A stretch of 64,000 nt of DNA from Diplonema japonicum (GCA_964019335.1 OZ025753.1:124001-188000); one strand, 5' to 3'. Shown: positions 1 to 64,000, counted from the stretch's first letter. Notes: a model not told the origin generated them from the letters alone. Program-made: numbers and translations.

Positions 1-1854
1 CTCCAGTTGATACTTTGGGATTCAGAAAAGTATACATCCTGATACCAAGAAACGACATGTTTCGTTCAGCCCTTGCTTCGTAAACCTTGATGACTTCAGA
101 GACTGTGGTAGCATTGAGTGACCCCTCCACCTGGGATTCAAGGAATTTCTTCAAGCTCTTTCCAACAACGAAAATTTCATATGCCACCATAGCCATGCCA
201 GATGTGTCCCCTTGCACACGATCTGTCGCAACTGCGAAGGGCGTGGAAATCTGTATCGCGAATTCCAGCTCTGCCCCAAACCCTGCCTCTATGCCTGGAA
301 AGAATTCTAGGAGATCAAGGATGGACTTCATCGTTTCGAAAAACGAATTCCATCTGGTCTTCGTGTACCTCTTGATCTGTCTCGTCTTTTCACGGCATAC
401 TCCATGTGAGACCTGTACGGTGTGGAGTGCCAACTGCCCAGCTTTCGAGGTCCATCTCTTGATCAGCGTTTTCACTTTGGCTCTAATGTTAGCCAGTCGC
501 TCAATCTTGAAGATGTCACCAAGGGCAAGTTGCATGGAATGTGCAACACAACGATATGCTAGGACACCTTCGCAACTCAGCATTGTAGTTGTATCGTTCA
601 AAAGCTGGTCCATTCCGGCAGAGAGCTCAGTGTTGTCGGAGTTGGTGTCGGTTTCAGAGTTGGAGTCAAGGTCAGTGACACCTGAAGCATCACTACTGCT
701 AATGTTGCTGCTAAACATCCTCAGTGTCGTCGAGTGAGAGGTCGAGTTCCACTTCGAAGTCTCGATGTATCTTTGCAAGCGCTGCTTGCATCGCACTAGC
801 ATTATCAGCACATACTGAAAATACATGTACAACATGGCTCCGAAGTTCCAGTATCATTTCACGGATGTGGGACGAAATGACAGCAGCAGTGGCACTCACT
901 TTTGTAAGGTCTATCATCTTGCAAAAGTAGCTGTTCTTCCCATCTGACATACTAATGCCAAGGATGCTTCGACGGTTTATTGTGGCCCCATCAACAAGGA
1001 GGTACACATTCTGCCCTTGGAGCCTGTTTAGGACAGCAGCGTATGTCTCCTGTCCAAGTTCAACAACACGGCTTTGCACGTGTTTCCTGTTGATTCCTTT
1101 CATCGAAAAAGCTGTGAAAGAACTTTCGATCACACAAAACAAACGGCAGGCAATACAGGCAAAGGAAATAGGACACACGATCCACCATACTCAGGGCTCG
1201 CATCTCTTGGACAACACATCTCTTTGCTGCGAGATTTGAGCCTTGAGAATGAGGCGAACCCTGTGACAGCGACAACCCTGGCATTGGCTCAGAGATCGGA
1301 CTGCACTTTTCTTTCACTGGACTGCACTTTTCTTTCGCCGGCTTGGGGATCTTTGCAGCTGTCTTCTTCTTCAGCTTTTCTGCCAATTTCGCTTTCGCAC
1401 CAGGGCTGTGTCTGCACTCCCAGTGCTCCTTCAGCTTCCCCGATCTTGACCGGATGGTCACCGCACGTTCAACACACTCAGGAGCAAGACACGGCCGCTT
1501 CTCCATGACCGTGCCATCCTTTTCCTTCGTCACTATCTTGCCAAAGTAGTACTCCTTAGAAGGGTCGATACCATGTGCATCACCAACAGACCATGTCTTG
1601 TTGTCCCAGATGGATGTCTTGGGTGTTGTAGAACATTCCTTGGCAGGTGCTTCCAACATGACTAGTGCGTTTCCGGACGAGGTGTGTGTTGCCTTAGGTT
1701 GTAAGGCTTCAGCCTTCAGAACCTTGATGGTGTCCTCCAGACCCCTGAGTCCCTTGAGTCCCCTGAGTCCCCTCCAGACCCCTGAAAATTTCAGGGGACT
1801 CCTGTCCTGTCCCTTGGAGTCCCCTGAGTCCCTCAAGGGTCTGGACCAACACTG
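1..1854 (-). mobile_element. hAT-superfamily DNA transposon with decayed transposase; runs off the window start
   Basis: Minus-strand translation gives a BED-like finger (CLAPEC...EHWECRH, ~1400-1500), LLVDG and ADNASAM (ORF 711..1178), RCVAHSMQL (~525-555) and TRWNS (~343-360), broken by frameshift/stop. The terminus CAGTGTTGGTCC at 1854 has clustered GAGTCCC subterminal repeats (1740-1835). Confidence 0.8.
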
Positions 1855-3435
1855 CTCAGACGCGATAGAAGCAGCAAGACGGCTAGGAGCGACACAACTG
1901 CCGTTCGTGAAAAAATCGTTGATAGTGGCACAAAACATCATCCCGGCGGCCCTATATGGTGTTTTGTACGAGCCACCAACGAGGCAACGCCTTGAAGACC
2001 TCAGGATAGCAGTGACAGATGCACTTTGGGGACCCAAGTACGCGACTCGTTCATCACCGACCCTACTAAACGTGGTACTCCCTGGCCATACACATGATCC
2101 AGTGATGGCAGCTATGTACAGGATGTTAGGTGCGTACACCAAGTTGATGAAGAAAGCCCCGGTGAGGAGAAGATGCAGAAGAATTAAAAAGCTGCTGAAG
2201 AAGGTGCACAGTAAAAGAGGCGTAGGGCCGGTGAGCAACCTAAAGCGCAATGTACTTCAACCACTCAAGCTAGGATGGACATGGCTAAGAGCAGTTGCCA
2301 AGCAACCAAAGGGAATGATGGTACATGAGCATCGCCTTCGTATCAAGAGATACCGCAGAGGACAGATGTGCCGAGAACGACCAACCCTCGAGGGGATAAA
2401 AGAGGGTGTGGACGAACAGAGGACAAACATGATATGGAAGACAGCAAAAGCGTGGCAAATACAGAACAACGCAAGGAGAATGCTGACAGGAGCTCTTGGG
2501 ATGGTCCACCCCAAGGTAGAAGATCCAAGAGTACTGTGCAGGGGATGCGGGGAGGTGGCTGGAACCTACACAGCATACCTGGAGCATATCTACTGGAAGT
2601 GCAAAGAGTATGAATCTGTACGGAAAGAAGCGATGTACACCACGGTAATGAATTTTCCGAAGGAAGATATGCCTCAATGTCTAAGACTTCATGGAATCAT
2701 ACCGAAAAACTGCAAAGTACCACAGCCGGAATTGTGCAGAAACTGCTAGTCAACATGATAACTCTTGCGGACGCAACCAAGATGATAGCAGAAAAGAATG
2801 AGAAAAGGGTACATGTATGGAGACGCCCTGCGCTATGGAGCAAGTACACAGTACCTGAAATGAGGTGGTTCCGAAAGCACTTGAAGATGAACTTCATAGG
2901 AGCACAGATTGTGCCGGAAGTAGTTAAGTGGCTTTCGAAATTAGAATGGAATAAGCAGGGGTCGGTGACTAGACTAGAGCTAGTAGATTTCGAGCTGACG
3001 AGTGGGGTGTACGTTTTGGGCAGGCAAGACGACAGCACCAAGAGGGCCAACCGATTGGCAAAAATAATTGAAAGACTGATGGGCGCAGCCGAGGCACACG
3101 CACCAAAGCCGTTCATGCCCAAGGAAATAACTGAATCCGTGGCATTACGATCGATAGGTGCACCCAAGCGACTGAAGGGGTACACCGGAAGGCCGAAATT
3201 CGCATCCAGCAGAACGTGCGAAATTCTGGAAAGACAATGCGCAGTACCGACTGCACAGAGAAAAGAGTGGTCCGACCCCTTCGTGCCCGACTACAGAGCA
3301 CAACAACCTACCAGAACGCAGTCCACCCTTCCCGCAGCCATGCATCCTTCAGCACAGAAGGGTAGCAACATCCGCTAGCGCGGTTAAGAAGTTGCTCGTA
3401 CGCCAGGCGGTTTATGAAGCAACCAAAGTCATTCT
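1855..3435 (+). mobile_element. 3' part of an APE-RT non-LTR retrotransposon, interrupted at its 5' side by the hAT
   Basis: RLGATQL...PAALYG...ALWGPKY...VLPGHT is homologous to the LINE ORF2s at 33308 and 49781. Zinc finger CRGC...EHIYWKC, frameshift ~2745, 3' hairpin GTTGCT...AGCAAC (3391-3423). Confidence 0.85.
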
Positions 3436-3470
3436 TCTTTTTCTTTGTTATATTGTTAAATGTTGTTTTC

Positions 3471-3507
3471 TCACAGCCACAGGTTGAGAAAAGAAAAATA
3501 CGAATAG
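3471..3507 (+). promoter_or_regulatory. Putative (trans-)splice acceptor CACAG|G upstream of the start codon
   Basis: AG conserved at 3482, 11186, 17968, 25751, 40691, 46408 and 58109 (LVIVD genes) and 15525 (TPR gene), ~15-55 nt before ATG, while the DNA further upstream is mostly unrelated. Confidence 0.5.
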
Positions 3508-6186
3508 ATGAATAGTCTTCTGGACATGTTGCTGCTGGCAGCCCTCCTCGCAAGCAGTGCTGCGGCACCACTCAGTCGCATTGGAGGCATCGATGCCCTT
3601 GGTGATGTCAACGACGTGCAAACGATAGGGAACATCGCTTACGTTGCAGGCGGGGCCACGGGTCTCATGATATTCGATGTCAGTGATGCGTCGTCGCCGA
3701 AGCTGCTGGGCAGCAGTGCTGATTGCATTGGGTGCAACACGACAGCTCAGTACGTGACTGTGGTGGGCACAAGAGCTTACGTGGTTCCTCATTACGGTGG
3801 TTACTTTCCCCCAAGTACCCATCACACAGTGTTCGCGATTGTTGATGTGAGCACACCTTCGTCACCGAGGCAGCTGGGGACTTACGAAACGGATGAGCCC
3901 TACCACCTTCATGTTTTCATTTCGGGGAATAATTATGTGTATTCACGTCAGAATGATGGGATCCATGTGGTGGATGTGAGCACACCGTCGTCGCCCAGCT
4001 TGGTGACAAAGCTTGACAGTGAGCACAAGTGGGATACTTACAGCGTTTCTGGGACGACCCTCTTCGCGTATTTGCAAGCAGAACCTTCTGGAGCCCCAGA
4101 CATCTTGCAGCTCTACGACGTAACAACCCCGAACCTTCCTCAGACCTTTGGCGAGCTCACTGTGCAGGAAAACATCACCCACTCTAATCCCACGCTCAGT
4201 GTTTTTGAGTCTCATCTCTATGTGGCTTCTGGTACGTTGGTCACCATCATCGACATCTCTTCACGTTTGTCCCCACAGCAGATGGGTACCTTGACCCTCA
4301 CATCGATATTTTCATCTCTCACCGTGTCGGGGAACACAGCTTATGTTGGGACTTACAACAATAACGGGCCTGGTCTTGTTGTTGTTGACATCAGCGACCC
4401 GTCCATACCGGTACCAGTGGGAAGCAGCACTTTCACTTCTGTATCAACTCTCTCTGTGTCTGGGACGAAGGTCGTTGCTGGGGTTCTTCGTAGTCTGGTG
4501 GTCTTCGATGTGAGCGATCCCTCTTCACCTCAACCTGTGGGTGACTACAGCACGAGGGATTACATGATAAATCTTGAGCTTCTTGGTTCGATGGCTGTTG
4601 TCACTACTACACAACAAGATCTAAGCAACTTGACCATGCAAACCTACGATGTTCGTGATGTGTCTTCCCCGCAAGAGTTGGGCAGTCTTCTGGTCAGTGA
4701 CTATCGAGTTGGCAACTTCCTTGCTCTGTCAGGAACGACAGTGTACTTGCCATTCCAAGAAACCTCTACAGCTCTTGGTATTCAAGCTGTCAGTGTGAGC
4801 GACCCATCTAAGCCCACTGTCTTGGGGGCGTACGAGGTGAATGGCCCGAGTTATGCACACATTGCGGTTGATGGAACAACAGTTTATGCCACTAGCTATA
4901 AGGGTATGGATATCATCGATGCAAGCGTTCCATTATCACCTTCCTTGTTGGGCACCTTTCAGTACAATGGCCAAAATCTATATGGTGTAGCTGTCAACAG
5001 TGGCTTTGCTTACATTATCACCACCACCACCAGCACTACCCTTTGCATTGTCGATGTGCGCGATCCGCAGTCACCCACTCTGTTCACCACCTTAGAGGAC
5101 CTGCCCTGTGTGATTGCAGTCAATTACGTAAGAAGTAGTTCCATAGCCATACATGGAACCACTGTCTACTATTCGTGTGAAGGAACCTTTGGCATCATCG
5201 ACATCAAAGATGCATCGTCGCCTTCACCTCAGCTGCTTGGGGAGTACACAGCACAGGTCTTTGACTTCGCTGTGGACGGGAACACGGTCTATCTTGCCTC
5301 TTATGCTCAGCTTCTCGTTCTCGATGTGAGCACACCGTCGTCTCCACAGCTTGTGGGCAGCCACTTCATCCCCACCGCATTTCAAGGCATCTTTTTCTTC
5401 CCTAACTTCTATCTTGGTATTGCTGTTTCAGATGAGAGGGTTTACGTAGCCAGCTACGGGCTTTATGTTTTTGAAAAGCCCACTTCAACAGCGGCGCCCA
5501 CTCCGACAGTGGCACCCACAGCACCACCCACATCGGTACCCTCAATGGCACCACCCTCAAGATCACCACCCACAACGGTACCTCCAACAGCACAACCCAC
5601 ATCAGGACCCTCAACACCAGTACCGGACGGAACACCAGCACCCAGTGAGAACAGCAATGACACATGGAAGATTGTGGCTATTGTAGCGATTGCAGCACTT
5701 TCCCTTGTCATCGTGATTGCCATCGGTGTTGCTTGTGTATGTAAAGACGAAAAGAAGAATAAATAAGAAATAAGAAGAAAGGAGAAGCAGACCCTCCAAA
5801 GCGCAGTCCGGCTCCACCAATCTAAGAACCACACTTAGCAGTGTGTAGCTTGGAGGACTGGACGATGGGTGTGGTACCGTCGTGTCGCGTCTGTACCTTA
5901 AAAGAAAAACAACTGGAATTTGCCGATACCGCAGTATGCTGCTGCAACAAGGGGGTGGGTAACACCTTCATGTGAAGCGTGCAACTTAAATGCTCACCAA
6001 GGTCATTTTTTGGCAAGTTGCTGCCAAACTTCTTATATCGGGATTCTGAGTCTGAAAAATAAATACCCCACACCACAGTATTGCAAAGCGAAGAAGAAGA
6101 AGGTGCCGTTCACTGGTAGAGATGAAGCTCTGGTAGATTTCAAGAACACGAACGACGACGAAAACGACTTCGGTGTTGCTGCTTAG
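3508..6186 (+). CDS. LVIVD-repeat beta-propeller type-I membrane protein, copy 1; join(3508..5736,6079..6186)
   Basis: Signal peptide, ~14-15 AYV...L.I.DVSxPSSP repeats, Pro/Thr/Ser stalk and TM helix. Phase-0 intron GTATGT(5737)...CACAG(6078). Exon 2 = YCKAKKKKVPFTGRDEALVDFKNTNDDENDFGVAA*. Confidence 0.85.
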
Positions 6187-6807
6187 GGGTGCTGTAGTTT
6201 GTCTGGGAAGGTTCCAAAAAAGAAACAAGAATAGAACTTTAAGCTTTTTTTCATTACCCCCTATTCAAAAAAAAAAAAAAAATGATTACTATATGCAAAT
6301 TGGGCCGAGCAAAAGACCTTGGAAGCCTTTTAAGATTTTTTTTTTTGTTTGTGCGAACAACTAAGACGACTTCGTCAAAAGAATTCTTTTTTTTTTTCTT
6401 ATTGCTAATAGCAAGCCTTGTGTGCCGTTACATCAAATGAAAGAAGAACAGAAAGAAGAAAAGAAAGGTCGGCAAACGCGTGCAAAATCTTGTGGGCTGC
6501 CCTAAGAGACAAGTGCCTGGGAATTCAGGCACATCATCATCACCTCAAAGCACTTCCAACTTATCTCGAGAAGGGGTTACGGATGTGGAATCATACTTTA
6601 ATGGGGGGCAAGAAACCCCTCCCTCAACACAAGTCGCATCTGAACGAACTCCAGGAGCTCCCGCGCTAGAAGCCGCTTTGTAACCTTGCTTTTTTTCTCG
6701 TTTTCTTTTTTTTTTCTCTCGTGTGGGTATTTATTTATTCAAACGAGAAAAAAAAAAAAAAAAAGAACCTTATCGAATTCTTTCTCCTTTTTCTTTTTTT
6801 CTTCTTG

Positions 6808-6840
<33 letters not shown>

Positions 6841-7500
6841 GAACAAGTAAACAAATTTTTGAAAAGAATTGTTATTGCAAAAAAGAGTAGAGGCAGCTTG
6901 TCCGTTTATCCCTACTGTAGGTGAAAACGGCTTGCACAAACAATCAGCCGACTCTTTTTTTTTTTTTGTTTTTTTTTTTTTGTTTTACCTATGTTGTAAT
7001 AACCTTTGGGTGTCTGAATTATTTAAAAAAGAACTTGTTGTCGATCCGAAGCTGCAGACGTACAGATCTGCTTGTAAAGAAGAAGCAGATACCAAAAGGG
7101 GTTGCCGCTGAAATTGATGTCAACTACGCTGGGTCCGGTGAAAGACAGTGAAGAGTGAAATCTCGGTCTGAGAGCCTAGACCGCATCAACAATAGACATA
7201 CCCCCCATCAGGGTGGTCCTCAAGTGATCGCCTTTTCTATTTCCTCTCTTATTTTAATTAACATCGCTTCAATCGGCTTTAGCTTTGGGAATGAATTCCA
7301 AAGGTTTGCGGTTGTTTTGTTTGCTTTCAATGCTTTTGTTTCCCCCTTCTCCCCCCCCCCCCCCCCCCGCAAATCCGGTAGGCATGCCACCGCGGTGGGC
7401 CGTTGCTAACTACTTCGTTCCTATCAGTGAATTTTATTTTCTTTTTAGGCGATCCTGTCACATACTGCAGGTTCCCTTCAAAGACATCTTTTTTTTTATA
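3508..7500 (+). repeat. Segmental duplication unit (gene + intron + downstream), paralogous to ~11238-15300
   Basis: Near-identical coding, intronic and intergenic sequence by eye, differing mainly by indels and homopolymer length. Confidence 0.9.
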
Positions 7501-7514
7501 TACACGAAAAGAGA

Positions 7515-8360
7515 ATGGTGCGAGCCACGAAGTTAGACGGGGCGAAGCAGACGATTATAGTTGCTTACGATTCCCAGCGCTACGACGCTGTACTCGCGCC
7601 GCTACACATGATGGATTGGTTGGGCAAGACGGAGGCCACGGTAGTGCAGATTGAGGACCTGCTGAAGGTGGCACTTGGTACTCGGAACAAGAAGGCTACA
7701 GCACCTGGCCAGACTTCGACTCTACAACAACGGGGAAATCTACCCGGCCCTGAACGAAGGGGTGTCCTGACCACTGGGACGGGGGCGAGTCAGGGGCGCC
7801 ATACCCCCTATGAGAAGGCTGGTAACCGCACACTTAAAGTCCTAAGTAGTGAGGGTGAACAAACAGGCAGTACCAAGAAGCCACCGACACAGGTTTTCCA
7901 TCTCGCAAAGAGACTGCACTTACGGCAGCAGGACAGAAAGAGGTGGCACACGCAATGAAATCCGCGACAGAGAAGAACAAGAAGCGAAAATACAGACCTA
8001 TGTGGGCAGACCCGCAACAGGGAAGGATCAAGGAAGGTCTGATATCTATAGATATCGCAAGACGAGGAGGCCTGGCGACTTTTGTACGCGAGCCACGAAC
8101 AGCTCTGGGAACATCACTCGAGAGGGATGACGCTAAGCAAGACATCAACAGTAGGTGGCAACACACAAGGGTCAGCATAGACGGGGAAAATTTGTGGCTG
8201 CACATCATCACCGTGTACTGCCCAGCAGGGGAGGGAGAGGAACCAAGGAGGCAACGAGAACGACTCTTGCAGCACGTCCTCAGGAAGAAGGCGATGGAGC
8301 TCGGGAACGTCCCCGTGATTGTGGCAGGCGACCTCAACACGGACGAGAAAAGATCGTATG
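7515..8360 (+). mobile_element. LINE fragment with APE endonuclease N-terminal half, related to the element at 47145
   Basis: PMWADPQ...RGGLATFVREPRTAL...WLHIITVYCPAG...IVAGDLNTDE matches the translation of 49195-49545. Confidence 0.85.
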
Positions 8361-8367
8361 AGCTTCT

Positions 8368-8650
8368 GGGCTTTATGTTTTTGAAAAGCCTACTTCAACA
8401 GCGGCACCCACTCCGACAGTGGCACCCACAGCACCACCCACATCGGTACCCTCAACAGCACCACCTACATCAGCACCCTCAACAACACCACCCACATCAG
8501 GACCCTCAACACCAGTACCGGACGGAACACCAGCACCAGTGAGAACAGCAATGACACATGGAAGATTGTGGCTATTGTAGCGATTGTGACGGCACTTTCC
8601 CTTGTCATCGTGATTGCCATCGGTGTTGCTTGTGTATGTGAAGACGAAGT
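8368..8650 (+). pseudogene. 3' fragment (stalk + TM + intron donor) of an LVIVD gene, joined to a LINE fragment
   Basis: Matches 5458-5750 with deletions; donor GTATGT at 8634. Confidence 0.85.
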
Positions 8651-8782
8651 GTGAGGAAAGAAATAAGGGGGGGGGCGTCCTTTTATTTGGACAGTGGAGG
8701 GGGTGTTTGGGCTCCAAAATTGAAGAATTATTGCAAAACGGAATGGTAGCATGTTGCGGGCTTATCTTTCTGCGGGGGTGTT

Positions 8783-8862
8783 TTAACCCATAACACACCG
8801 GGGCCTATCTACATAGGGGTCCCTTTTTTGCTCCTTTTCATAATTTGGGGGGGGAAATGGCA
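8783..8862 (-). mobile_element. Isolated piggyBac terminus, inverted
   Basis: TTAA-CCCATAACACACCGGGGCCTATCTACATAGGGGTCCC... is the reverse complement of 30372-30453. Confidence 0.85.
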
Positions 8863-8920
8863 CAATTGTCGAAACTAAAAACTAGTTGATGGCAGCGTAA
8901 TTAGCTATTTTATTAGGTAA

Positions 8921-9062
8921 CTGAAATGATTTTAAGTTAGAATAGAGAAGCGGAGAAATAGATAAAAAGGGGTGGAAAAGAATAAATACTGCATACGAAA
9001 ACAGAGAGTCGAATATAAAGGGAAAAAGGTGACTGAAATGATTTTAAGTTAGAATAGAGAAG
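8921..9062 (-). repeat. Two copies (8921-8968, 9033-9062) of the CTTCTCTATTCTAACTTAAAATCATTTCAG micro-element
   Basis: Same motif on the + strand at 11643, 28646/30454, 38689 and 52768. Confidence 0.8.
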
Positions 9063-9959
9063 TGACTGACATCCTCAAGAGGAGCCTCCCACGTACCAGG
9101 AATTAAGCAGAGGTTGCTTCCATGGCCCGTATCAGTCTATCGCCGGAAAGAATGATGAAAATAACGGAACGAAGTGAAGAAGGAAAAGAGAAAAGACGGC
9201 CTGGTCGCCAGGAAGTGCTGGTTCAGACGCGTAAAATTCCGCTCGTGCGCACAAACAAAAGGGGAACGTTGACAACGTGTTTCGGGTTGACAAACTTCTC
9301 CAGGTTTACCCGGCACGTACAATTCTTCTTTTCGAAAATCTATATTGGGATTCTGTCTTGGAAACTCCCCCCCAGCTCTCACGCGGGGTGTGCACGTGAC
9401 ATCGACTTTTTATTTGAACAGTTATATAGTTCTATTCAAAAAGAGTAATTTTATAACTTTATGCAACTTGTCCCGAGCAAAAAGACCTGCTGCTTTTTAA
9501 TTATTTTCTTTTTTTGCTCGTGCGAACAACTAAGAGTTTTTGTCACAAGAAGCCGCAGCAAGCCCTTTGTGCGCATGACATCAAAAGAAAGAAGAACAGT
9601 AAAGAAGAAAAGAAAGGTCGGCAAACGCGTGCAAAATCTTGTGGGCTGCTCTTATATCTGGTGAGAACAACCTGGCAAGTCGATACGGATGTGGAATCAA
9701 TAGGGGGGGTGGGGGTGGGGGACAAAGAAGCGACTCTCAGAGCTGCTTTAAACACCTGGGGTCCAATGTATAAACCTTGCGTCCCAAACCCCATCCTTCA
9801 ACAGTCGCATCTGAGCTGACCCCAGGTTTGCTGAAACCCCTTCCCGCGCTAGAAGCCGCTTTGTAACCATATTCTTCTCTGTTTTTCGTGTGCGGTATTT
9901 ATTTTCTTCACACTCTTTTTTTCTTACCTTTGGTGTATGTCTGAATTACTTGTTTGCCG

Positions 9960-10675
9960 AGGGAGAACGGATAGGCCCACCTAGAACGGATAGGCCCACC
10001 TGCAGAAGCTGCAGAGGTATTAATCGTCCTCAAGTGGGATTTGCCTAAAGATTTGCCGGTCGAGACCCTCCTAAGAGTGGCAAGGCTCTGGCCGGTGAGT
10101 AACATTATAGACTGCGAAACCCAAACCTACTACGAACGCTTCCAACGAATGGAGGGAACCAGCGGGCACAGGGCGGCGCAGGGGAAGGGAAAAAACGAGA
10201 GGTCATGGCTACACAAAGCTAGACAGAAAGAGAGCACCCTGAAGATGGAAGAGAACGAGCGTTCACCACTACACAGAAAGGCGGCGATCCCACCGTGGGA
10301 GTGGGAAATCTTGAAAGATCTAACGATACGGACGGAAGGGAGCGGAGTGAAAAAACTCGAGCAGGCAGAACAGAAGAAAGCTGCCCTGCAGACAATCGCC
10401 AAACTACCCAAGGCCGACTACACGGTGTACACCGACGGATCAGTAGCAGACGGCACGGGGGGCGCAGGCATCCTGATTGAACACGCGGGTGGCACCGTTG
10501 AACTGAGCAGGGGTGTGTGCGAAAGTCTTTGCGACAGCTACCAGGCAGAGATGACGGCGATAGGCACCGCACTAGCACACATGGTCCAGAAGGAAGCACA
10601 AGGGAAGCAGATAAACCTCCTGACGGACTCGATGGCATGCCTGCAGAAATTGAAGCAGGGACCAGCAGGGCGATC
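9960..10675 (+). mobile_element. Ingi/I-like LINE fragment with RNase H domain
   Basis: YTDGS...DSYQAEMTAI...LLTDSMACL carries the RNase HI catalytic motifs; paralogues at 22990 and 38000. Confidence 0.85.
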
Positions 10676-11237
10676 CCGGCGTAACCCCTTTGTTAATCGT
10701 GTCGATGCTTAGGGGGCTTGGATTCACCGCAACCGCGCTTTGAATTGGGCAGCAGGTCGGACCGCGAAGCGACCCAGGTGTTGGCAACACCTCCCAAAGC
10801 GAGCTGGGGATGCATGCGCACTCTAGCTTACGGGCGAAAGATAAATGCCCCCCTCCCCGGTCGTGAGGCCTATGGGTGTGGCACGCCATGCGTGAAACGT
10901 TTAGCTCCCTTGAAGCTCACACCAGTGTGCGAGTTTAGCCCATTTTTTGGCACGTTGGCGATGGCTGTGGTGGTCGTTGCAAGAGCGCCTATAGGTAGTA
11001 TTGGACGATTCAGTTAACAGAATAGTTTTTTTTTTTTTCTTGCTTTCCATTTTATGGAGGTGGGCCGTTGCTGACCACTTCATTCCTATCATATAATGAA
11101 TTTTTTCTTTCTCTCTAGTTTCGAATGCTTCCCCTTTCTTTTCTTGAAAAATGGCCATCTGCAGCAGCTATGTTAAAATATCACAGGTTTACGAATAAAA
11201 AAAGAGGGTAAAAAAAAAGTAACCAAAAGACTGCAAA

Positions 11238-14004
11238 ATGACTTCAACATGTCTTCACATGTTGCTGCTGGCAGCCCTCCTCGCAAGCAGTGCTGCGGCA
11301 CCACTCAGTCGCATTGGAGGCATCGATGCCCTCGGTGATGTCAACGACGTGCAAACGATAGGGAACATCGCTTACGTTGCAGGCGGGGCCACGGGTCTCA
11401 TGATATTCGATGTCAGTGATGCGTCGTCGCCGAAGCTGCTGGGCAGCAGTGCTGATTGCATTGGGTGCAACACGACAGCTCAGTACGTGACTGTGGTGGG
11501 CACAACGGCTTACGTGGTTCCTCATTACGGTGGTTACTTTTCCCCAAGTACCCATCACACAGTGTTCGCGATTGTTGATGTGAGCACACCTTCGTCACCG
11601 AGGCAGCTGGGGACTTACGAATCGGATGAGCCCTACCACCTTATAAATCATTTCAGCTACCACCTTCATGTTTTCATTTCGGGGAATAATTATGTGTATT
11701 CACGTCAGCATGATGGGATCCATGTGGTGGATGTGAGCACACCGTCGTCGCCCAGCTTGGTGACAAAGCTTGACAGTGAGCACAAGTGGGATACTTACTG
11801 CGTTGCTGGGACGACCCTCTTCGCGTATTTGCAAGCAGAACCTTCTGGAGCCCCAGACATCTTGCAGCTCTACGAGGTGACAACCCCGAACCTTCCTCAG
11901 ACCTTTGGCGAGCTCACTGTGCAGGAAAACATCACCCACTCTAATCCCACGCTCAGTGTTTTTGAGTCTCATCTCTATGTGGCTTCTGGTACTTTGGTCA
12001 CCATCATCGACATCTCTTCACGTTTGTCCCCACAGCAGATGGGTACCTTGACCCTCACATCGATATTTTCATCTATCTCCGTGTCGGGGAACACAGCTTA
12101 TGTTGGGACTTACAACAATAACGGGCCTGGTCTTGTTGTTGTTGACATCAGCGACCCGTCCATACCGGTACCAGTGGGAAGCAGCACTTTCACTTCTGTA
12201 TCAACCCTCTCTGTGTCTGGGACGAAGGTCGTTGCTGGGGTTCTTCGTAGTCTGGTGGTCTTCGATGTGAGCAATCCCTCTTCACCTCAACCTGTGGGTG
12301 GCTACCGCACGAGAGATTACATGGTGGGTGTTGAGCTTTTTGGTTCGATGGCTGTTGTCACTACCACACCACAAGATCTAAGCAACTTTACCATGCAAAC
12401 CTACGATGTTCGTGATGTTTCTTCCCCGCAAGAGTTGGGCAGTCTTCTGGTCAGTGACTATCGAATCGGCAACTTCCTTGCTCTGTCAGGAACGACAGTG
12501 TACTTGCCATTCCAAGAAACCTCTACAGCTCTTGGTATTCAAGCTGTCAGTGTGAGCGACCCATCTAAGCCCACTGTCTTGGGGGCGTACGAGGTGAATG
12601 GCCCGAGTTATGCACACATTGCGGTTGATGGAACAACAGTTTATGCCACTAGCTATAAGGGTATGGATATCATCGATGCAAGCGTTCCATCATCACCTTC
12701 CTTGTTGGGCACCTTTCAGTACAATGGCGAAAATCTATATGGTGTAACTGTCAACAATGGCTTTGCTTACATTATCACCACCACTGGACCCAACACTACC
12801 CTTTGCATTGTCGATGTGCACGATCCGCAGTCACCCACTCTGTTCACCACCTCAGAGGACCTGCCCTGTGAGCATGCAGTTTACGTGGACAGTAGTGCCA
12901 CTTCCATAGCCATACATAGAACCACTGTCTACTATTCGTGTGAAGGAACCTTTGGCATCATCGACATCAAAGATGCATCGTCGCCTTCACCTCAGCTGCT
13001 TGGGGAGTACACAGCAGAGATCTATGACTTCGCTGTGGACGGGAACACGGTCTATCTTGCCTCTTATGCTCAGCTTCTCGTTCTCGATGTGAGCACACCG
13101 TCGTCTCCACAGCTTGTGGGCAGCCACTTCATCCCCACCGCATTTCAAGGCATCCGTTTCTTCCCTGACTTCTATCTTGGTATTGCTGTTTCAGATGAGA
13201 GGGTTTACGTAGCCAGCTACGGGCTTTATGTTTTTGAAAAGCCCACTTCAACAGCGGCGCCCACTCCGACAGTGGCACCCACAGCACCACCCACATCGGT
13301 ACCCTCAATGGCACCACCCTCAAGATCACCACCCACAACGGTACCTCCAACAGCACAACCCACATCATCGCCCTCAACAGCACAACCCACATCAGGACCC
13401 TCAACACCAGTACCGGACGGAACACCAGCACCCTGTGAGAACAGCAATGACACATGGAAGATTGTGGCTATTGTAGCGATTGCAGCACTTTCCCTTGTCA
13501 TCGTGATTGCCATCGGTGTTGCTTGTGTATGTGAAGACGAAAAGAAGAATAAATAAGAAATAAGAAGAAAGGAGAAGTGGTTCTGAGCCTCCTTTGGCTT
13601 ATTTCTATTTAAGGGAAGCAGACCCTCCAAAGCGCAGTCCAGCTCCACCAATCTAAGAACCACACTTAGCAGTGTAGCTTGGAGGACTGGACGATGGGTG
13701 TGGTACCGTCATGTCGCGTCTGTACCTTAAAAGAAAAACAACTGGAATTTGCCGATACCGCAGTATGCTGCTGCAACAAGGGGGTGGGTAACACCTTCAT
13801 GTGAAGCGTGCAACTTAAATGCTCACCAAGGTCATTTTTTGGCAAGTTGCTGCCAAACTTCTTATATCGAGATTCTGAGTCTGAAAAATAAATACCCCAC
13901 ACCAGTATTGCAAAGCGAAGAAGAAGAAGGTGCCGTTCACTGGTAGAGATGAAGCTCTGGTAGATTTCAAGAACACGAACGACGACGAAAACGACGCTGC
14001 TTAG
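11238..14004 (+). CDS. LVIVD-repeat membrane protein, copy 2; join(11238..13526,13906..14004)
   Basis: As copy 1. Donor GTATGT at 13527, acceptor CCAG at 13905. Exon 2 has an in-frame 9-nt deletion. Confidence 0.85.
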
Positions 14005-15104
14005 GGGTGCTGTAGTTTGTCTGGGAAGGTTCCAAAAAAGAAACAAGAATAGAACTTTAAGCTTTTTTTCATTACCCCCTATTCAAAAAAAAAAAAAATG
14101 ATTACTATATGCAAATTGGGCCGAGCAAAAGACCTTGGAAGCCTTTTAAGATCTTTTTTTTTTGTTTGTGCGAACAACTAAGACGACTTCGTCAAAAGAA
14201 TTCTTTTTTTTTTCTTATTGCTAATAGCAAGCCTTGTGTGCCGTTACATCAAATGAAAGAAGAACAGAAAGAAGAAAAGAAAGGTCGGCAAACGCGTGCA
14301 AAATCTTGTGGGCTGCCCTAAGAGACAAGTGCCTGGGAATTCAGGCACATCATCATCACCTTAAAGCACTTCCAACTTATCTCGAGAAGGGGTTACGGAT
14401 GTGGAATCATACTTTAATGGGGGGGCAAAAAACCCCTCCCTCAACACAAGGTGCATCTGAACGAACTCCAGGAGCTCCCGCGCTAGAAGCCGCTTTGTAA
14501 CCTTGCTTTTTTTTTTTTCTCGTTTTCTTTTTTTTTTTCGTGTGGGTATTTATTTATTCAAACGAGAAAAAAAAAAAAAAAAGAACCTTATCGAATTCTT
14601 TCTCCTTTTTCTTTTTTTCTTCTTTGTGTTTTTTTTTTTTTTTTGTTACAAATATTTATCTTTCAAAAAATGATTTTATAACTATATGCAACTTGTGCCG
14701 AGCAAAAAACTTTCGCAGCTTTTAAAAATCTTTTTTGCTCGTGCGAACAACAAGTTTTTTTGTTTTACCTATGTTGTAATAACCTTTTTGGGTGTCTGAA
14801 TTATTTAAAAAAAGAACTTGTTGTCGATCCTGCTTGTAAAGAAGAAGCAGATACCAAAAGGGGTTGCCGCTGAAATTGATGTCAACTACGCTGGGTCCGG
14901 AAAGGTGAAAGACAGTGAGTGAAATCTCGGTCTGAGAGCCTAGACCGCATCAACAATAGACATACCCCCCCCCCCCCCCCAATCAGGGTGGTCCTCAAGT
15001 GATCGCCTTTTCTATTTCCTCTCTTATTTTAATTAATCGCTTCAATCGGCTTTAGCTTTGGGAATGAATTCCAAAGGTTTGCGGTTGTCTTGTTTGTTTG
15101 TTAG

Positions 15105-15160
15105 GTAGAGCATGAGAACAAGGGCGTCTCACAAAGACTTCCTTTAACTCATATCTATTT
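15105..15160 (+). mobile_element. 5'-truncated 3' tip of the LINE family at 47145
   Basis: TGAGAACAAGGGCGTCTCACAAAGACTTCCTTTAACTCATAT matches 51948-51992 and is absent from the paralogous site at ~7320. Confidence 0.85.
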
Positions 15161-15541
15161 GTTTTCAATGCTTTTGTTTCCCCCTTCGTGGGCGTTGCTA
15201 ACTACTTCGTTCCTATCATAGTGAAATTTTATTTTTTTTTAGGCAATCCTGTCACATACTGCAGGTTCCCTTCAAAGACATCTTTTTTTTTATATTTAGA
15301 TACATCTTCTAGAAGAAAATGAAGTTTTTTTTTTTCGCCCTCGTAGCTCGCCGGGCCAGCACTCTTACTTGCATAAGGTCTTCGTGGTCTTCGGGGATGG
15401 CGCTGCCTCACATTGTGCCACTGCGGCATGGTGAAGAACAGCCAGTCAGTCGCCATGGAGTAGTGATCCTTTAAGGCTCTCTTATCACATCATGTCGGTT
15501 TCATACAACATCCCCTCCCCCACAGGTAGAATTCAGTTCTG

Positions 15542-16546
15542 ATGTCTGTGGCTCTACACGTGCACCTTCCATCTGGGAGCGCTCTTGACATTGCCATGGA
15601 GGGCCATGAGCTGGTGGAACGGCTTAAGGAAAAGGTAGCGTCCGTAGCTGGGTTGAAAACAGACACGTTTCTTTTGATGTTTGAAGGAGAAGAGTTGCGC
15701 GGGGAGCAACATGTTTGGGAGCAGCCGTTCGAGGACCAGAGCGATCTGGAGGTAGTACCGAAGAAGGATACGGAGCTCGAAGCCCACTTCGAAAAACTTG
15801 TGAACCTGAAAGAAGAGCACAGCGGCGACCACCAGGATATTGTCACAACCCTTGCGAAGATCGCATTTCGATGCAAGATGAGAGGCGACACCACCACCGC
15901 TCTGCAATACTGCACAGAGGCCCTGGACATGGCAGGACGCATCGACGGGAATTCGATTTCAACCGCGTCGCTGTTGTCCTTATTGGGTAGCATACAGAAG
16001 GCAGCCAAGGACTACACCACAGCGTTGCAAACACTGCATGCAGCCATGGAGATGCGGAAGAGTATCGATGCAAACATCGGAAGCAGCCACTACAACATAG
16101 GCCATGTCCACAGGCGGCTGGAGGAGTACCCCATGGCACTGCACCACTACAAACAAGCACTCACCATACGCCGTAATTCGAACAGCCGAATGAAGCCTGT
16201 CTATTACACGAGCATAGCGAAGGCGTATCTTGCTATGGGCGATAACAATGCCGCACTGACACACTACCTTTTGGCTTTGGACATTGTGCGTCGGGACCGT
16301 CCATCTGTAGCCTTTAGGATGGTAAGGGTCGCGGACATCTACGAGGCAATGGGCGACACCGACAAGGCTTTGGTGTATCTTGTCAACTCTCTCGAGATGT
16401 TGAGGAGGATAGACTCGGTCGATCACCGCCCTATCATCGCCACCACCTCTGACAGGATAGCCCAGCTGTCCCACGATGCAGGCAATCTTGCGACTGCTGC
16501 AGAGTACCGTAGCATCGCCTCTGAGATGCGGGGCTGTCAGGACTGA
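15542..16546 (+). CDS. Ubiquitin-like domain + TPR-repeat protein
   Basis: N-terminal UBL pattern (LHVHLPSG...LKEKVA...LMFEGEEL) followed by kinesin-light-chain-like TPRs (ALxxYxxALxIRR). Confidence 0.85.
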   Translation: MSVALHVHLPSGSALDIAMEGHELVERLKEKVASVAGLKTDTFLLMFEGEELRGEQHVWEQPFEDQSDLEVVPKKDTELEAHFEKLVNLKEEHSGDHQDIVTTLAKIAFRCKMRGDTTTALQYCTEALDMAGRIDGNSISTASLLSLLGSIQKAAKDYTTALQTLHAAMEMRKSIDANIGSSHYNIGHVHRRLEEYPMALHHYKQALTIRRNSNSRMKPVYYTSIAKAYLAMGDNNAALTHYLLALDIVRRDRPSVAFRMVRVADIYEAMGDTDKALVYLVNSLEMLRRIDSVDHRPIIATTSDRIAQLSHDAGNLATAAEYRSIASEMRGCQD

Positions 16547-16819
16547 AAGCAGTGCGCTTAAAAGGGAAAGCCAGGGACTTTTTTTTTTTTTCTGTGTGAA
16601 CCGTATTTCATTATGATCCTAACCTATCCTAACCGAATTTCTTACCCAGTTTAGGGCGTTATACGGTAGTTACTCACAAACACTGTACTCTGTTTATTGT
16701 TTCAGCAACTTTATTAACAGATAGATCCCCACCCCCCCCCCCCCCCCCCCTTGGCTTGTCCTGTACTTTGAGTTCTCCTTGTATGACGCTCTCTTTTCTT
16801 TTCTTTTTTTTCTTTTTTT

Positions 16820-17147
16820 GCGTCCTCAGGTGGCTGAAAAGGCGTTGACGTCCGTTACAACGATGGAACTCGCTGTAGACTATGAGCAGGCCACCCGACA
16901 GTCCTAGGCTGGACCCCTCGACGACCAGGACTGGCTCACAGAGAAGGCAGGAAGGATGCGACACATCTTAGAACGAGTTCAGAAGTGCACAGCAAAAGAG
17001 TGGGAAGAATGCTTTCCCCGCCAACGCAAAGACAAGACATCTTGGAGGCCCGACGACACACGGCTATGACAGGAGACTACTCTTCTCCTCGAGCCAAACC
17101 GCCCCCTACCTAGCACGACTCCAAGCTATGTTTCTCGCCCAGATGCC
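16820..17147 (+). mobile_element. 3' fragment of the OTU-LINE family
   Basis: Near-identical, with deletions, to 36920-37282. Confidence 0.9.
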
Positions 17148-18022
17148 GTTTCCTTATTTTCAAAATTCTTAAGGGAAACGCGTTTCCTTTTTTAAGGAAA
17201 CGGCTATGTATTTCGGTAAACACATTATTGTACCAGAAGATTCCACCCACATACCAAAAGAAAACAACTTTCCGCCGCTATTTGGGGGTTTTTGTGGACT
17301 TCTGTGACGTATCCACAATTTTGAGCGGGTGTGACAGAACCGCAGAAGGAGCAGCAAGCGGGTCAAAGTCGTCCTATATGTCGTCCAGGAGTGGCCCACG
17401 CAGCTCTGGTCTCGCCCCTTTGTGTCCAACTTGAGATCATCAGCCAATTTTCTGAGGTCATGTTTTAGTGCGCAGTTGTCTTCTTGCGCACCACAGCGTA
17501 GATCTGTGCATCCGTCTTTGGCACTCTCCACTGTCAATGTACTACGGAAGGAGATCTTCCTCATCAGTGGGAACGACTATCAGAAAAGAAAGCTGTAGAA
17601 CAGCAGCAAGCCCCTCAAGCTCAATAACAGTCCGCTTCCTTCCTCTGCGGATTTCTGCACCAGGAGCAACAGCCGATGATGCTGCTCAGCAAAGCGCCAC
17701 AACTCTCAGCCCCGACCCCGAACCCCAGAAGCATCGCAAGCGCATGCAGAACGCCAGCGTTGGGTTGTTGAGCTGTACACAGCACTTCTGGAGCTTCACT
17801 ACTTTCTTCCTCAGAACTCTGTTCTGGGCCCACAGCCTCTAGTACGCCTTGACGGACAGGGTTCCCTTGTTTGTGGGGTCATCATTATCTTCATCATGTC
17901 TTCATCGTCGTTGCTGTCGTCATCACTGCCTTATAGTGCCGTCTGCAACTGCTATGTTTATATCACAGGTTTACGAAAAGAGAAAGAGGGGGGGGGAAAA
18001 AGGAGTTACCAAAAAATACGAA

Positions 18023-21000
18023 ATGACTTCAACATGTCTTCACATGTTGCTGCTGGCAGCCCTCCTCGCAAGCAGTGCTGCGGCACCACTCAGTCGCATT
18101 GGAGGCATCGATGCCCTCGGTGATGTCAACGACGTGCAAACGATAGGGAACATCGCTTACGTTGCAGGCGGGGCCACGGGTCTCATGATATTCGATGTCA
18201 GTGATGCGTCGTCGCCGAAGCTGCTGGGCAGCAGTGCTGATTGCATTGGGTGCAACACGACAGCTCAGTACGTGACTGTGGTGGGCACAACGGCTTACGT
18301 GGTTCCTGTTAGAGTCAATTACAATCCCACTGGTTGGTCCCATCACACAGTGTTCGCGATTGTTGATGTGAGCACACCTTCGTCACCGAGGCAGCTGGGG
18401 ACTTATGAAAAAGAAAATGCTGTCTACTCTCACGTTTTCATTTCAGGGAAGTATGTGTATTCACGTCAGAATGATGGGATCCATGTGGTGGATGTGAGCA
18501 CACCGTCGTCGCCCAGCTTGGTGACAAAGCTTGACAGTGAGCACAAGTGGGGTACTTACTGCGTTGCTGGGACGACCCTTTTCGCGTATTTGCAATCATT
18601 TTATATATCCCCAGACGTCCTGCAGCTCTACGAGGTGACAACCCCGAACCTTCCTCAGTTCTTGAGTACGCTGCAAGTTAGCGCCAATAATAATCCCAAG
18701 CTCAATGCTTTTGGGTCTCATCTCTATGTGGCTTCTGATATGTCTGTCATCATCATCGACATTTCTTCACGTTTGTCCCCACAGCAGGTTAGTACCTTGA
18801 CCCTCACATCTTCATTTTCATCTCTCTCCGTGTCGGGGAACACAGCTTATGTTGGGACTTACAACAATTACGGGCCTGGTCTTGTTGTTGTTGACATCAG
18901 CGACCCGTCCATACCGGTACCAGTGGGAAGCAGCACTTTCACTTCTGTATCAACCCTCTCTGTGTCTGGGACGAAGGTCGTTGCTGGGGTTCTTCGTAGT
19001 CTGGTGGTCTTCGATGTGAGCAATCCCTCTTCACCTCAACCTGTGGGTGGCTACCGCACGAGGGATTACATGACGGGTCTTGGGCTATTTGGTTCGGTGG
19101 CTGTTGTCACTACCACACCACAAGATCTAAGCAACTTGACCATGCAAACCTACGATGTTCGTGATGTGTCTTCCCCGCAAGAGTTGGGCAGCCTTCTGGT
19201 CAATGACTATCGAGGCACTCCCAACTTCCTTGCTCTGTCAGGAACGACAGTGTACTTGCCATACCAGGATGAGCACTTTGGTGGTGTTCAAACTGTCAGT
19301 GTGAGCGACCCATCTAAGCCCACTGTCTTGGGGGCGTACGAGGTGAATGGCACGAGTTATGCACACATTGCGGTTGATGGAACAACAGTTTATGCCATTA
19401 ACGATTACGATGGCATGCATATGGATATCATCGATGCAAGCGTTCCATCATCACCTTCCTTGTTGGGCACCTTTCAGTACAATGATTGCAATGATGGCTA
19501 TCTGCGTTCTGTAACTGTCAAGCATGGCTTTGCTTACATTATCGCCACCGGATCCAACACTACCCTTTGCATTGTCGATGTGCACGATCCGCAGTCACCC
19601 ACTCTGTTCACCACCTTGGGTTACCTGCCCTGTGAGGGCACAGCCACTTCCAGTGCGGGAACAGCCACTTCCATAGCCATACATAGAACCACTGTCTACT
19701 ATTCGTGTGAAGGAACCTTTGGCATCATCGACATCGAAGATGCATGGTCGCCTTCACCTCAGCTGCTTGGGGAGTACACAGCAGTGGTCTTTGACTTCGC
19801 TGTTGACGGGAACACGGTCTATCTTGCCTCTTATGCTCAGCTTCTCGTTCTCGATGTGAGCACACCGTCGTGGCCACAGCTTGTGGGCAGCCACTTCATC
19901 CCCTCCGCATTTCAAGGCATCTATGGCTACTATGACTACTATCTTGGTATCGCTGTTTCAGGTGGGAGGGTTTACGTAGCCAGCTACGGGCTTTATGTTT
20001 TTGGGAACGAGCCCACTCCAACAGCGGCACCCACGTCGGCACCTGCCACATTGGCACCCTCAACAGCACCACCCACATCAGGACCAACAGCGGCACCCAC
20101 GTCGGCACCCTCAACACCAGCACCCAGTGGGAACAGCAATGACACATTGAAGATTGTGGTGATTATAGGGGCACTTTCCCTTGTCATCGTGATTGCCATC
20201 GGTGTGGCTTGTGTATGTAACGACAAAATATAAAAAAAGAAATGGGAGAAAGGGAGAAATGATTTCTGAGCCTCCTTTGGCTTTTTTTTTAAAGGGGAGC
20301 AAACCCTGCAATAACTTTTGGAAGCATGTGGTCAGCTAAACCCATTGATACTCATCGGCGAGCCCCTGTTTCCATATTTCCAAAAAGAATGGCTTGGGAA
20401 CGCGTTTTTTTTATTTGCTGGAACAAGTAAACAAATCTTGAAAAAGACGCCCGTTTATCCCCTGCTGTAGGTGAAAACGGCTTGCACAAACAAAAAATGG
20501 CTTGCATGGACATCGATCTGTCTGTTGCGCTGTACCCCGAGGGAGCCTTGCCGTCATTGAAAACGACGAAACCTACAAAACGCGAGCGTCTCGAGACACT
20601 TCCAACCCACCTAGTGGGTGCGACCTTTGCAAGTCGAAAAGGAAGTGGAATTTAAAAAAAAAAAGAAGCTTCAGGGCTGCCCGTGCCATTGAGCCAAAAC
20701 GCAAAAAAGCTGATTCGCTTCAGCTATACCTAGGGAGGGGGGTGGAGGGCTGCAGGTACCCGGCTGGGCACAAAAGTGGGACTTTTTTTTTTTAAATTTA
20801 TATTGGGATTCTGAGTCTGAAAAGTAATACCCCCCCCCCCCCCCCTAGGGCTATGCTGGCAGGAAACGTTTCCGTTTCCGTTTCCGTTCCCGTTCCCGTT
20901 TCCGTTTCCATACTTTTCAAAATTCTTATGGAAACGGCTTCCTTCTTAAGGAAACATAAGGAAACGTTTCCGTTTCCGTATCCGTTTCCGTTTCCCTTTT

Positions 21001-21566
21001 TTCAAAAAATGCATGGAAACGCGTTTCCATGCCAGCATAGCCCTAGGGGGGGTCATTTGGTCCTTAAAAAGGGCCACTTTTTGCCCTTTTTCAGGCTCTT
21101 CGCCAAGGGCATTTTGGGCCCTTAAAAAAACTGTAACCACCCCAAAAGTGCCCACAAATCACCCAAACCCCCGTTTCCCGATGGTTTCCGGCCCCAGAAG
21201 TGCCCAGAATCATCCTAGGGGGCCCTATTTTATGTTCCCTAGGATTACATAGGGAAAGTACCAAACAGGGGCCCCAAAATTAGAAGATGATTCTGGGCAC
21301 TTCTGGGGCCGGAAACCATCGGGAAACGGGGGTTTGGGTGATTTGTGGGCACTTTTGGGGTGGTTACAGTTTTTTTAAGGGCCCAAAATGCCCTTGGCGA
21401 AGAGCCTGAAAAAGGGCAAAAAACGACCCCCTTATGACCCCCCCTACCCCCCCCGCACACACCACAGTATTGCAAAGCGAAGAAGGCGCTGGGCAGTGGG
21501 GATGAAGCTCTGGTAGATTTCAATAACACGAACGACAACGAAAACGACTACAGTGTTGCTGCTTAG
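18023..21566 (+). CDS. LVIVD-repeat membrane protein, copy 3; join(18023..20212,21468..21566)
   Basis: Start at MTSTCLHM as in copy 2. Donor 20213, acceptor CACAG 21467. Exon 2 = YCKAKKALGSGDEALVDFNNTNDNENDYSVAA*. Confidence 0.8.
20582..20662 (+). repeat. Structured 3' terminus + A-tail of a retroelement; other copies 24426-24505 and 59798-59890, tips at ~39945 and ~45632
   Basis: CACTTCC...GGAAGTG closes two hairpins and is followed by GAATTT(A)n. Confidence 0.7.
20846..21045. mobile_element. hAT-type (Ds-like) MITE in the intron of copy 3
   Basis: 16-bp TIR TAGGGCTATGCTGGCA / TGCCAGCATAGCCCTA with CCGTTT/AAACGG subterminal repeats. Related pieces at 17147-17210 and 25553-25570. Confidence 0.8.
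21046..21445. mobile_element. Foldback / long-TIR MITE
   Basis: ~135-bp apparently perfect inverted repeat (~21078-21213 vs ~21286-21422); ends GGGGGGTCAT / ATGACCCCCC. Confidence 0.75.
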
Positions 21567-22989
21567 GGTACTGCAGTTTGACTCTGTCTGGAAAGAAGGA
21601 AAGAAGAATATAAAGTGTCCAATCTCTTTATTTGGTAGAATCGCCGTTATGGCCACGCCAACGTCTACTATTTTATATCCCTGTTTTAGTTTCTATCAAC
21701 CTTTTACCCTTTTCCACGGGTCCCCTGAGAGTAGGTCTTGGGCTGAGTGACAGTTTCGCTAAGCCCGTTGTAAATCCTCATGATTCTCAGGGTGTTTAAG
21801 CTAGTAACCTCTTTTTTTTTTTTTTATGCGCCTCCCCATCTTTTTATTTTTTATTTTATATTTTTTATGTCATTGTAGTTAGCCTCGTAGGAAGTAAAAT
21901 CGTCCAGCAGGGGTCACCAGTAACTCGTTCACAGAAGTTCCAACAGCGATGACAAAGGGAAGATGATTTCGGTTGTCTGCACAACAGGTACGAGTACTCA
22001 GCAAGCTGCAAGGGCTGGAGGATCTTTCTGGACTTACGGTTTTCTTGGGCCATATACGCGGAGGTCACAGGTCTGCAACAGAAACCCCTCTGTGACGCAT
22101 GCGAAGCACGACCTTTGGAAGTGCGGGCAGTGCTATATTTTTTTATATAACCTCCAGGTACCAAACCGTGGTCACCCTGTTCAAAAATGCAAAAAGAACT
22201 GCTTGTAAGTGCCCAAGGTGCCCAAAAACCGGGCGGAAATCGACTTTTTGGTCAAAGTAGTACATGGGTTCGCCCTCAACGGGGAGTCCCTTATTCCATT
22301 ACATTGAACAAGGAGGTGTCACCAGGTCAGGCAAGTAGCCTCTCCGCGGCTTCTTGCCAGTGAAGCAAGCCTCCCACAACATGCTCTCCAGTTGGTGTTT
22401 AATTGCTTCTGTGGCCCCACTCCCTATTTCAATTTCCAAGCTTTCTTTACCTCTCCACTTTTACTTTCTACGGGACCACAGGACTTGGGAAGCTTCACAA
22501 GGGTGGCCGCTGTGTCACATACTGCATGGCGCCACTAAAATCGAGACACTTTTTTTTATCAACTGTTTATCACTCTGTTTCTTGTTATTTTGTTTTTTTT
22601 ATATTCGACTGCTGATGCAGAGGGTTGCCCGTTGACGAATCAGGCAAACCGACGGTCGGGTAAGGCCGCCGTTCATACGCTGAAGAACACCGAGCGGGTC
22701 TGGAGGACAAACTCTCGCACACAAGACTGCGACGGCCGGGTCGTCGAAGCAGAGAGGGAACAACACGTGGATCATGGCCAAGCTTGATTCGGAAGGGGAC
22801 GTCGAGAGACGGCAACAGTACACGCGGCATGGAGATAGGAGAGCCTTAAAGGATCACTGCTCCATGTCGACTGACTGGCTGTTCTGACGCTGCAGTGGCA
22901 CAATGTGAGGCAGCGCCATCCCCCAAAGAATGACTCTGTCGCCGCTGAACGCGACTGCGTGGACGCATTGCGCATCCTCCATCACGGAA

Positions 22990-24505
22990 GGAGAGGAAGA
23001 GCGGTCGTGGCTCCACAAGGCCCGAAAACGAGAGGAAGACCTGAAGATGGAACAATGTCCACGAGCTCCACTGCACAGGAAGGCAGCCATCCCACCGTGG
23101 GAGTGGAACACGCTGGAGAGGTTGTGCATTAGGACAGAAGGCGAGGGGACAAAGAAGCTGGAAGTGACGAAACAGAGAACGGCTGCCCTCGAGATGATCG
23201 CCAAGCTCCCAAAAGCCGACATCACCGTCTACACCGATGGGTCAGTCGAAGAGGGCAAGGGCGGCGCAGGAATCGTGATTGAAAGGGCTGGGGGGACGGC
23301 GACGGAGATAAGCGTAGGCGTCTGCAACCTGTGTGACAGTTTCCAAGCAGAGATGAACGCCATCAACACGGCGCTAGCGAGGCTCGTGAAGGAGGACACG
23401 CAAGGGGCGCAGATCAACCTGCTGACAGACTCTATGGCGTGCCTGCAAAAGCTTAAGCAAGGTCCCGCAGGGCAACAAGAAGACATGGTGTCGAGGCATG
23501 GCACAACATACACGCGCTGACAACGAGAGGAAACCACCTCACATGCTGCTTTATCCCAGGCCACTGCGGGATAGAAGGAAACGAGAAGGCAGAGCAACGG
23601 CAGAGACAAGGAAGCAACACAGAAGATCAGCATGGGTGCAAGAAGAACTACCTAAGAAAAACCGGAAAGCAGGAAATATTAGCAAGGCTACATAAGGAAA
23701 AGACGTACAATAAGTGGGCAGGTAGAACGGAAGCACCCAAAAGGATGGAAGGGCTGAACAGGAAGGAAGAGGTGAAGACCGGGCACCATGACCTGCTGAA
23801 GGTAGGATACGCCGAGCAGCGAATTTGCGTGAAGTGCGGCCCCAACACGAAGCGAACCCTCAAACATCTCTTCCTAGATTGTCCGTCATCCAAAGCAAGC
23901 AGGGACAAACACTTCGACACCCTGACGCTGAGACGCATCCTTGTGGAGAACACACGAAAAGCAATCCAATATCTTGAAGATACCGGGGACCTGCCCCCCT
24001 CCGCAACAACTCCACAACAACCAACTAACCTGCCGAAGTAGCATGCCAATCAGAAGGCGGCTGAGGCACTTCTGATTCATTCAGAATCCCGAGATCCCAT
24101 CCCTGATCCCCAATCCTGTTTCTCGCAGAAACAGAGAGCACCACCAACCCCCCACCACAGCAGCCGACGAGACAGACGCAGCAGTGAAAATAAAAAAGCC
24201 CCCTGAACAAGTTTTCCCCCACCCCTATAACGATGATAATAAAAAAAATGTTATTTGACAAAAAAAAAAAATAAAAAAAATGTGTTCAAAAAAAAAAAAA
24301 AAGATACTGAGGTCCGGCACCCGCAGTAACCAAGAAAAAAAAAAAAAAAAAAAAAAAAAAAGTGTAAAGTGCCAAACAACCAGCAAAGCTTGTGGAATGA
24401 GAACACCAGTACGGTCAAGAGTAGGGCGAGCGTCTCGAGACACTTCCAACCCACCTAGTGGGTGCGGCCTTAGCAAGTCGAAAAGGAAGTGGAATTTAAA
24501 AAAAA
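22990..24505 (+). mobile_element. 3' part of an Ingi/I-like LINE (RNase H, CCHC finger, 3' UTR, tail), decayed
   Basis: YTDGS / QAEMNAI / LTDS motifs, then KTGHH...CVKC...HLFLDC; ends in the structured terminus at 24426-24505. Confidence 0.85.
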
Positions 24506-24529
24506 GGAAAAGAAGGCCACATCGACTCA

Positions 24530-24862
24530 TTACGCTTCCTCATAACGAAAGGAAAGGCAGATGTGAATAAGGCCAACAAGAACGGTGCCATCCCGTGTTT
24601 CATGGTGGCTCAGAATGGACAACTTGACTCAATATACATCCTCATCACTGAAAGAGAGGCAGATGTGAACCAGTTGACCAACACCGGTGCTAGCCCTTGT
24701 TTAAGTGCCTGTGAAAATGGACACGCTGACTCATTGCGCATCCTCATCACGGAAGGAAAGGCAGATGTGAACGAGGCATGTTACCAGGCGGCTCAAGGGG
24801 GACACGCCGACGCATTACGCGTCCTCATCACGGAGGGGAAGGCAGATGTGAACAAGGCCTCT
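24530..24862 (+). pseudogene. Ankyrin-repeat gene fragment
   Basis: Repeated ADVN...G.SPC..A..NGH.D.LR.LITEG units with an internal deletion and no proper start or end. Confidence 0.75.
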
Positions 24863-24927
24863 GAGGAAGGTTCGGGGTTGTCACCTCGTCGAGAAATCGT
24901 ACGTAGTGACAACAACCATCGAACCAA

Positions 24928-25178
24928 ATAGCTCAACACCCACCACGTAATCCCTCGTGCTGTAGCCACCCACAGGTTGAGGTGAAGAGGGATTGCTCAC
25001 ATCGAAGACCACCAGACTACGAAGAACCCCAACGACCTTCGTCCCAGACACAGAGAGGGAACATCAATGAAAGCAGCAGTGAAAGTGCTGCTTCCCACTG
25101 GTACCGGTATGGACGGGTCGCTGATGTCAACAACAACAAGACCAGGCCCGCCATCGTTGTCAGTCCCAACATAAGCTG
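24928..25178 (-). pseudogene. Inverted internal fragment of an LVIVD gene
   Basis: Reverse complement matches 43825-44075 (TAYVGTDNDGGPGLVVVDISDP...). Confidence 0.85.
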
Positions 25179-25179
25179 T

Positions 25180-25441
25180 CCCAACGGCACCACCCACATC
25201 AGCACCCCCAACAGCACCAATCAATCGCATTGGAGGCATCGATGCCCTCGGTGATGTCAACGACGTGCAAACGATAGGGAACATCGCTTACGTTGCAGGC
25301 GGGGCCACGGGTCTCATGATATTCGATGTCAGTGATGCGTCGTCGCCGAAGCTGCTGGGCAGCAGTGCTGATTGCATTGGGTGCAACACGACAGCTCAGT
25401 ACGTGACTGTGGTGGGCACAACGGCTTACGTGGTTCCTGTT
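25180..25441 (+). pseudogene. Fragment of the linker-to-second-ectodomain junction of a double LVIVD gene
   Basis: APPTSAPPTAPINRIGGIDALG...TAYVVP matches 43030-43285 and breaks inside variable loop 1. Confidence 0.85.
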
Positions 25442-25775
25442 GACGATGGCGGCCGTTCCAGTCTGATCATGTCGCACTATATTATATTATATTTCTCATC
25501 TTCTAGAAGAAAATGGGGTTTTTGCCCTCGTATCTCGCCGGGCCAGCACTCTTGCCAGCATAGCCCTAGGGCTACGTTGTCGGCGTACGGCCGTACGTAC
25601 GCGTTTTTCGAACGTACGCCGTACGGGGATAACGGCCTCCTCGTCGGCCGAGGCCACAGAAGGGGTGGATAAGTAAAGACAGGAACCTCCTTTATCCATC
25701 TCTTTGTTTTTCTTTTGTATCTTTTTAAATGTTTGATTCTCACAGCCACAGGGTTCGCGAAAAGAAAACGAATAA

Positions 25776-28700
25776 ATGATCATGGTCATGTTGCTGCTGG
25801 CAGCCCTCCTCGCAAGCAGTGCCGCGGCACCACTCAGTCGCATTGGAGGCATCGATGCCCTCGGTTATGTCAACGACGTGCAAACGATAGGGAACATCGC
25901 TTACGTTGCAGGCGGGGACACGGGTCTCATGATATTCGATGTCAGTGATGCGTCGTCGCCGAAGCTGCTGGGCAGCAGTGCTGATTGCATTGGGTGCAAC
26001 ACGACAGTTGCTTACGTGACTGTGGTGGGCACAACGGCTTACGTGGTTCCTGTTGACAATTATGGTACCCGTCACACAGTGTTCGCGATTGTTGATGTGA
26101 GCACACCTTCGTCACCGAGGCAGCTGGGGGTTTACGAAATGGAAACTGTTTACTATCCTCGCGTTTTCATTTCAGGGAAGTATGTGTATTCACGTCAGCA
26201 TGATGGGATCCATGTGGTGGATGTGAGCACACCGTCGTCGCCCAGCTTGGTGACAAAGCTTGACAGCGAGAACAAGTGGGATACTTACTGCGTTGCTGGG
26301 ACGACCCTCTTCGCGTATTTGAAATCTAACGTCCTGCAGCTCTACGACGTGACAAACCCGAACCTTCCTCAGACCTTGGGCAAGATGTATATGCAGAACA
26401 CAATCTATGGTCCCCCCCTGCTCAGTGTTTTTGGGTCTCATCTCTATGTGGCTTTTGACATGTCCGTCACCATCATCGACATCTCTTCACGTTCGTCCCC
26501 AAAGCAGATGAGTACCTTGAACCTCACATCTTCATTTTCATCTCTCACCGTGTCGGGGAACATAGCTTATGTTGGGACTGACAACGATAACAGGCTTAAC
26601 GGGCCTGGTCTTGTTGTTGTTGACATCAGCGACCCGTCCACACCTGTACAAGTGGGGAGCAGTAATTTCACTTCTGTATATTCCCTCTCTGTGTCTGGGA
26701 CGAAGGTCGTTGCTGGGGTTCTTCGTGGTCCTCTTCTTGGTCTGGAGGTCTTCGATGTGAGCGATCCCTCTTCACCTCAACCTGTGGGTGGCTATTACAC
26801 GAGAGATTATATGATGGGTCTTGAGCTTTTTGGATCGGTGGCAGCTGTTACTATTTCACGAGATCAAAGCAACTTGGCCATGCAAACCTACGATGTTCGT
26901 GATGCGTCTTCCCCGCAAGAGCTGGGCAGCCTTCTAGTCAGTGACCATCAGGTTCAGACCAACTTCCTTGCTCTGTCAGGAACGACAGTGTACTTGCCAT
27001 TCGTGGAAGGAGGATATGTTATTAGTGGATTTCAAACTGTCAGTGTGAGCGACCCATCTAAGCCCACTGTCTTGGGGGCTTACAAGGTGAATCGCACGAA
27101 TTATGAATACATTGCGGTTGATGGAACAACAGTTTATGCCATTAACGATGATTATGCAGATGGCACAAACGATATGGATATCATCGATGCAAGCGTTCCA
27201 TCATCACCTTCCTTGTTGGGCACCTTTCAGTACAATGAAGGCGATGTTAATGGTGTAACTGTCAACAATGGCTTTGCTTACATTATCACCACCACCCCCA
27301 CCGGATCCAATACCACCCTTTGCATCATAGATGTGCACGATCCGCAGTCACCCACTCTGTTCACCATGTTAGAGGACCTGCCCTGTGGTGAGGGAACAGA
27401 AACAGCCATTTCCATAGCCATGCATGGAACCACTGTCTACTATTCGTGTTTGAGAACCTCAGGAACCTTTGGCATCATCGACATCGAAGATGCATCGTGG
27501 CCTTCACCTCAGTTGCTTGGGGAGTACACAGCACTGGTCTTTGACTTCGCTGTTGACGGGAACACGGTCTATCTTGCCTCTTATGCTCAGCTTCTCGTTC
27601 TCGATGTGAGCACACCGTCGTCTCCACAGCTTGTGGGCAGCCACTTCATCCCCTCCGCAATTCAACGTTTCACAACCCACACTCCTCTTCTCGCTGTTTC
27701 AGGTGAGAGGGTTTACTTCGCCAGCCACGGGCTTTATATTTTTGAAAAGCCCACTCCAACAGCACCACCCACATCGGCACCTCCAACAGCACAACCCACA
27801 TCGGCACCCTCAACAGCACCACCCACAGCACCTCCAACGGCACCACCCACATCGGCACCCCCAACCGCACTACCCACATCGGCACCCTCAACGGCACCAC
27901 CCACATCAGCACCTCCAACGGCACCACCCACATCGGCACCTCCCACAGCACAACCCACATCAGCACCCTCAACAGCACCACCCACATCGGCACCCTCAAC
28001 AGCACAACCTACATCGGCACCTGCCACAGCGCCACCCACATACGGACCCTCAACACCAGTACCGGACGGAACACCAGCACCCAGTGAGAACAGCAATGAC
28101 ACATGGAAGATTGTGGCGATTGTAGCCTTAATTTCCCTTGTCATCGTGATTGCGATCGGCGTTGCTTGTGTATGTGAAGACAGAATAAAAAAGAAATAGA
28201 AGAAGGGAGAAGTGATTTCTGGGACTCCTTTGGCTTTTTTCTTTTTAGGGAAGCAGACCCTGCTTGATTTTTGAGCATGTGAAGCGAAAGCCTATTTTGA
28301 TACTGGCAGCAGGTGGGCGTTGGAAGCATTGCCGAACAGCTATCCCTAGTGGTTCCCTCCGCTGTGTGGGAGACCTCCGAAGCACAGTCCGGCGCTTGCA
28401 ATACCATTTCAGGCACCTCGAAGAACCACACTTCGCGGTGTGTAGCTTAGAGGACTGGACGATGGGTGTGGCACCTTCATGTCACACTGCAGTATGCTGC
28501 TGCAACAAGGGCATCCTCTAAAAGGGGCCCAATGGGCCCAGCTTGGTTGGATGAAACCACTTCAGATTTGGTCCTTTTATTTCACTTGTGTTTGGTGCTG
28601 TCTACTCTTGACGGGTCCCGTGTTGCACTAGGTGCATAAACACAGTATTCTGACTTAACCCATAACACTCCAAGGCGCAAATATTTGTTGTTTTGAAAAA

Positions 28701-30690
28701 TCGTTTTTTTCTCTAAGTACTTTTTCGTCCCCACGACCCCTGGATCTCCAAGAACGACTATAGTGAGGAGTTATTTTCAACTGCAATTCATGCTGCGCTG
28801 CATCACTTTAACTTGTTATCCACCCACCAAGTGGGTCCCAAATCCGAGTAGATAGGCTAAAAACGCAAAATAACGGGTGTGCATACTGTGCCCAAATTGT
28901 TCCCAAAAAACGCAAAGGTAAAGCCAAAACAGTTACGGACGAGGTCCAACCTTCATGGGTAAGGGAGTTGGTACCCATAGAGACCACATAAAATAGGCCA
29001 GTGGGGAGAAAAAAAGCTGTCCCGTGGTACGCAGAAACCTGACAACGCAAAATGGTTATTCCTTCGGTTTTTTTATAAGAAGCTAACAGACGTCATCCAA
29101 GAAGAGACAAACAAGCAAAAGGACGCTGAGATTGATAAAATTTCGACCCAGGACTCCACCGCTTACTCGGATTGAGCATTGCGATGGGTTTACGGCGTGC
29201 CCAGAATCAGCAGTCGTATTGGTCCACAGGACCCATGAAAATTCCCCTTTTCAGTAACACGATGCCCAGGAGACGCTACTGGGAAATCAAAAGTAGCCTC
29301 CACTTCACTCACACAGAAGAGTCAAACGGTGATGTGTTGTGAAGATACGAGGGTTTCTGGACGGAATTGGTGACAAGTGGGCAAAAGCAGCAGTGCCAGG
29401 AAAATAATTAAGCATTTGGCGAGACACTCGTACCTTCACGGGGCAATTGGGGGCTGCGGGTCTACTGTCCTTTCAAGCGTAAAAGATATGGCATAAAAAT
29501 CTACTGCCTAAACTGCGCGAGCACGGGTTATCTTTTGCGTTTTCACATCCACGCCACCAAAATCGAGGGGCACGCACTTGAAGATTTCAGTGTTGTAAAA
29601 AAAGCGGGGCTGGGGTTAACAGAGCCTTTCCGGGGAAATGACAACACGGTAGTTTGCAATAACTACTTTTCGACTGTGGGTCTGGCCGAAGCCCTGTGAA
29701 ATAACTGTGAGGGGCTTGCATTTCGTTGGGTGTTGCGGACTCTTCTGGTGGACCCTAGAAGTGGCAATAGTTAACTGCCATGCACTTCAAAAAAATAAAA
29801 TATGGTTCAGGGATGCCAAAGAGATACACAACCCTGGCTGCTTTAAAGAGCGCTTTCGAGAGAGCCTAATTGATGGGTCCAGCGTTGCAAAAACACCACT
29901 CCCGGCACCCAACTAGTGGTGCACTCACACCCGATACCCCAGATTACACCAAACGTGCTAGCTAGCCACTCAAAGGGGGCACCTCCAGGGTCTGCAGGTT
30001 GAAAGAATGCACAAAACGCACAATCTACAAATGCTACACCTGAAACCAACACCTCTGTCCAAATAAGTGCTTTTTTCGTACCACTCTTCCATCACTCCAA
30101 AAAGGCCTCTTGACGATTTCGAGGCCGATATTCCGCCCGCAAATAGGCACTTCTCTCGGTCTGAGACATCTGAGGGGTCCTGCTGCCTTTTTTGTCCCAG
30201 GATGCTCAATTTACACCCCCCCGTGCACAACCCATTTTGACATGGTCGTTTTTGAGCACCCTACGGCCATTCAACTCTTCATCCCCTTTGTATTTTTATT
30301 AATTTTTGAACTTTTTTTTTTTAATTTTCCTGGTCCAAAAAACCCGTTTTACCTGCAAACGGGGGTTGAATGCTGCCATTTTCCCCCTCAAATTATGAAA
30401 AGGAGCAAAAAAGGGACCCCTATGTAGATAGGCCCCGGAGTGTTATGGGTTAAAATCATTTCAGGTGCCTCCTGACAGGGAAACACAAAGCTGCCGTGCG
30501 ATTGCCCTCTTGTTCAAGCTGTCTGATCTTTGTTCCAATTTATTTGTTGGCCGAAATCCGAAAAAAGCACATAATTTATACCCCACCACAGTATTGCAAA
30601 GCGAAGAAGGTGCAGGGCAGTGGGGACCAAGCTCTGGTAGATTTCAATCACACGAACGACCACGAAGAGGACTACAGTGTTGCTGCTTAG
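25776..30690 (+). CDS. LVIVD-repeat membrane protein, copy 4; join(25776..28169,30592..30690)
   Basis: Donor GTATGT 28170, acceptor CACAG 30591; the intron contains a piggyBac. Exon 2 = YCKAKKVQGSGDQALVDFNHTNDHEEDYSVAA*. Confidence 0.8.
27750..28060 (+). repeat. 15-nt-period coding repeat (APPTS/APSTA mucin-like stalk); also 42725-43065 and 44950-45090
   Basis: GCACCACCCACATCR-type tandem units; copy number differs between paralogues. Confidence 0.9.
28659..30449 (+). mobile_element. Decayed piggyBac transposon
   Basis: TTAA target duplications (28655-58, 30450-53) and perfect 13-bp TIR CCCATAACACTCC. Relic transposase motifs: SYWS...MPRRRYWEIKSSLHF, YCPFKRKRYGIKIYCL...TGY, NNYFST, with stops and frameshifts. 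Confidence 0.9.
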
Positions 30691-30865
30691 GGCGACTCTG
30701 TCTGGGGAGGCTTCAGATTGGTACTTTAAGCTTTTTCACCCTCCCTCTTCCCTCTCAAAGGTGAAAAGCCACAATGCTCAATTCTTTTTTTTCCTTTTTT
30801 TTTTTTTTTTTTTTTTTTTTCAAGGGAACACTGGGTTCGGATAATCAAAAGTCACGACGACAAAA

Positions 30866-33268
30866 ATGCCACCGCAAGGCCGAGGTGGAGCCTCCACGAC
30901 GGCGGTTCCTGGGCGGGCTTCCTCTCATAAGGGGAAGTCCGGCGAATCCACCAGACCGAAGACGAGGGAAGCGGTGCAGGATCTGGCCAATAGGCTGGAG
31001 GGTTGGAAGGTGATAGACACCGGAAGAAGGCAGGGAGAGTGCTTCTTCGAAGCGGTGTCGTACGCGGTGCACGGCGCGAGGGACGAGGCGGGGGCGCTGC
31101 GGGAGGTGGTGGCCTCTCATCTGGCGGGGAAGGACTACTCCTCCTTCATGATGGTGGAGGAAGGGGAGAAGGCTGCGGCGTGGAAGGAGTACCAGAGGCT
31201 GGTAGCTCTTTCGGGAACGTGGGCGGACAGGCTGACGGTCAGCACGATGTCCGTGGTGATGGGACGCAGGATCTGTGTCTTTGCTGTAAGGGATGACGTC
31301 CTCACCCTGAGCTGCTTCGAGCCGGGGAGTAGGAATGAGGTACCAGACACGGCCACGCTATGGCTGGGCTATGTGGAGGGCCACTACGTCTGCGCGGTGA
31401 AAGGGGAGGACTCGAAGATGCCTACCACTACAGCGTATGTGCCGCCGGTGAGGATCCCACTCCCCATCCGCAGCGAGGGCGCGAAGGACGGGAAGAAGAA
31501 GGAGCAGGGCAAGCCGGCACGCAAGGCCATCATCGCATGCCTTGCCGAGGACGAGTGGCCCGTGCACGTGCGGGAGTGGGAAGGGGCGGAGACACAGCCG
31601 GAGCGGGCGGTGTACCTTGTCCCGCAAGGCTCTGAACGGTTGGCAGCGGAGTGGCTAAGGGGCGCGCCGGCTGCAACGGTCGTTTCGTGGGGACGTCTCC
31701 CCTACTTCTGCGGCGAGGAGGCTGAGGTCCTTCTGAGCACGAACGAAGGGCGCGGGAAGACGTGCAGACGCCTGCAGGTGACATCCCGCAATGGTCACCC
31801 TGCGATGCCGGACGCAAACAAGGAGGAGATGGAGGAAGAGGAGGAGCTGGAGGAGCCGGAGACCTGCACCTCGGAACTCTATCTGGTTGCTCAAACATCG
31901 CTGGACGCCGAGAAGGCCAGGTCGAGAGTATTGACATGGCTGAGGGAGAGAGCAGGGCGGTACCTCACCAAGAGAGGCAGGAAGCGGGACGGCGTTTTCG
32001 AGGTCCCAATCACGGTGATGAAGACCGATGTCCAGTCGATCCTCATGCGCAGTGGCGAGGACGGCGTGTTTGTGCGCCAACCGTGGGAAGCACGCGATCT
32101 CCTGCCGGTTTTGTGGCTGGAGGGCACGACACTGAAAGCGGCACTGCTGTTCAGGCGTGAAGTGTGCGGATGGGGACTGACCTTCAAGAAGTCGGGCAAG
32201 TCCGTCGTCTACGGGGTAAGGGTACCGAAAGCCGAGCTTGACACAGCAAGGCGGGTGCTCAAAGACCGACATGCCGATCTGAAGGTGACAGCGACAGCAG
32301 CGACACTGCTCGACGGCGAGCACTATGAGGTACAAGGGGTGCCCTCTTCGATGAACGGCCTCGAGCTGGAAGACCGCTTGAAACGGTCGGGATGGCCGGT
32401 CACGGTGAGGAAGAGGCTGCATAGGTTTGGCGAAAAACAATCCTGGGCCGTGACTTCGTGCTCGAAACCGAGAGGTCTGGTTCTGAATGTCCAGGGCACG
32501 CGTTGGACCATCCAGCCGCTGGAGGGTGACCTGCAGAAGAAGAAGAAGAACAAGAAGGGCGCGAGTGACAGTAATAAGGCCGTATTCACATTGCCGCCGA
32601 ACGCCATATGGGGCAGACAAGCCGGGCAGGCGAACCCATCATCCGCGCCTACACCTGCGCCAGTGTCGGACACGCAGGCGTCAACACACCACGCTGCGTC
32701 AACACCTGCGACGCACTCAACGCCGGTAGCCGAGGCTCTACCCCCACCGAACGCGCCAGCACCTGCTACGAAAACGATGGCGTCTGTCGACGCTTTCGAG
32801 GAGTGGGCGCGGAAGAAAGAGCTGGAGCACGAGCAGGAGAGGAAAGCGATGGAAGCGAGAGTGGTGGACATGGAGAGGAAGGCTGCCGCGACCATCTCGC
32901 TAGTGAAGTCGATGGAGCAGAACATGCAAGCTCTCGGCAGGCAGATGGAGATGGTAACAACACGTCTCGAGAGGTTGGATGCGGTGGCTGTGGCGGTGTC
33001 CGAGCTGGTTAAGACTGTCCAGTCTATCCAGCAGGACATCCAGACTGCGAAGCGCACGGACAAGAAGAGGAAATGCGACGACACGACGACCAGCAAGAAG
33101 GCACATTCGGGTGCCCTTGTCCCCACGAGTGCAACGGGTTCGATGACACCGATATACCTGCCCGGCGGCACACCGACATGTGCGGCCACACCTGACGTGC
33201 ACATGGCCATAGCTAACACTATGACCCCCATCCTACCAATCGAACATGACCCTGACGAGTTCAACTGA
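30866..33268 (+). CDS. LINE ORF1 with N-terminal OTU-like cysteine protease and C-terminal coiled coil
   Basis: GECFFEAVS...LREVVA...GTWAD...ICVF...LWLGYVEGHY fits the OTU Cys and His boxes; heptad-rich region near the C-terminus. Confidence 0.75.
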   Translation: MPPQGRGGASTTAVPGRASSHKGKSGESTRPKTREAVQDLANRLEGWKVIDTGRRQGECFFEAVSYAVHGARDEAGALREVVASHLAGKDYSSFMMVEEGEKAAAWKEYQRLVALSGTWADRLTVSTMSVVMGRRICVFAVRDDVLTLSCFEPGSRNEVPDTATLWLGYVEGHYVCAVKGEDSKMPTTTAYVPPVRIPLPIRSEGAKDGKKKEQGKPARKAIIACLAEDEWPVHVREWEGAETQPERAVYLVPQGSERLAAEWLRGAPAATVVSWGRLPYFCGEEAEVLLSTNEGRGKTCRRLQVTSRNGHPAMPDANKEEMEEEEELEEPETCTSELYLVAQTSLDAEKARSRVLTWLRERAGRYLTKRGRKRDGVFEVPITVMKTDVQSILMRSGEDGVFVRQPWEARDLLPVLWLEGTTLKAALLFRREVCGWGLTFKKSGKSVVYGVRVPKAELDTARRVLKDRHADLKVTATAATLLDGEHYEVQGVPSSMNGLELEDRLKRSGWPVTVRKRLHRFGEKQSWAVTSCSKPRGLVLNVQGTRWTIQPLEGDLQKKKKNKKGASDSNKAVFTLPPNAIWGRQAGQANPSSAPTPAPVSDTQASTHHAASTPATHSTPVAEALPPPNAPAPATKTMASVDAFEEWARKKELEHEQERKAMEARVVDMERKAAATISLVKSMEQNMQALGRQMEMVTTRLERLDAVAVAVSELVKTVQSIQQDIQTAKRTDKKRKCDDTTTSKKAHSGALVPTSATGSMTPIYLPGGTPTCAATPDVHMAIANTMTPILPIEHDPDEFN

Positions 33269-33307
33269 AGGGACGCCAGCCATGAAGACATCCGGAGGGA
33301 CATCTTC

Positions 33308-36300
33308 ATGGGTGGAGCTAGGGACCCCAATTCGCTCACAATCACAACTCTCAATGTGGGGTCCCTGAGCAATAAGGTGGACGAGGTGTTGGCCATGGAG
33401 AGCGACATCTCGTGCTTGCAGGAAGTGAAGCTGACCGCACACGGACAACACATGATTGGGAGGCATGTTGAGGACAACGGCAGGTATCGTGCGCTGTGGG
33501 GAAACCCACAGCCCGGTATCGTGGTCGATGGACTTGCTGCTCCCGACAAAGCACAAAGAGGTGGAGTCGGCATACTAGTACAGCGGTGCAGGCCGGCGAT
33601 AGTCAAAGCAGTCGCTTCGATGGACGACGGCAACAGGTGGGTCCATGCTATGATCAACTTGGACGGACGAGACATGTGGCTCCACCTCATTGTGGTATAT
33701 TGCCACTCGGGAAGTTACGGCAAACACCAGCGTGAGACACTTTTGAACAAGGTGCTGAACGAGATGAGATGTGCCCTGGGAGATGTTCCTATCATCGTCG
33801 CGGGGGACCTAAACACCGAGGTGTCGCAATCAGGTGTACTACAGCAGGCGGTTGGGTGTGACTGGGTGGATGCAGCAGCAATGCAGGCCGAGAAAGACGG
33901 GGTAAGGCCGAGCCACACCTTTGTGAGGAGAGCCACTGACACAAAGACACGCATCGACTACGTCTTGATGAACCCGATCGATGCGGCGGGACTACAGAAG
34001 GCGTGGGTCCACGACACGGTGTATACCAACGAACACAGATGCCTCTCCATCAAACTGTGTATCCCTACTCTCAAGAGCAAGACACGCAAGTACTTCATCC
34101 CGAAGGAACTGCCGGTGTCGACTGCTAGTGATGACCACGTGATTGAGCTGCTACAGGCGGAGAGATTCATCCAAAAACTTGAGGACATCGACGGCGCATA
34201 CCGTGTGCTGGCTGACGTCTCGGAAAGACACTGCATCACAGGCGTGCCGATGGAGCAACAGAAGACTTTCCGAGGGAGGGGCGAGGAGCGCAAACCCAAG
34301 GAGAAATGCCTGTCGGCCAAGTCTGTAAAGGAAGCCACGGGCGCAGCGGTGGGTAGACAGAAGTCGATTGCCTGTTTGCAGAGGAAGCTTGCACACATCA
34401 GCGCGGAAATCCAGGTGATGATTGACAAGGGACAAGTGTGCAACATGCCAGTAGTTCTGTTGAAGACTTGGGCGAATGCTCTGAGTTTGCTGGAGAAACT
34501 GCCGAACCCTCCAGTATTTGATAGGAACTTGCTGAAGGATGACCTGGAGTCGATTGTCACCAGACTTCAACTGCTAGACGACAACCTCTCCTCGCTACTA
34601 CGCGAGATCGCAAAGGACACGAGAGTGGAGCGGGAGAAGAAGTACGAGGCGAGGATCAACACCCAGTTCCAGGAGGAGCGGAGGGGGATGACCGCCTTTG
34701 TGAAAAACACTTCTACGTCAGCGGCGCAGGCAGTGGAGAGTGGCGGAGTGCTGACCGCAGACCTCGACGAGATGGACAGGATGATGCACGCGGAATGGGA
34801 CGGCGTGCTCCAGATGTACGGTGAAGGGCATGAAGAACCATCGTACGAGGCTTTCAAGGCTAGATACGGGCCATACATCTCGACGCATGACATGGTGCTC
34901 CAGCCACTGACAGGGGCTGATCTGAGAGCAGTTCTGGCCAAGAAATCGACGAGGACAGCACCGGGAGTTGATGGGTGGAGGATGGCAGAACTTCGCGCTA
35001 TGCCAAATGTATTGTTGGATGCGTGGGCGATGCTCTTCAACGCCATCGAGGTGACAGGGAAGTGGCCGAAGGCACTCCTGACGGCGTTGGTTACGCTGAT
35101 CCCGAAGGGAGGCGAGAGGACTCCGCTCAACCACCGCCCCATCACAGTCACGAGTGCGGTCTACAGACTGTGGGCCTGTGCCAGGTTGCGTGATATATCG
35201 CCATGGCAAGAGAAATGGGCGGACGACTCGCAGCATGGTTTTCGACCACGTCACGTGATGGAGCTCAGCACGCAGCTGGAGACGGCGATGCTGACCAACA
35301 CCCCTCTTAACGGCATAGCACTGGACTTCGTCAAGTGCTTCGACAGGGTGCCACAGAAAGTAGCGTTCGGGCTTATGCAAGACCTGGGTTTGCACCAGAG
35401 GATACTGACCCCGCTCAAAGCGATGTACGCAGGCCTCAAAAGACGTTTCCGCTTCCCTACTGGCGTGGGTTCCGAGTTCCACGTGACAAATGGAATTCTC
35501 CAAGTGTGTCCAATCTCCGTCATCCTGGTGAACGCTCTGGTGTCAGTGATGGTGAAGTGCGTGATTGCTGAGGTACCTGGCTCGCGATCGCTGTCGTACG
35601 CGGACGACGCGTACCTACTTGCGCGTTTGGTCGAGGTACTCAAGAGAGCGACCAACAAAACAATCGAGTTTTGCGAGCGGACAGGCATGCGCCTTAACGA
35701 AAACAAGTCACAAGCATTCTCGACGAAGGATGAGATCGGCCCTTGGTTGAAGTGCACAGGCTCATCGTTCAGAGTGACGAAGGGGATCAAGGCGCTTGGC
35801 GTGATCCTGAACATGAACGGGAAACATAGTTTGGACAAGCTACATTCCGCCGAAGGCCGTTTGTCCCGGCTTGGTGCATTGCCATTAAGCTTCGGGAACA
35901 AGGCGTCAATGCTGACGGGCACTGTGCTACCATCCTGTCTATACGGTACGACTGCTGAAGAAGCTCTGTACAGCGACGGTGACTTCCCTGTGGGGACCGC
36001 GCTTCAGGATGAGATCCCCGATGGCTGTGCTCAATGTGCTGTTACCTGGACACACAGCATATCCACAAGCGAAGATTGTTTACAACACGGTGAACTGCCT
36101 GCGAGAAAGCCTCACCTCCCCACAACTGTGGCAGCGAGTCAATGAGATTGTTACACTGTACCGGGAGCGAGAGGACGACGAGGAGAGGGGGCCGCTAGGG
36201 GTCTTGCTGAAGAGGTGGCTACCCTTCCTGAACAAGGGGTGGTCCTTCATTGAAGGTTTGCGCGCTCTGGTGCCCAGTGCGAGACGCCATGAAGTAAGAC

Positions 36301-37340
36301 AGGCGATCAGACCGGCTGTTGCAAAGGAATTGATCCACGGCAGGTCGTCTTTTGCTGGAATGGAAGCGGGTGCATGTCCGTCCACGAACGCCTGGTGGAG
36401 GAAGCTCCAGTCACGGAGACCGCTGATATCGTACAGACTGCGGCGGATCATCAGCGGTGCAGTGTTCACGGTACACCCTCGAGTGTGGGGGAAGCAATTG
36501 GATGAACGTGAGGGTGTGGAAAGCTCGTCTCTTGCGTGCGACGTCTGCGACCATCGATGCCAGACGACGACAGAAGCCACGGAGCACGCCCTATGGGAAT
36601 GTGCACCAGCGAGAGCTGCCCTGACAAACGAAAGATATGGCGGGATGACACGAAGTGACCTACCTGCAGTGACCGCCCTCCACGGGATCATTCCAAGGGG
36701 CGCAACGGGGGCTGCGAAGCAACAGGCGGCAGTCGTGCAACGATACCTGTTGGATGTCGTGTCAAGACGAGACGCCAGAGCGGCTGAACGGAGCACCAGA
36801 ATCCTCACCACCAACCCGTGGGATGAGATCACAACGGGGAAGCAGCACACTGTGCCCACAGTGGAGCTGTTGAAATCGAACGGAGCGTCGGGAAAGGTCC
36901 TAATGTTCTACATGAAGAGCGTCCTCAGGTGGCTGAAAAGCCTAAGATGGTACGCAGGCAGAAAGTTGACGTCCGTCACGACGATGGAGCTCGCAGTAGA
37001 CTATGAGCAGGCCACCCGGCAGTCCTTGGCTGGACCCCTCGACGACCAGGACTGGCTCACAGAGAAGGCTGGAAGGATGCGATACATCTTAGGACGTATT
37101 CAGAAATGCACAGAAGAGTGGGAAGAATGCTTTCCCCGCCAACGCAAAGACAAGGGTACACACCCTTCGACATCTTGGGGGCCCGACGACACACGGCTAC
37201 GACAGGAGACCACTCTTCTCCTCGAGCCAAACCGCCCCCTACCTAGCACGACTCCAAGCAATGTTTCTCGCCCAGATGCCGTCCATCTCATCGCGACAAA
37301 CAGCCACCGCAGGCACCAGACAGCAACAGCAGAACGGTGA
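33308..37340 (+). CDS. LINE ORF2: APE endonuclease + reverse transcriptase + CCHC finger (frameshifted ~35950)
   Basis: APE motifs TLNVGSL, CLQE, AGDLN, RIDY, NEH. RT motifs RPIT, QHGF, LDFVKCFD, GILQ, YADD. Finger CDVC...EHALWEC. Confidence 0.9.
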
Positions 37341-37999
37341 CCGATTAGTGTGAATTTCTCCCTGAACGGTGAGCACCCACCCGCACACCGAAATTTATCA
37401 AATTTTTTTTTTTCCAATACTCAAAAACAGCTTTATTGCTGAAGCAATACTAGCTGCACAAGGCCAGTGTGTCATTACATCAAAAAGAAAGAAGAAAAAT
37501 AAAAGAAAGCCAGAAGAAAAGTGTCAAGATCAACGTTTGCAAAATCTTGTGGGCTCCCCCACTCCCCCTCAGTATCATGTTCTGTTTTCTGCTATTTTTC
37601 TTTTTGAATGGCAGGCACCTCAGTGTGATACAAGCCCCCCCCCCCCCCCCCCCTTCCCCTTGTCCTTCTTTGGAGAACAGCGATGAGATTTATTTGCTAC
37701 CACATCAGGGGAGCGTCACTCTTATTTTCTCCTTAGTTTTTGTTCGAATTACTATTTTCTTTTTTTCAAACAAATATTATTGTCAAGACTATAAAACTAG
37801 TAGCATCACGATGGGTATTCAATCACGTAAAATACCCGCTCGTGCGCACAAACATTGGAATCACCCAAACTAGTTATTTTTCTTTAGAGAAACCTTTTCT
37901 TTTTGAAAAAAAGGAAAAAGGAAAAAGAAAAACGGGAAAACAACCACCATCATCCTGCAGTTTTCTTTTTGCGCGGTTATCGCACACCTTTTCGGTGTC

Positions 38000-38972
38000 G
38001 GCAGAACAGAATAGTGAAAACCCATCCCCCCGTGGGAATGGACAATCTTGAACAACCTCGAAATAAGAGCAGAAGGGAGCGGAACGAAGAAAAAATCGAA
38101 AGATGATCAACTGGAAGCAGCACGCGAGATCATCCGGAAACTCCCCAAAGCAGAGGTAACCGTGTACACGGACAGATCCGGAACGTACAAATGGAAGGCG
38201 AACAGATAAAAATCCCTTCCAAGCAGAACTCACGGCGATGGAGGAAGCACTCATCCAGCTGTTAAAGACCGGAAAGAACAATGTGCAGATCAACATCCTG
38301 ACAGACTCGATGTCTTGTCTGCAGAAATTGAAGCAGGGGCCAGCACGACAACCAGAAAGCATTACGAACAGGGTCTGGAGCCACCTGCACGAGCTGCTGA
38401 AGAGAGGGAACCGCATAACCTGCTGCTACATACCCAGCCACTGCGGGGTGGAGGGAAACGAGACAGCGGATACCCTCGCACGAGAAGGCACCAAACAGGA
38501 GTACACGCAAGAGCTCAGCTTCGGAGCAGCGAAGAATTACCTGCGATGCTTAGCAAAAGAGGAATTCGCAAAATGGAAGAGCGAGATGTGCAAAGAGTCA
38601 GTCTACCACAAGATAACGCAAGGAAAGGACGCTCCAAAGAGGATGGTAGGACTGGACAGAAGGGAGGAGGTGTCACCATCAACCGTCTATTCTAACTTAA
38701 AATCATTTCAGTCACCATCAACCGTCTGAAAACAGGACACCACCCCATCATAAAAGATCGAGAAGACGGGAACAGAACGCGAGATTGTACCCGCTGCGAT
38801 AAGAGGGCAAAGAAGACGCTGGAGCATTTACTGCTAGAATGCCCGGCGACAGCAAAAGAAAGGGAAGAGAAAACCCTCGAGCATGCGCTGCTGACGGAGC
38901 CGAAGAGCACAGTAAGGTTCTTAGAGAGCACCGGAGAGTTGGAACACAAAAAGGAAGAGATCGCGTCCAAAT
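38000..38972 (+). mobile_element. Ingi/I-like LINE fragment (RNase H + CCHC finger)
   Basis: LTDSMSCL...YIPSHCGVEGNETAD, then KTGHH...CTRC...EHLLLEC. Confidence 0.85.
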
Positions 38973-39984
38973 AGAGCACAAAAAAGAAAAGAACACGAAC
39001 AAAATCATGGCAAAGCCGATCAAGGCAGCCGAAAGGTCAGGTAGAGGAACCACACCACCCAGTACAGTGTGAAAGGAAAAGAGGGAACAAGATAGATTTA
39101 CTCCCCCTCCCCCCCCCCCCCCCCCCCCTTCTGTTGGAAAAAAAAAACAAAAAAAAACGTAGTTTGCTCCCCCCCTCCCCCCCCCCCCCCCTTCTTGTTT
39201 TTTTTTCCCCTGCAAGAACGAGTCTTTGACTTGTCTAAACAAAAGGGAACGTTGGCAACGTGTTTCGGGTTGACAAGCTTCTCCAGGTTTTACCAGGCAT
39301 GTACAGGCCAGCTCCTCCTTTTGTCCCTTTCGGTAGTTGTAGACTTTTGTCTTTTCTTTTATAACACGTGCCCTCTGCGGGTTTCTTGTTCTGACCATTT
39401 TCCTTTTTTTTTTATATGAGCACTTTTTTGAGCACCTCCGAAAATTTCTTGTTTTGATTATTTGAGCAAAAAAAGGGCAGCATGCAACCACAGCAATGGT
39501 TCCAATAGGAAGATGACATACATGGTGTATCTGTTGCCGTTCTTTCAATTGCGATGCTTGTTTTGCCATGAGGGTGGCAGGCTTTGCAACCGGCTGCCCC
39601 CAGGAAGCGAAAAACAGAGGTCAGAAAAACGACGAAAAATGTTTAAAATGCAGTTTAAAAGCTTGAAATGCAGCACCTAAAGTGCAGTAAAGTGGTGAAC
39701 ACACACTTTTATGACCCCTGGGTACAACCCAGGGTCGGGTTACTGTTAAAAGTACTTAGCGAAAAATATATGGCGTTGCATAGCCCCCAAAAAACCGGTT
39801 TTTTTAGCCCTATTTTTTTGTTTTAACAATATTATTGTCGAGACTAAAAACTAGTTGATGGCCGCGTAATGAGCTATTTTATTAGGTAAAATTCCGTTCG
39901 TGCGCACAAACAAATTCGAGGGGTTCCTATGGGAATTGGCCTAAAGAAGTGGGATTTAAAAAAGAAAGAAAGAAAAGAGAAAAA

Positions 39985-41020
39985 GAAAAAAGAAACAGTC
40001 GAGCAGCTTTGTTTCTGAAGCAATACTAGCTGCAAAGCCCAGCGTGGTTGGGCATCTTCTAACATCACAGGTTTAGAAAAGGAGAGGAAGAAAAAGAAAA
40101 TAAAGGAGTGGTGTGACCAAAAACTAAAAAGAAATGACTTCAACAACTCATGGCTTTTTTTTCTCTTATTTTGTTGTGTCTCATTCCCACAGGCACAGGC
40201 TTGGAATAGAAAGGACCGGCTTGGCAAGTCGATACGGATGTGGAATTAAAAGGAGGAGAGGGACAAAGAAAGGGGGAAAAAGACCAATCAGAGGTTTAAA
40301 CCCCCTGAGGTATCTTGCATTTTTGCACCCCCAAGGTGGTCTCGCTTGATCTTCACTTTGCCTGTGGTTGCATGCTCGAGAGTTTTCTTTTTGATTTTTT
40401 AAGGTTTCTTTTTGAAAGGTTTGCTGCTTTATTTTGTGATCTCCCGTCCTTTAACCCTAGCCCCTTAATGCGCCCCCACTCCCCTTTTTTTATCAACTGT
40501 TTATCACTCTGTTTCCTGTTATTTTGTTTTTTTATTTAACTGCTGATAACTGTTGACGGCCTATAACCGACCACCTTTAAAAAAAAACTCGTTCTTTTTT
40601 TTTTGTTCTTTTTTGTAAATCATGCTCAATCGGCCTCCCCCGTTCTGTTTTGTTAAGGTGCCGTCTGCAACAGCAATGTAATAATTCACAGGTTTACGAA
40701 TAAAAAAGGAGGAAGAAAAAAGAAGAGTAAACGAAAAACTACGAAATGACAACATGTCTTCACATGTTGCTGCTGGCAGCCCTCCTCGCAAGCAGTGCTG
40801 CACTCCGTCACATTGGAGGCATCGATGCCCTCGGTGATGTCAACGACGTGCAAACGATAGGGAACATCGCTTACGTTGCAGGCGGGGCCACGGGTCTCAT
40901 GATATTCGATGTCAGTGATGCGTCGTCGCCGAAGCTGCTGGGCAGCAGTGCTGATTGCATTGGGTGCACCACGGCAGCTCGGTACGTGACTGTGGTGGGC
41001 ACAACGGCTTACGTGGTTCC
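39985..41020 (+). repeat. ~1-kb recent direct duplication (upstream region + gene 5' end); partner 45692-46738
   Basis: Essentially identical sequence; the ORF track gives identical spurious ORFs in both copies. Confidence 0.9.
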
Positions 41021-44000
41021 TATTTATGCATACAGCGTCCCTGGTAATGTCCACACAGCATTGTTCGCGATTGTTGATGTGAGCACACCTTCGTCACCGA
41101 GGCAGCTGGGGACTTACGAAAGGGGGGGTATTGCTTACCACCCTCGCGTTTTCATTTCAGGGAAATATGTGTATTCACGTCAGAATGATGGGATCCATGT
41201 GGTGGATGTGAGCACACCGTCGTCGCCCAGCTTGGTGACAAAGCTTGACAGTGAGGACAAGTGGGATACTTACTGCGTTGCTGGGACGACCCTCTTCGCG
41301 TTTTTCCTATCTGACGCCGTCCTGCAGCTCTACGACGTGACAAACCCGAACCTTCCCGAGACCTTGGGCGATCTGACTGTGCAGGGTAAGATTTATAGTG
41401 TTCCCAAGCTCAGTGTTTTTGGGTCTCATCTCTATGTGGCTTCTGACAGCTACGCCTTCATCATCGACATCTCTTCACCTTTGTCCCCAAAGCAGATGGG
41501 TACCTTGACCCTCACATCGAGATTTTTATCTATCTCCGTGTCAGGGAACACAGCTTATGTTGGGGCTGACAACAATGGCGGGTCTGGTCTTGTTGTTGTT
41601 GACATCAGCGACCCGTCCACACCGGTACAAGTGGGAAGCAGCACTTTCACTTCTGTATTAACTCTCTCTGTGTCTGGGACGAAGGTCGTTGCTGCTGGGG
41701 CTGGTCGTAGTCTGGTGGTCTTCGATGTGAGCAATCCCTCTTCACCTCAACCTGTGGGTGGCTACAGCACGAGGGATTACATGGTGGGTGTTGAGCTATT
41801 TGGTTCGGTGGCTGTTGTTACTACTATACCAATATTTCTAAGCAACTTGACCATGCAAACCTACGATGTTCGTGATGTGTCTTCCCCGCAAAAGCTGGGC
41901 AGCCTTCTGGTCAATGACGGGCAGGTCTTTACCAACATTCTTGCTCTGTCAGGAACGACAGCGTACTTCCCATTTCGGGATGCGGACTTTGGTACGAATA
42001 ATGTTGGTGGTTTTCACACCGTCAGCTTGAGCGACCCATCTAAGCCCGCTGTCTTGGGGGCGTACGAGGCGCATGGCACGAGTTATGAATCCATTGCGGT
42101 TGATGGAACAACAGTTTATGCCACTGGCTATCTGGATGGCATGGATATCATCGATGTAAGCATTCCATCATCACCTTCCTTGTTGGGCACCTTTCAGTAC
42201 AATGGCGCCCAACTATATGGTGTAACTGTCAACAATGGCTTTGCTTACAGTATCATCGGAGGATCCAACACTATCCTTTGCATTGTCGATGTGCACGATC
42301 CGCAGTCACCCACTCTGTTCACCACCTTGGAGGACCTGCCCTGTGAGCGCATGGTCAATATGGGAGATACCATTTATGACAACTCCATAGCCATGCATGG
42401 AACCACTGTCTACTATTCGTGTTCAGGAAGCTTTGGCATCATTGACATCGAGAATTCATCGTCGCCTTCACCTCAGCTGCTTGGGGAGTACACAGCAGTG
42501 GTCTTTGACTTCGCTGTTGACGGGAACACGGTCTATCTTGCCTCTTATGCTCAGCTTCTCGTTCTCGATGTGAGCACACCGTCGTCTCCACGGCTTGTGG
42601 GCAGCCACTTCATCCCCATTGCGGTCTATGACGACTTTTACGCGTCCTACTATCTTGGTATCGCTATTGTAGATGAGAGGGTTTACGTAGCCAGCTACGG
42701 GCTTTATGTTTTTGAAATACCCAAGCCCACATCGGCACCTCCAACGGCACTTCCCACATCAGCACCCTCAACAGCACCACCCACATCAACACCCACATCA
42801 GCACCACCCACACCAGCACCACCCACACCAGCACCACCCACACCTGCACCACCCACACCAGCACCACCCACACCAGCACCACCCACACCAGCACCACCCA
42901 CACCTGCACCACCCACATCAGCACCACCCACATCAGCACCACCCACATCAGCACCACCCACACCAGCACCACTCACATCAGCACCACCCACATCGGCACC
43001 CCCAACGGCACTACCCACATCGGCACCCCCAACAGCTCCGCCCACATCGGCACCTCCAACAGCACCAATCAGTCGCATTGGAGGCATCGATGCCCTCGGT
43101 GATGTCAACGACGTGCAAACGATAGGGAACATCGCTTACGTTGCAGGCGGGGCCACGGGTCTCATGATATTCGATGTCAGTGATGCGTCGTCGCCGAAGC
43201 TGCTGGGCAGCAGTACTGATTGCATTGGGTGCACCACGGCAGCTCGGTACGTGACTGTGGTGGGCACAACGGCTTACGTGGTTCCTTTTCGTGCACATAA
43301 CAGCGCCCCTGTCCACACAGTATTCGCGATTGTTGATGTGAGCACACCTTCGTCACCGAGGCAGCTGGGGACTTACGAAAAGAAGGAAAATCCTTTCTAC
43401 TCTCCCGTTTTCATTTCAGAGAATAATTATGTGTATTCAGATCAGAATGATGGGATCCATGTGGTGGATGTGAGCACACCGTCGTCGCCCAGCTTGGTGA
43501 CAAAGCTTGACAGCGAGAACAATTGGGATACTTACTGCGTTGCTGGGACGACGCTTTTCGCGTTTGTAGCTCCAAACGTCCTGCAGCTCTACGAGGTGAC
43601 AACCCCGTACCTTCCTCAGACCTTGGGCAAGCTGACTTTGCTGGGCTCAACGGCCTCTAGTACCACATTCACACTCAGTGTTTTTGGGTCTCATCTCTAT
43701 GTGGCTTTTGATGAGTTTAAAATCTCGTTTGTCACCATCATCAACTTTTCTTCACGTTTGTCCCCAAAGCAGATGGGTACCTTGACCCTCACATCTTCAT
43801 TTTCATCTCTCACCGTGTCGGGGAACACAGCTTATGTTGGGACTGACAACGATGGCGGGCCTGGTCTTGTTGTTGTTGACATCAGCGACCCGTCCATACC
43901 GGTGCCAGTGGGAAGCAGCACTTTCACTACTGTATATTCCCTCTCTGTGTCTGGGACGAAGGTCGTTGCTGGGGTTCTTCGTAGTCTGGTGGTCTTCGAT

Positions 44001-45601
44001 GTGAGCGATCCCTCTTCACCTCAACCTGTGGGTGGCTACAGCACGAGGGATTACATGGTGGGTGTTGAGCTATTTGGTTCGGTGGCTGTTGTTACTGCTA
44101 CACCAGAATATCTAAGCAACTTGACCATGCAAACCTACGATGTTCGTGATGCGTCTTCCCCGCAAGAGCTGGGCAGCCTTCTGGTCAATGACTATCGAGT
44201 CCCCGCCGAATTCCTTGCTCTGTCAGGAACGACAGCGTATTTGCCATTCCTGAATGAGGACTTTGGTGGTTTTCAAACCGTCAGTGTGAGCGACCCATCT
44301 AACCCCACTGTCTTGGGGGCGTACAAAGTGAACCCGATGTTTGCGTATCGATCCATTGCGCTTCATGGCACAACAGTTTATGCCACTAGGCCCGACGGTG
44401 GCATGGATATCATCGATGCAAGCGTTCCATCATCACCTTCCTTGTTGGGCACCTTTCAGTACAATGACACCTATCTACATGGTGTAACTGTCAACAATGG
44501 CTTTGCTTACAGTATCACCACCGGAGGATCCAACACTACCCTTTGCATTGTCGATGTGCACCATCCGCAGTCACCCACTCTGTTCACCACCTTAGAGGAC
44601 CTGCCCTGTGAGGGAAGAGCCACTTCCATAGCCATGCATGGAACCACTGTCTACTATTCGTGTTCAGGACGCTTTGGCATCATCGACATCAAAGATGCAT
44701 CGTGGCCTTCACCTCAGCTGCTTGGGGAGTACACAGCACAGGTCTTTGACTTCGCTGTTGACGGGAACACGGTCTATCTTGCCTCTTATGCTCAGCTTCT
44801 CGTTCTCGATGTGAGCACACCGTCGTCTCCGCGGCTTGTGGACAGCCACTTCATCCCTGCTGTGGTCTATGACGTTGGTATTGCTGTTTCAGGTGGGCGG
44901 GTTTACGTAGCCAGCCACGGGCTTTATGTTTTTGGAAGGTTCACTCCAACAGCACACACATCAGCACCCTCAACATCGACACCCCCAACAACAACAAGCA
45001 CATCAGCACCCTCAACATCGACACCCCCAACAACAACAAGCACATCAGCACCCTCAACAACACCACCCACATCAGGACCCTCAACACCAGTACCGGACGG
45101 AACACCACCCAGTGAGAACAGCAACGACACATGGAAGATTGTAGCGATTGTGATGGGTGTAGCACTTTCCCTTGTGATTGTCATCGGCGTTGCTTGTGTA
45201 TGTGGAGACAGAAATAAAAAAAGAAATAGAAGACTGAACCTCCTTGGCTTTTTCTTATTTTAGGGGGTTAAATACTGAGCGGAATCATAATGGTTCTGGC
45301 AGAGAGACAGGAGAGACGAGGAAGGGGCTCAGAGAGCTCGTAAAGAAGTATGGATTGAAAGTCCATGCAGTCGGGAAGGGAGGGGATTCCCTCTTTAGTA
45401 CAGTATCGTCGAGACAGCAACCGCAGAACGGTGAGCACACACCCGCACACCGAGATTTATCAAATCTTTTATAAATATTGTTTTATTCCACCACAGTATT
45501 GCAAAGCGAAGAAGACGAAGGTGCCGGTAAGTATGGACCAAGCTCTGGTAGATTTCAAGAACACGAACGACGACGAAAACGACTACAGTGTTGCTGCTTA
45601 G
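40746..45601 (+). CDS. LVIVD-repeat membrane protein, copy 5, with two tandem ectodomains; join(40746..45197,45497..45601)
   Basis: Unit A, (APPTP)n linker, unit B, stalk, TM. Donor 45198, acceptor CACAG 45496. Exon 2 = YCKAKKTKVPVSMDQALVDFKNTNDDENDYSVAA*. Confidence 0.85.
45262..45470 (+). mobile_element. Miniature internally deleted OTU-LINE-like derivative in the intron of copy 5
   Basis: LKVHAVGKGGDSLFSTVS (OTU start-like) is joined to a 3' end matching 37318-37405. Confidence 0.6.
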
Positions 45602-46462
45602 GGAAGTACATCAGATGTGTTATTCGCTGTTGCAAGTCGAAAAAAGAAGTAGAATTTAAAAAAAGAAGAATAGAAACGAGAAAAGAAAAAGAAAAAAAGA
45701 AACAGTCGAGCAGCTTTGTTTCTGAAGCAATACTAGCTGCAAAGCCCAGCGTGGTTGGGCATCTTCTAACATCACAGGTTTAGAAAAGGAGAGGAAGAAA
45801 AAGAAAATAAAGGAGTGGTGTGACCAAAAACTAAAAAGAAATGACTTCAACAACTCATGGCTTTTTTTTCTCTTATTTTGTTGTGTCTCATTCCCACAGG
45901 CACAGGCTTGGAATAGAAAGGACCGGCTTGGCAAGTCGATACGGATGTGGAATTAAAAGGAGGAGAGGGACAAAGAAAGGGGGAAAAAGACCAATCAGAG
46001 GTTTAAACCCCCTGAGGTATCTTGCATTTTTGCACCCCCAAGGTGGTCTCGCTTGATCTTCACTTTGCCTGTGGTTGCATGCTCGAGAGTTTTCTTTTTG
46101 ATTTTTTAAGGTTTCTTTTTGAAAGGTTTGCTGCTTTATTTTGTGATCTCCCGTCCTTTAACCCTAGCCCCTTAATGCGCCCCCACTCCCCTTTTTTTAT
46201 CAACTGTTTATCACTCTGTTTCCTGTTATTTTGTTTTTTTATTTAACTGCTGATGCAGAGGGTTGCCCGTTGACGGCCTATAACCGACCACCTTTAAAAA
46301 AAAACTCGTTCTTTTTTTTTTGTTCTTTTTTGTAAATCATGCTCAATCGGCCTCCCCCGTTCTGTTTTGTTAAGGTGCCGTCTGCAACAGCAATGTAATA
46401 ATTCACAGGTTTACGAATAAAAAAGGAGGAAGAAAAAAGAAGAGTAAACGAAAAACTACGAA

Positions 46463-49400
46463 ATGACAACATGTCTTCACATGTTGCTGCTGGCAGCCCT
46501 CCTCGCAAGCAGTGCTGCACTCCGTCACATTGGAGGCATCGATGCCCTCGGTGATGTCAACGACGTGCAAACGATAGGGAACATCGCTTACGTTGCAGGC
46601 GGGGCCACGGGTCTCATGATATTCGATGTCAGTGATGCGTCGTCGCCGAAGCTGCTGGGCAGCAGTGCTGATTGCATTGGGTGCAACACGACAGTTTTTT
46701 ACGTGACTGTGGTGGGCACAACGGCTTACGTGGTTCCTGTTAACGATGCTGAACACGTCCACACAGCGTTTGCGGTCTTCGATGTGAGCAATCCCTCTTC
46801 ACCTCAACTCACGGGTGACTATCTCCACCGGTTGCCATCATATCTACGTGTTGGGAACAACAGCCTTCCTTGGGTGCTCGAGCAGCCCGATACTCAGATC
46901 TTTGATGTGAGCAGTCCATCGTCCCCAATGGCGCTGGGAAACTTCAATGGTTTAAGCGAGTCTGGGTACCCTGGTGACATCGTGGCCGTGGGGGACTTTG
47001 TGTACATTACCCCGAGGCTGTACAATGACTATGTAAGCATCATGGTGATCGATGTGACTGACCTGTCGTCACCCGAGCTGTTCGTTAATGTGACGGGCAT
47101 ACCCTGTGCCGACAAGATCGCTGTGCGGGGGAACACTGTTTATTAAAAGGGGCTGGTAATTTGGGTTGGAATTAATCAAATAATCGCAATCAAAGATGGC
47201 TGGGGAACCTCCACGTGGTGGCCCTGGGTCCCCTCCCAAGGGGGGGGAGCAAACTCCCCAGAAGGAGGCAGCATCATCAACATGGGTGCAGGTGGCGCGA
47301 ATGGCGAGGTCAGTGAAGCCGGTGCAAGCGCAGAAGGTGAAGGCGAAGGAATGGCCTTCTCGTCAGGTGCAGGAGGTGCAGGAGAAGTGGATGGACGAGG
47401 ACGACGACAACGACAGCAGCAGCAGCAGCACGATCGTACTGCGAGCCATCTGGTGGAGAGCCGGGAGGACGGGTGGGCGAAGGTGCAAGCGGACGCCAAG
47501 AACGAGACGGTGAAGGCACTCAAGGCGCTGGGAGTCACCCTGCGGGGGATCTCGGAGCCAAGAGGCGAGGCCTGGAAGGGACAGCTGACCAAGCTGGACC
47601 TCCTGGTCTACGTGGCGGCCAACGAAGAAGGGAAGGCGAAGCAGGCTGGTGCGGGGGGCTTGTTCGTAGAGGACCGCAGGAGGAAGCGAGAGAAGCAGCC
47701 ACCACTATGGCTGAGGACGTGGGACGTGGCGGCGGCGCGGGGGATCGGAGGACCTACGGCCACCCTCACAAGCAACGGGAGGGGTCTCGGTTTGGTGCAA
47801 GACGGGAACCTGGACAGCGACGACGCCAGACACAAAGCACAGGAGGCCGGCTTGCTGGTGGGAACAGGGGCTGGACGAAAGTTCGACCTCCACGGTGTGC
47901 CACGCGGGATCACGGGCGAGCAGGTGCAGGGCTTGCTACGGAACAACGGGTGGAAGGACGCGACGGTCATTCGCGTCATCCCGAAGAAGGGGCGGCAACT
48001 GGCGGTGGTCCAGTCGGCAGAGCAACCCCCGTTCGGCGAGATGCAGGTGGGGGAGCACCGGATGGCGCTGACGGCGGCGTGGAAGCAGCAACCACTGCAA
48101 ATGGTGGTGGCGAAAGGGGAAACGAGGAAGGACCCCAACGAAAACTGCGACACACGATACTCCAAGCCCGAGTTCCTCTGTTTTTACGGCAAGAACAAGG
48201 GCGAGGAGTACTGGGCGGCCGCCGACCCCGAGAAGCTGCAGGAACGGGAGCAGAAGGACGCGACCGCGGACACGACCACAGAACAGAAGAAGAAGAAGAC
48301 AAAGAAGCCGCAGAAGCAAGAACAACGACAACAACAACAACAGAAGGACACCACGATCAACGCAACAGAGCTAGAGCAATACAAAATGCTCGTCACGAAG
48401 TTGCAGAGCGAAGTCGACCGCCTCAAAGATGCGCTAAGGAGGGTGGCACGCAGGGCGATGGAGAACAGGGCCGCGACGACCCCAGCAGCCACGACAAGCG
48501 CTGCATCCCCGAAGCGGCAGAGGAGCGGCACTCCGGAACAGAACACGGAGACGCCGACGGCGAAGAAGAAGCCTGCGACGGCGGCGGCGGCAGGTGCAGT
48601 GTCCCCGAAAAAGACAAACACGAACACGAACACGAACAAGGCAGCGTCACCGAAGCGACAGAGGAGCCAGACTCCCTCACCCTCTCCGTCGCCGAAGAAG
48701 CCCGACCCCAGCAGCCCCGGTCACAGGAAGCCAACAACCTCGTCGGAAGGGAAGCTGCAAGGCAAGGAGAAGAAGAAGCAGAAGGTGCATGTGCATGCCT
48801 GGTCTGCGACCTACCAGGCCTCACAGGGTCAATGCGGGTCATGTCATGTCCAGCTGAAAGGCAGGAGGGCGAGGGTGTGCGCCATGGAGAACTGCAGGCG
48901 GGAACAATGCGTGAGCTGCATTGGAAACCTCCCCAACTGAAAACGGGGAGGCGGAAACCGGGGTCAGAGGAGGAAGAGGACTTCGCGAGGCTCACGGCGC
49001 AGGGGATACATCCGAACCCTGGGCCCAACATGTACGTGTCGACAGTGAACGTGGCCTCCCTACGCAACCAAATAGAGGAGGTTACGACGAAGCTGGACGT
49101 CGACGTGATCTGCACGCAGGAGACGGCGCTGACCTTAGCTGGGCAGCAGGAGATGGAGCGGGAGCTCGGGAAGAAGACGAAGAAGAAGTGGAAGCCGATG
49201 TGGGGACCGCCGCAGCCGGGAAGGAAGGTGGAGGGAATCGCTTCGAACTGGGTAGCTCAGAGGGGAGGACTGGCAACCCTAATCCGAGAACCCAGGACAG
49301 CATTGCCAGGTTCTCTGGACACCAACGACCAATCTGAAGAACAACGCAGGAGGTGGCTGCACACTCAGGTCGCAATCGATGGCAAACGCAGATGGCTACA

Positions 49401-52400
49401 TATCATATCGATATACTGCCCGGCAGGAACAGGACGTGAAGAGACGGCAAAGAGGGAGACCCTCCTCCACTACATCCTGCGGAAGAAGGCGAAAGAGCTC
49501 GGCAATGTGCCAATACTCGTCGTTGGCGACTTCAACACCGACGAGGCAAGATCCCCGGAACTGCGGAAGGCACTGCAGGCAGGATGGGCGGACACAGCGG
49601 ACCTATGCGCAAGATGGAGAGGGAAACAACCTGATCCAACGTTTGTACGGGAGAACTGCGCCACGCGGATCGACAGGATACTGGCAAGTCCGGCCATCAC
49701 CGGATGCCAAGTGAACCAAGCGATCAAGGGGACGGATCAACCGGACACTGACGGTTGCGCTTGAGCTCGACAGATTCAGGATGACGGTACAACGATACAT
49801 GCTGCCGAGGGGTCTGGAGACGGCAGATGAGCCAACGGAAGAACAAGGAGCCGAAGCAGTGGAAGCAGCCGGATTCCGACAGTACCTGCACGAAGGAAAT
49901 ATAACAAAAGCCTTCGAGACCCTCTCCCGGTGCACCGAAGACCTCCTCATAGACCAACCAGTGGGGACGCCGGGGAGGGCAGCGTACGTCGGAAGAGGCA
50001 AACACACCAGCACAAAGGAGAAGGAAGTGTGTGCACCAACAACGACGGGAACGGTGGGTGCAGCTACAACGTGGCAAGCGCGACTGGAAAAGCTGAAGCT
50101 CAAGACGCGGACACTGCAACAACAGCTCGAGCAGGCAGTTGAGGACAAGGGGCTAAGCAAGCCGACCCTGAACACGATAAGAAACATGAACAGGGAAGCA
50201 ATGGCTCTGGCAGTACCATCTGAACCGGTGCCGCACGACGCTGTTCTCATAGAGGACATGCTGGCAGCAGCGCTGAACATGGAAGACGCAATTGCAGCTG
50301 AGGAACGGAAGAAAAGGACCGAGGCGAACACGTCACGGAGACGAGAATACCTGGCCGAGGTTGCAGCAGGACGCGAGACAACAAGACTGGTAAAAGTCGC
50401 GAGAGGCAAACGTCAAAGCGACGGAACCAGGGCGGTCAAGGAAGGGATGGTGCTCTTTGCGTCCCCCGGACTGATCGACAGCGTCATGCGCAAGGCGTGG
50501 AAGACCGTCTTTGCGAAATACGAGTCCCGACCGGAGCCCCTCTATGCCCCCTTCAAGGCAAAGTACAGCAAGTTCGTGCAACGGCATGAGATGGAGAGGA
50601 CACAACTGACGGGAGCAAGGCTGAGGGAAGTGCTCAGAAAGAAAAGCAAGAAAAGCGCGGCAGGCATCGACGGGTGGAGGATGCTAGAGCTACGGAAACT
50701 ACCAGAGTCAGTACTAGACGCCTGGGCGATGCTCTTCCATGCGATCGAAGCAACGGGGAGGTGGCCGGAAGCCATGAAAACGGCACTGGTTACCCTCGTA
50801 CCGAAGTGCGACGATGCGGGACCACTGGAGCACAGGCCTATCACAGTCACATCTGCGGTGTACAGACTCTGGGCATGCGCGCGACTGTCTGATATCCTCA
50901 TCTGGCAGGAGAAATGGATACACGACAAGCAATACGGATTCCGCACTGGTTTCGGGACAGAGGACGCACTTTTGGACCTCGCCCTTGACATCGAAGAATC
51001 CATTCTGGAGGGGAAACCGCTAGTCGGGGTGGCACTCGACTTTGCGAAATGCTTTGACAGTGTACCGCAACAGCTGGTTCTGGAGCTGGTGGAGGACATG
51101 GGCATGGACACAGGCATCCTCAGGGCACTGAAAGGAATGTACGCAGGCATGCGAAGACGGTTCAGGTACGCAGCAGGCGTGGGGGAGGAGTTCCACACAA
51201 CCAACGGAATCCTTCAGGGATGCCCGATTTCAGTGGTACTCATCAACGCGCTGTTGGCGGTACTAATGAAGCAGGTGGAGAACGACACAGGGGTCCGCTC
51301 GCTGTCTTACGCGGACGATGCATACCTCTTGGCACGGCTCGGTGCGGCGTTGCAGGAAGGCGTAGACGCAGTGGAAGCCTTCTGCAAACAGGTGGGGATG
51401 AAGCTCAACACCAGGAAGACGAAGACCTTTGCAGTGAACAGGAAGACACCGGAGGTGAAGGTGAAAGGCGAGGAACTGCAGCCGACACGGACTGTAGGAG
51501 TACTGGGAGCCAAGCTGCGGACAGACGGCAGGCCGCAAACCAACGGCGACAGGACGGCGGAGGCACTCGGGACGCTGAGCAGGCTGGGAGCAACGCCGTT
51601 GACCTTTCAGCAGAAGGCGAAGATCATCAGCAGCACGATCCTACCGAGCTGCCTCTACGACTGCCCATTCTCACCGCCGAAAACGGGACAAATGGCCACG
51701 CTGGTGAAGGAGACCACGTACGCGCTCTGGGGGCAGAAGTACTGCACCAGGAACCCAGGCACAGTACTATCCGTGACACTGCCGGGACACACGAGCCACC
51801 CACAGAAGACCAAGCATGACCTAGAGGCGTTGAAAGGACAATGGGCGAGAGAACGAAGAGAAAAAGCGGCCAGGCTGGGGAGAAGGCCGGCAAGACCACC
51901 AAAGGAGGAGAAACCGCTGCTGAAAGGGGATAGGTACAGGTAGAAGATGAGAACAAGGGGGCGTCTCACAAAGACTTCCTTTAACTCATATATTTATTCT
52001 TCATGCATGGAGTACTTTGGAATTGACATCAAGGATGTGGCGTCGCCTTCACCTCAGCGCTTGGCGGGTACAGGCCTCCTCTTATTCTAACATTCTTGAC
52101 TTTGATGTGGCTGGGGACATGGTGTATCTTGCTGTCTCTAATCCTCGGCTTCTCGTTCTCGATGTGAGCGCACCGTCGACGCCACGGGTTGTGGACAGCC
52201 ACTTCATCCCCGCATTCATCTCGTCTTCTTACAGACCAAGTGTCGCAGTTTCAGGTGGGAGGGTGTATGTTGCTTCTTACGGGATTTATATTTACGGGGA
52301 GAAGGCTCTCACTCCCACACCATCGTATGCCCCATCCACTGTGTCGCCTGCCACAGGACAGTCTGGTGGGGGAAGTGACAACACGTGGAAGATTGTGGTT

Positions 52401-52487
52401 GCTGTGATCAGTGTAGTTGCGGTCGTCATCATTGGAGGGGGTGTGGTCAAGGTATGTGTGTGGGGATACCCACCAAGAAAATCATAA
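46463..52487 (+). pseudogene. LVIVD copy 6: chimeric and shorter, split by a LINE (46463-47144 + 51999-52487)
   Basis: GNTVY|SSCMEYFGIDIKD rejoins across the insertion; two frameshifts at ~52058-52072; donor GTATGT at 52452. Confidence 0.85.
47145..51992 (+). mobile_element. APE-RT non-LTR retrotransposon (2A-LINE), internally deleted near the 3' end
   Basis: Candidate TSD TTTATT (47139-44 / 51993-98). ORF1 ~47196-48940 ends in a Cys/His finger, then GIHPNPGP, APE (CTQE, GDFN, RIDR) and RT (QYGF, LDFAKCFD, QGCP, YADD). Frameshift ~49700-49780. Confidence 0.9.
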
Positions 52488-53233
52488 TACAGTTCTGCTT
52501 GATGTAAAGGGAAGAGGAACCGCATACTGAAACGAGTCTTGAAGGAGTCCTAGTGGAGCTCTCCGAGTAAGGTTGTCACCCATTCGACCCAATTCCTTTT
52601 TTCTTTTTTTCTCTCTCTTAATCTTCTTCCCTCTGTTTTCTGAACGAGTCTTTGACTTGTCCAAACAAAAGGAGAACGTGCTTACGGGTTTGAAAACTTC
52701 TACAGCTTTGGGAAGTTTTTTTTTCTGTCAAGCACACGGACAAATAAGAAATACCTTCATCAGCCTTCTCTCTTTATCTATTTTTTCGCTTCTCTATTCT
52801 GACTTAAAATCATTTCAGTTACCCTTTTCCCACCTGGTTGCCCCTGAGAGCAGGTACTGAGTGCTGAGTGACCATTCGCTAAGCTCATTGTAAAGCCTCA
52901 TGATTCTCAAGGTGCTCCAAAGGCGAAAACAAAAACCCTCCCAATATTTCTATCTATACCCTTTCCCACGGTGTTATTGAGTACGAGGTAAAAGCCTCAT
53001 AGTTCTCAAGGCGGGGGGGGCGTTTAGTTAAATTCCTTTTTATGTTTTTTTTTTGTTTTATTTAAATGTTTTTTCTGTTATAGAAATGAAACTCCGATTG
53101 GGATGTCTCTATCTTGCGTGTGTGCCTGCGTAGCGCGCGAGTGTGTACAGCGCTCTCTCCTGTCCGTGCTGTGGCTGTGCGCTCTTTCGTATGATTTCGT
53201 TCAGAAGAAAAGGGGGGAGGGTGAGAAAAGAAA

Positions 53234-54154
53234 ATGTATTACTGCCTGAAGGGATGCTCAACCGTGTGCGACGGCATGAGCGACTGCTGCGGGGCGTGCC
53301 TGTTCCCTGAGGACCACCCCTCAACAGTGTTTCTGACCTTTGGCACTGTTGTGAACCTAGCCATCGCGAGTGTAGGGCTGGGCAGGATTCTTGGCGGGGT
53401 CACTTCGACAGGATGCGACGAACCAGTAAAGGTCATGACCTACGCAGCGGTGGGAGCAGCAGCAGGGCACATCCTCTTCTGCCTATACTTCTGGAAAAGG
53501 CTCGACATCGCCATGCATAAGGGGAACGACACAGATGCTGAGGCCATGCGCATGGTGAAGTACGACCCGGGGGTGTTTGTGTACATCTTGTTCAGCATAG
53601 GGAACGCCGTCGCCTTCATCATCAGCATGACGCAGAAGAACGAGGAGGACAGCTGCACCGCTCTGGCCGCGACATCGTTCTACCTCTGGCTGTTCCTCTT
53701 TCTTTACGTGCTGTTCTTGGGCATTGTAGCGTGCTTGGCTGCCTCTACTAGCTCAGCGTGGAGCAGCATAACGCGTAGTGGGTACCAGCCTGCTGCGTCG
53801 TCGCGAGGGCGTGGGCAGAATACCACAACCACTACCACTACCACTGTTTTTGTTTCTAGTTTGAACCCGTTTCAGATATTCTTTGGGTCGCCTAAGACAA
53901 GTACCGGCAGGCCTGCGCAGCAGCCTGCGGTGGCACCTTCGGTGCCACCGCCTGTGTGCTATCAGTCTATTCCCCCGTCGGGCGGGCACGCTCAGCCTGC
54001 GACGGCTTCGTTGTGCCCTGTGCCCCCGCCGTCAGGGCCGCCGGCATCGTGCGTGGTCCCGCAACCCCCTGCACCGAAGAGGGTCGAGCAGCCAGTTGTA
54101 CAGCCGGCACCATCCGCACCCCCTGCTGCAGACGCATCCAACTCGGGTTGGCAG
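53234..54154 (+). CDS. Multi-pass membrane protein (~4 TM) with Cys-rich N-terminus and Pro-rich tail; 3' end uncertain
   Basis: Four hydrophobic segments; probable donor CAG|GTATGC at 54155, after which the ORF degrades into homopolymers. Confidence 0.65.
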
Positions 54155-54606
54155 GTATGCAGGGAACGGGGAACATATAAATACCACAGGGCGCCGCTCA
54201 GCAGCCTCAATGGTAGGCAGAAGAAGAAAAAAGAAGAAAATATTTCACAAGGGGTGGGGGGAACAACTCATTTTACTTTTTTTTTTTCCGTCGATCCAAA
54301 TGTTTCAGCTCCAAAATCGCCTCATTCAATTCTTTTTTTTTTCTCTTTATGTTCCCTTTTTTTTGGGGGGGGAGAGGGGTAGAGTAAGAGGGGGGGGGGG
54401 GGAAATGGGGGAGGGAAACCATACAAGTCGAGTCGGGGGGGGGGAAAAGGGCTAACCTAGGAATTTCTTCTTCTTTTTTTTTCTTCCTTTTTTCTTTTTC
54501 TTCCGCCCCCACCCCGTCCGTTTAATATATATATTCCCTCTCTTTCTGACACCCCTGTTACAAAACAAAAGTTGTGGGAAAAAAATAAAAAAAAATAAAA
54601 AAAAAG

Positions 54607-55566
54607 ATGAACATGACCACGCGGATAAGAACACCGTCAAACGAACTGCACGAGGTGGTGGTGACCGACAGGGACACGATCACGAATCTTTACCGAAAGG
54701 CAGCGGAAGCGGCTGGGGTGCATCACGACTCCTTTACCCTACACCACGAAAACGAGGACCTTCATCGCAACGCAGCAACAGATGTCTCCAAAATCGGGCT
54801 GACCCACGACAGCGAAATCTCAATGCTGCCGAAATCAGGCGGCACCGTCCACGTTACAGCCAGGGAACTGAAGAACAACAGCGAACTGTGGGCAGCTAGA
54901 CTACAAACTGACCCAGAGCTCACCATCGTCATTGACGTCTCAAGCACAGGACTGGCATCCTTCACACAGAATTCCATCCCGGAAAACGTACGCCATCTGA
55001 AAATAGAAGACTCATCGTCACTGGTTAGATTTGTTGGGAACGACTTCCTCGCGTCATGCTATAGTCTTGTGACTGTCGATCTGACTGGTCTCAAGGGGGT
55101 GGCGTTCATCGGGGGGAATTTTCTATCCGGTTGTACTTCTTTGCGGAAGGTACTGCTTCCCCCTTGTGTGGGTCTTGTGGAGGTGAAACCTTGTTTTCTC
55201 TCGTACTGCGAGTCCTTGGAGAGTGTTGATTTGAGTAGTTTAGGCAATGTTACTGTTCTCGGGCACGGGTTTCTCGCTTATTGCCGCTCGCTGACCGCCC
55301 TCGACATTTCCCCTTTGCAACGCGTCGTGTCGATCGGGGACTGTTCGCTTATGCACTGTTCGTCTCTTGTCTCCGTCGACCTTTCGCAGCTCCGTTGTGT
55401 TGCTTCCATCGGCGATTATTTCTTGAAGGGTTCCTCGCTCACGCACGCCAACCTCCGTACGCTGCAAAAGCGCAACACGACAGTTGGCCGTGGCTTCCTT
55501 GACGGTACCAGCGTTCCCACAGTGCAACGGAGGCTGCGGGAGCCCTGCGGGTGTTTATTAATGTAG
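54607..55566 (+). CDS. Ubiquitin-like domain + leucine-rich-repeat (BspA-like) protein
   Basis: UBL N-terminus and repeats of IGxxFLxxCxSLxxVDLSxL. Confidence 0.85.
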   Translation: MNMTTRIRTPSNELHEVVVTDRDTITNLYRKAAEAAGVHHDSFTLHHENEDLHRNAATDVSKIGLTHDSEISMLPKSGGTVHVTARELKNNSELWAARLQTDPELTIVIDVSSTGLASFTQNSIPENVRHLKIEDSSSLVRFVGNDFLASCYSLVTVDLTGLKGVAFIGGNFLSGCTSLRKVLLPPCVGLVEVKPCFLSYCESLESVDLSSLGNVTVLGHGFLAYCRSLTALDISPLQRVVSIGDCSLMHCSSLVSVDLSQLRCVASIGDYFLKGSSLTHANLRTLQKRNTTVGRGFLDGTSVPTVQRRLREPCGCLLM

Positions 55567-56814
55567 ATTTTTTTTTTTTTTGTTTCTTCTTCAAAGGTGA
55601 ATAAAACCCTGTGGGAAGGGTTGATCACCCACCTGCATTCCTCTATCTCTCTTTCTCTCTCTCTCTCTTTCTCTCGCTATTGCCTTACTCGAGAAGGTAA
55701 AGTGAATTTTTTTGACTTGGGGTTTTGCCGTAAAAGGTTGTAGACCGAGTACGCTTTCTTCTTTTTTTTTCTTTCTTTCTTTTAACTCCCTGCTGCATCG
55801 GTGGCCTACCACACACGTGCGACGGGAGGGCCGATATTGCTGAAGCACACGATGCTCTGCATCGAACCCGATAGTATTGTTGGGCTTGTCCTTCTACAGG
55901 TTAGCCCCGTTGCACAAATAACAATCAACCGATTCTTTTTTTTTTTTTTTTTTTGTTGAAAGCTAGTTGATGGCAGCGTAATGAGTTATTTTTGTTAGTA
56001 GAATTTTTCGCTCGTGCGCACAAAGAAATGAAGCTACTTATTGACCTGGTCTGGTTCCCCACTTTTTTTTTTTTTCTCTTCTTCTTTTTTTTTTTTGTTT
56101 TCAAATATTCTTCTGTTCAGGAAAATATAATTTAGTGCCGACGGCACAATAAAAGACATGTAAAGAATTATATATATATATATTTTTTTTCTAGTTAAAA
56201 GAGGAACTGGCCGTTGTTTTGTACGCTTTCGTTACAAACACACTGTAGAAATAACGCTCGAGCGCCAAAGGCGGTTTATGAAGCAAAATCAAAGTCTTCT
56301 TTTTTCTGATTTTTTTTTTCTTCTTTGTTGCTCGTTGTGTGTGTGTTTTTCTTTCGCGTTCGGGAAATTGTCTTGTTCGCCATTATTTTTTTTTGGGGGC
56401 CCCCACACATCGCCACTGGATGGGTCTGATGAAAAAAACAATATCTCGGCTACCCACAGTTTGTGTCCGAAGAGGGCATCCACATCAATTTGTGCTGTAT
56501 TTCTGTCTGTAGGAAAAAAAGAAAATGTGAACCGAGAGCAGAATGTTTGTTTGCAGATTTCTCAACTCACTTTTAAGGCTTTCTAAATCATTTTCTCTTT
56601 TCTTTTTTCTTTTTCTCCCATTTCTTTCGCATTTTCTTTCTTTTTTTCTGCCCTCCCCCCCGCCCACTTCAAAAGGATTTCTTTCTTAAACTGCTATTTT
56701 CTTTCTTCAGGCAAAAAAGAAAATCGAATTTCTTTTTCAACGAATATACAAAAAGAAGAAAAGAGAAGGAAAAAAAAAAACACTTTTGCGGCAGTCAAAG
56801 GAGAAAGAGGGGGG

Positions 56815-56990
56815 GGTTCGCGATGTGGAAGTGGTCGGAGCCAGTGGGGTTCCTGTAGGACGTTCAAACTGGTTTGGGAGGGAAAGGTGCTGGATAGGTC
56901 TGAAGACGGTGAAGAGCAAAGGAGCGATCTCGTGAAAGTAGCGCCCGAGTGGGAGAATGTACTGCAGATGCTCAGGGTGACGAACAGGCA
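56815..56990 (+). pseudogene. Decayed partial duplicate of the UBL-LRR gene at 57219
   Basis: Similar, with deletions, to 57251-57480. Confidence 0.6.
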
Positions 56991-57076
56991 GCAAACTGCA
57001 GTTGCTTGTACGCCAGGCGGTATATAAGCAACCAAAGTCATTCTTCTTTTTTAATTTCTTTTTTATTTACCTTAGA

Positions 57077-57108
<32 letters not shown>

Positions 57109-57218
57109 CCCAACCTTTGGAACGTTTTTGAAACGGAAACATAGCCCCTAAAGGGGGGGGGAACCTTTTTTAAAAAGTTAAGTTTCGAAAAAGGGGAAAA
57201 AGAAAAAAAAAAGAAAAG

Positions 57219-57944
57219 ATGAGCATCACAGTGTTTGTGAGGACGCAAGCTGGGGTTCACGATGTGGAAGTGGCTGGGACGGAGACAGTAGGGAGCCTGT
57301 ACAAGAAAGCGGCGAGTGCAGCAGATCTACTGGAAGGGATGTTCAAACTAATTTGGGAGGGGGAGGTTCTGGACAGGTTCGGGGATGAAGAGATCCAGAG
57401 GAGCGGTCTCGTGGAGGGAACTGAGGTTCAGGTGAAGGCGAGCCCGAAGGTAAGCTTCGCGGAGATTTGTGAGAATCCCGAATTGAAGCAAGAGCTCGGG
57501 CATCTTGTGGCGGCTGACCCCGATCTGGTTCTAGAGATCGATGTAGGGGACTTGCCAAAGGGAAAGCTAGACCTCAAGAAGCGACACCTCCCTTCCAAGC
57601 TGCAGGGCCTCATCATCACGGACACGTATGGCCGCGTGAGCGAGCTGGAAACTGGTTTTCTTTACGAGAGCCATGACTTGACATCCCTCGTTTTCCGTGG
57701 CTTCACGAGCGTGAGAACCATTGGCAACTACTTCCTGTGCTCTTGCTGCGGGTTGAGGACCCTGGAGTTTGGTGGCTTTACCAACGTAACTTCCATTGGT
57801 ATTTACTTCATGTATTCGTGTTGGTCTTTAGAAAACCTCGACTTGAGCGTCTTCGCCAATGTCACCACTGTCGGCAAGCACCCTTTGGAAGCCTGCCAGT
57901 TGGAAGATGTAGAAATTCCATGGGCTACAAAGAGGGCCCACTGA
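57219..57944 (+). CDS. Ubiquitin-like domain + leucine-rich-repeat protein
   Basis: MSITVFVRT...ETVGSLY...LIWEGEVL, then IGNYFLCSCCGLRTL-type repeats. Confidence 0.85.
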   Translation: MSITVFVRTQAGVHDVEVAGTETVGSLYKKAASAADLLEGMFKLIWEGEVLDRFGDEEIQRSGLVEGTEVQVKASPKVSFAEICENPELKQELGHLVAADPDLVLEIDVGDLPKGKLDLKKRHLPSKLQGLIITDTYGRVSELETGFLYESHDLTSLVFRGFTSVRTIGNYFLCSCCGLRTLEFGGFTNVTSIGIYFMYSCWSLENLDLSVFANVTTVGKHPLEACQLEDVEIPWATKRAH

Positions 57945-58133
57945 GTAAGCCGACTTGGGGGGGAGGGAAAAAAAGAATAGTGTTTCAAAAAAAGAAAAGT
58001 GTCTCTTCATTTTCTTTTTTTTTTTTTTTGTTAAAGACCATTTGCCCTTAAGTACCGCTTGTTCTTTTTTTTCCCGTATCTTTGTTATAAATAATGCTCA
58101 CAGCCACAGGTTGGAAAAGAAGAATACGAATAA

Positions 58134-60025
58134 ATGAACGGTCTTCGGGACATGTTGCTGCTGGCAGCCCTCCTCGCAAGCAGTGCTGCGGCACCACTCA
58201 GTCGCATTGGAGGCATCGATGCCCTCGGTGATGTCAACGACGTGCAAACGATAGGGAACATCGCTTACGTTGCAGGCGGGGCCACGGGTCTCATGATATT
58301 CGATGTCAGTGATGCGTCGTCGCCGAAGCTGCTGGGCAGCAGTGCTGATTGCATTGGGTGCAACACGACAGCTCAGTACGTGACTGTGGTGGGCACAACG
58401 GCTTACGTGGTTCCTTTTTACAATTTCAATCCCTCTCGCTTTGGCCACACAGTATTCGCGATTGTTGATGTGAGCACACCTTCGTCACCGAGGCAGCTGG
58501 GGACTTACGAAAAGGAATGGCCTTTCCGCATTTTCATTTCAGAGAATAATTATGTGTATTCCTTTCAGCACGATGGGATCCATGTGGTGGATGTGAGCAC
58601 ACCGTCGTCGCCCAGCTTGGTGACAAAGCTTGACAGTGAGGACAAGTGGGGTGCTTACTGCGTTGCTGGGACGACCCTCTTCGCGTATTCGACATTTTCT
58701 GCATCACCAGACGTCCTGCAGCTCTACGACGTGACAACCCCGTACCTTCCTCAGACCTTGGGCAAGCTGACTTTGCAGGGAGCAATCCCTATTATCTCTT
58801 TCTCAGTGTTTTTGGGTCTCATCTCTATGTAGCTGGTAATATTTTCGTCACCATCATCGACTTTCTTCACGTTTGTCCCCAAAGCAGATGGGTACCTTGA
58901 CCCTCACATCGAGATTTTTAGCTCTCACCGTGTCGGGGAACACAGCTTATGTTGGGACTGACAACGATGGCGGGACTGGTCTTGTTGTTGTTGACATCAG
59001 CAGCTTCGTTTAATGTGTCCCCTGTGTCGTAGAATGTGGAAGCTGCAGCGCAGAATGCAGCAACAGTGAGAGTAACTGTCTTGGGGGCGTACAAGGTGAA
59101 TAGCACGAATTATGCACACATTGCGGTTGATGGAACAACAGTTTATGCCACTGGGCCCGACGGTGGCATGGATATCATCGATGCAAGCGTTCCATCATCA
59201 CCTTCCTTGTTGGGCACCTTTCAGTACAATGGCCCCTATCTACATGGTGTAACTGTCAACAATGGCTTTGCTTACATTATCACCACCACCACCAGACCCA
59301 ACACTACCCTTTGCATCGTCAGTGTGCACGATCCGCAGTCACCCACTCTGTTCACCACCTTGGACCTGCCCTGTGTGGGAAGAGCCACTTCCATAGCCAT
59401 GCATGGAACCACTGTCTACTATTCGTGTTTTTAGGAAGCTTTGGCATCATCGACATCAAAGATGCATCGTGGCCTTCACCTCAGCTGCTTGGGGAGTACA
59501 CAGCAGTGGTCTTTGACTTCGCTGTTGACGGGAACACGGTCTATCTTGCCTCTTATGCTCAGCTTCTCGTTCTCGATGTGAGCACACCGTCGTCTCCACA
59601 GCTTGTGGACAGCCACTTCATCCCCGGCGAACTTAAAAACATCAATTAAAAAAAAAAAAAAAAAAGAAAAAAAAAGAATCCCGAGGACTGGCAACCAAAG
59701 GAGAAAAAAAAAAAAAAAAGCCATTAGCCAACTGTGGAAAGAGAATACCCATGTCACAAAGGTGCTAGAACAATAACACAGGCCGACACGAAAGCACGAA
59801 CGTCTCAACACACTTCCGTTGGCTCCACACAGCCCAGCTGGGTGGGGTCGGTCTGGCTAGACCAAGAGGAGGTGGAATTTAAAAAAAAAAGAAATAACCA
59901 CAATAGCTTTCTTGGTATCGCTGCTTCTGGTGGGAGGGTTTATGTCGCAAACTACGGGCTTTATGTTTTTGAAGAAATGTCCACTCCAACAGCGGCACCC
60001 AGTCCGACACACCAGCACCCTCAAC
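58134..60025 (+). pseudogene. LVIVD copy 7, disrupted
   Basis: Several frameshifts; internal deletion patched by foreign sequence (~59001-59073); retro-insertion ~59627-59895; no TM segment. Confidence 0.85.
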
Positions 60026-60334
60026 AGCACCACACACACCCCCTTTCCTCCACTTTTGGATGGTTTTTTGTCCTGGCAGCCTTCAGAAGTGTGTGGCAGT
60101 GGCTATCGTGTGATGGTCTATTTTTTATAAGACGGCACCGCAGGGTGCGACCCGAGACACCGCGTAAGCATTGGTGTATTGGACGGAAGTAGCCTGCTGC
60201 TGCTGCTGTGTTTTTGTTTGAAAAGGGGAGAAAATCTTTTTCATGCTTTTGTTAAGCGCTCTATTCGTATATTTACGTAACGCTCCCCTCCCCCTTTTTT
60301 TTTTCTTCTCCCCCTTTCTTTTTGTCTTCGCACA

Positions 60335-61010
60335 CCTGGAGAAGCTGCAGCGATACATGGCTGTGGTGGTCGGGAAACGGGATGTGGAGCTCATGCAAAT
60401 AGACAACGCCAGCACACAGCCGCTGCCGTGGGTACGCGATGTGGAGGGAAGGAGATGCCTCGTGCCAACGGCGGGGGAGCTCGAAGGAGTGGGAGGAATC
60501 GTCGCAGAATTCTTGAACCCGCTGCTGCAGTGGTTGTCACAGCTACGATGGGTGAAGGAGGACACCAGCTCTGAAGTGTCAGCGGTGGAATTGGCCATCG
60601 ACTTCGAATGGACGACAGGCAAGTTACTGGGAGGTCTGCTGGAAGATAGGGCTCGCAAGATCAAAGCACTGATAAGAAAGCTGAACGCGGCATGCAGGGC
60701 ACGGAAGAAGCCACGCCCCTTCAGCGGATGAACAGAAGAGAGTGAAGTCCCTCATCGCAATAGGTGGGAAGACGGCTATGGGTTTCGCCAGGAGGCCCAT
60801 CTTCGCCACCCACTCCACGCACGACAAGCTGATGGAACTGAAAGCCGCTTACAAGCGAGACCGCATCACACGACTCCGCAAGACGCTCAAGGCCTCGATT
60901 GGAACGAAAGAATGCTCCAGAAGGGGAGTATAAATAGATAGCCCCCCCCCAACCCACCCAAGGGCGGCCCTCCATGAGGGGGTTTGTCCTGCACTTTGAG
61001 TTTCTTTTCA
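60335..61010 (+). mobile_element. LINE ORF2 C-terminal fragment and 3' end
   Basis: LQRYM...WLSQLRW...VSAVELAIDFEWTTG is homologous to 36735-37100 and 2925-3200. Confidence 0.8.
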
Positions 61011-61906
61011 GCTGCATATGTATTCTTTTTAAATACAAAAAAGAAGAAACAAAAAAAAAAAGGGAACTCTTCCCGCTTTAACTCCTGTGGGGGGGGGGGG
61101 GGGGGGCAGCAACTCCTCACATTCTCGACATGCGAGGCCCACCCCGTAAGAAGCTGAAGGTAGACGGCAAGGAGGCGACTCTCCTGCCAAATATCAAGGT
61201 CTACGACCCAGCAGAAACAATCCCCCGCCAAACTAAGTCCTCTCCACACCAACGTCAACACAAGAAGAAAAGAACACCGAGCAGGCCGAAGAGATACTCC
61301 ATAGAAGAGTACCTCACGTTCTACGGCAAAGAAAAAGGGTGGGCACAGTGCCACACCGCAGTACCAGGCTATCTAAAAAAGAAGGAACGTGCAGAGAAGG
61401 AGAAGGCGGAGAAAGAAGAAAGAAGGAAGATGCGGAAAAACAAGAGGTTTCGTCCCTCGTCCAGGTAGTGAAGGCTGACGGAAACACCGCAGGGCAACAC
61501 GCAGCAGGGCGGCGGAGATCTGTCCGGGGTACTACAGGAGATTGCAGCGTTGAAGGCACAACAACAGCAAGCACAGCAACAAGCCCAACAACAAAAGCAA
61601 GCGTAGGACGAGCATAACCACAGGCTGCAGAACATGACAGGACTACGACAGGAAGTGGCACAAATTAAGTGTGTGTGCTTTTTTTTTTTTTTTTTTTCCC
61701 CTCGCGGTAACAATGTTCTTTTGATCACCTCTTGCTTCTTTTTTACTATTATAGTTATCTGCGGCGACAACAGTGGTGACAGTCACCCCGTCGTCCCTCC
61801 CTGTCGTTCGTGATTTTTATTCATTTTATTTTCTTTGTTCTTTTAAAAAAGAAGAAAAAATGAAAAAAAAGGTGGGAGGTTTACACAAAAATACAAAAGA
61901 TTCACC

Positions 61907-62484
61907 ATGAGCCTCAAGAGGACGACGTCCGTGCAGCTTGAGGTGATCTTTCCCTCCTCTGAGCATGAGACTGTCGAAACGGAAGCGGCCGCAAGGAGAC
62001 CACCTTGACTTTTGAAGGAGAGGAGGTCGGGGGTGAGGGTGATGGGAGGCTCGTAAGGGATCTTCCTTTTCAGGATCAGAGCACGCTGCATGTCCTTCCC
62101 GACAAATGCTACAAGACACGAATAGAACTCGAAGCCCTGGGTTTCGGCAATAGCCTGGACTCTGTACTTCATCGTGTTGAACTTGATCCTGAAAAGCTGT
62201 GCTATGTTTTGAGTCTGATGGCAGAGGCAGGCTGTGCAGCGACAAGGAGAAGCTGGGTGAGGTACTTCATGCAATAAGTGGACGCAGCGACAGCATGGCC
62301 ATGGCCCCCCTGTGTCGATACGCTGCTCTCAGTTACAGATGGTGGATGTGAACTCCAGCCTACATCTATTCACGCATTTGTCAGGGCAGCGAACCACAGA
62401 CACACGGCGGTGATTGGCGTACTTCTAAAGCATAACGCGTCTCATAAAGGTTTTGGTACCGACGGTGTCGCTTCTTCCGACTGA
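61907..62484 (+). pseudogene. Decayed UBL-domain gene
   Basis: VQLEVIFPS...TFEGEEV...STLHV UBL-like pattern with a frameshift and an in-frame stop at 62275. Confidence 0.45.
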
Positions 62485-62571
62485 GGCCACCTTTTTTTGG
62501 AAAATAATAAATTATTATTATTTTTTTTTCTTCTTTTCTTTTCCTTCACATTTTCACTCAAATAAAATAAA

Positions 62572-62605
<34 letters not shown>

Positions 62606-62722
62606 AAAGGGAGGGAAGGGGGAGGGGAAGGGTTGAGGAAGGGGGCGGGTGAGAATAACTTCAAGAAAAAGAAAAAAAAAAAAAAAAAAAGGGAAAGAAA
62701 AAAAAAGAAAAAAGAAAAAACC

Positions 62723-63697
62723 ATGAAAATAATGCGCGCGTTCGCACTGCTTCTCTCTGTCCTGTCTCTGTCCACGCCCTGCTCCTGCGAAGTCAAGACC
62801 CTGCAGATCAAAACGCTTAAGGCCGACTATTCAGACCTCCCTAAAGGCTGGCCCACAAAGCACAAGCTGGGAAAGGGTCTTCAGGACATGGAAGACATTG
62901 CCACATGGAGAGGCACAGTAAAGTACAACGACAAGGGCTTTTGGACAGAAAACACAGGCGGGAAGTGGAAAGAAGGGATCTTGTTGGTAATCGGCGGGGC
63001 GTACCCTGGAAGGGGAAGGGACATGAACGCGGTCGATCCGCTGTTGAAAGCCGGCTACAACGTCTGGGTGAACCGCATCTCTTCCGTGTCCTTCGCCGTC
63101 ACACACGGCAGGGAACAATGGGGCTACCTCAACTACCTCGCTGACCCTGAACGGCCAAGAGCCGACATTGTGGTATTCTTACATGGGCATGCAAAGGCAT
63201 GGCATCATGACAACATCCCTCTACAACGTCTAGTAGAAACTGCAGTAAGTTGTTCTCAGGATACTCGTAACGTGGCTGATCTCAACGCGCACTGGATGGA
63301 GGACCCCGAGGCCTCAGAAGCAGTTGTGGAGCTGTGGAACCGCCTTCTCGGTCCATTCGGCCGTCCCATGCAAAAGGGTGTCGCGGTGTCGTCTCCCTCC
63401 GCTGCTCAGTTCGCCGTCCCGTTCGGGAGAATAGACGAAAACCCAATAGAGTTTTACCAGGCCGCCCTGCATGCGGTTCTTACCGACGAGGCCTACGACG
63501 GGTGGTTCTTCGAGTACACCTGGCATTTTATGTTCGGTGAGGCGCAGGATATGACCAAGATACGGAATCGGTACCCCTGTCCGCCGCCGCTGCCCGTTGT
63601 CAAGAAGATGCCGATTCACTCGAAAGCTGCCGTCGCGATGTTTGTGTTTGTGGCCTCGGTGCTTGGGCTGAAGATTGCCATGCGTGCGTTGCGATAA
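62723..63697 (+). CDS. DUF3431-like protein with signal peptide and C-terminal TM
   Basis: GRE...YL.Y, VVFLHGH..AWH, AQFAV...I...P.EFY and FEYTWH.MFG motifs; true start MKIMRAF at 62723. Confidence 0.75.
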   Translation: MKIMRAFALLLSVLSLSTPCSCEVKTLQIKTLKADYSDLPKGWPTKHKLGKGLQDMEDIATWRGTVKYNDKGFWTENTGGKWKEGILLVIGGAYPGRGRDMNAVDPLLKAGYNVWVNRISSVSFAVTHGREQWGYLNYLADPERPRADIVVFLHGHAKAWHHDNIPLQRLVETAVSCSQDTRNVADLNAHWMEDPEASEAVVELWNRLLGPFGRPMQKGVAVSSPSAAQFAVPFGRIDENPIEFYQAALHAVLTDEAYDGWFFEYTWHFMFGEAQDMTKIRNRYPCPPPLPVVKKMPIHSKAAVAMFVFVASVLGLKIAMRALR

Positions 63698-64000
63698 GAT
63701 TTTTTTTTTTTTTTTTTTTTTTTAAGAATTTCTTTTTTTTCCAGGTGGGGATAACATTCTCAGGGTGTTGAATCTTGGTTACCCGGGCATTAAAGACACG
63801 GCACGGAACGCAGAAGAAGCTACAACTCGGCCGCGGTGCGCCCCTGTAATCAAGTAGACAGTTCTTGTGCAGGGCGCCGTCAACACCGGCCTCCTTCAAC
63901 TCTTATATTTTTTAATTTTTTTTCCCCCTTCAGTATCGGTCATTTTTGTTTTTTGTGTCATTGTCACCAGGGGTGTGAAAAGAGATCTCTCCCCACCGCA

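Follow-up and report, generated by a model that had tools for sequence, protein, structure and literature searches.

Few marine heterotrophic protists rival diplonemids in abundance and diversity. The molecules on their cell surface are, to our knowledge, almost unstudied, and a full-text literature search found no paper on LVIVD proteins in this group. A stretch of 64,000 nucleotides from Diplonema japonicum (hereafter the window) carries paralogous genes in which an almost identical framework alternates with short stretches of completely different sequence. A preliminary description of the window took this for a diversified recognition system resembling antibody CDRs, which raises the question of whether the variable parts have been diversified by selection or whether other processes account for the combination of a frozen scaffold and hypervariable loops.

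A tandem array of two-exon genes

The window contains a tandem same-strand array of paralogous LVIVD-repeat genes. Eight ectodomains in seven genes had been described. All eight are present, but they are not equivalent, six being intact and two (E6 and E7) degenerate. The intact ectodomains start at 3508, 11238, 18023, 25776 and 40746, the last gene containing two complete ectodomains in one frame, the second from 43065, with a P/T-rich linker between them (junction as assembled). The real start of E3 at 18023 lies within an ORF called at 17849. All listed copies are on the plus strand:

3430-3507 (+): conserved 5' UTR of E1, preceded by a pyrimidine tract and CACAG; the inter-copy homology begins here
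3508-5736 (+): E1 exon 1, predicted signal peptide, 14-blade LVIVD double propeller, P/T/S stalk and TM helix
5737-6078 (+): E1 intron, 342 nt, GT...AG, phase 0
6079-6186 (+): E1 exon 2, conserved acidic cytoplasmic tail, 35 aa and stop
11238-13526 (+): E2 exon 1; intron 13527-13905; exon 2 13906-14004
18023-20212 (+): E3 exon 1; intron 20213-21467; exon 2 21468-21566
25776-28169 (+): E4 exon 1; intron 28170-30591; exon 2 30592-30690
40746-45197 (+): E5 exon 1; intron 45198-45496; exon 2 45497-45601
46463-47146 (+): E6, fragment of the N-terminus; about 110 aa resemble the family, the rest diverges up to a stop
58134-60192 (+): E7, broken copy with frameshifts and deletions, the last loop interrupted

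The pyrimidine tract and CACAG in front of the 5' UTR are a probable spliced-leader acceptor. Single-exon gene models proved to be wrong, as each gene has a phase-0 GTATGT...CAG intron right behind the TM helix. In E1 (PF08309, 144 bits) the GTATGT donor directly follows an open frame of 743 codons, the transcript-derived protein P0183 has ...IGVAC joined to YCKAKK..., and exon 2 matches the P0183/P0184 tail at 100% in tblastn. Splice sites and tail exon are kept in 5/5 genes, the second exon consisting of 32–35 codons for a conserved acidic tail some 33 residues long, and the exon-1 frames are open over 730–1484 codons with all indels in frame. When exon 2 was searched alone, nine tail-type second exons were found, all on the same contig. 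The wider family comprises at least 45 LVIVD frames on at least 20 contigs, and its other subfamilies are likewise predicted type-I proteins and patchily mosaic. The five proteins of the exon-1 ORFs, with their 3' read-through codons, had no exact match in the protein collection searched.

Transcripts and public runs

The genes are transcribed and spliced. Transcripts carry the loop alleles of E1, E2, E5b, F1/F2 and of a copy at contig position 116 kb, and bulk transcript assemblies contain alleles of at least five paralogues together, with Trinity isoforms that are chimeric between paralogues. Four public runs from three studies, available as Logan contigs of unspecified library type and broken short by repeats, yielded contigs that map onto the window, mostly at 99% or more. 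Loose ends and joints in these run contigs correspond to cross-matches between paralogues, and no variants beyond such cross-matching were found in the contigs of the four runs, a result that leaves room for rare events. Collapse or another artefact of the assembly was ruled out, since slot alleles recur exactly in independent transcript assemblies and the run contigs agree with the window.

Protein architecture and fold

By sequence, the predicted proteins are type-I membrane proteins of the LVIVD-repeat family (PF08309), reaching 144–291 bits against a cut-off of 20.2 each protein having 5–10 repeats that are significant by themselves, and the alignment shows 13 DxSxPxxP turns. We know of no LVIVD protein with a tested function. 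A signal peptide-like N-terminus is followed by 14 four-stranded blades, a P/T/S stalk, one predicted TM helix and an acidic tail. The signal peptide-like N-terminus, stalk and predicted helix make a location at the cell surface likely, and the stalk, which is rich in Pro, Thr, Ser and Ala and variable in length, is presumably O-glycosylated.

The double propeller atop a mucin-like stalk that had been proposed agrees well with structure prediction. AlphaFold2, given the exon-1 open frame including nine read-through residues, returned 56 strands, i.e. 14 blades of four, in strict four-strand periodicity (pLDDT 82.5, pTM 0.78), and the best Foldseek matches of the model were tandem 7+7 WD propellers (E 1e-17 over 700+ columns). 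The predicted fold is hence a 7+7 double beta-propeller. ESM Atlas scores were 0.75–0.76, and a PDB sequence search gave no match and thus no solved LVIVD structure. Because an N-terminal strand of the s4 type closes blade 14 in the model, s1–s4 would correspond to strands A–D and the variable loops to B-C and D-A.

Variable loops cluster on one face

About 20 sharply bounded slots differ between the copies in both sequence and length. Their borders are sharp in the DNA as well, with flanking codons that are identical across all copies, third positions included. Every slot peptide quoted in the preliminary description was recovered at the gene named for it by six-frame regex search and alignment. 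Three slots are located in E1 as follows:

3790-3822 (+): slot after AYVVP, B-C loop of blade 2, residues 95-105
5104-5139 (+): slot after LPC, D-A loop before blade 12, residues 533-544
5368-5415 (+): slot after HFIP, D-A loop before blade 14, residues 621-636

The AYVVP slot alone occurs 14 times on the contig with 11 distinct alleles. Length-variable loops make up 16 of 28 loops in the s2-s3 and s4-s1 positions versus 1 of 27 on the other face (Fisher p = 1.8e-5), and mean entropy is 1.0 bits in the s2-s3/s4-s1 loops versus about 0.25 bits elsewhere. The DVSxPSSP turn and the s1-s2 hairpin are constant among copies. The hypervariable loops thus cluster on one face of the modelled propellers, as had been suggested for the BC and DA loops, the face being assigned by strand topology.

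Divergence and selection

Framework codons (516 columns) show a pS of 0.016–0.086 (about 1.6–9%) and a pN of 0.019–0.067 among the copies in the window, whereas in the 20 slots (181 columns) pS amounts to 0.29–0.50 and pN to 0.38–0.50 in all pairs but the youngest, in full accordance with the near-identical framework and wholly different slots first noticed. For an estimate of selection we used pairwise Nei-Gojobori counts per structural layer with a codon bootstrap, as codeml M7/M8 would be unreliable under so much recombination. dN/dS was close to one in every structural layer: 1.08 on the variable face (95% interval 0.90–1.32), 0.90 in the bottom layer of the framework (interval 0.60–1.36), 1.02 in the top loops of fixed length, where the alignment is secure, and 0.77 in the length-variable loops. 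Synonymous divergence is itself 3.5-fold higher on the variable face (0.23 versus 0.066), and layered dN/dS revealed no excess of amino-acid-changing over silent change in the loops. As synonymous divergence rises alongside, the hypervariability is a property of the DNA and not specific to amino acids. The confinement of hypervariable loops to one face stands, but the CDR-like recognition system is not supported, given a dN/dS of about one on that face, part of what the preliminary description had named as refuting it, and a synonymous divergence that is raised as well; antibody-like diversification is an analogy that these data do not support.

The composition of the loops is non-neutral. Compared with nucleotide expectation, Tyr is enriched 2.4-fold, Gly 2.3-fold, Asp 1.85-fold and Asn 1.6-fold in the slots, while Leu (0.47-fold) and above all Cys (0.09-fold) are depleted; a richness in Tyr, Asn and Asp had been seen before, to which Gly has to be added.

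Positive diversifying selection on the top loops, with conversion merely supplying the scaffold, would turn the array into an adaptive repertoire for recognition or antigenic variation. Hypervariability limited to one face, a composition like that of binding sites, indels that are all in frame and cassettes that are shuffled between copies (see below) would all suit such a repertoire, and raised linked synonymous diversity is also expected near sites of maintained diversity. The ratios close to one on the variable face and in the fixed-length loops speak against it, however, as do the existence of only about ten germline variants and the co-transcription of several paralogues in bulk culture, and we regard this explanation as possible but doubtful.

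A dN/dS of about one in the framework is unusual for a constrained fold and would fit relaxed selection too. The loops might simply be unconstrained and too different to pair for conversion, in a family that is dispensable and drifting; the ratios throughout the genes, the match between synonymous and nonsynonymous divergence in the slots and the abundance of broken copies and retroelements are what one would see in that case. Such neutral decay is nonetheless quite unlikely in our opinion, given five long frames that are intact despite dozens of indel events, the strongly non-random loop composition, nearly without Cys, the conservation of splice sites and cytoplasmic tail, and the existence of spliced transcripts.

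Gene conversion and the origin of the scaffold

According to self-BLAST, similarity between copies sets in about 80 nt before the ATG and ends near the stop codon. In self-BLAST and upstream alignment the spacers are unrelated between copies, the only exceptions being the recent E1/E2 and E5/E6 flanks. In the four-gamete test, 851 of 1711 informative site pairs (about 50%) fail, and 25 splits were found among seven sequences. Along each of E3, E4 and E5b the closest copy changes repeatedly, E4 being a mosaic of F1-like and E-like segments, and slot alleles move between copies together with their flanks. A PHI-type neighbour test gave p = 0.14 and speaks neither for nor against recombination, adjacent informative sites being already about 50% incompatible; the case for recombination lies in the four-gamete counts and the mosaic map. 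Gene conversion in short tracts must be frequent, because half of the site pairs are incompatible and neighbours switch along the genes; such conversion, confined to the coding region and 5' UTR, explains the near-identical scaffold. Both hallmarks of concerted evolution, similarity confined to the gene and an incongruent signal along it, are found in the array, and the mosaic patterns point to short-tract conversion shuttling loop cassettes among the copies. Retroposition of processed mRNA was considered as a cause of the coding-only homology and rejected, as introns are retained and no remnant of a leader or poly(A) was seen.

We consider it probable that the locus is a conversion-homogenised array of double-propeller type-I proteins whose loop-restricted divergence provides inherited binding-face variants. 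Short-tract conversion within 5' UTR and coding sequence would hold strands and bottom-face turns near-identical, while the B-C and D-A loops would accept indels and substitutions, silent and replacement alike, and pass from copy to copy as cassettes with short flanks. Small indels that keep the frame, at least one of them a retroelement micro-insertion, may supply fresh loop material. The genome would thus hold about ten heritable versions of the binding face, all on one constant scaffold, and we infer that they most likely serve to attach to variable ligands outside the cell (prey, bacteria or other cells, for example) or to recognise them.

The locus reveals a large LVIVD propeller family in a diplonemid, apparently used as type-I membrane proteins, with a repeat that is otherwise familiar from surface proteins of bacteria and archaea, and yields corrected two-exon gene models together with a conserved cytoplasmic tail. 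It would be an unusually clean case of conversion and loop-restricted divergence leading to binding-face variants on a single scaffold, and it advises caution, as no detectable excess of replacements is needed for hypervariable loops to arise on a frozen scaffold.

Young loop changes and retroelements

In the youngest pair, E1/E2, the downstream spacers differ by 8 mismatches in 1055 aligned columns. Their top loops differ by 5 silent and 16 replacement codon differences and 4 indel events, although only about 0.7 silent differences are expected, and several states are absent from every other copy. One of the E2 loops is lengthened:

11634-11666 (+): lengthened D-A loop of blade 3 in E2, 8 codons longer

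The insert consists of 15 nt and is flanked by a 9-nt direct duplication (11634-11642 and 11658-11666), its last 12–13 nt being the 3' end of a dispersed element. The 12-mer of the insert occurs 85 times in the genome versus 3 times for a control, and a 21-mer of the element end 160 times (at most 2 mismatches) versus 0 for a control; the whole 15-nt insert is unique in the genome, the repeated parts being its 3' 12-mer and the longer element end. These features identify the lengthening as a retroelement micro-insertion. The lengthened allele is present in transcript P0121; here a piece of a retroelement has been exapted to serve as loop sequence in frame.

Larger retroelements are found in the window itself:

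30866-36145: retroelement related to that at 47282-51943, with OTU, endonuclease and RT domains
47282-51943 (+): non-LTR retrotransposon (LINE), between E6 and a divergent C-terminal LVIVD remnant (52017-52487)

In general, the DNA in which the array lies is rich in TEs, and broken copies are numerous.

The surplus of silent E1/E2 loop differences, some with unique states, would also be in line with a local or dedicated mutagenesis of loop DNA by error-prone indel repair, retroelement insertion or pseudogene-templated patching, possibly somatic too. The E2 loop insert, with its target-site duplication and its match to a dispersed element's 3' end, and a slot allele that a gene fragment has in common with an intact gene fit this notion. 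We find it very improbable all the same, since the counts are low, the unique states could stem from donors that the haploid assembly lacks, a TE-derived insert was identified only once, and the run contigs show no heterogeneity beyond paralogue cross-matching.

A bolder proposal combines several of these processes: in a free-living protist that bears endosymbionts, the array and its pool of fragments might be a recognition system that is actively diversifying. Paralogues and pieces of pseudogenes would donate cassettes by conversion, mutagenic indels, among them retroelement micro-insertions, would add to this, and the new binding faces continually made in this way would be selected for the recognition of prey, bacteria or conspecifics. 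This seems unlikely to us; if true, the array would be a counterpart of variable-receptor systems, encoded in the germline or even varying between clones, on a prokaryotic-type propeller.

Comparison with known systems

Like immunoglobulin CDRs and lamprey VLRs, the propellers combine a constant fold with Tyr/Gly/Asp/Asn-rich hypervariable loops on one surface. Unlike these, there are few germline genes here and no sign of somatic assembly, hypermutation or clonal expression, so that the likeness is an analogy, one of shape only.

The HNWD genes (het-e/d/r) of Podospora anserina are a WD40 repertoire under concerted evolution within and between loci; they encode cytoplasmic STAND NTPases with four variable codons per repeat, demonstrated positive selection and repeat shuffling (Chevanne et al. 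2010, PMC2873952). A propeller scaffold homogenised by concerted evolution with variable positions on the top interaction face is common to both. In the Diplonema array, however, whole loops vary in length, dN/dS is about one and the ectodomains are predicted to be membrane-anchored. A Pfam search found no NACHT or NB-ARC domain in the LVIVD array proteins, so the likeness to HNWD is one of analogy and not of membership.

In tandem arrays of trypanosomatids, conversion homogenises duplicates alongside local divergence and incongruent signal (Jackson 2007, PMC1855330). The present array is likewise euglenozoan and same-strand, with homogenising conversion, local divergence and incongruent phylogenetic signal, but concerns another protein family, and divergence here follows the propeller face instead of the position in the array.

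The LVIVD-repeat cell-surface proteins of bacteria and archaea have a 42-residue repeat and are predicted beta-propellers (Adindla et al. 2004, PMC2447325). The Diplonema proteins resemble them in the 42-residue repeat, the DVSxPxxP turn, the predicted propeller and the probable extracellular setting. They differ in their eukaryotic host, in a two-exon, type-I organisation with mucin-like stalk and conserved cytoplasmic tail, and in a family of at least 45 members with conversion-homogenised tandem arrays. The nearest outside proteins share 24–33% identity with them and are bacterial wherever a source is named.

Conversion among the copies of the array

The array is best read as a multigene family, carried in the germline, whose membrane proteins have LVIVD double propellers and whose copies conversion has homogenised; the top-face loops vary in a cassette-like manner, and the proteins are probably adhesion or recognition receptors. 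A constant framework with variable slots had been noted in the preliminary description and was confirmed by aligning the six intact ectodomains of the window (E1–E4, at 3508, 11238, 18023 and 25776, and E5a and E5b, at 40746) with F1 and F2, two paralogues upstream on the same contig, C106, of which the window covers 124001-188000. Long invariant runs are broken by about 20 indel-rich slots, and all slot peptides quoted earlier are present. Framework pS among the window copies is 0.016–0.086; in the slots pS is 0.29–0.50 and pN 0.38–0.50 for every pair except the youngest, and slot borders are codon-sharp, even at third positions.

Self-comparison placed the start of inter-copy similarity about 80 nt before the ATG, at a pyrimidine tract plus CACAG which is probably a spliced-leader acceptor, and its end near the stop codon. 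Apart from the E1/E2 and E5/E6 flanks, which are recent, the spacers are unrelated to each other; they are filled with degraded retroelements and unrelated genes. In detail, 59 biallelic informative framework sites in seven sequences gave 25 different splits, 851 of 1711 site pairs failed the four-gamete test, and E3, E4 and E5b each change nearest neighbour repeatedly along their length. Slot alleles travel with their flanks (E4, for example, resembles F1 around four separate groups of slots), and many states that differ between E1 and E2 are common to other copies. The scaffold is thus kept constant by concerted evolution through short-tract conversion. Concerted evolution by conversion has been described for trypanosomatid arrays (PMC1855330), which the LVIVD array resembles in this respect.

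Predicted fold and position of the variable loops

For fold prediction and searches the exon-1 open frame was used, with the tail exon unjoined. AlphaFold2 (alignment of 62 sequences; mean pLDDT 82.5, pTM 0.78) predicted 56 strands of strict four-strand periodicity, i.e. 14 blades, followed by a disordered stalk and a single C-terminal helix, and the top Foldseek matches were tandem 7+7 WD propellers, Utp21 among them (E ~1e-17, >700 columns). The slots coincide with dips in pLDDT. Strands were numbered within the repeat as s1 (VxVxG), s2 (AYV), s3 (LxIxD) and s4 (xLGxY).

Variability of the loops between strands
s2-s3: length-variable 9/14, mean entropy 1.03 bits
s4-s1: length-variable 7/14, mean entropy 1.00 bits
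s1-s2: length-variable 1/14, mean entropy 0.32 bits
s3-s4: length-variable 0/13, mean entropy 0.23 bits

In an up-and-down sheet the s2-s3 and s4-s1 loops share one face and the s1-s2 and s3-s4 loops the opposite one; pooled accordingly, 16/28 loops are length-variable on the former versus 1/27 on the latter (Fisher p = 1.8e-5). The N-terminal strand (RIGGI) is of the s4 type and completes blade 14, therefore s1–s4 correspond to A–D and the variable loops to B-C and D-A, by convention the top face. Strand topology would thus place the variable loops there, and the earlier structural interpretation, a propeller with variable B-C and D-A loops, holds in the model.

The sole long top-face loop that never varies is SADCIGCNTT (D-A loop before blade 2; window 3718-3744, E1 residues 70-79); it contains a sequon for N-glycosylation and two cysteines that are conserved. 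More conserved cysteines flank the LPC slot, and there is next to no variation in blades 1 and 13.

Origin of the loop variability

Pairwise Nei-Gojobori counts were made for each structural layer.

Substitution by structural layer
Bottom: dS 0.066, dN 0.059, dN/dS 0.90 (0.60–1.36)
Middle: dS 0.075, dN 0.089, dN/dS 1.18
Top: dS 0.23, dN 0.25, dN/dS 1.08 (0.90–1.32)

Neither these counts nor those for the top loops of fixed length, which align reliably (dS 0.166, dN 0.169, ratio 1.02), revealed an excess of replacement changes in the loops. As dN/dS is about 1 and dS is raised in the top layer, the hypervariability belongs to the DNA itself and extends to silent sites. The proposed likeness to antibodies is not borne out, given the top-layer ratio and the equally variable silent sites.

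These values fit old loop alleles that conversion has not managed to erase, or that selection keeps it from erasing, and they fit drift of unconstrained loops and locally raised mutation equally well. Against pure drift stand indels that are all in frame, frames that stay open for 730–1484 codons and a loop composition far from that expected from the nucleotides (Tyr 2.4x, Gly 2.3x, Asp 1.85x and Asn 1.6x, with Cys at 0.09x, Leu at 0.47x and Arg at 0.44x). There is a hint of locally raised mutation in the E1/E2 pair: 1055 aligned columns of its downstream spacer contain 8 mismatches, yet its top loops show 5 silent codon differences, 16 replacement ones and four indel events, some involving states that no other copy has. 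These counts are however small, and donors may be absent from the assembly.

The closest mechanistic analogue of the LVIVD family is the HNWD propeller repertoire of Podospora (PMC2873952), from which it differs in the location of the proteins, in the kind of variation and in being without demonstrable positive selection.

Retroelements and new loop sequence

The blade-3 D-A loop of E2 carries an 8-codon extension consisting of a 9-nt direct duplication and a 15-nt insert. The insert ends in a 12-mer with 85 genome occurrences (control, 3), itself the end of a 21-mer with 160 (control, 0), and the extended-loop allele is present in RNA, so at least one loop owes an in-frame extension to a dispersed element that was heavily truncated. 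A second micro-insertion, at 38672-38727, is a 23-nt element copy between 16-nt direct duplications, a pattern that suggests very short insertions, truncated at the 5' end, with duplication of the target site. The element end (...TCTAACTTAAAATCATTTCAG, without poly(A)) has about 160 genome copies.

Elements in the window
38672-38727; 8921 (-), 9033 (-), 30453 (+), 52807 (+): dispersed element end
30866-37340: non-LTR retrotransposon inside the array; ORF1 with OTU-like protease domain, ORF2 with endonuclease and reverse transcriptase
47282-51943: non-LTR retrotransposon inside the array
7943-8542, 10041-10712, 22930-23520: degraded endonuclease and RNase H fragments in spacers

Gene model, expression and family

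In transcript-derived proteins the TM helix, which ends in ...IGVAC, is joined to a tail missing from the genomic open frame, whose coding sequence lies 234–2393 nt downstream of each frame's stop. In all five genes the Cys codon is followed immediately by a GTATGT donor, and the acceptor is CAG (phase 0; introns of 299–2422 nt). The tail (32–35 residues, basic then strongly acidic, AA at the end) is conserved among copies and occurs nine times in the genome, on this contig only.

Loop alleles of the array recur in identical form in EukProt Trinity isoforms: those of E2, F1/F2 and a copy at contig position 116 kb in the N-terminal part, and those of E1, F1/F2 and E5b in the C-terminal part spliced to the tail. 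These isoforms are chimeras between paralogues, as expected because the framework is identical, and therefore prove transcription of the alleles, not the reality of any single isoform. Bulk cultures express several paralogues at once.

All long LVIVD frames of the window lie on the + strand, and the array proteins match PF08309 (LVIVD repeat) at 144–291 bits (cut-off 20.2 bits). The closest outside proteins share merely 24–33% identity and are bacterial wherever a source is named; one long eukaryotic transcript differs in C-terminal architecture. A search by sequence detected no solved structure. Of the eight ectodomains described initially six are intact, and two are degenerate: the copy at 46463 (E6) resembles the family over about 110 residues and then diverges up to a stop, with a LINE downstream, and that at 58134 (E7) is frameshifted. 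In the assembly (132 contigs, 62.5 Mb) there are at least 45 LVIVD frames on at least 20 contigs. Subfamilies on another contig, C62, likewise consist of type-I proteins; their tails are of other kinds, their identity is patchy and their differences centre on loops.

As assembled, E5 (40746-45197) is a single frame of two complete double-propeller ectodomains with a P/T-rich linker between them, which looks like unequal crossover within stalk repeats with loss of TM helix, intron, tail exon, spacer and signal peptide. F1 (stretch L003:1532-4504, i.e. contig C106:48532-51504) and F2 (stretch L002:3109-5442) have identical ectodomains, yet one stalk has some 200 residues of repeats of the (A/S)PPT type more than the other; stalk length therefore changes rapidly.

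Other genes are scattered through the array (the first three below), and long A/G-rich and T-rich runs precede the DUF3431 frame.

Unrelated genes in the window
15542-16546: fusion of ubiquitin-like domain and TPR repeats, unrelated to the array
54607-55566: N-terminus, then BspA-type leucine-rich repeats (PF13306)
57219-57944: frame similar by eye to the preceding BspA-type frame
62453-63697: DUF3431 domain frame (PF11913, E 2e-17), unrelated to the array
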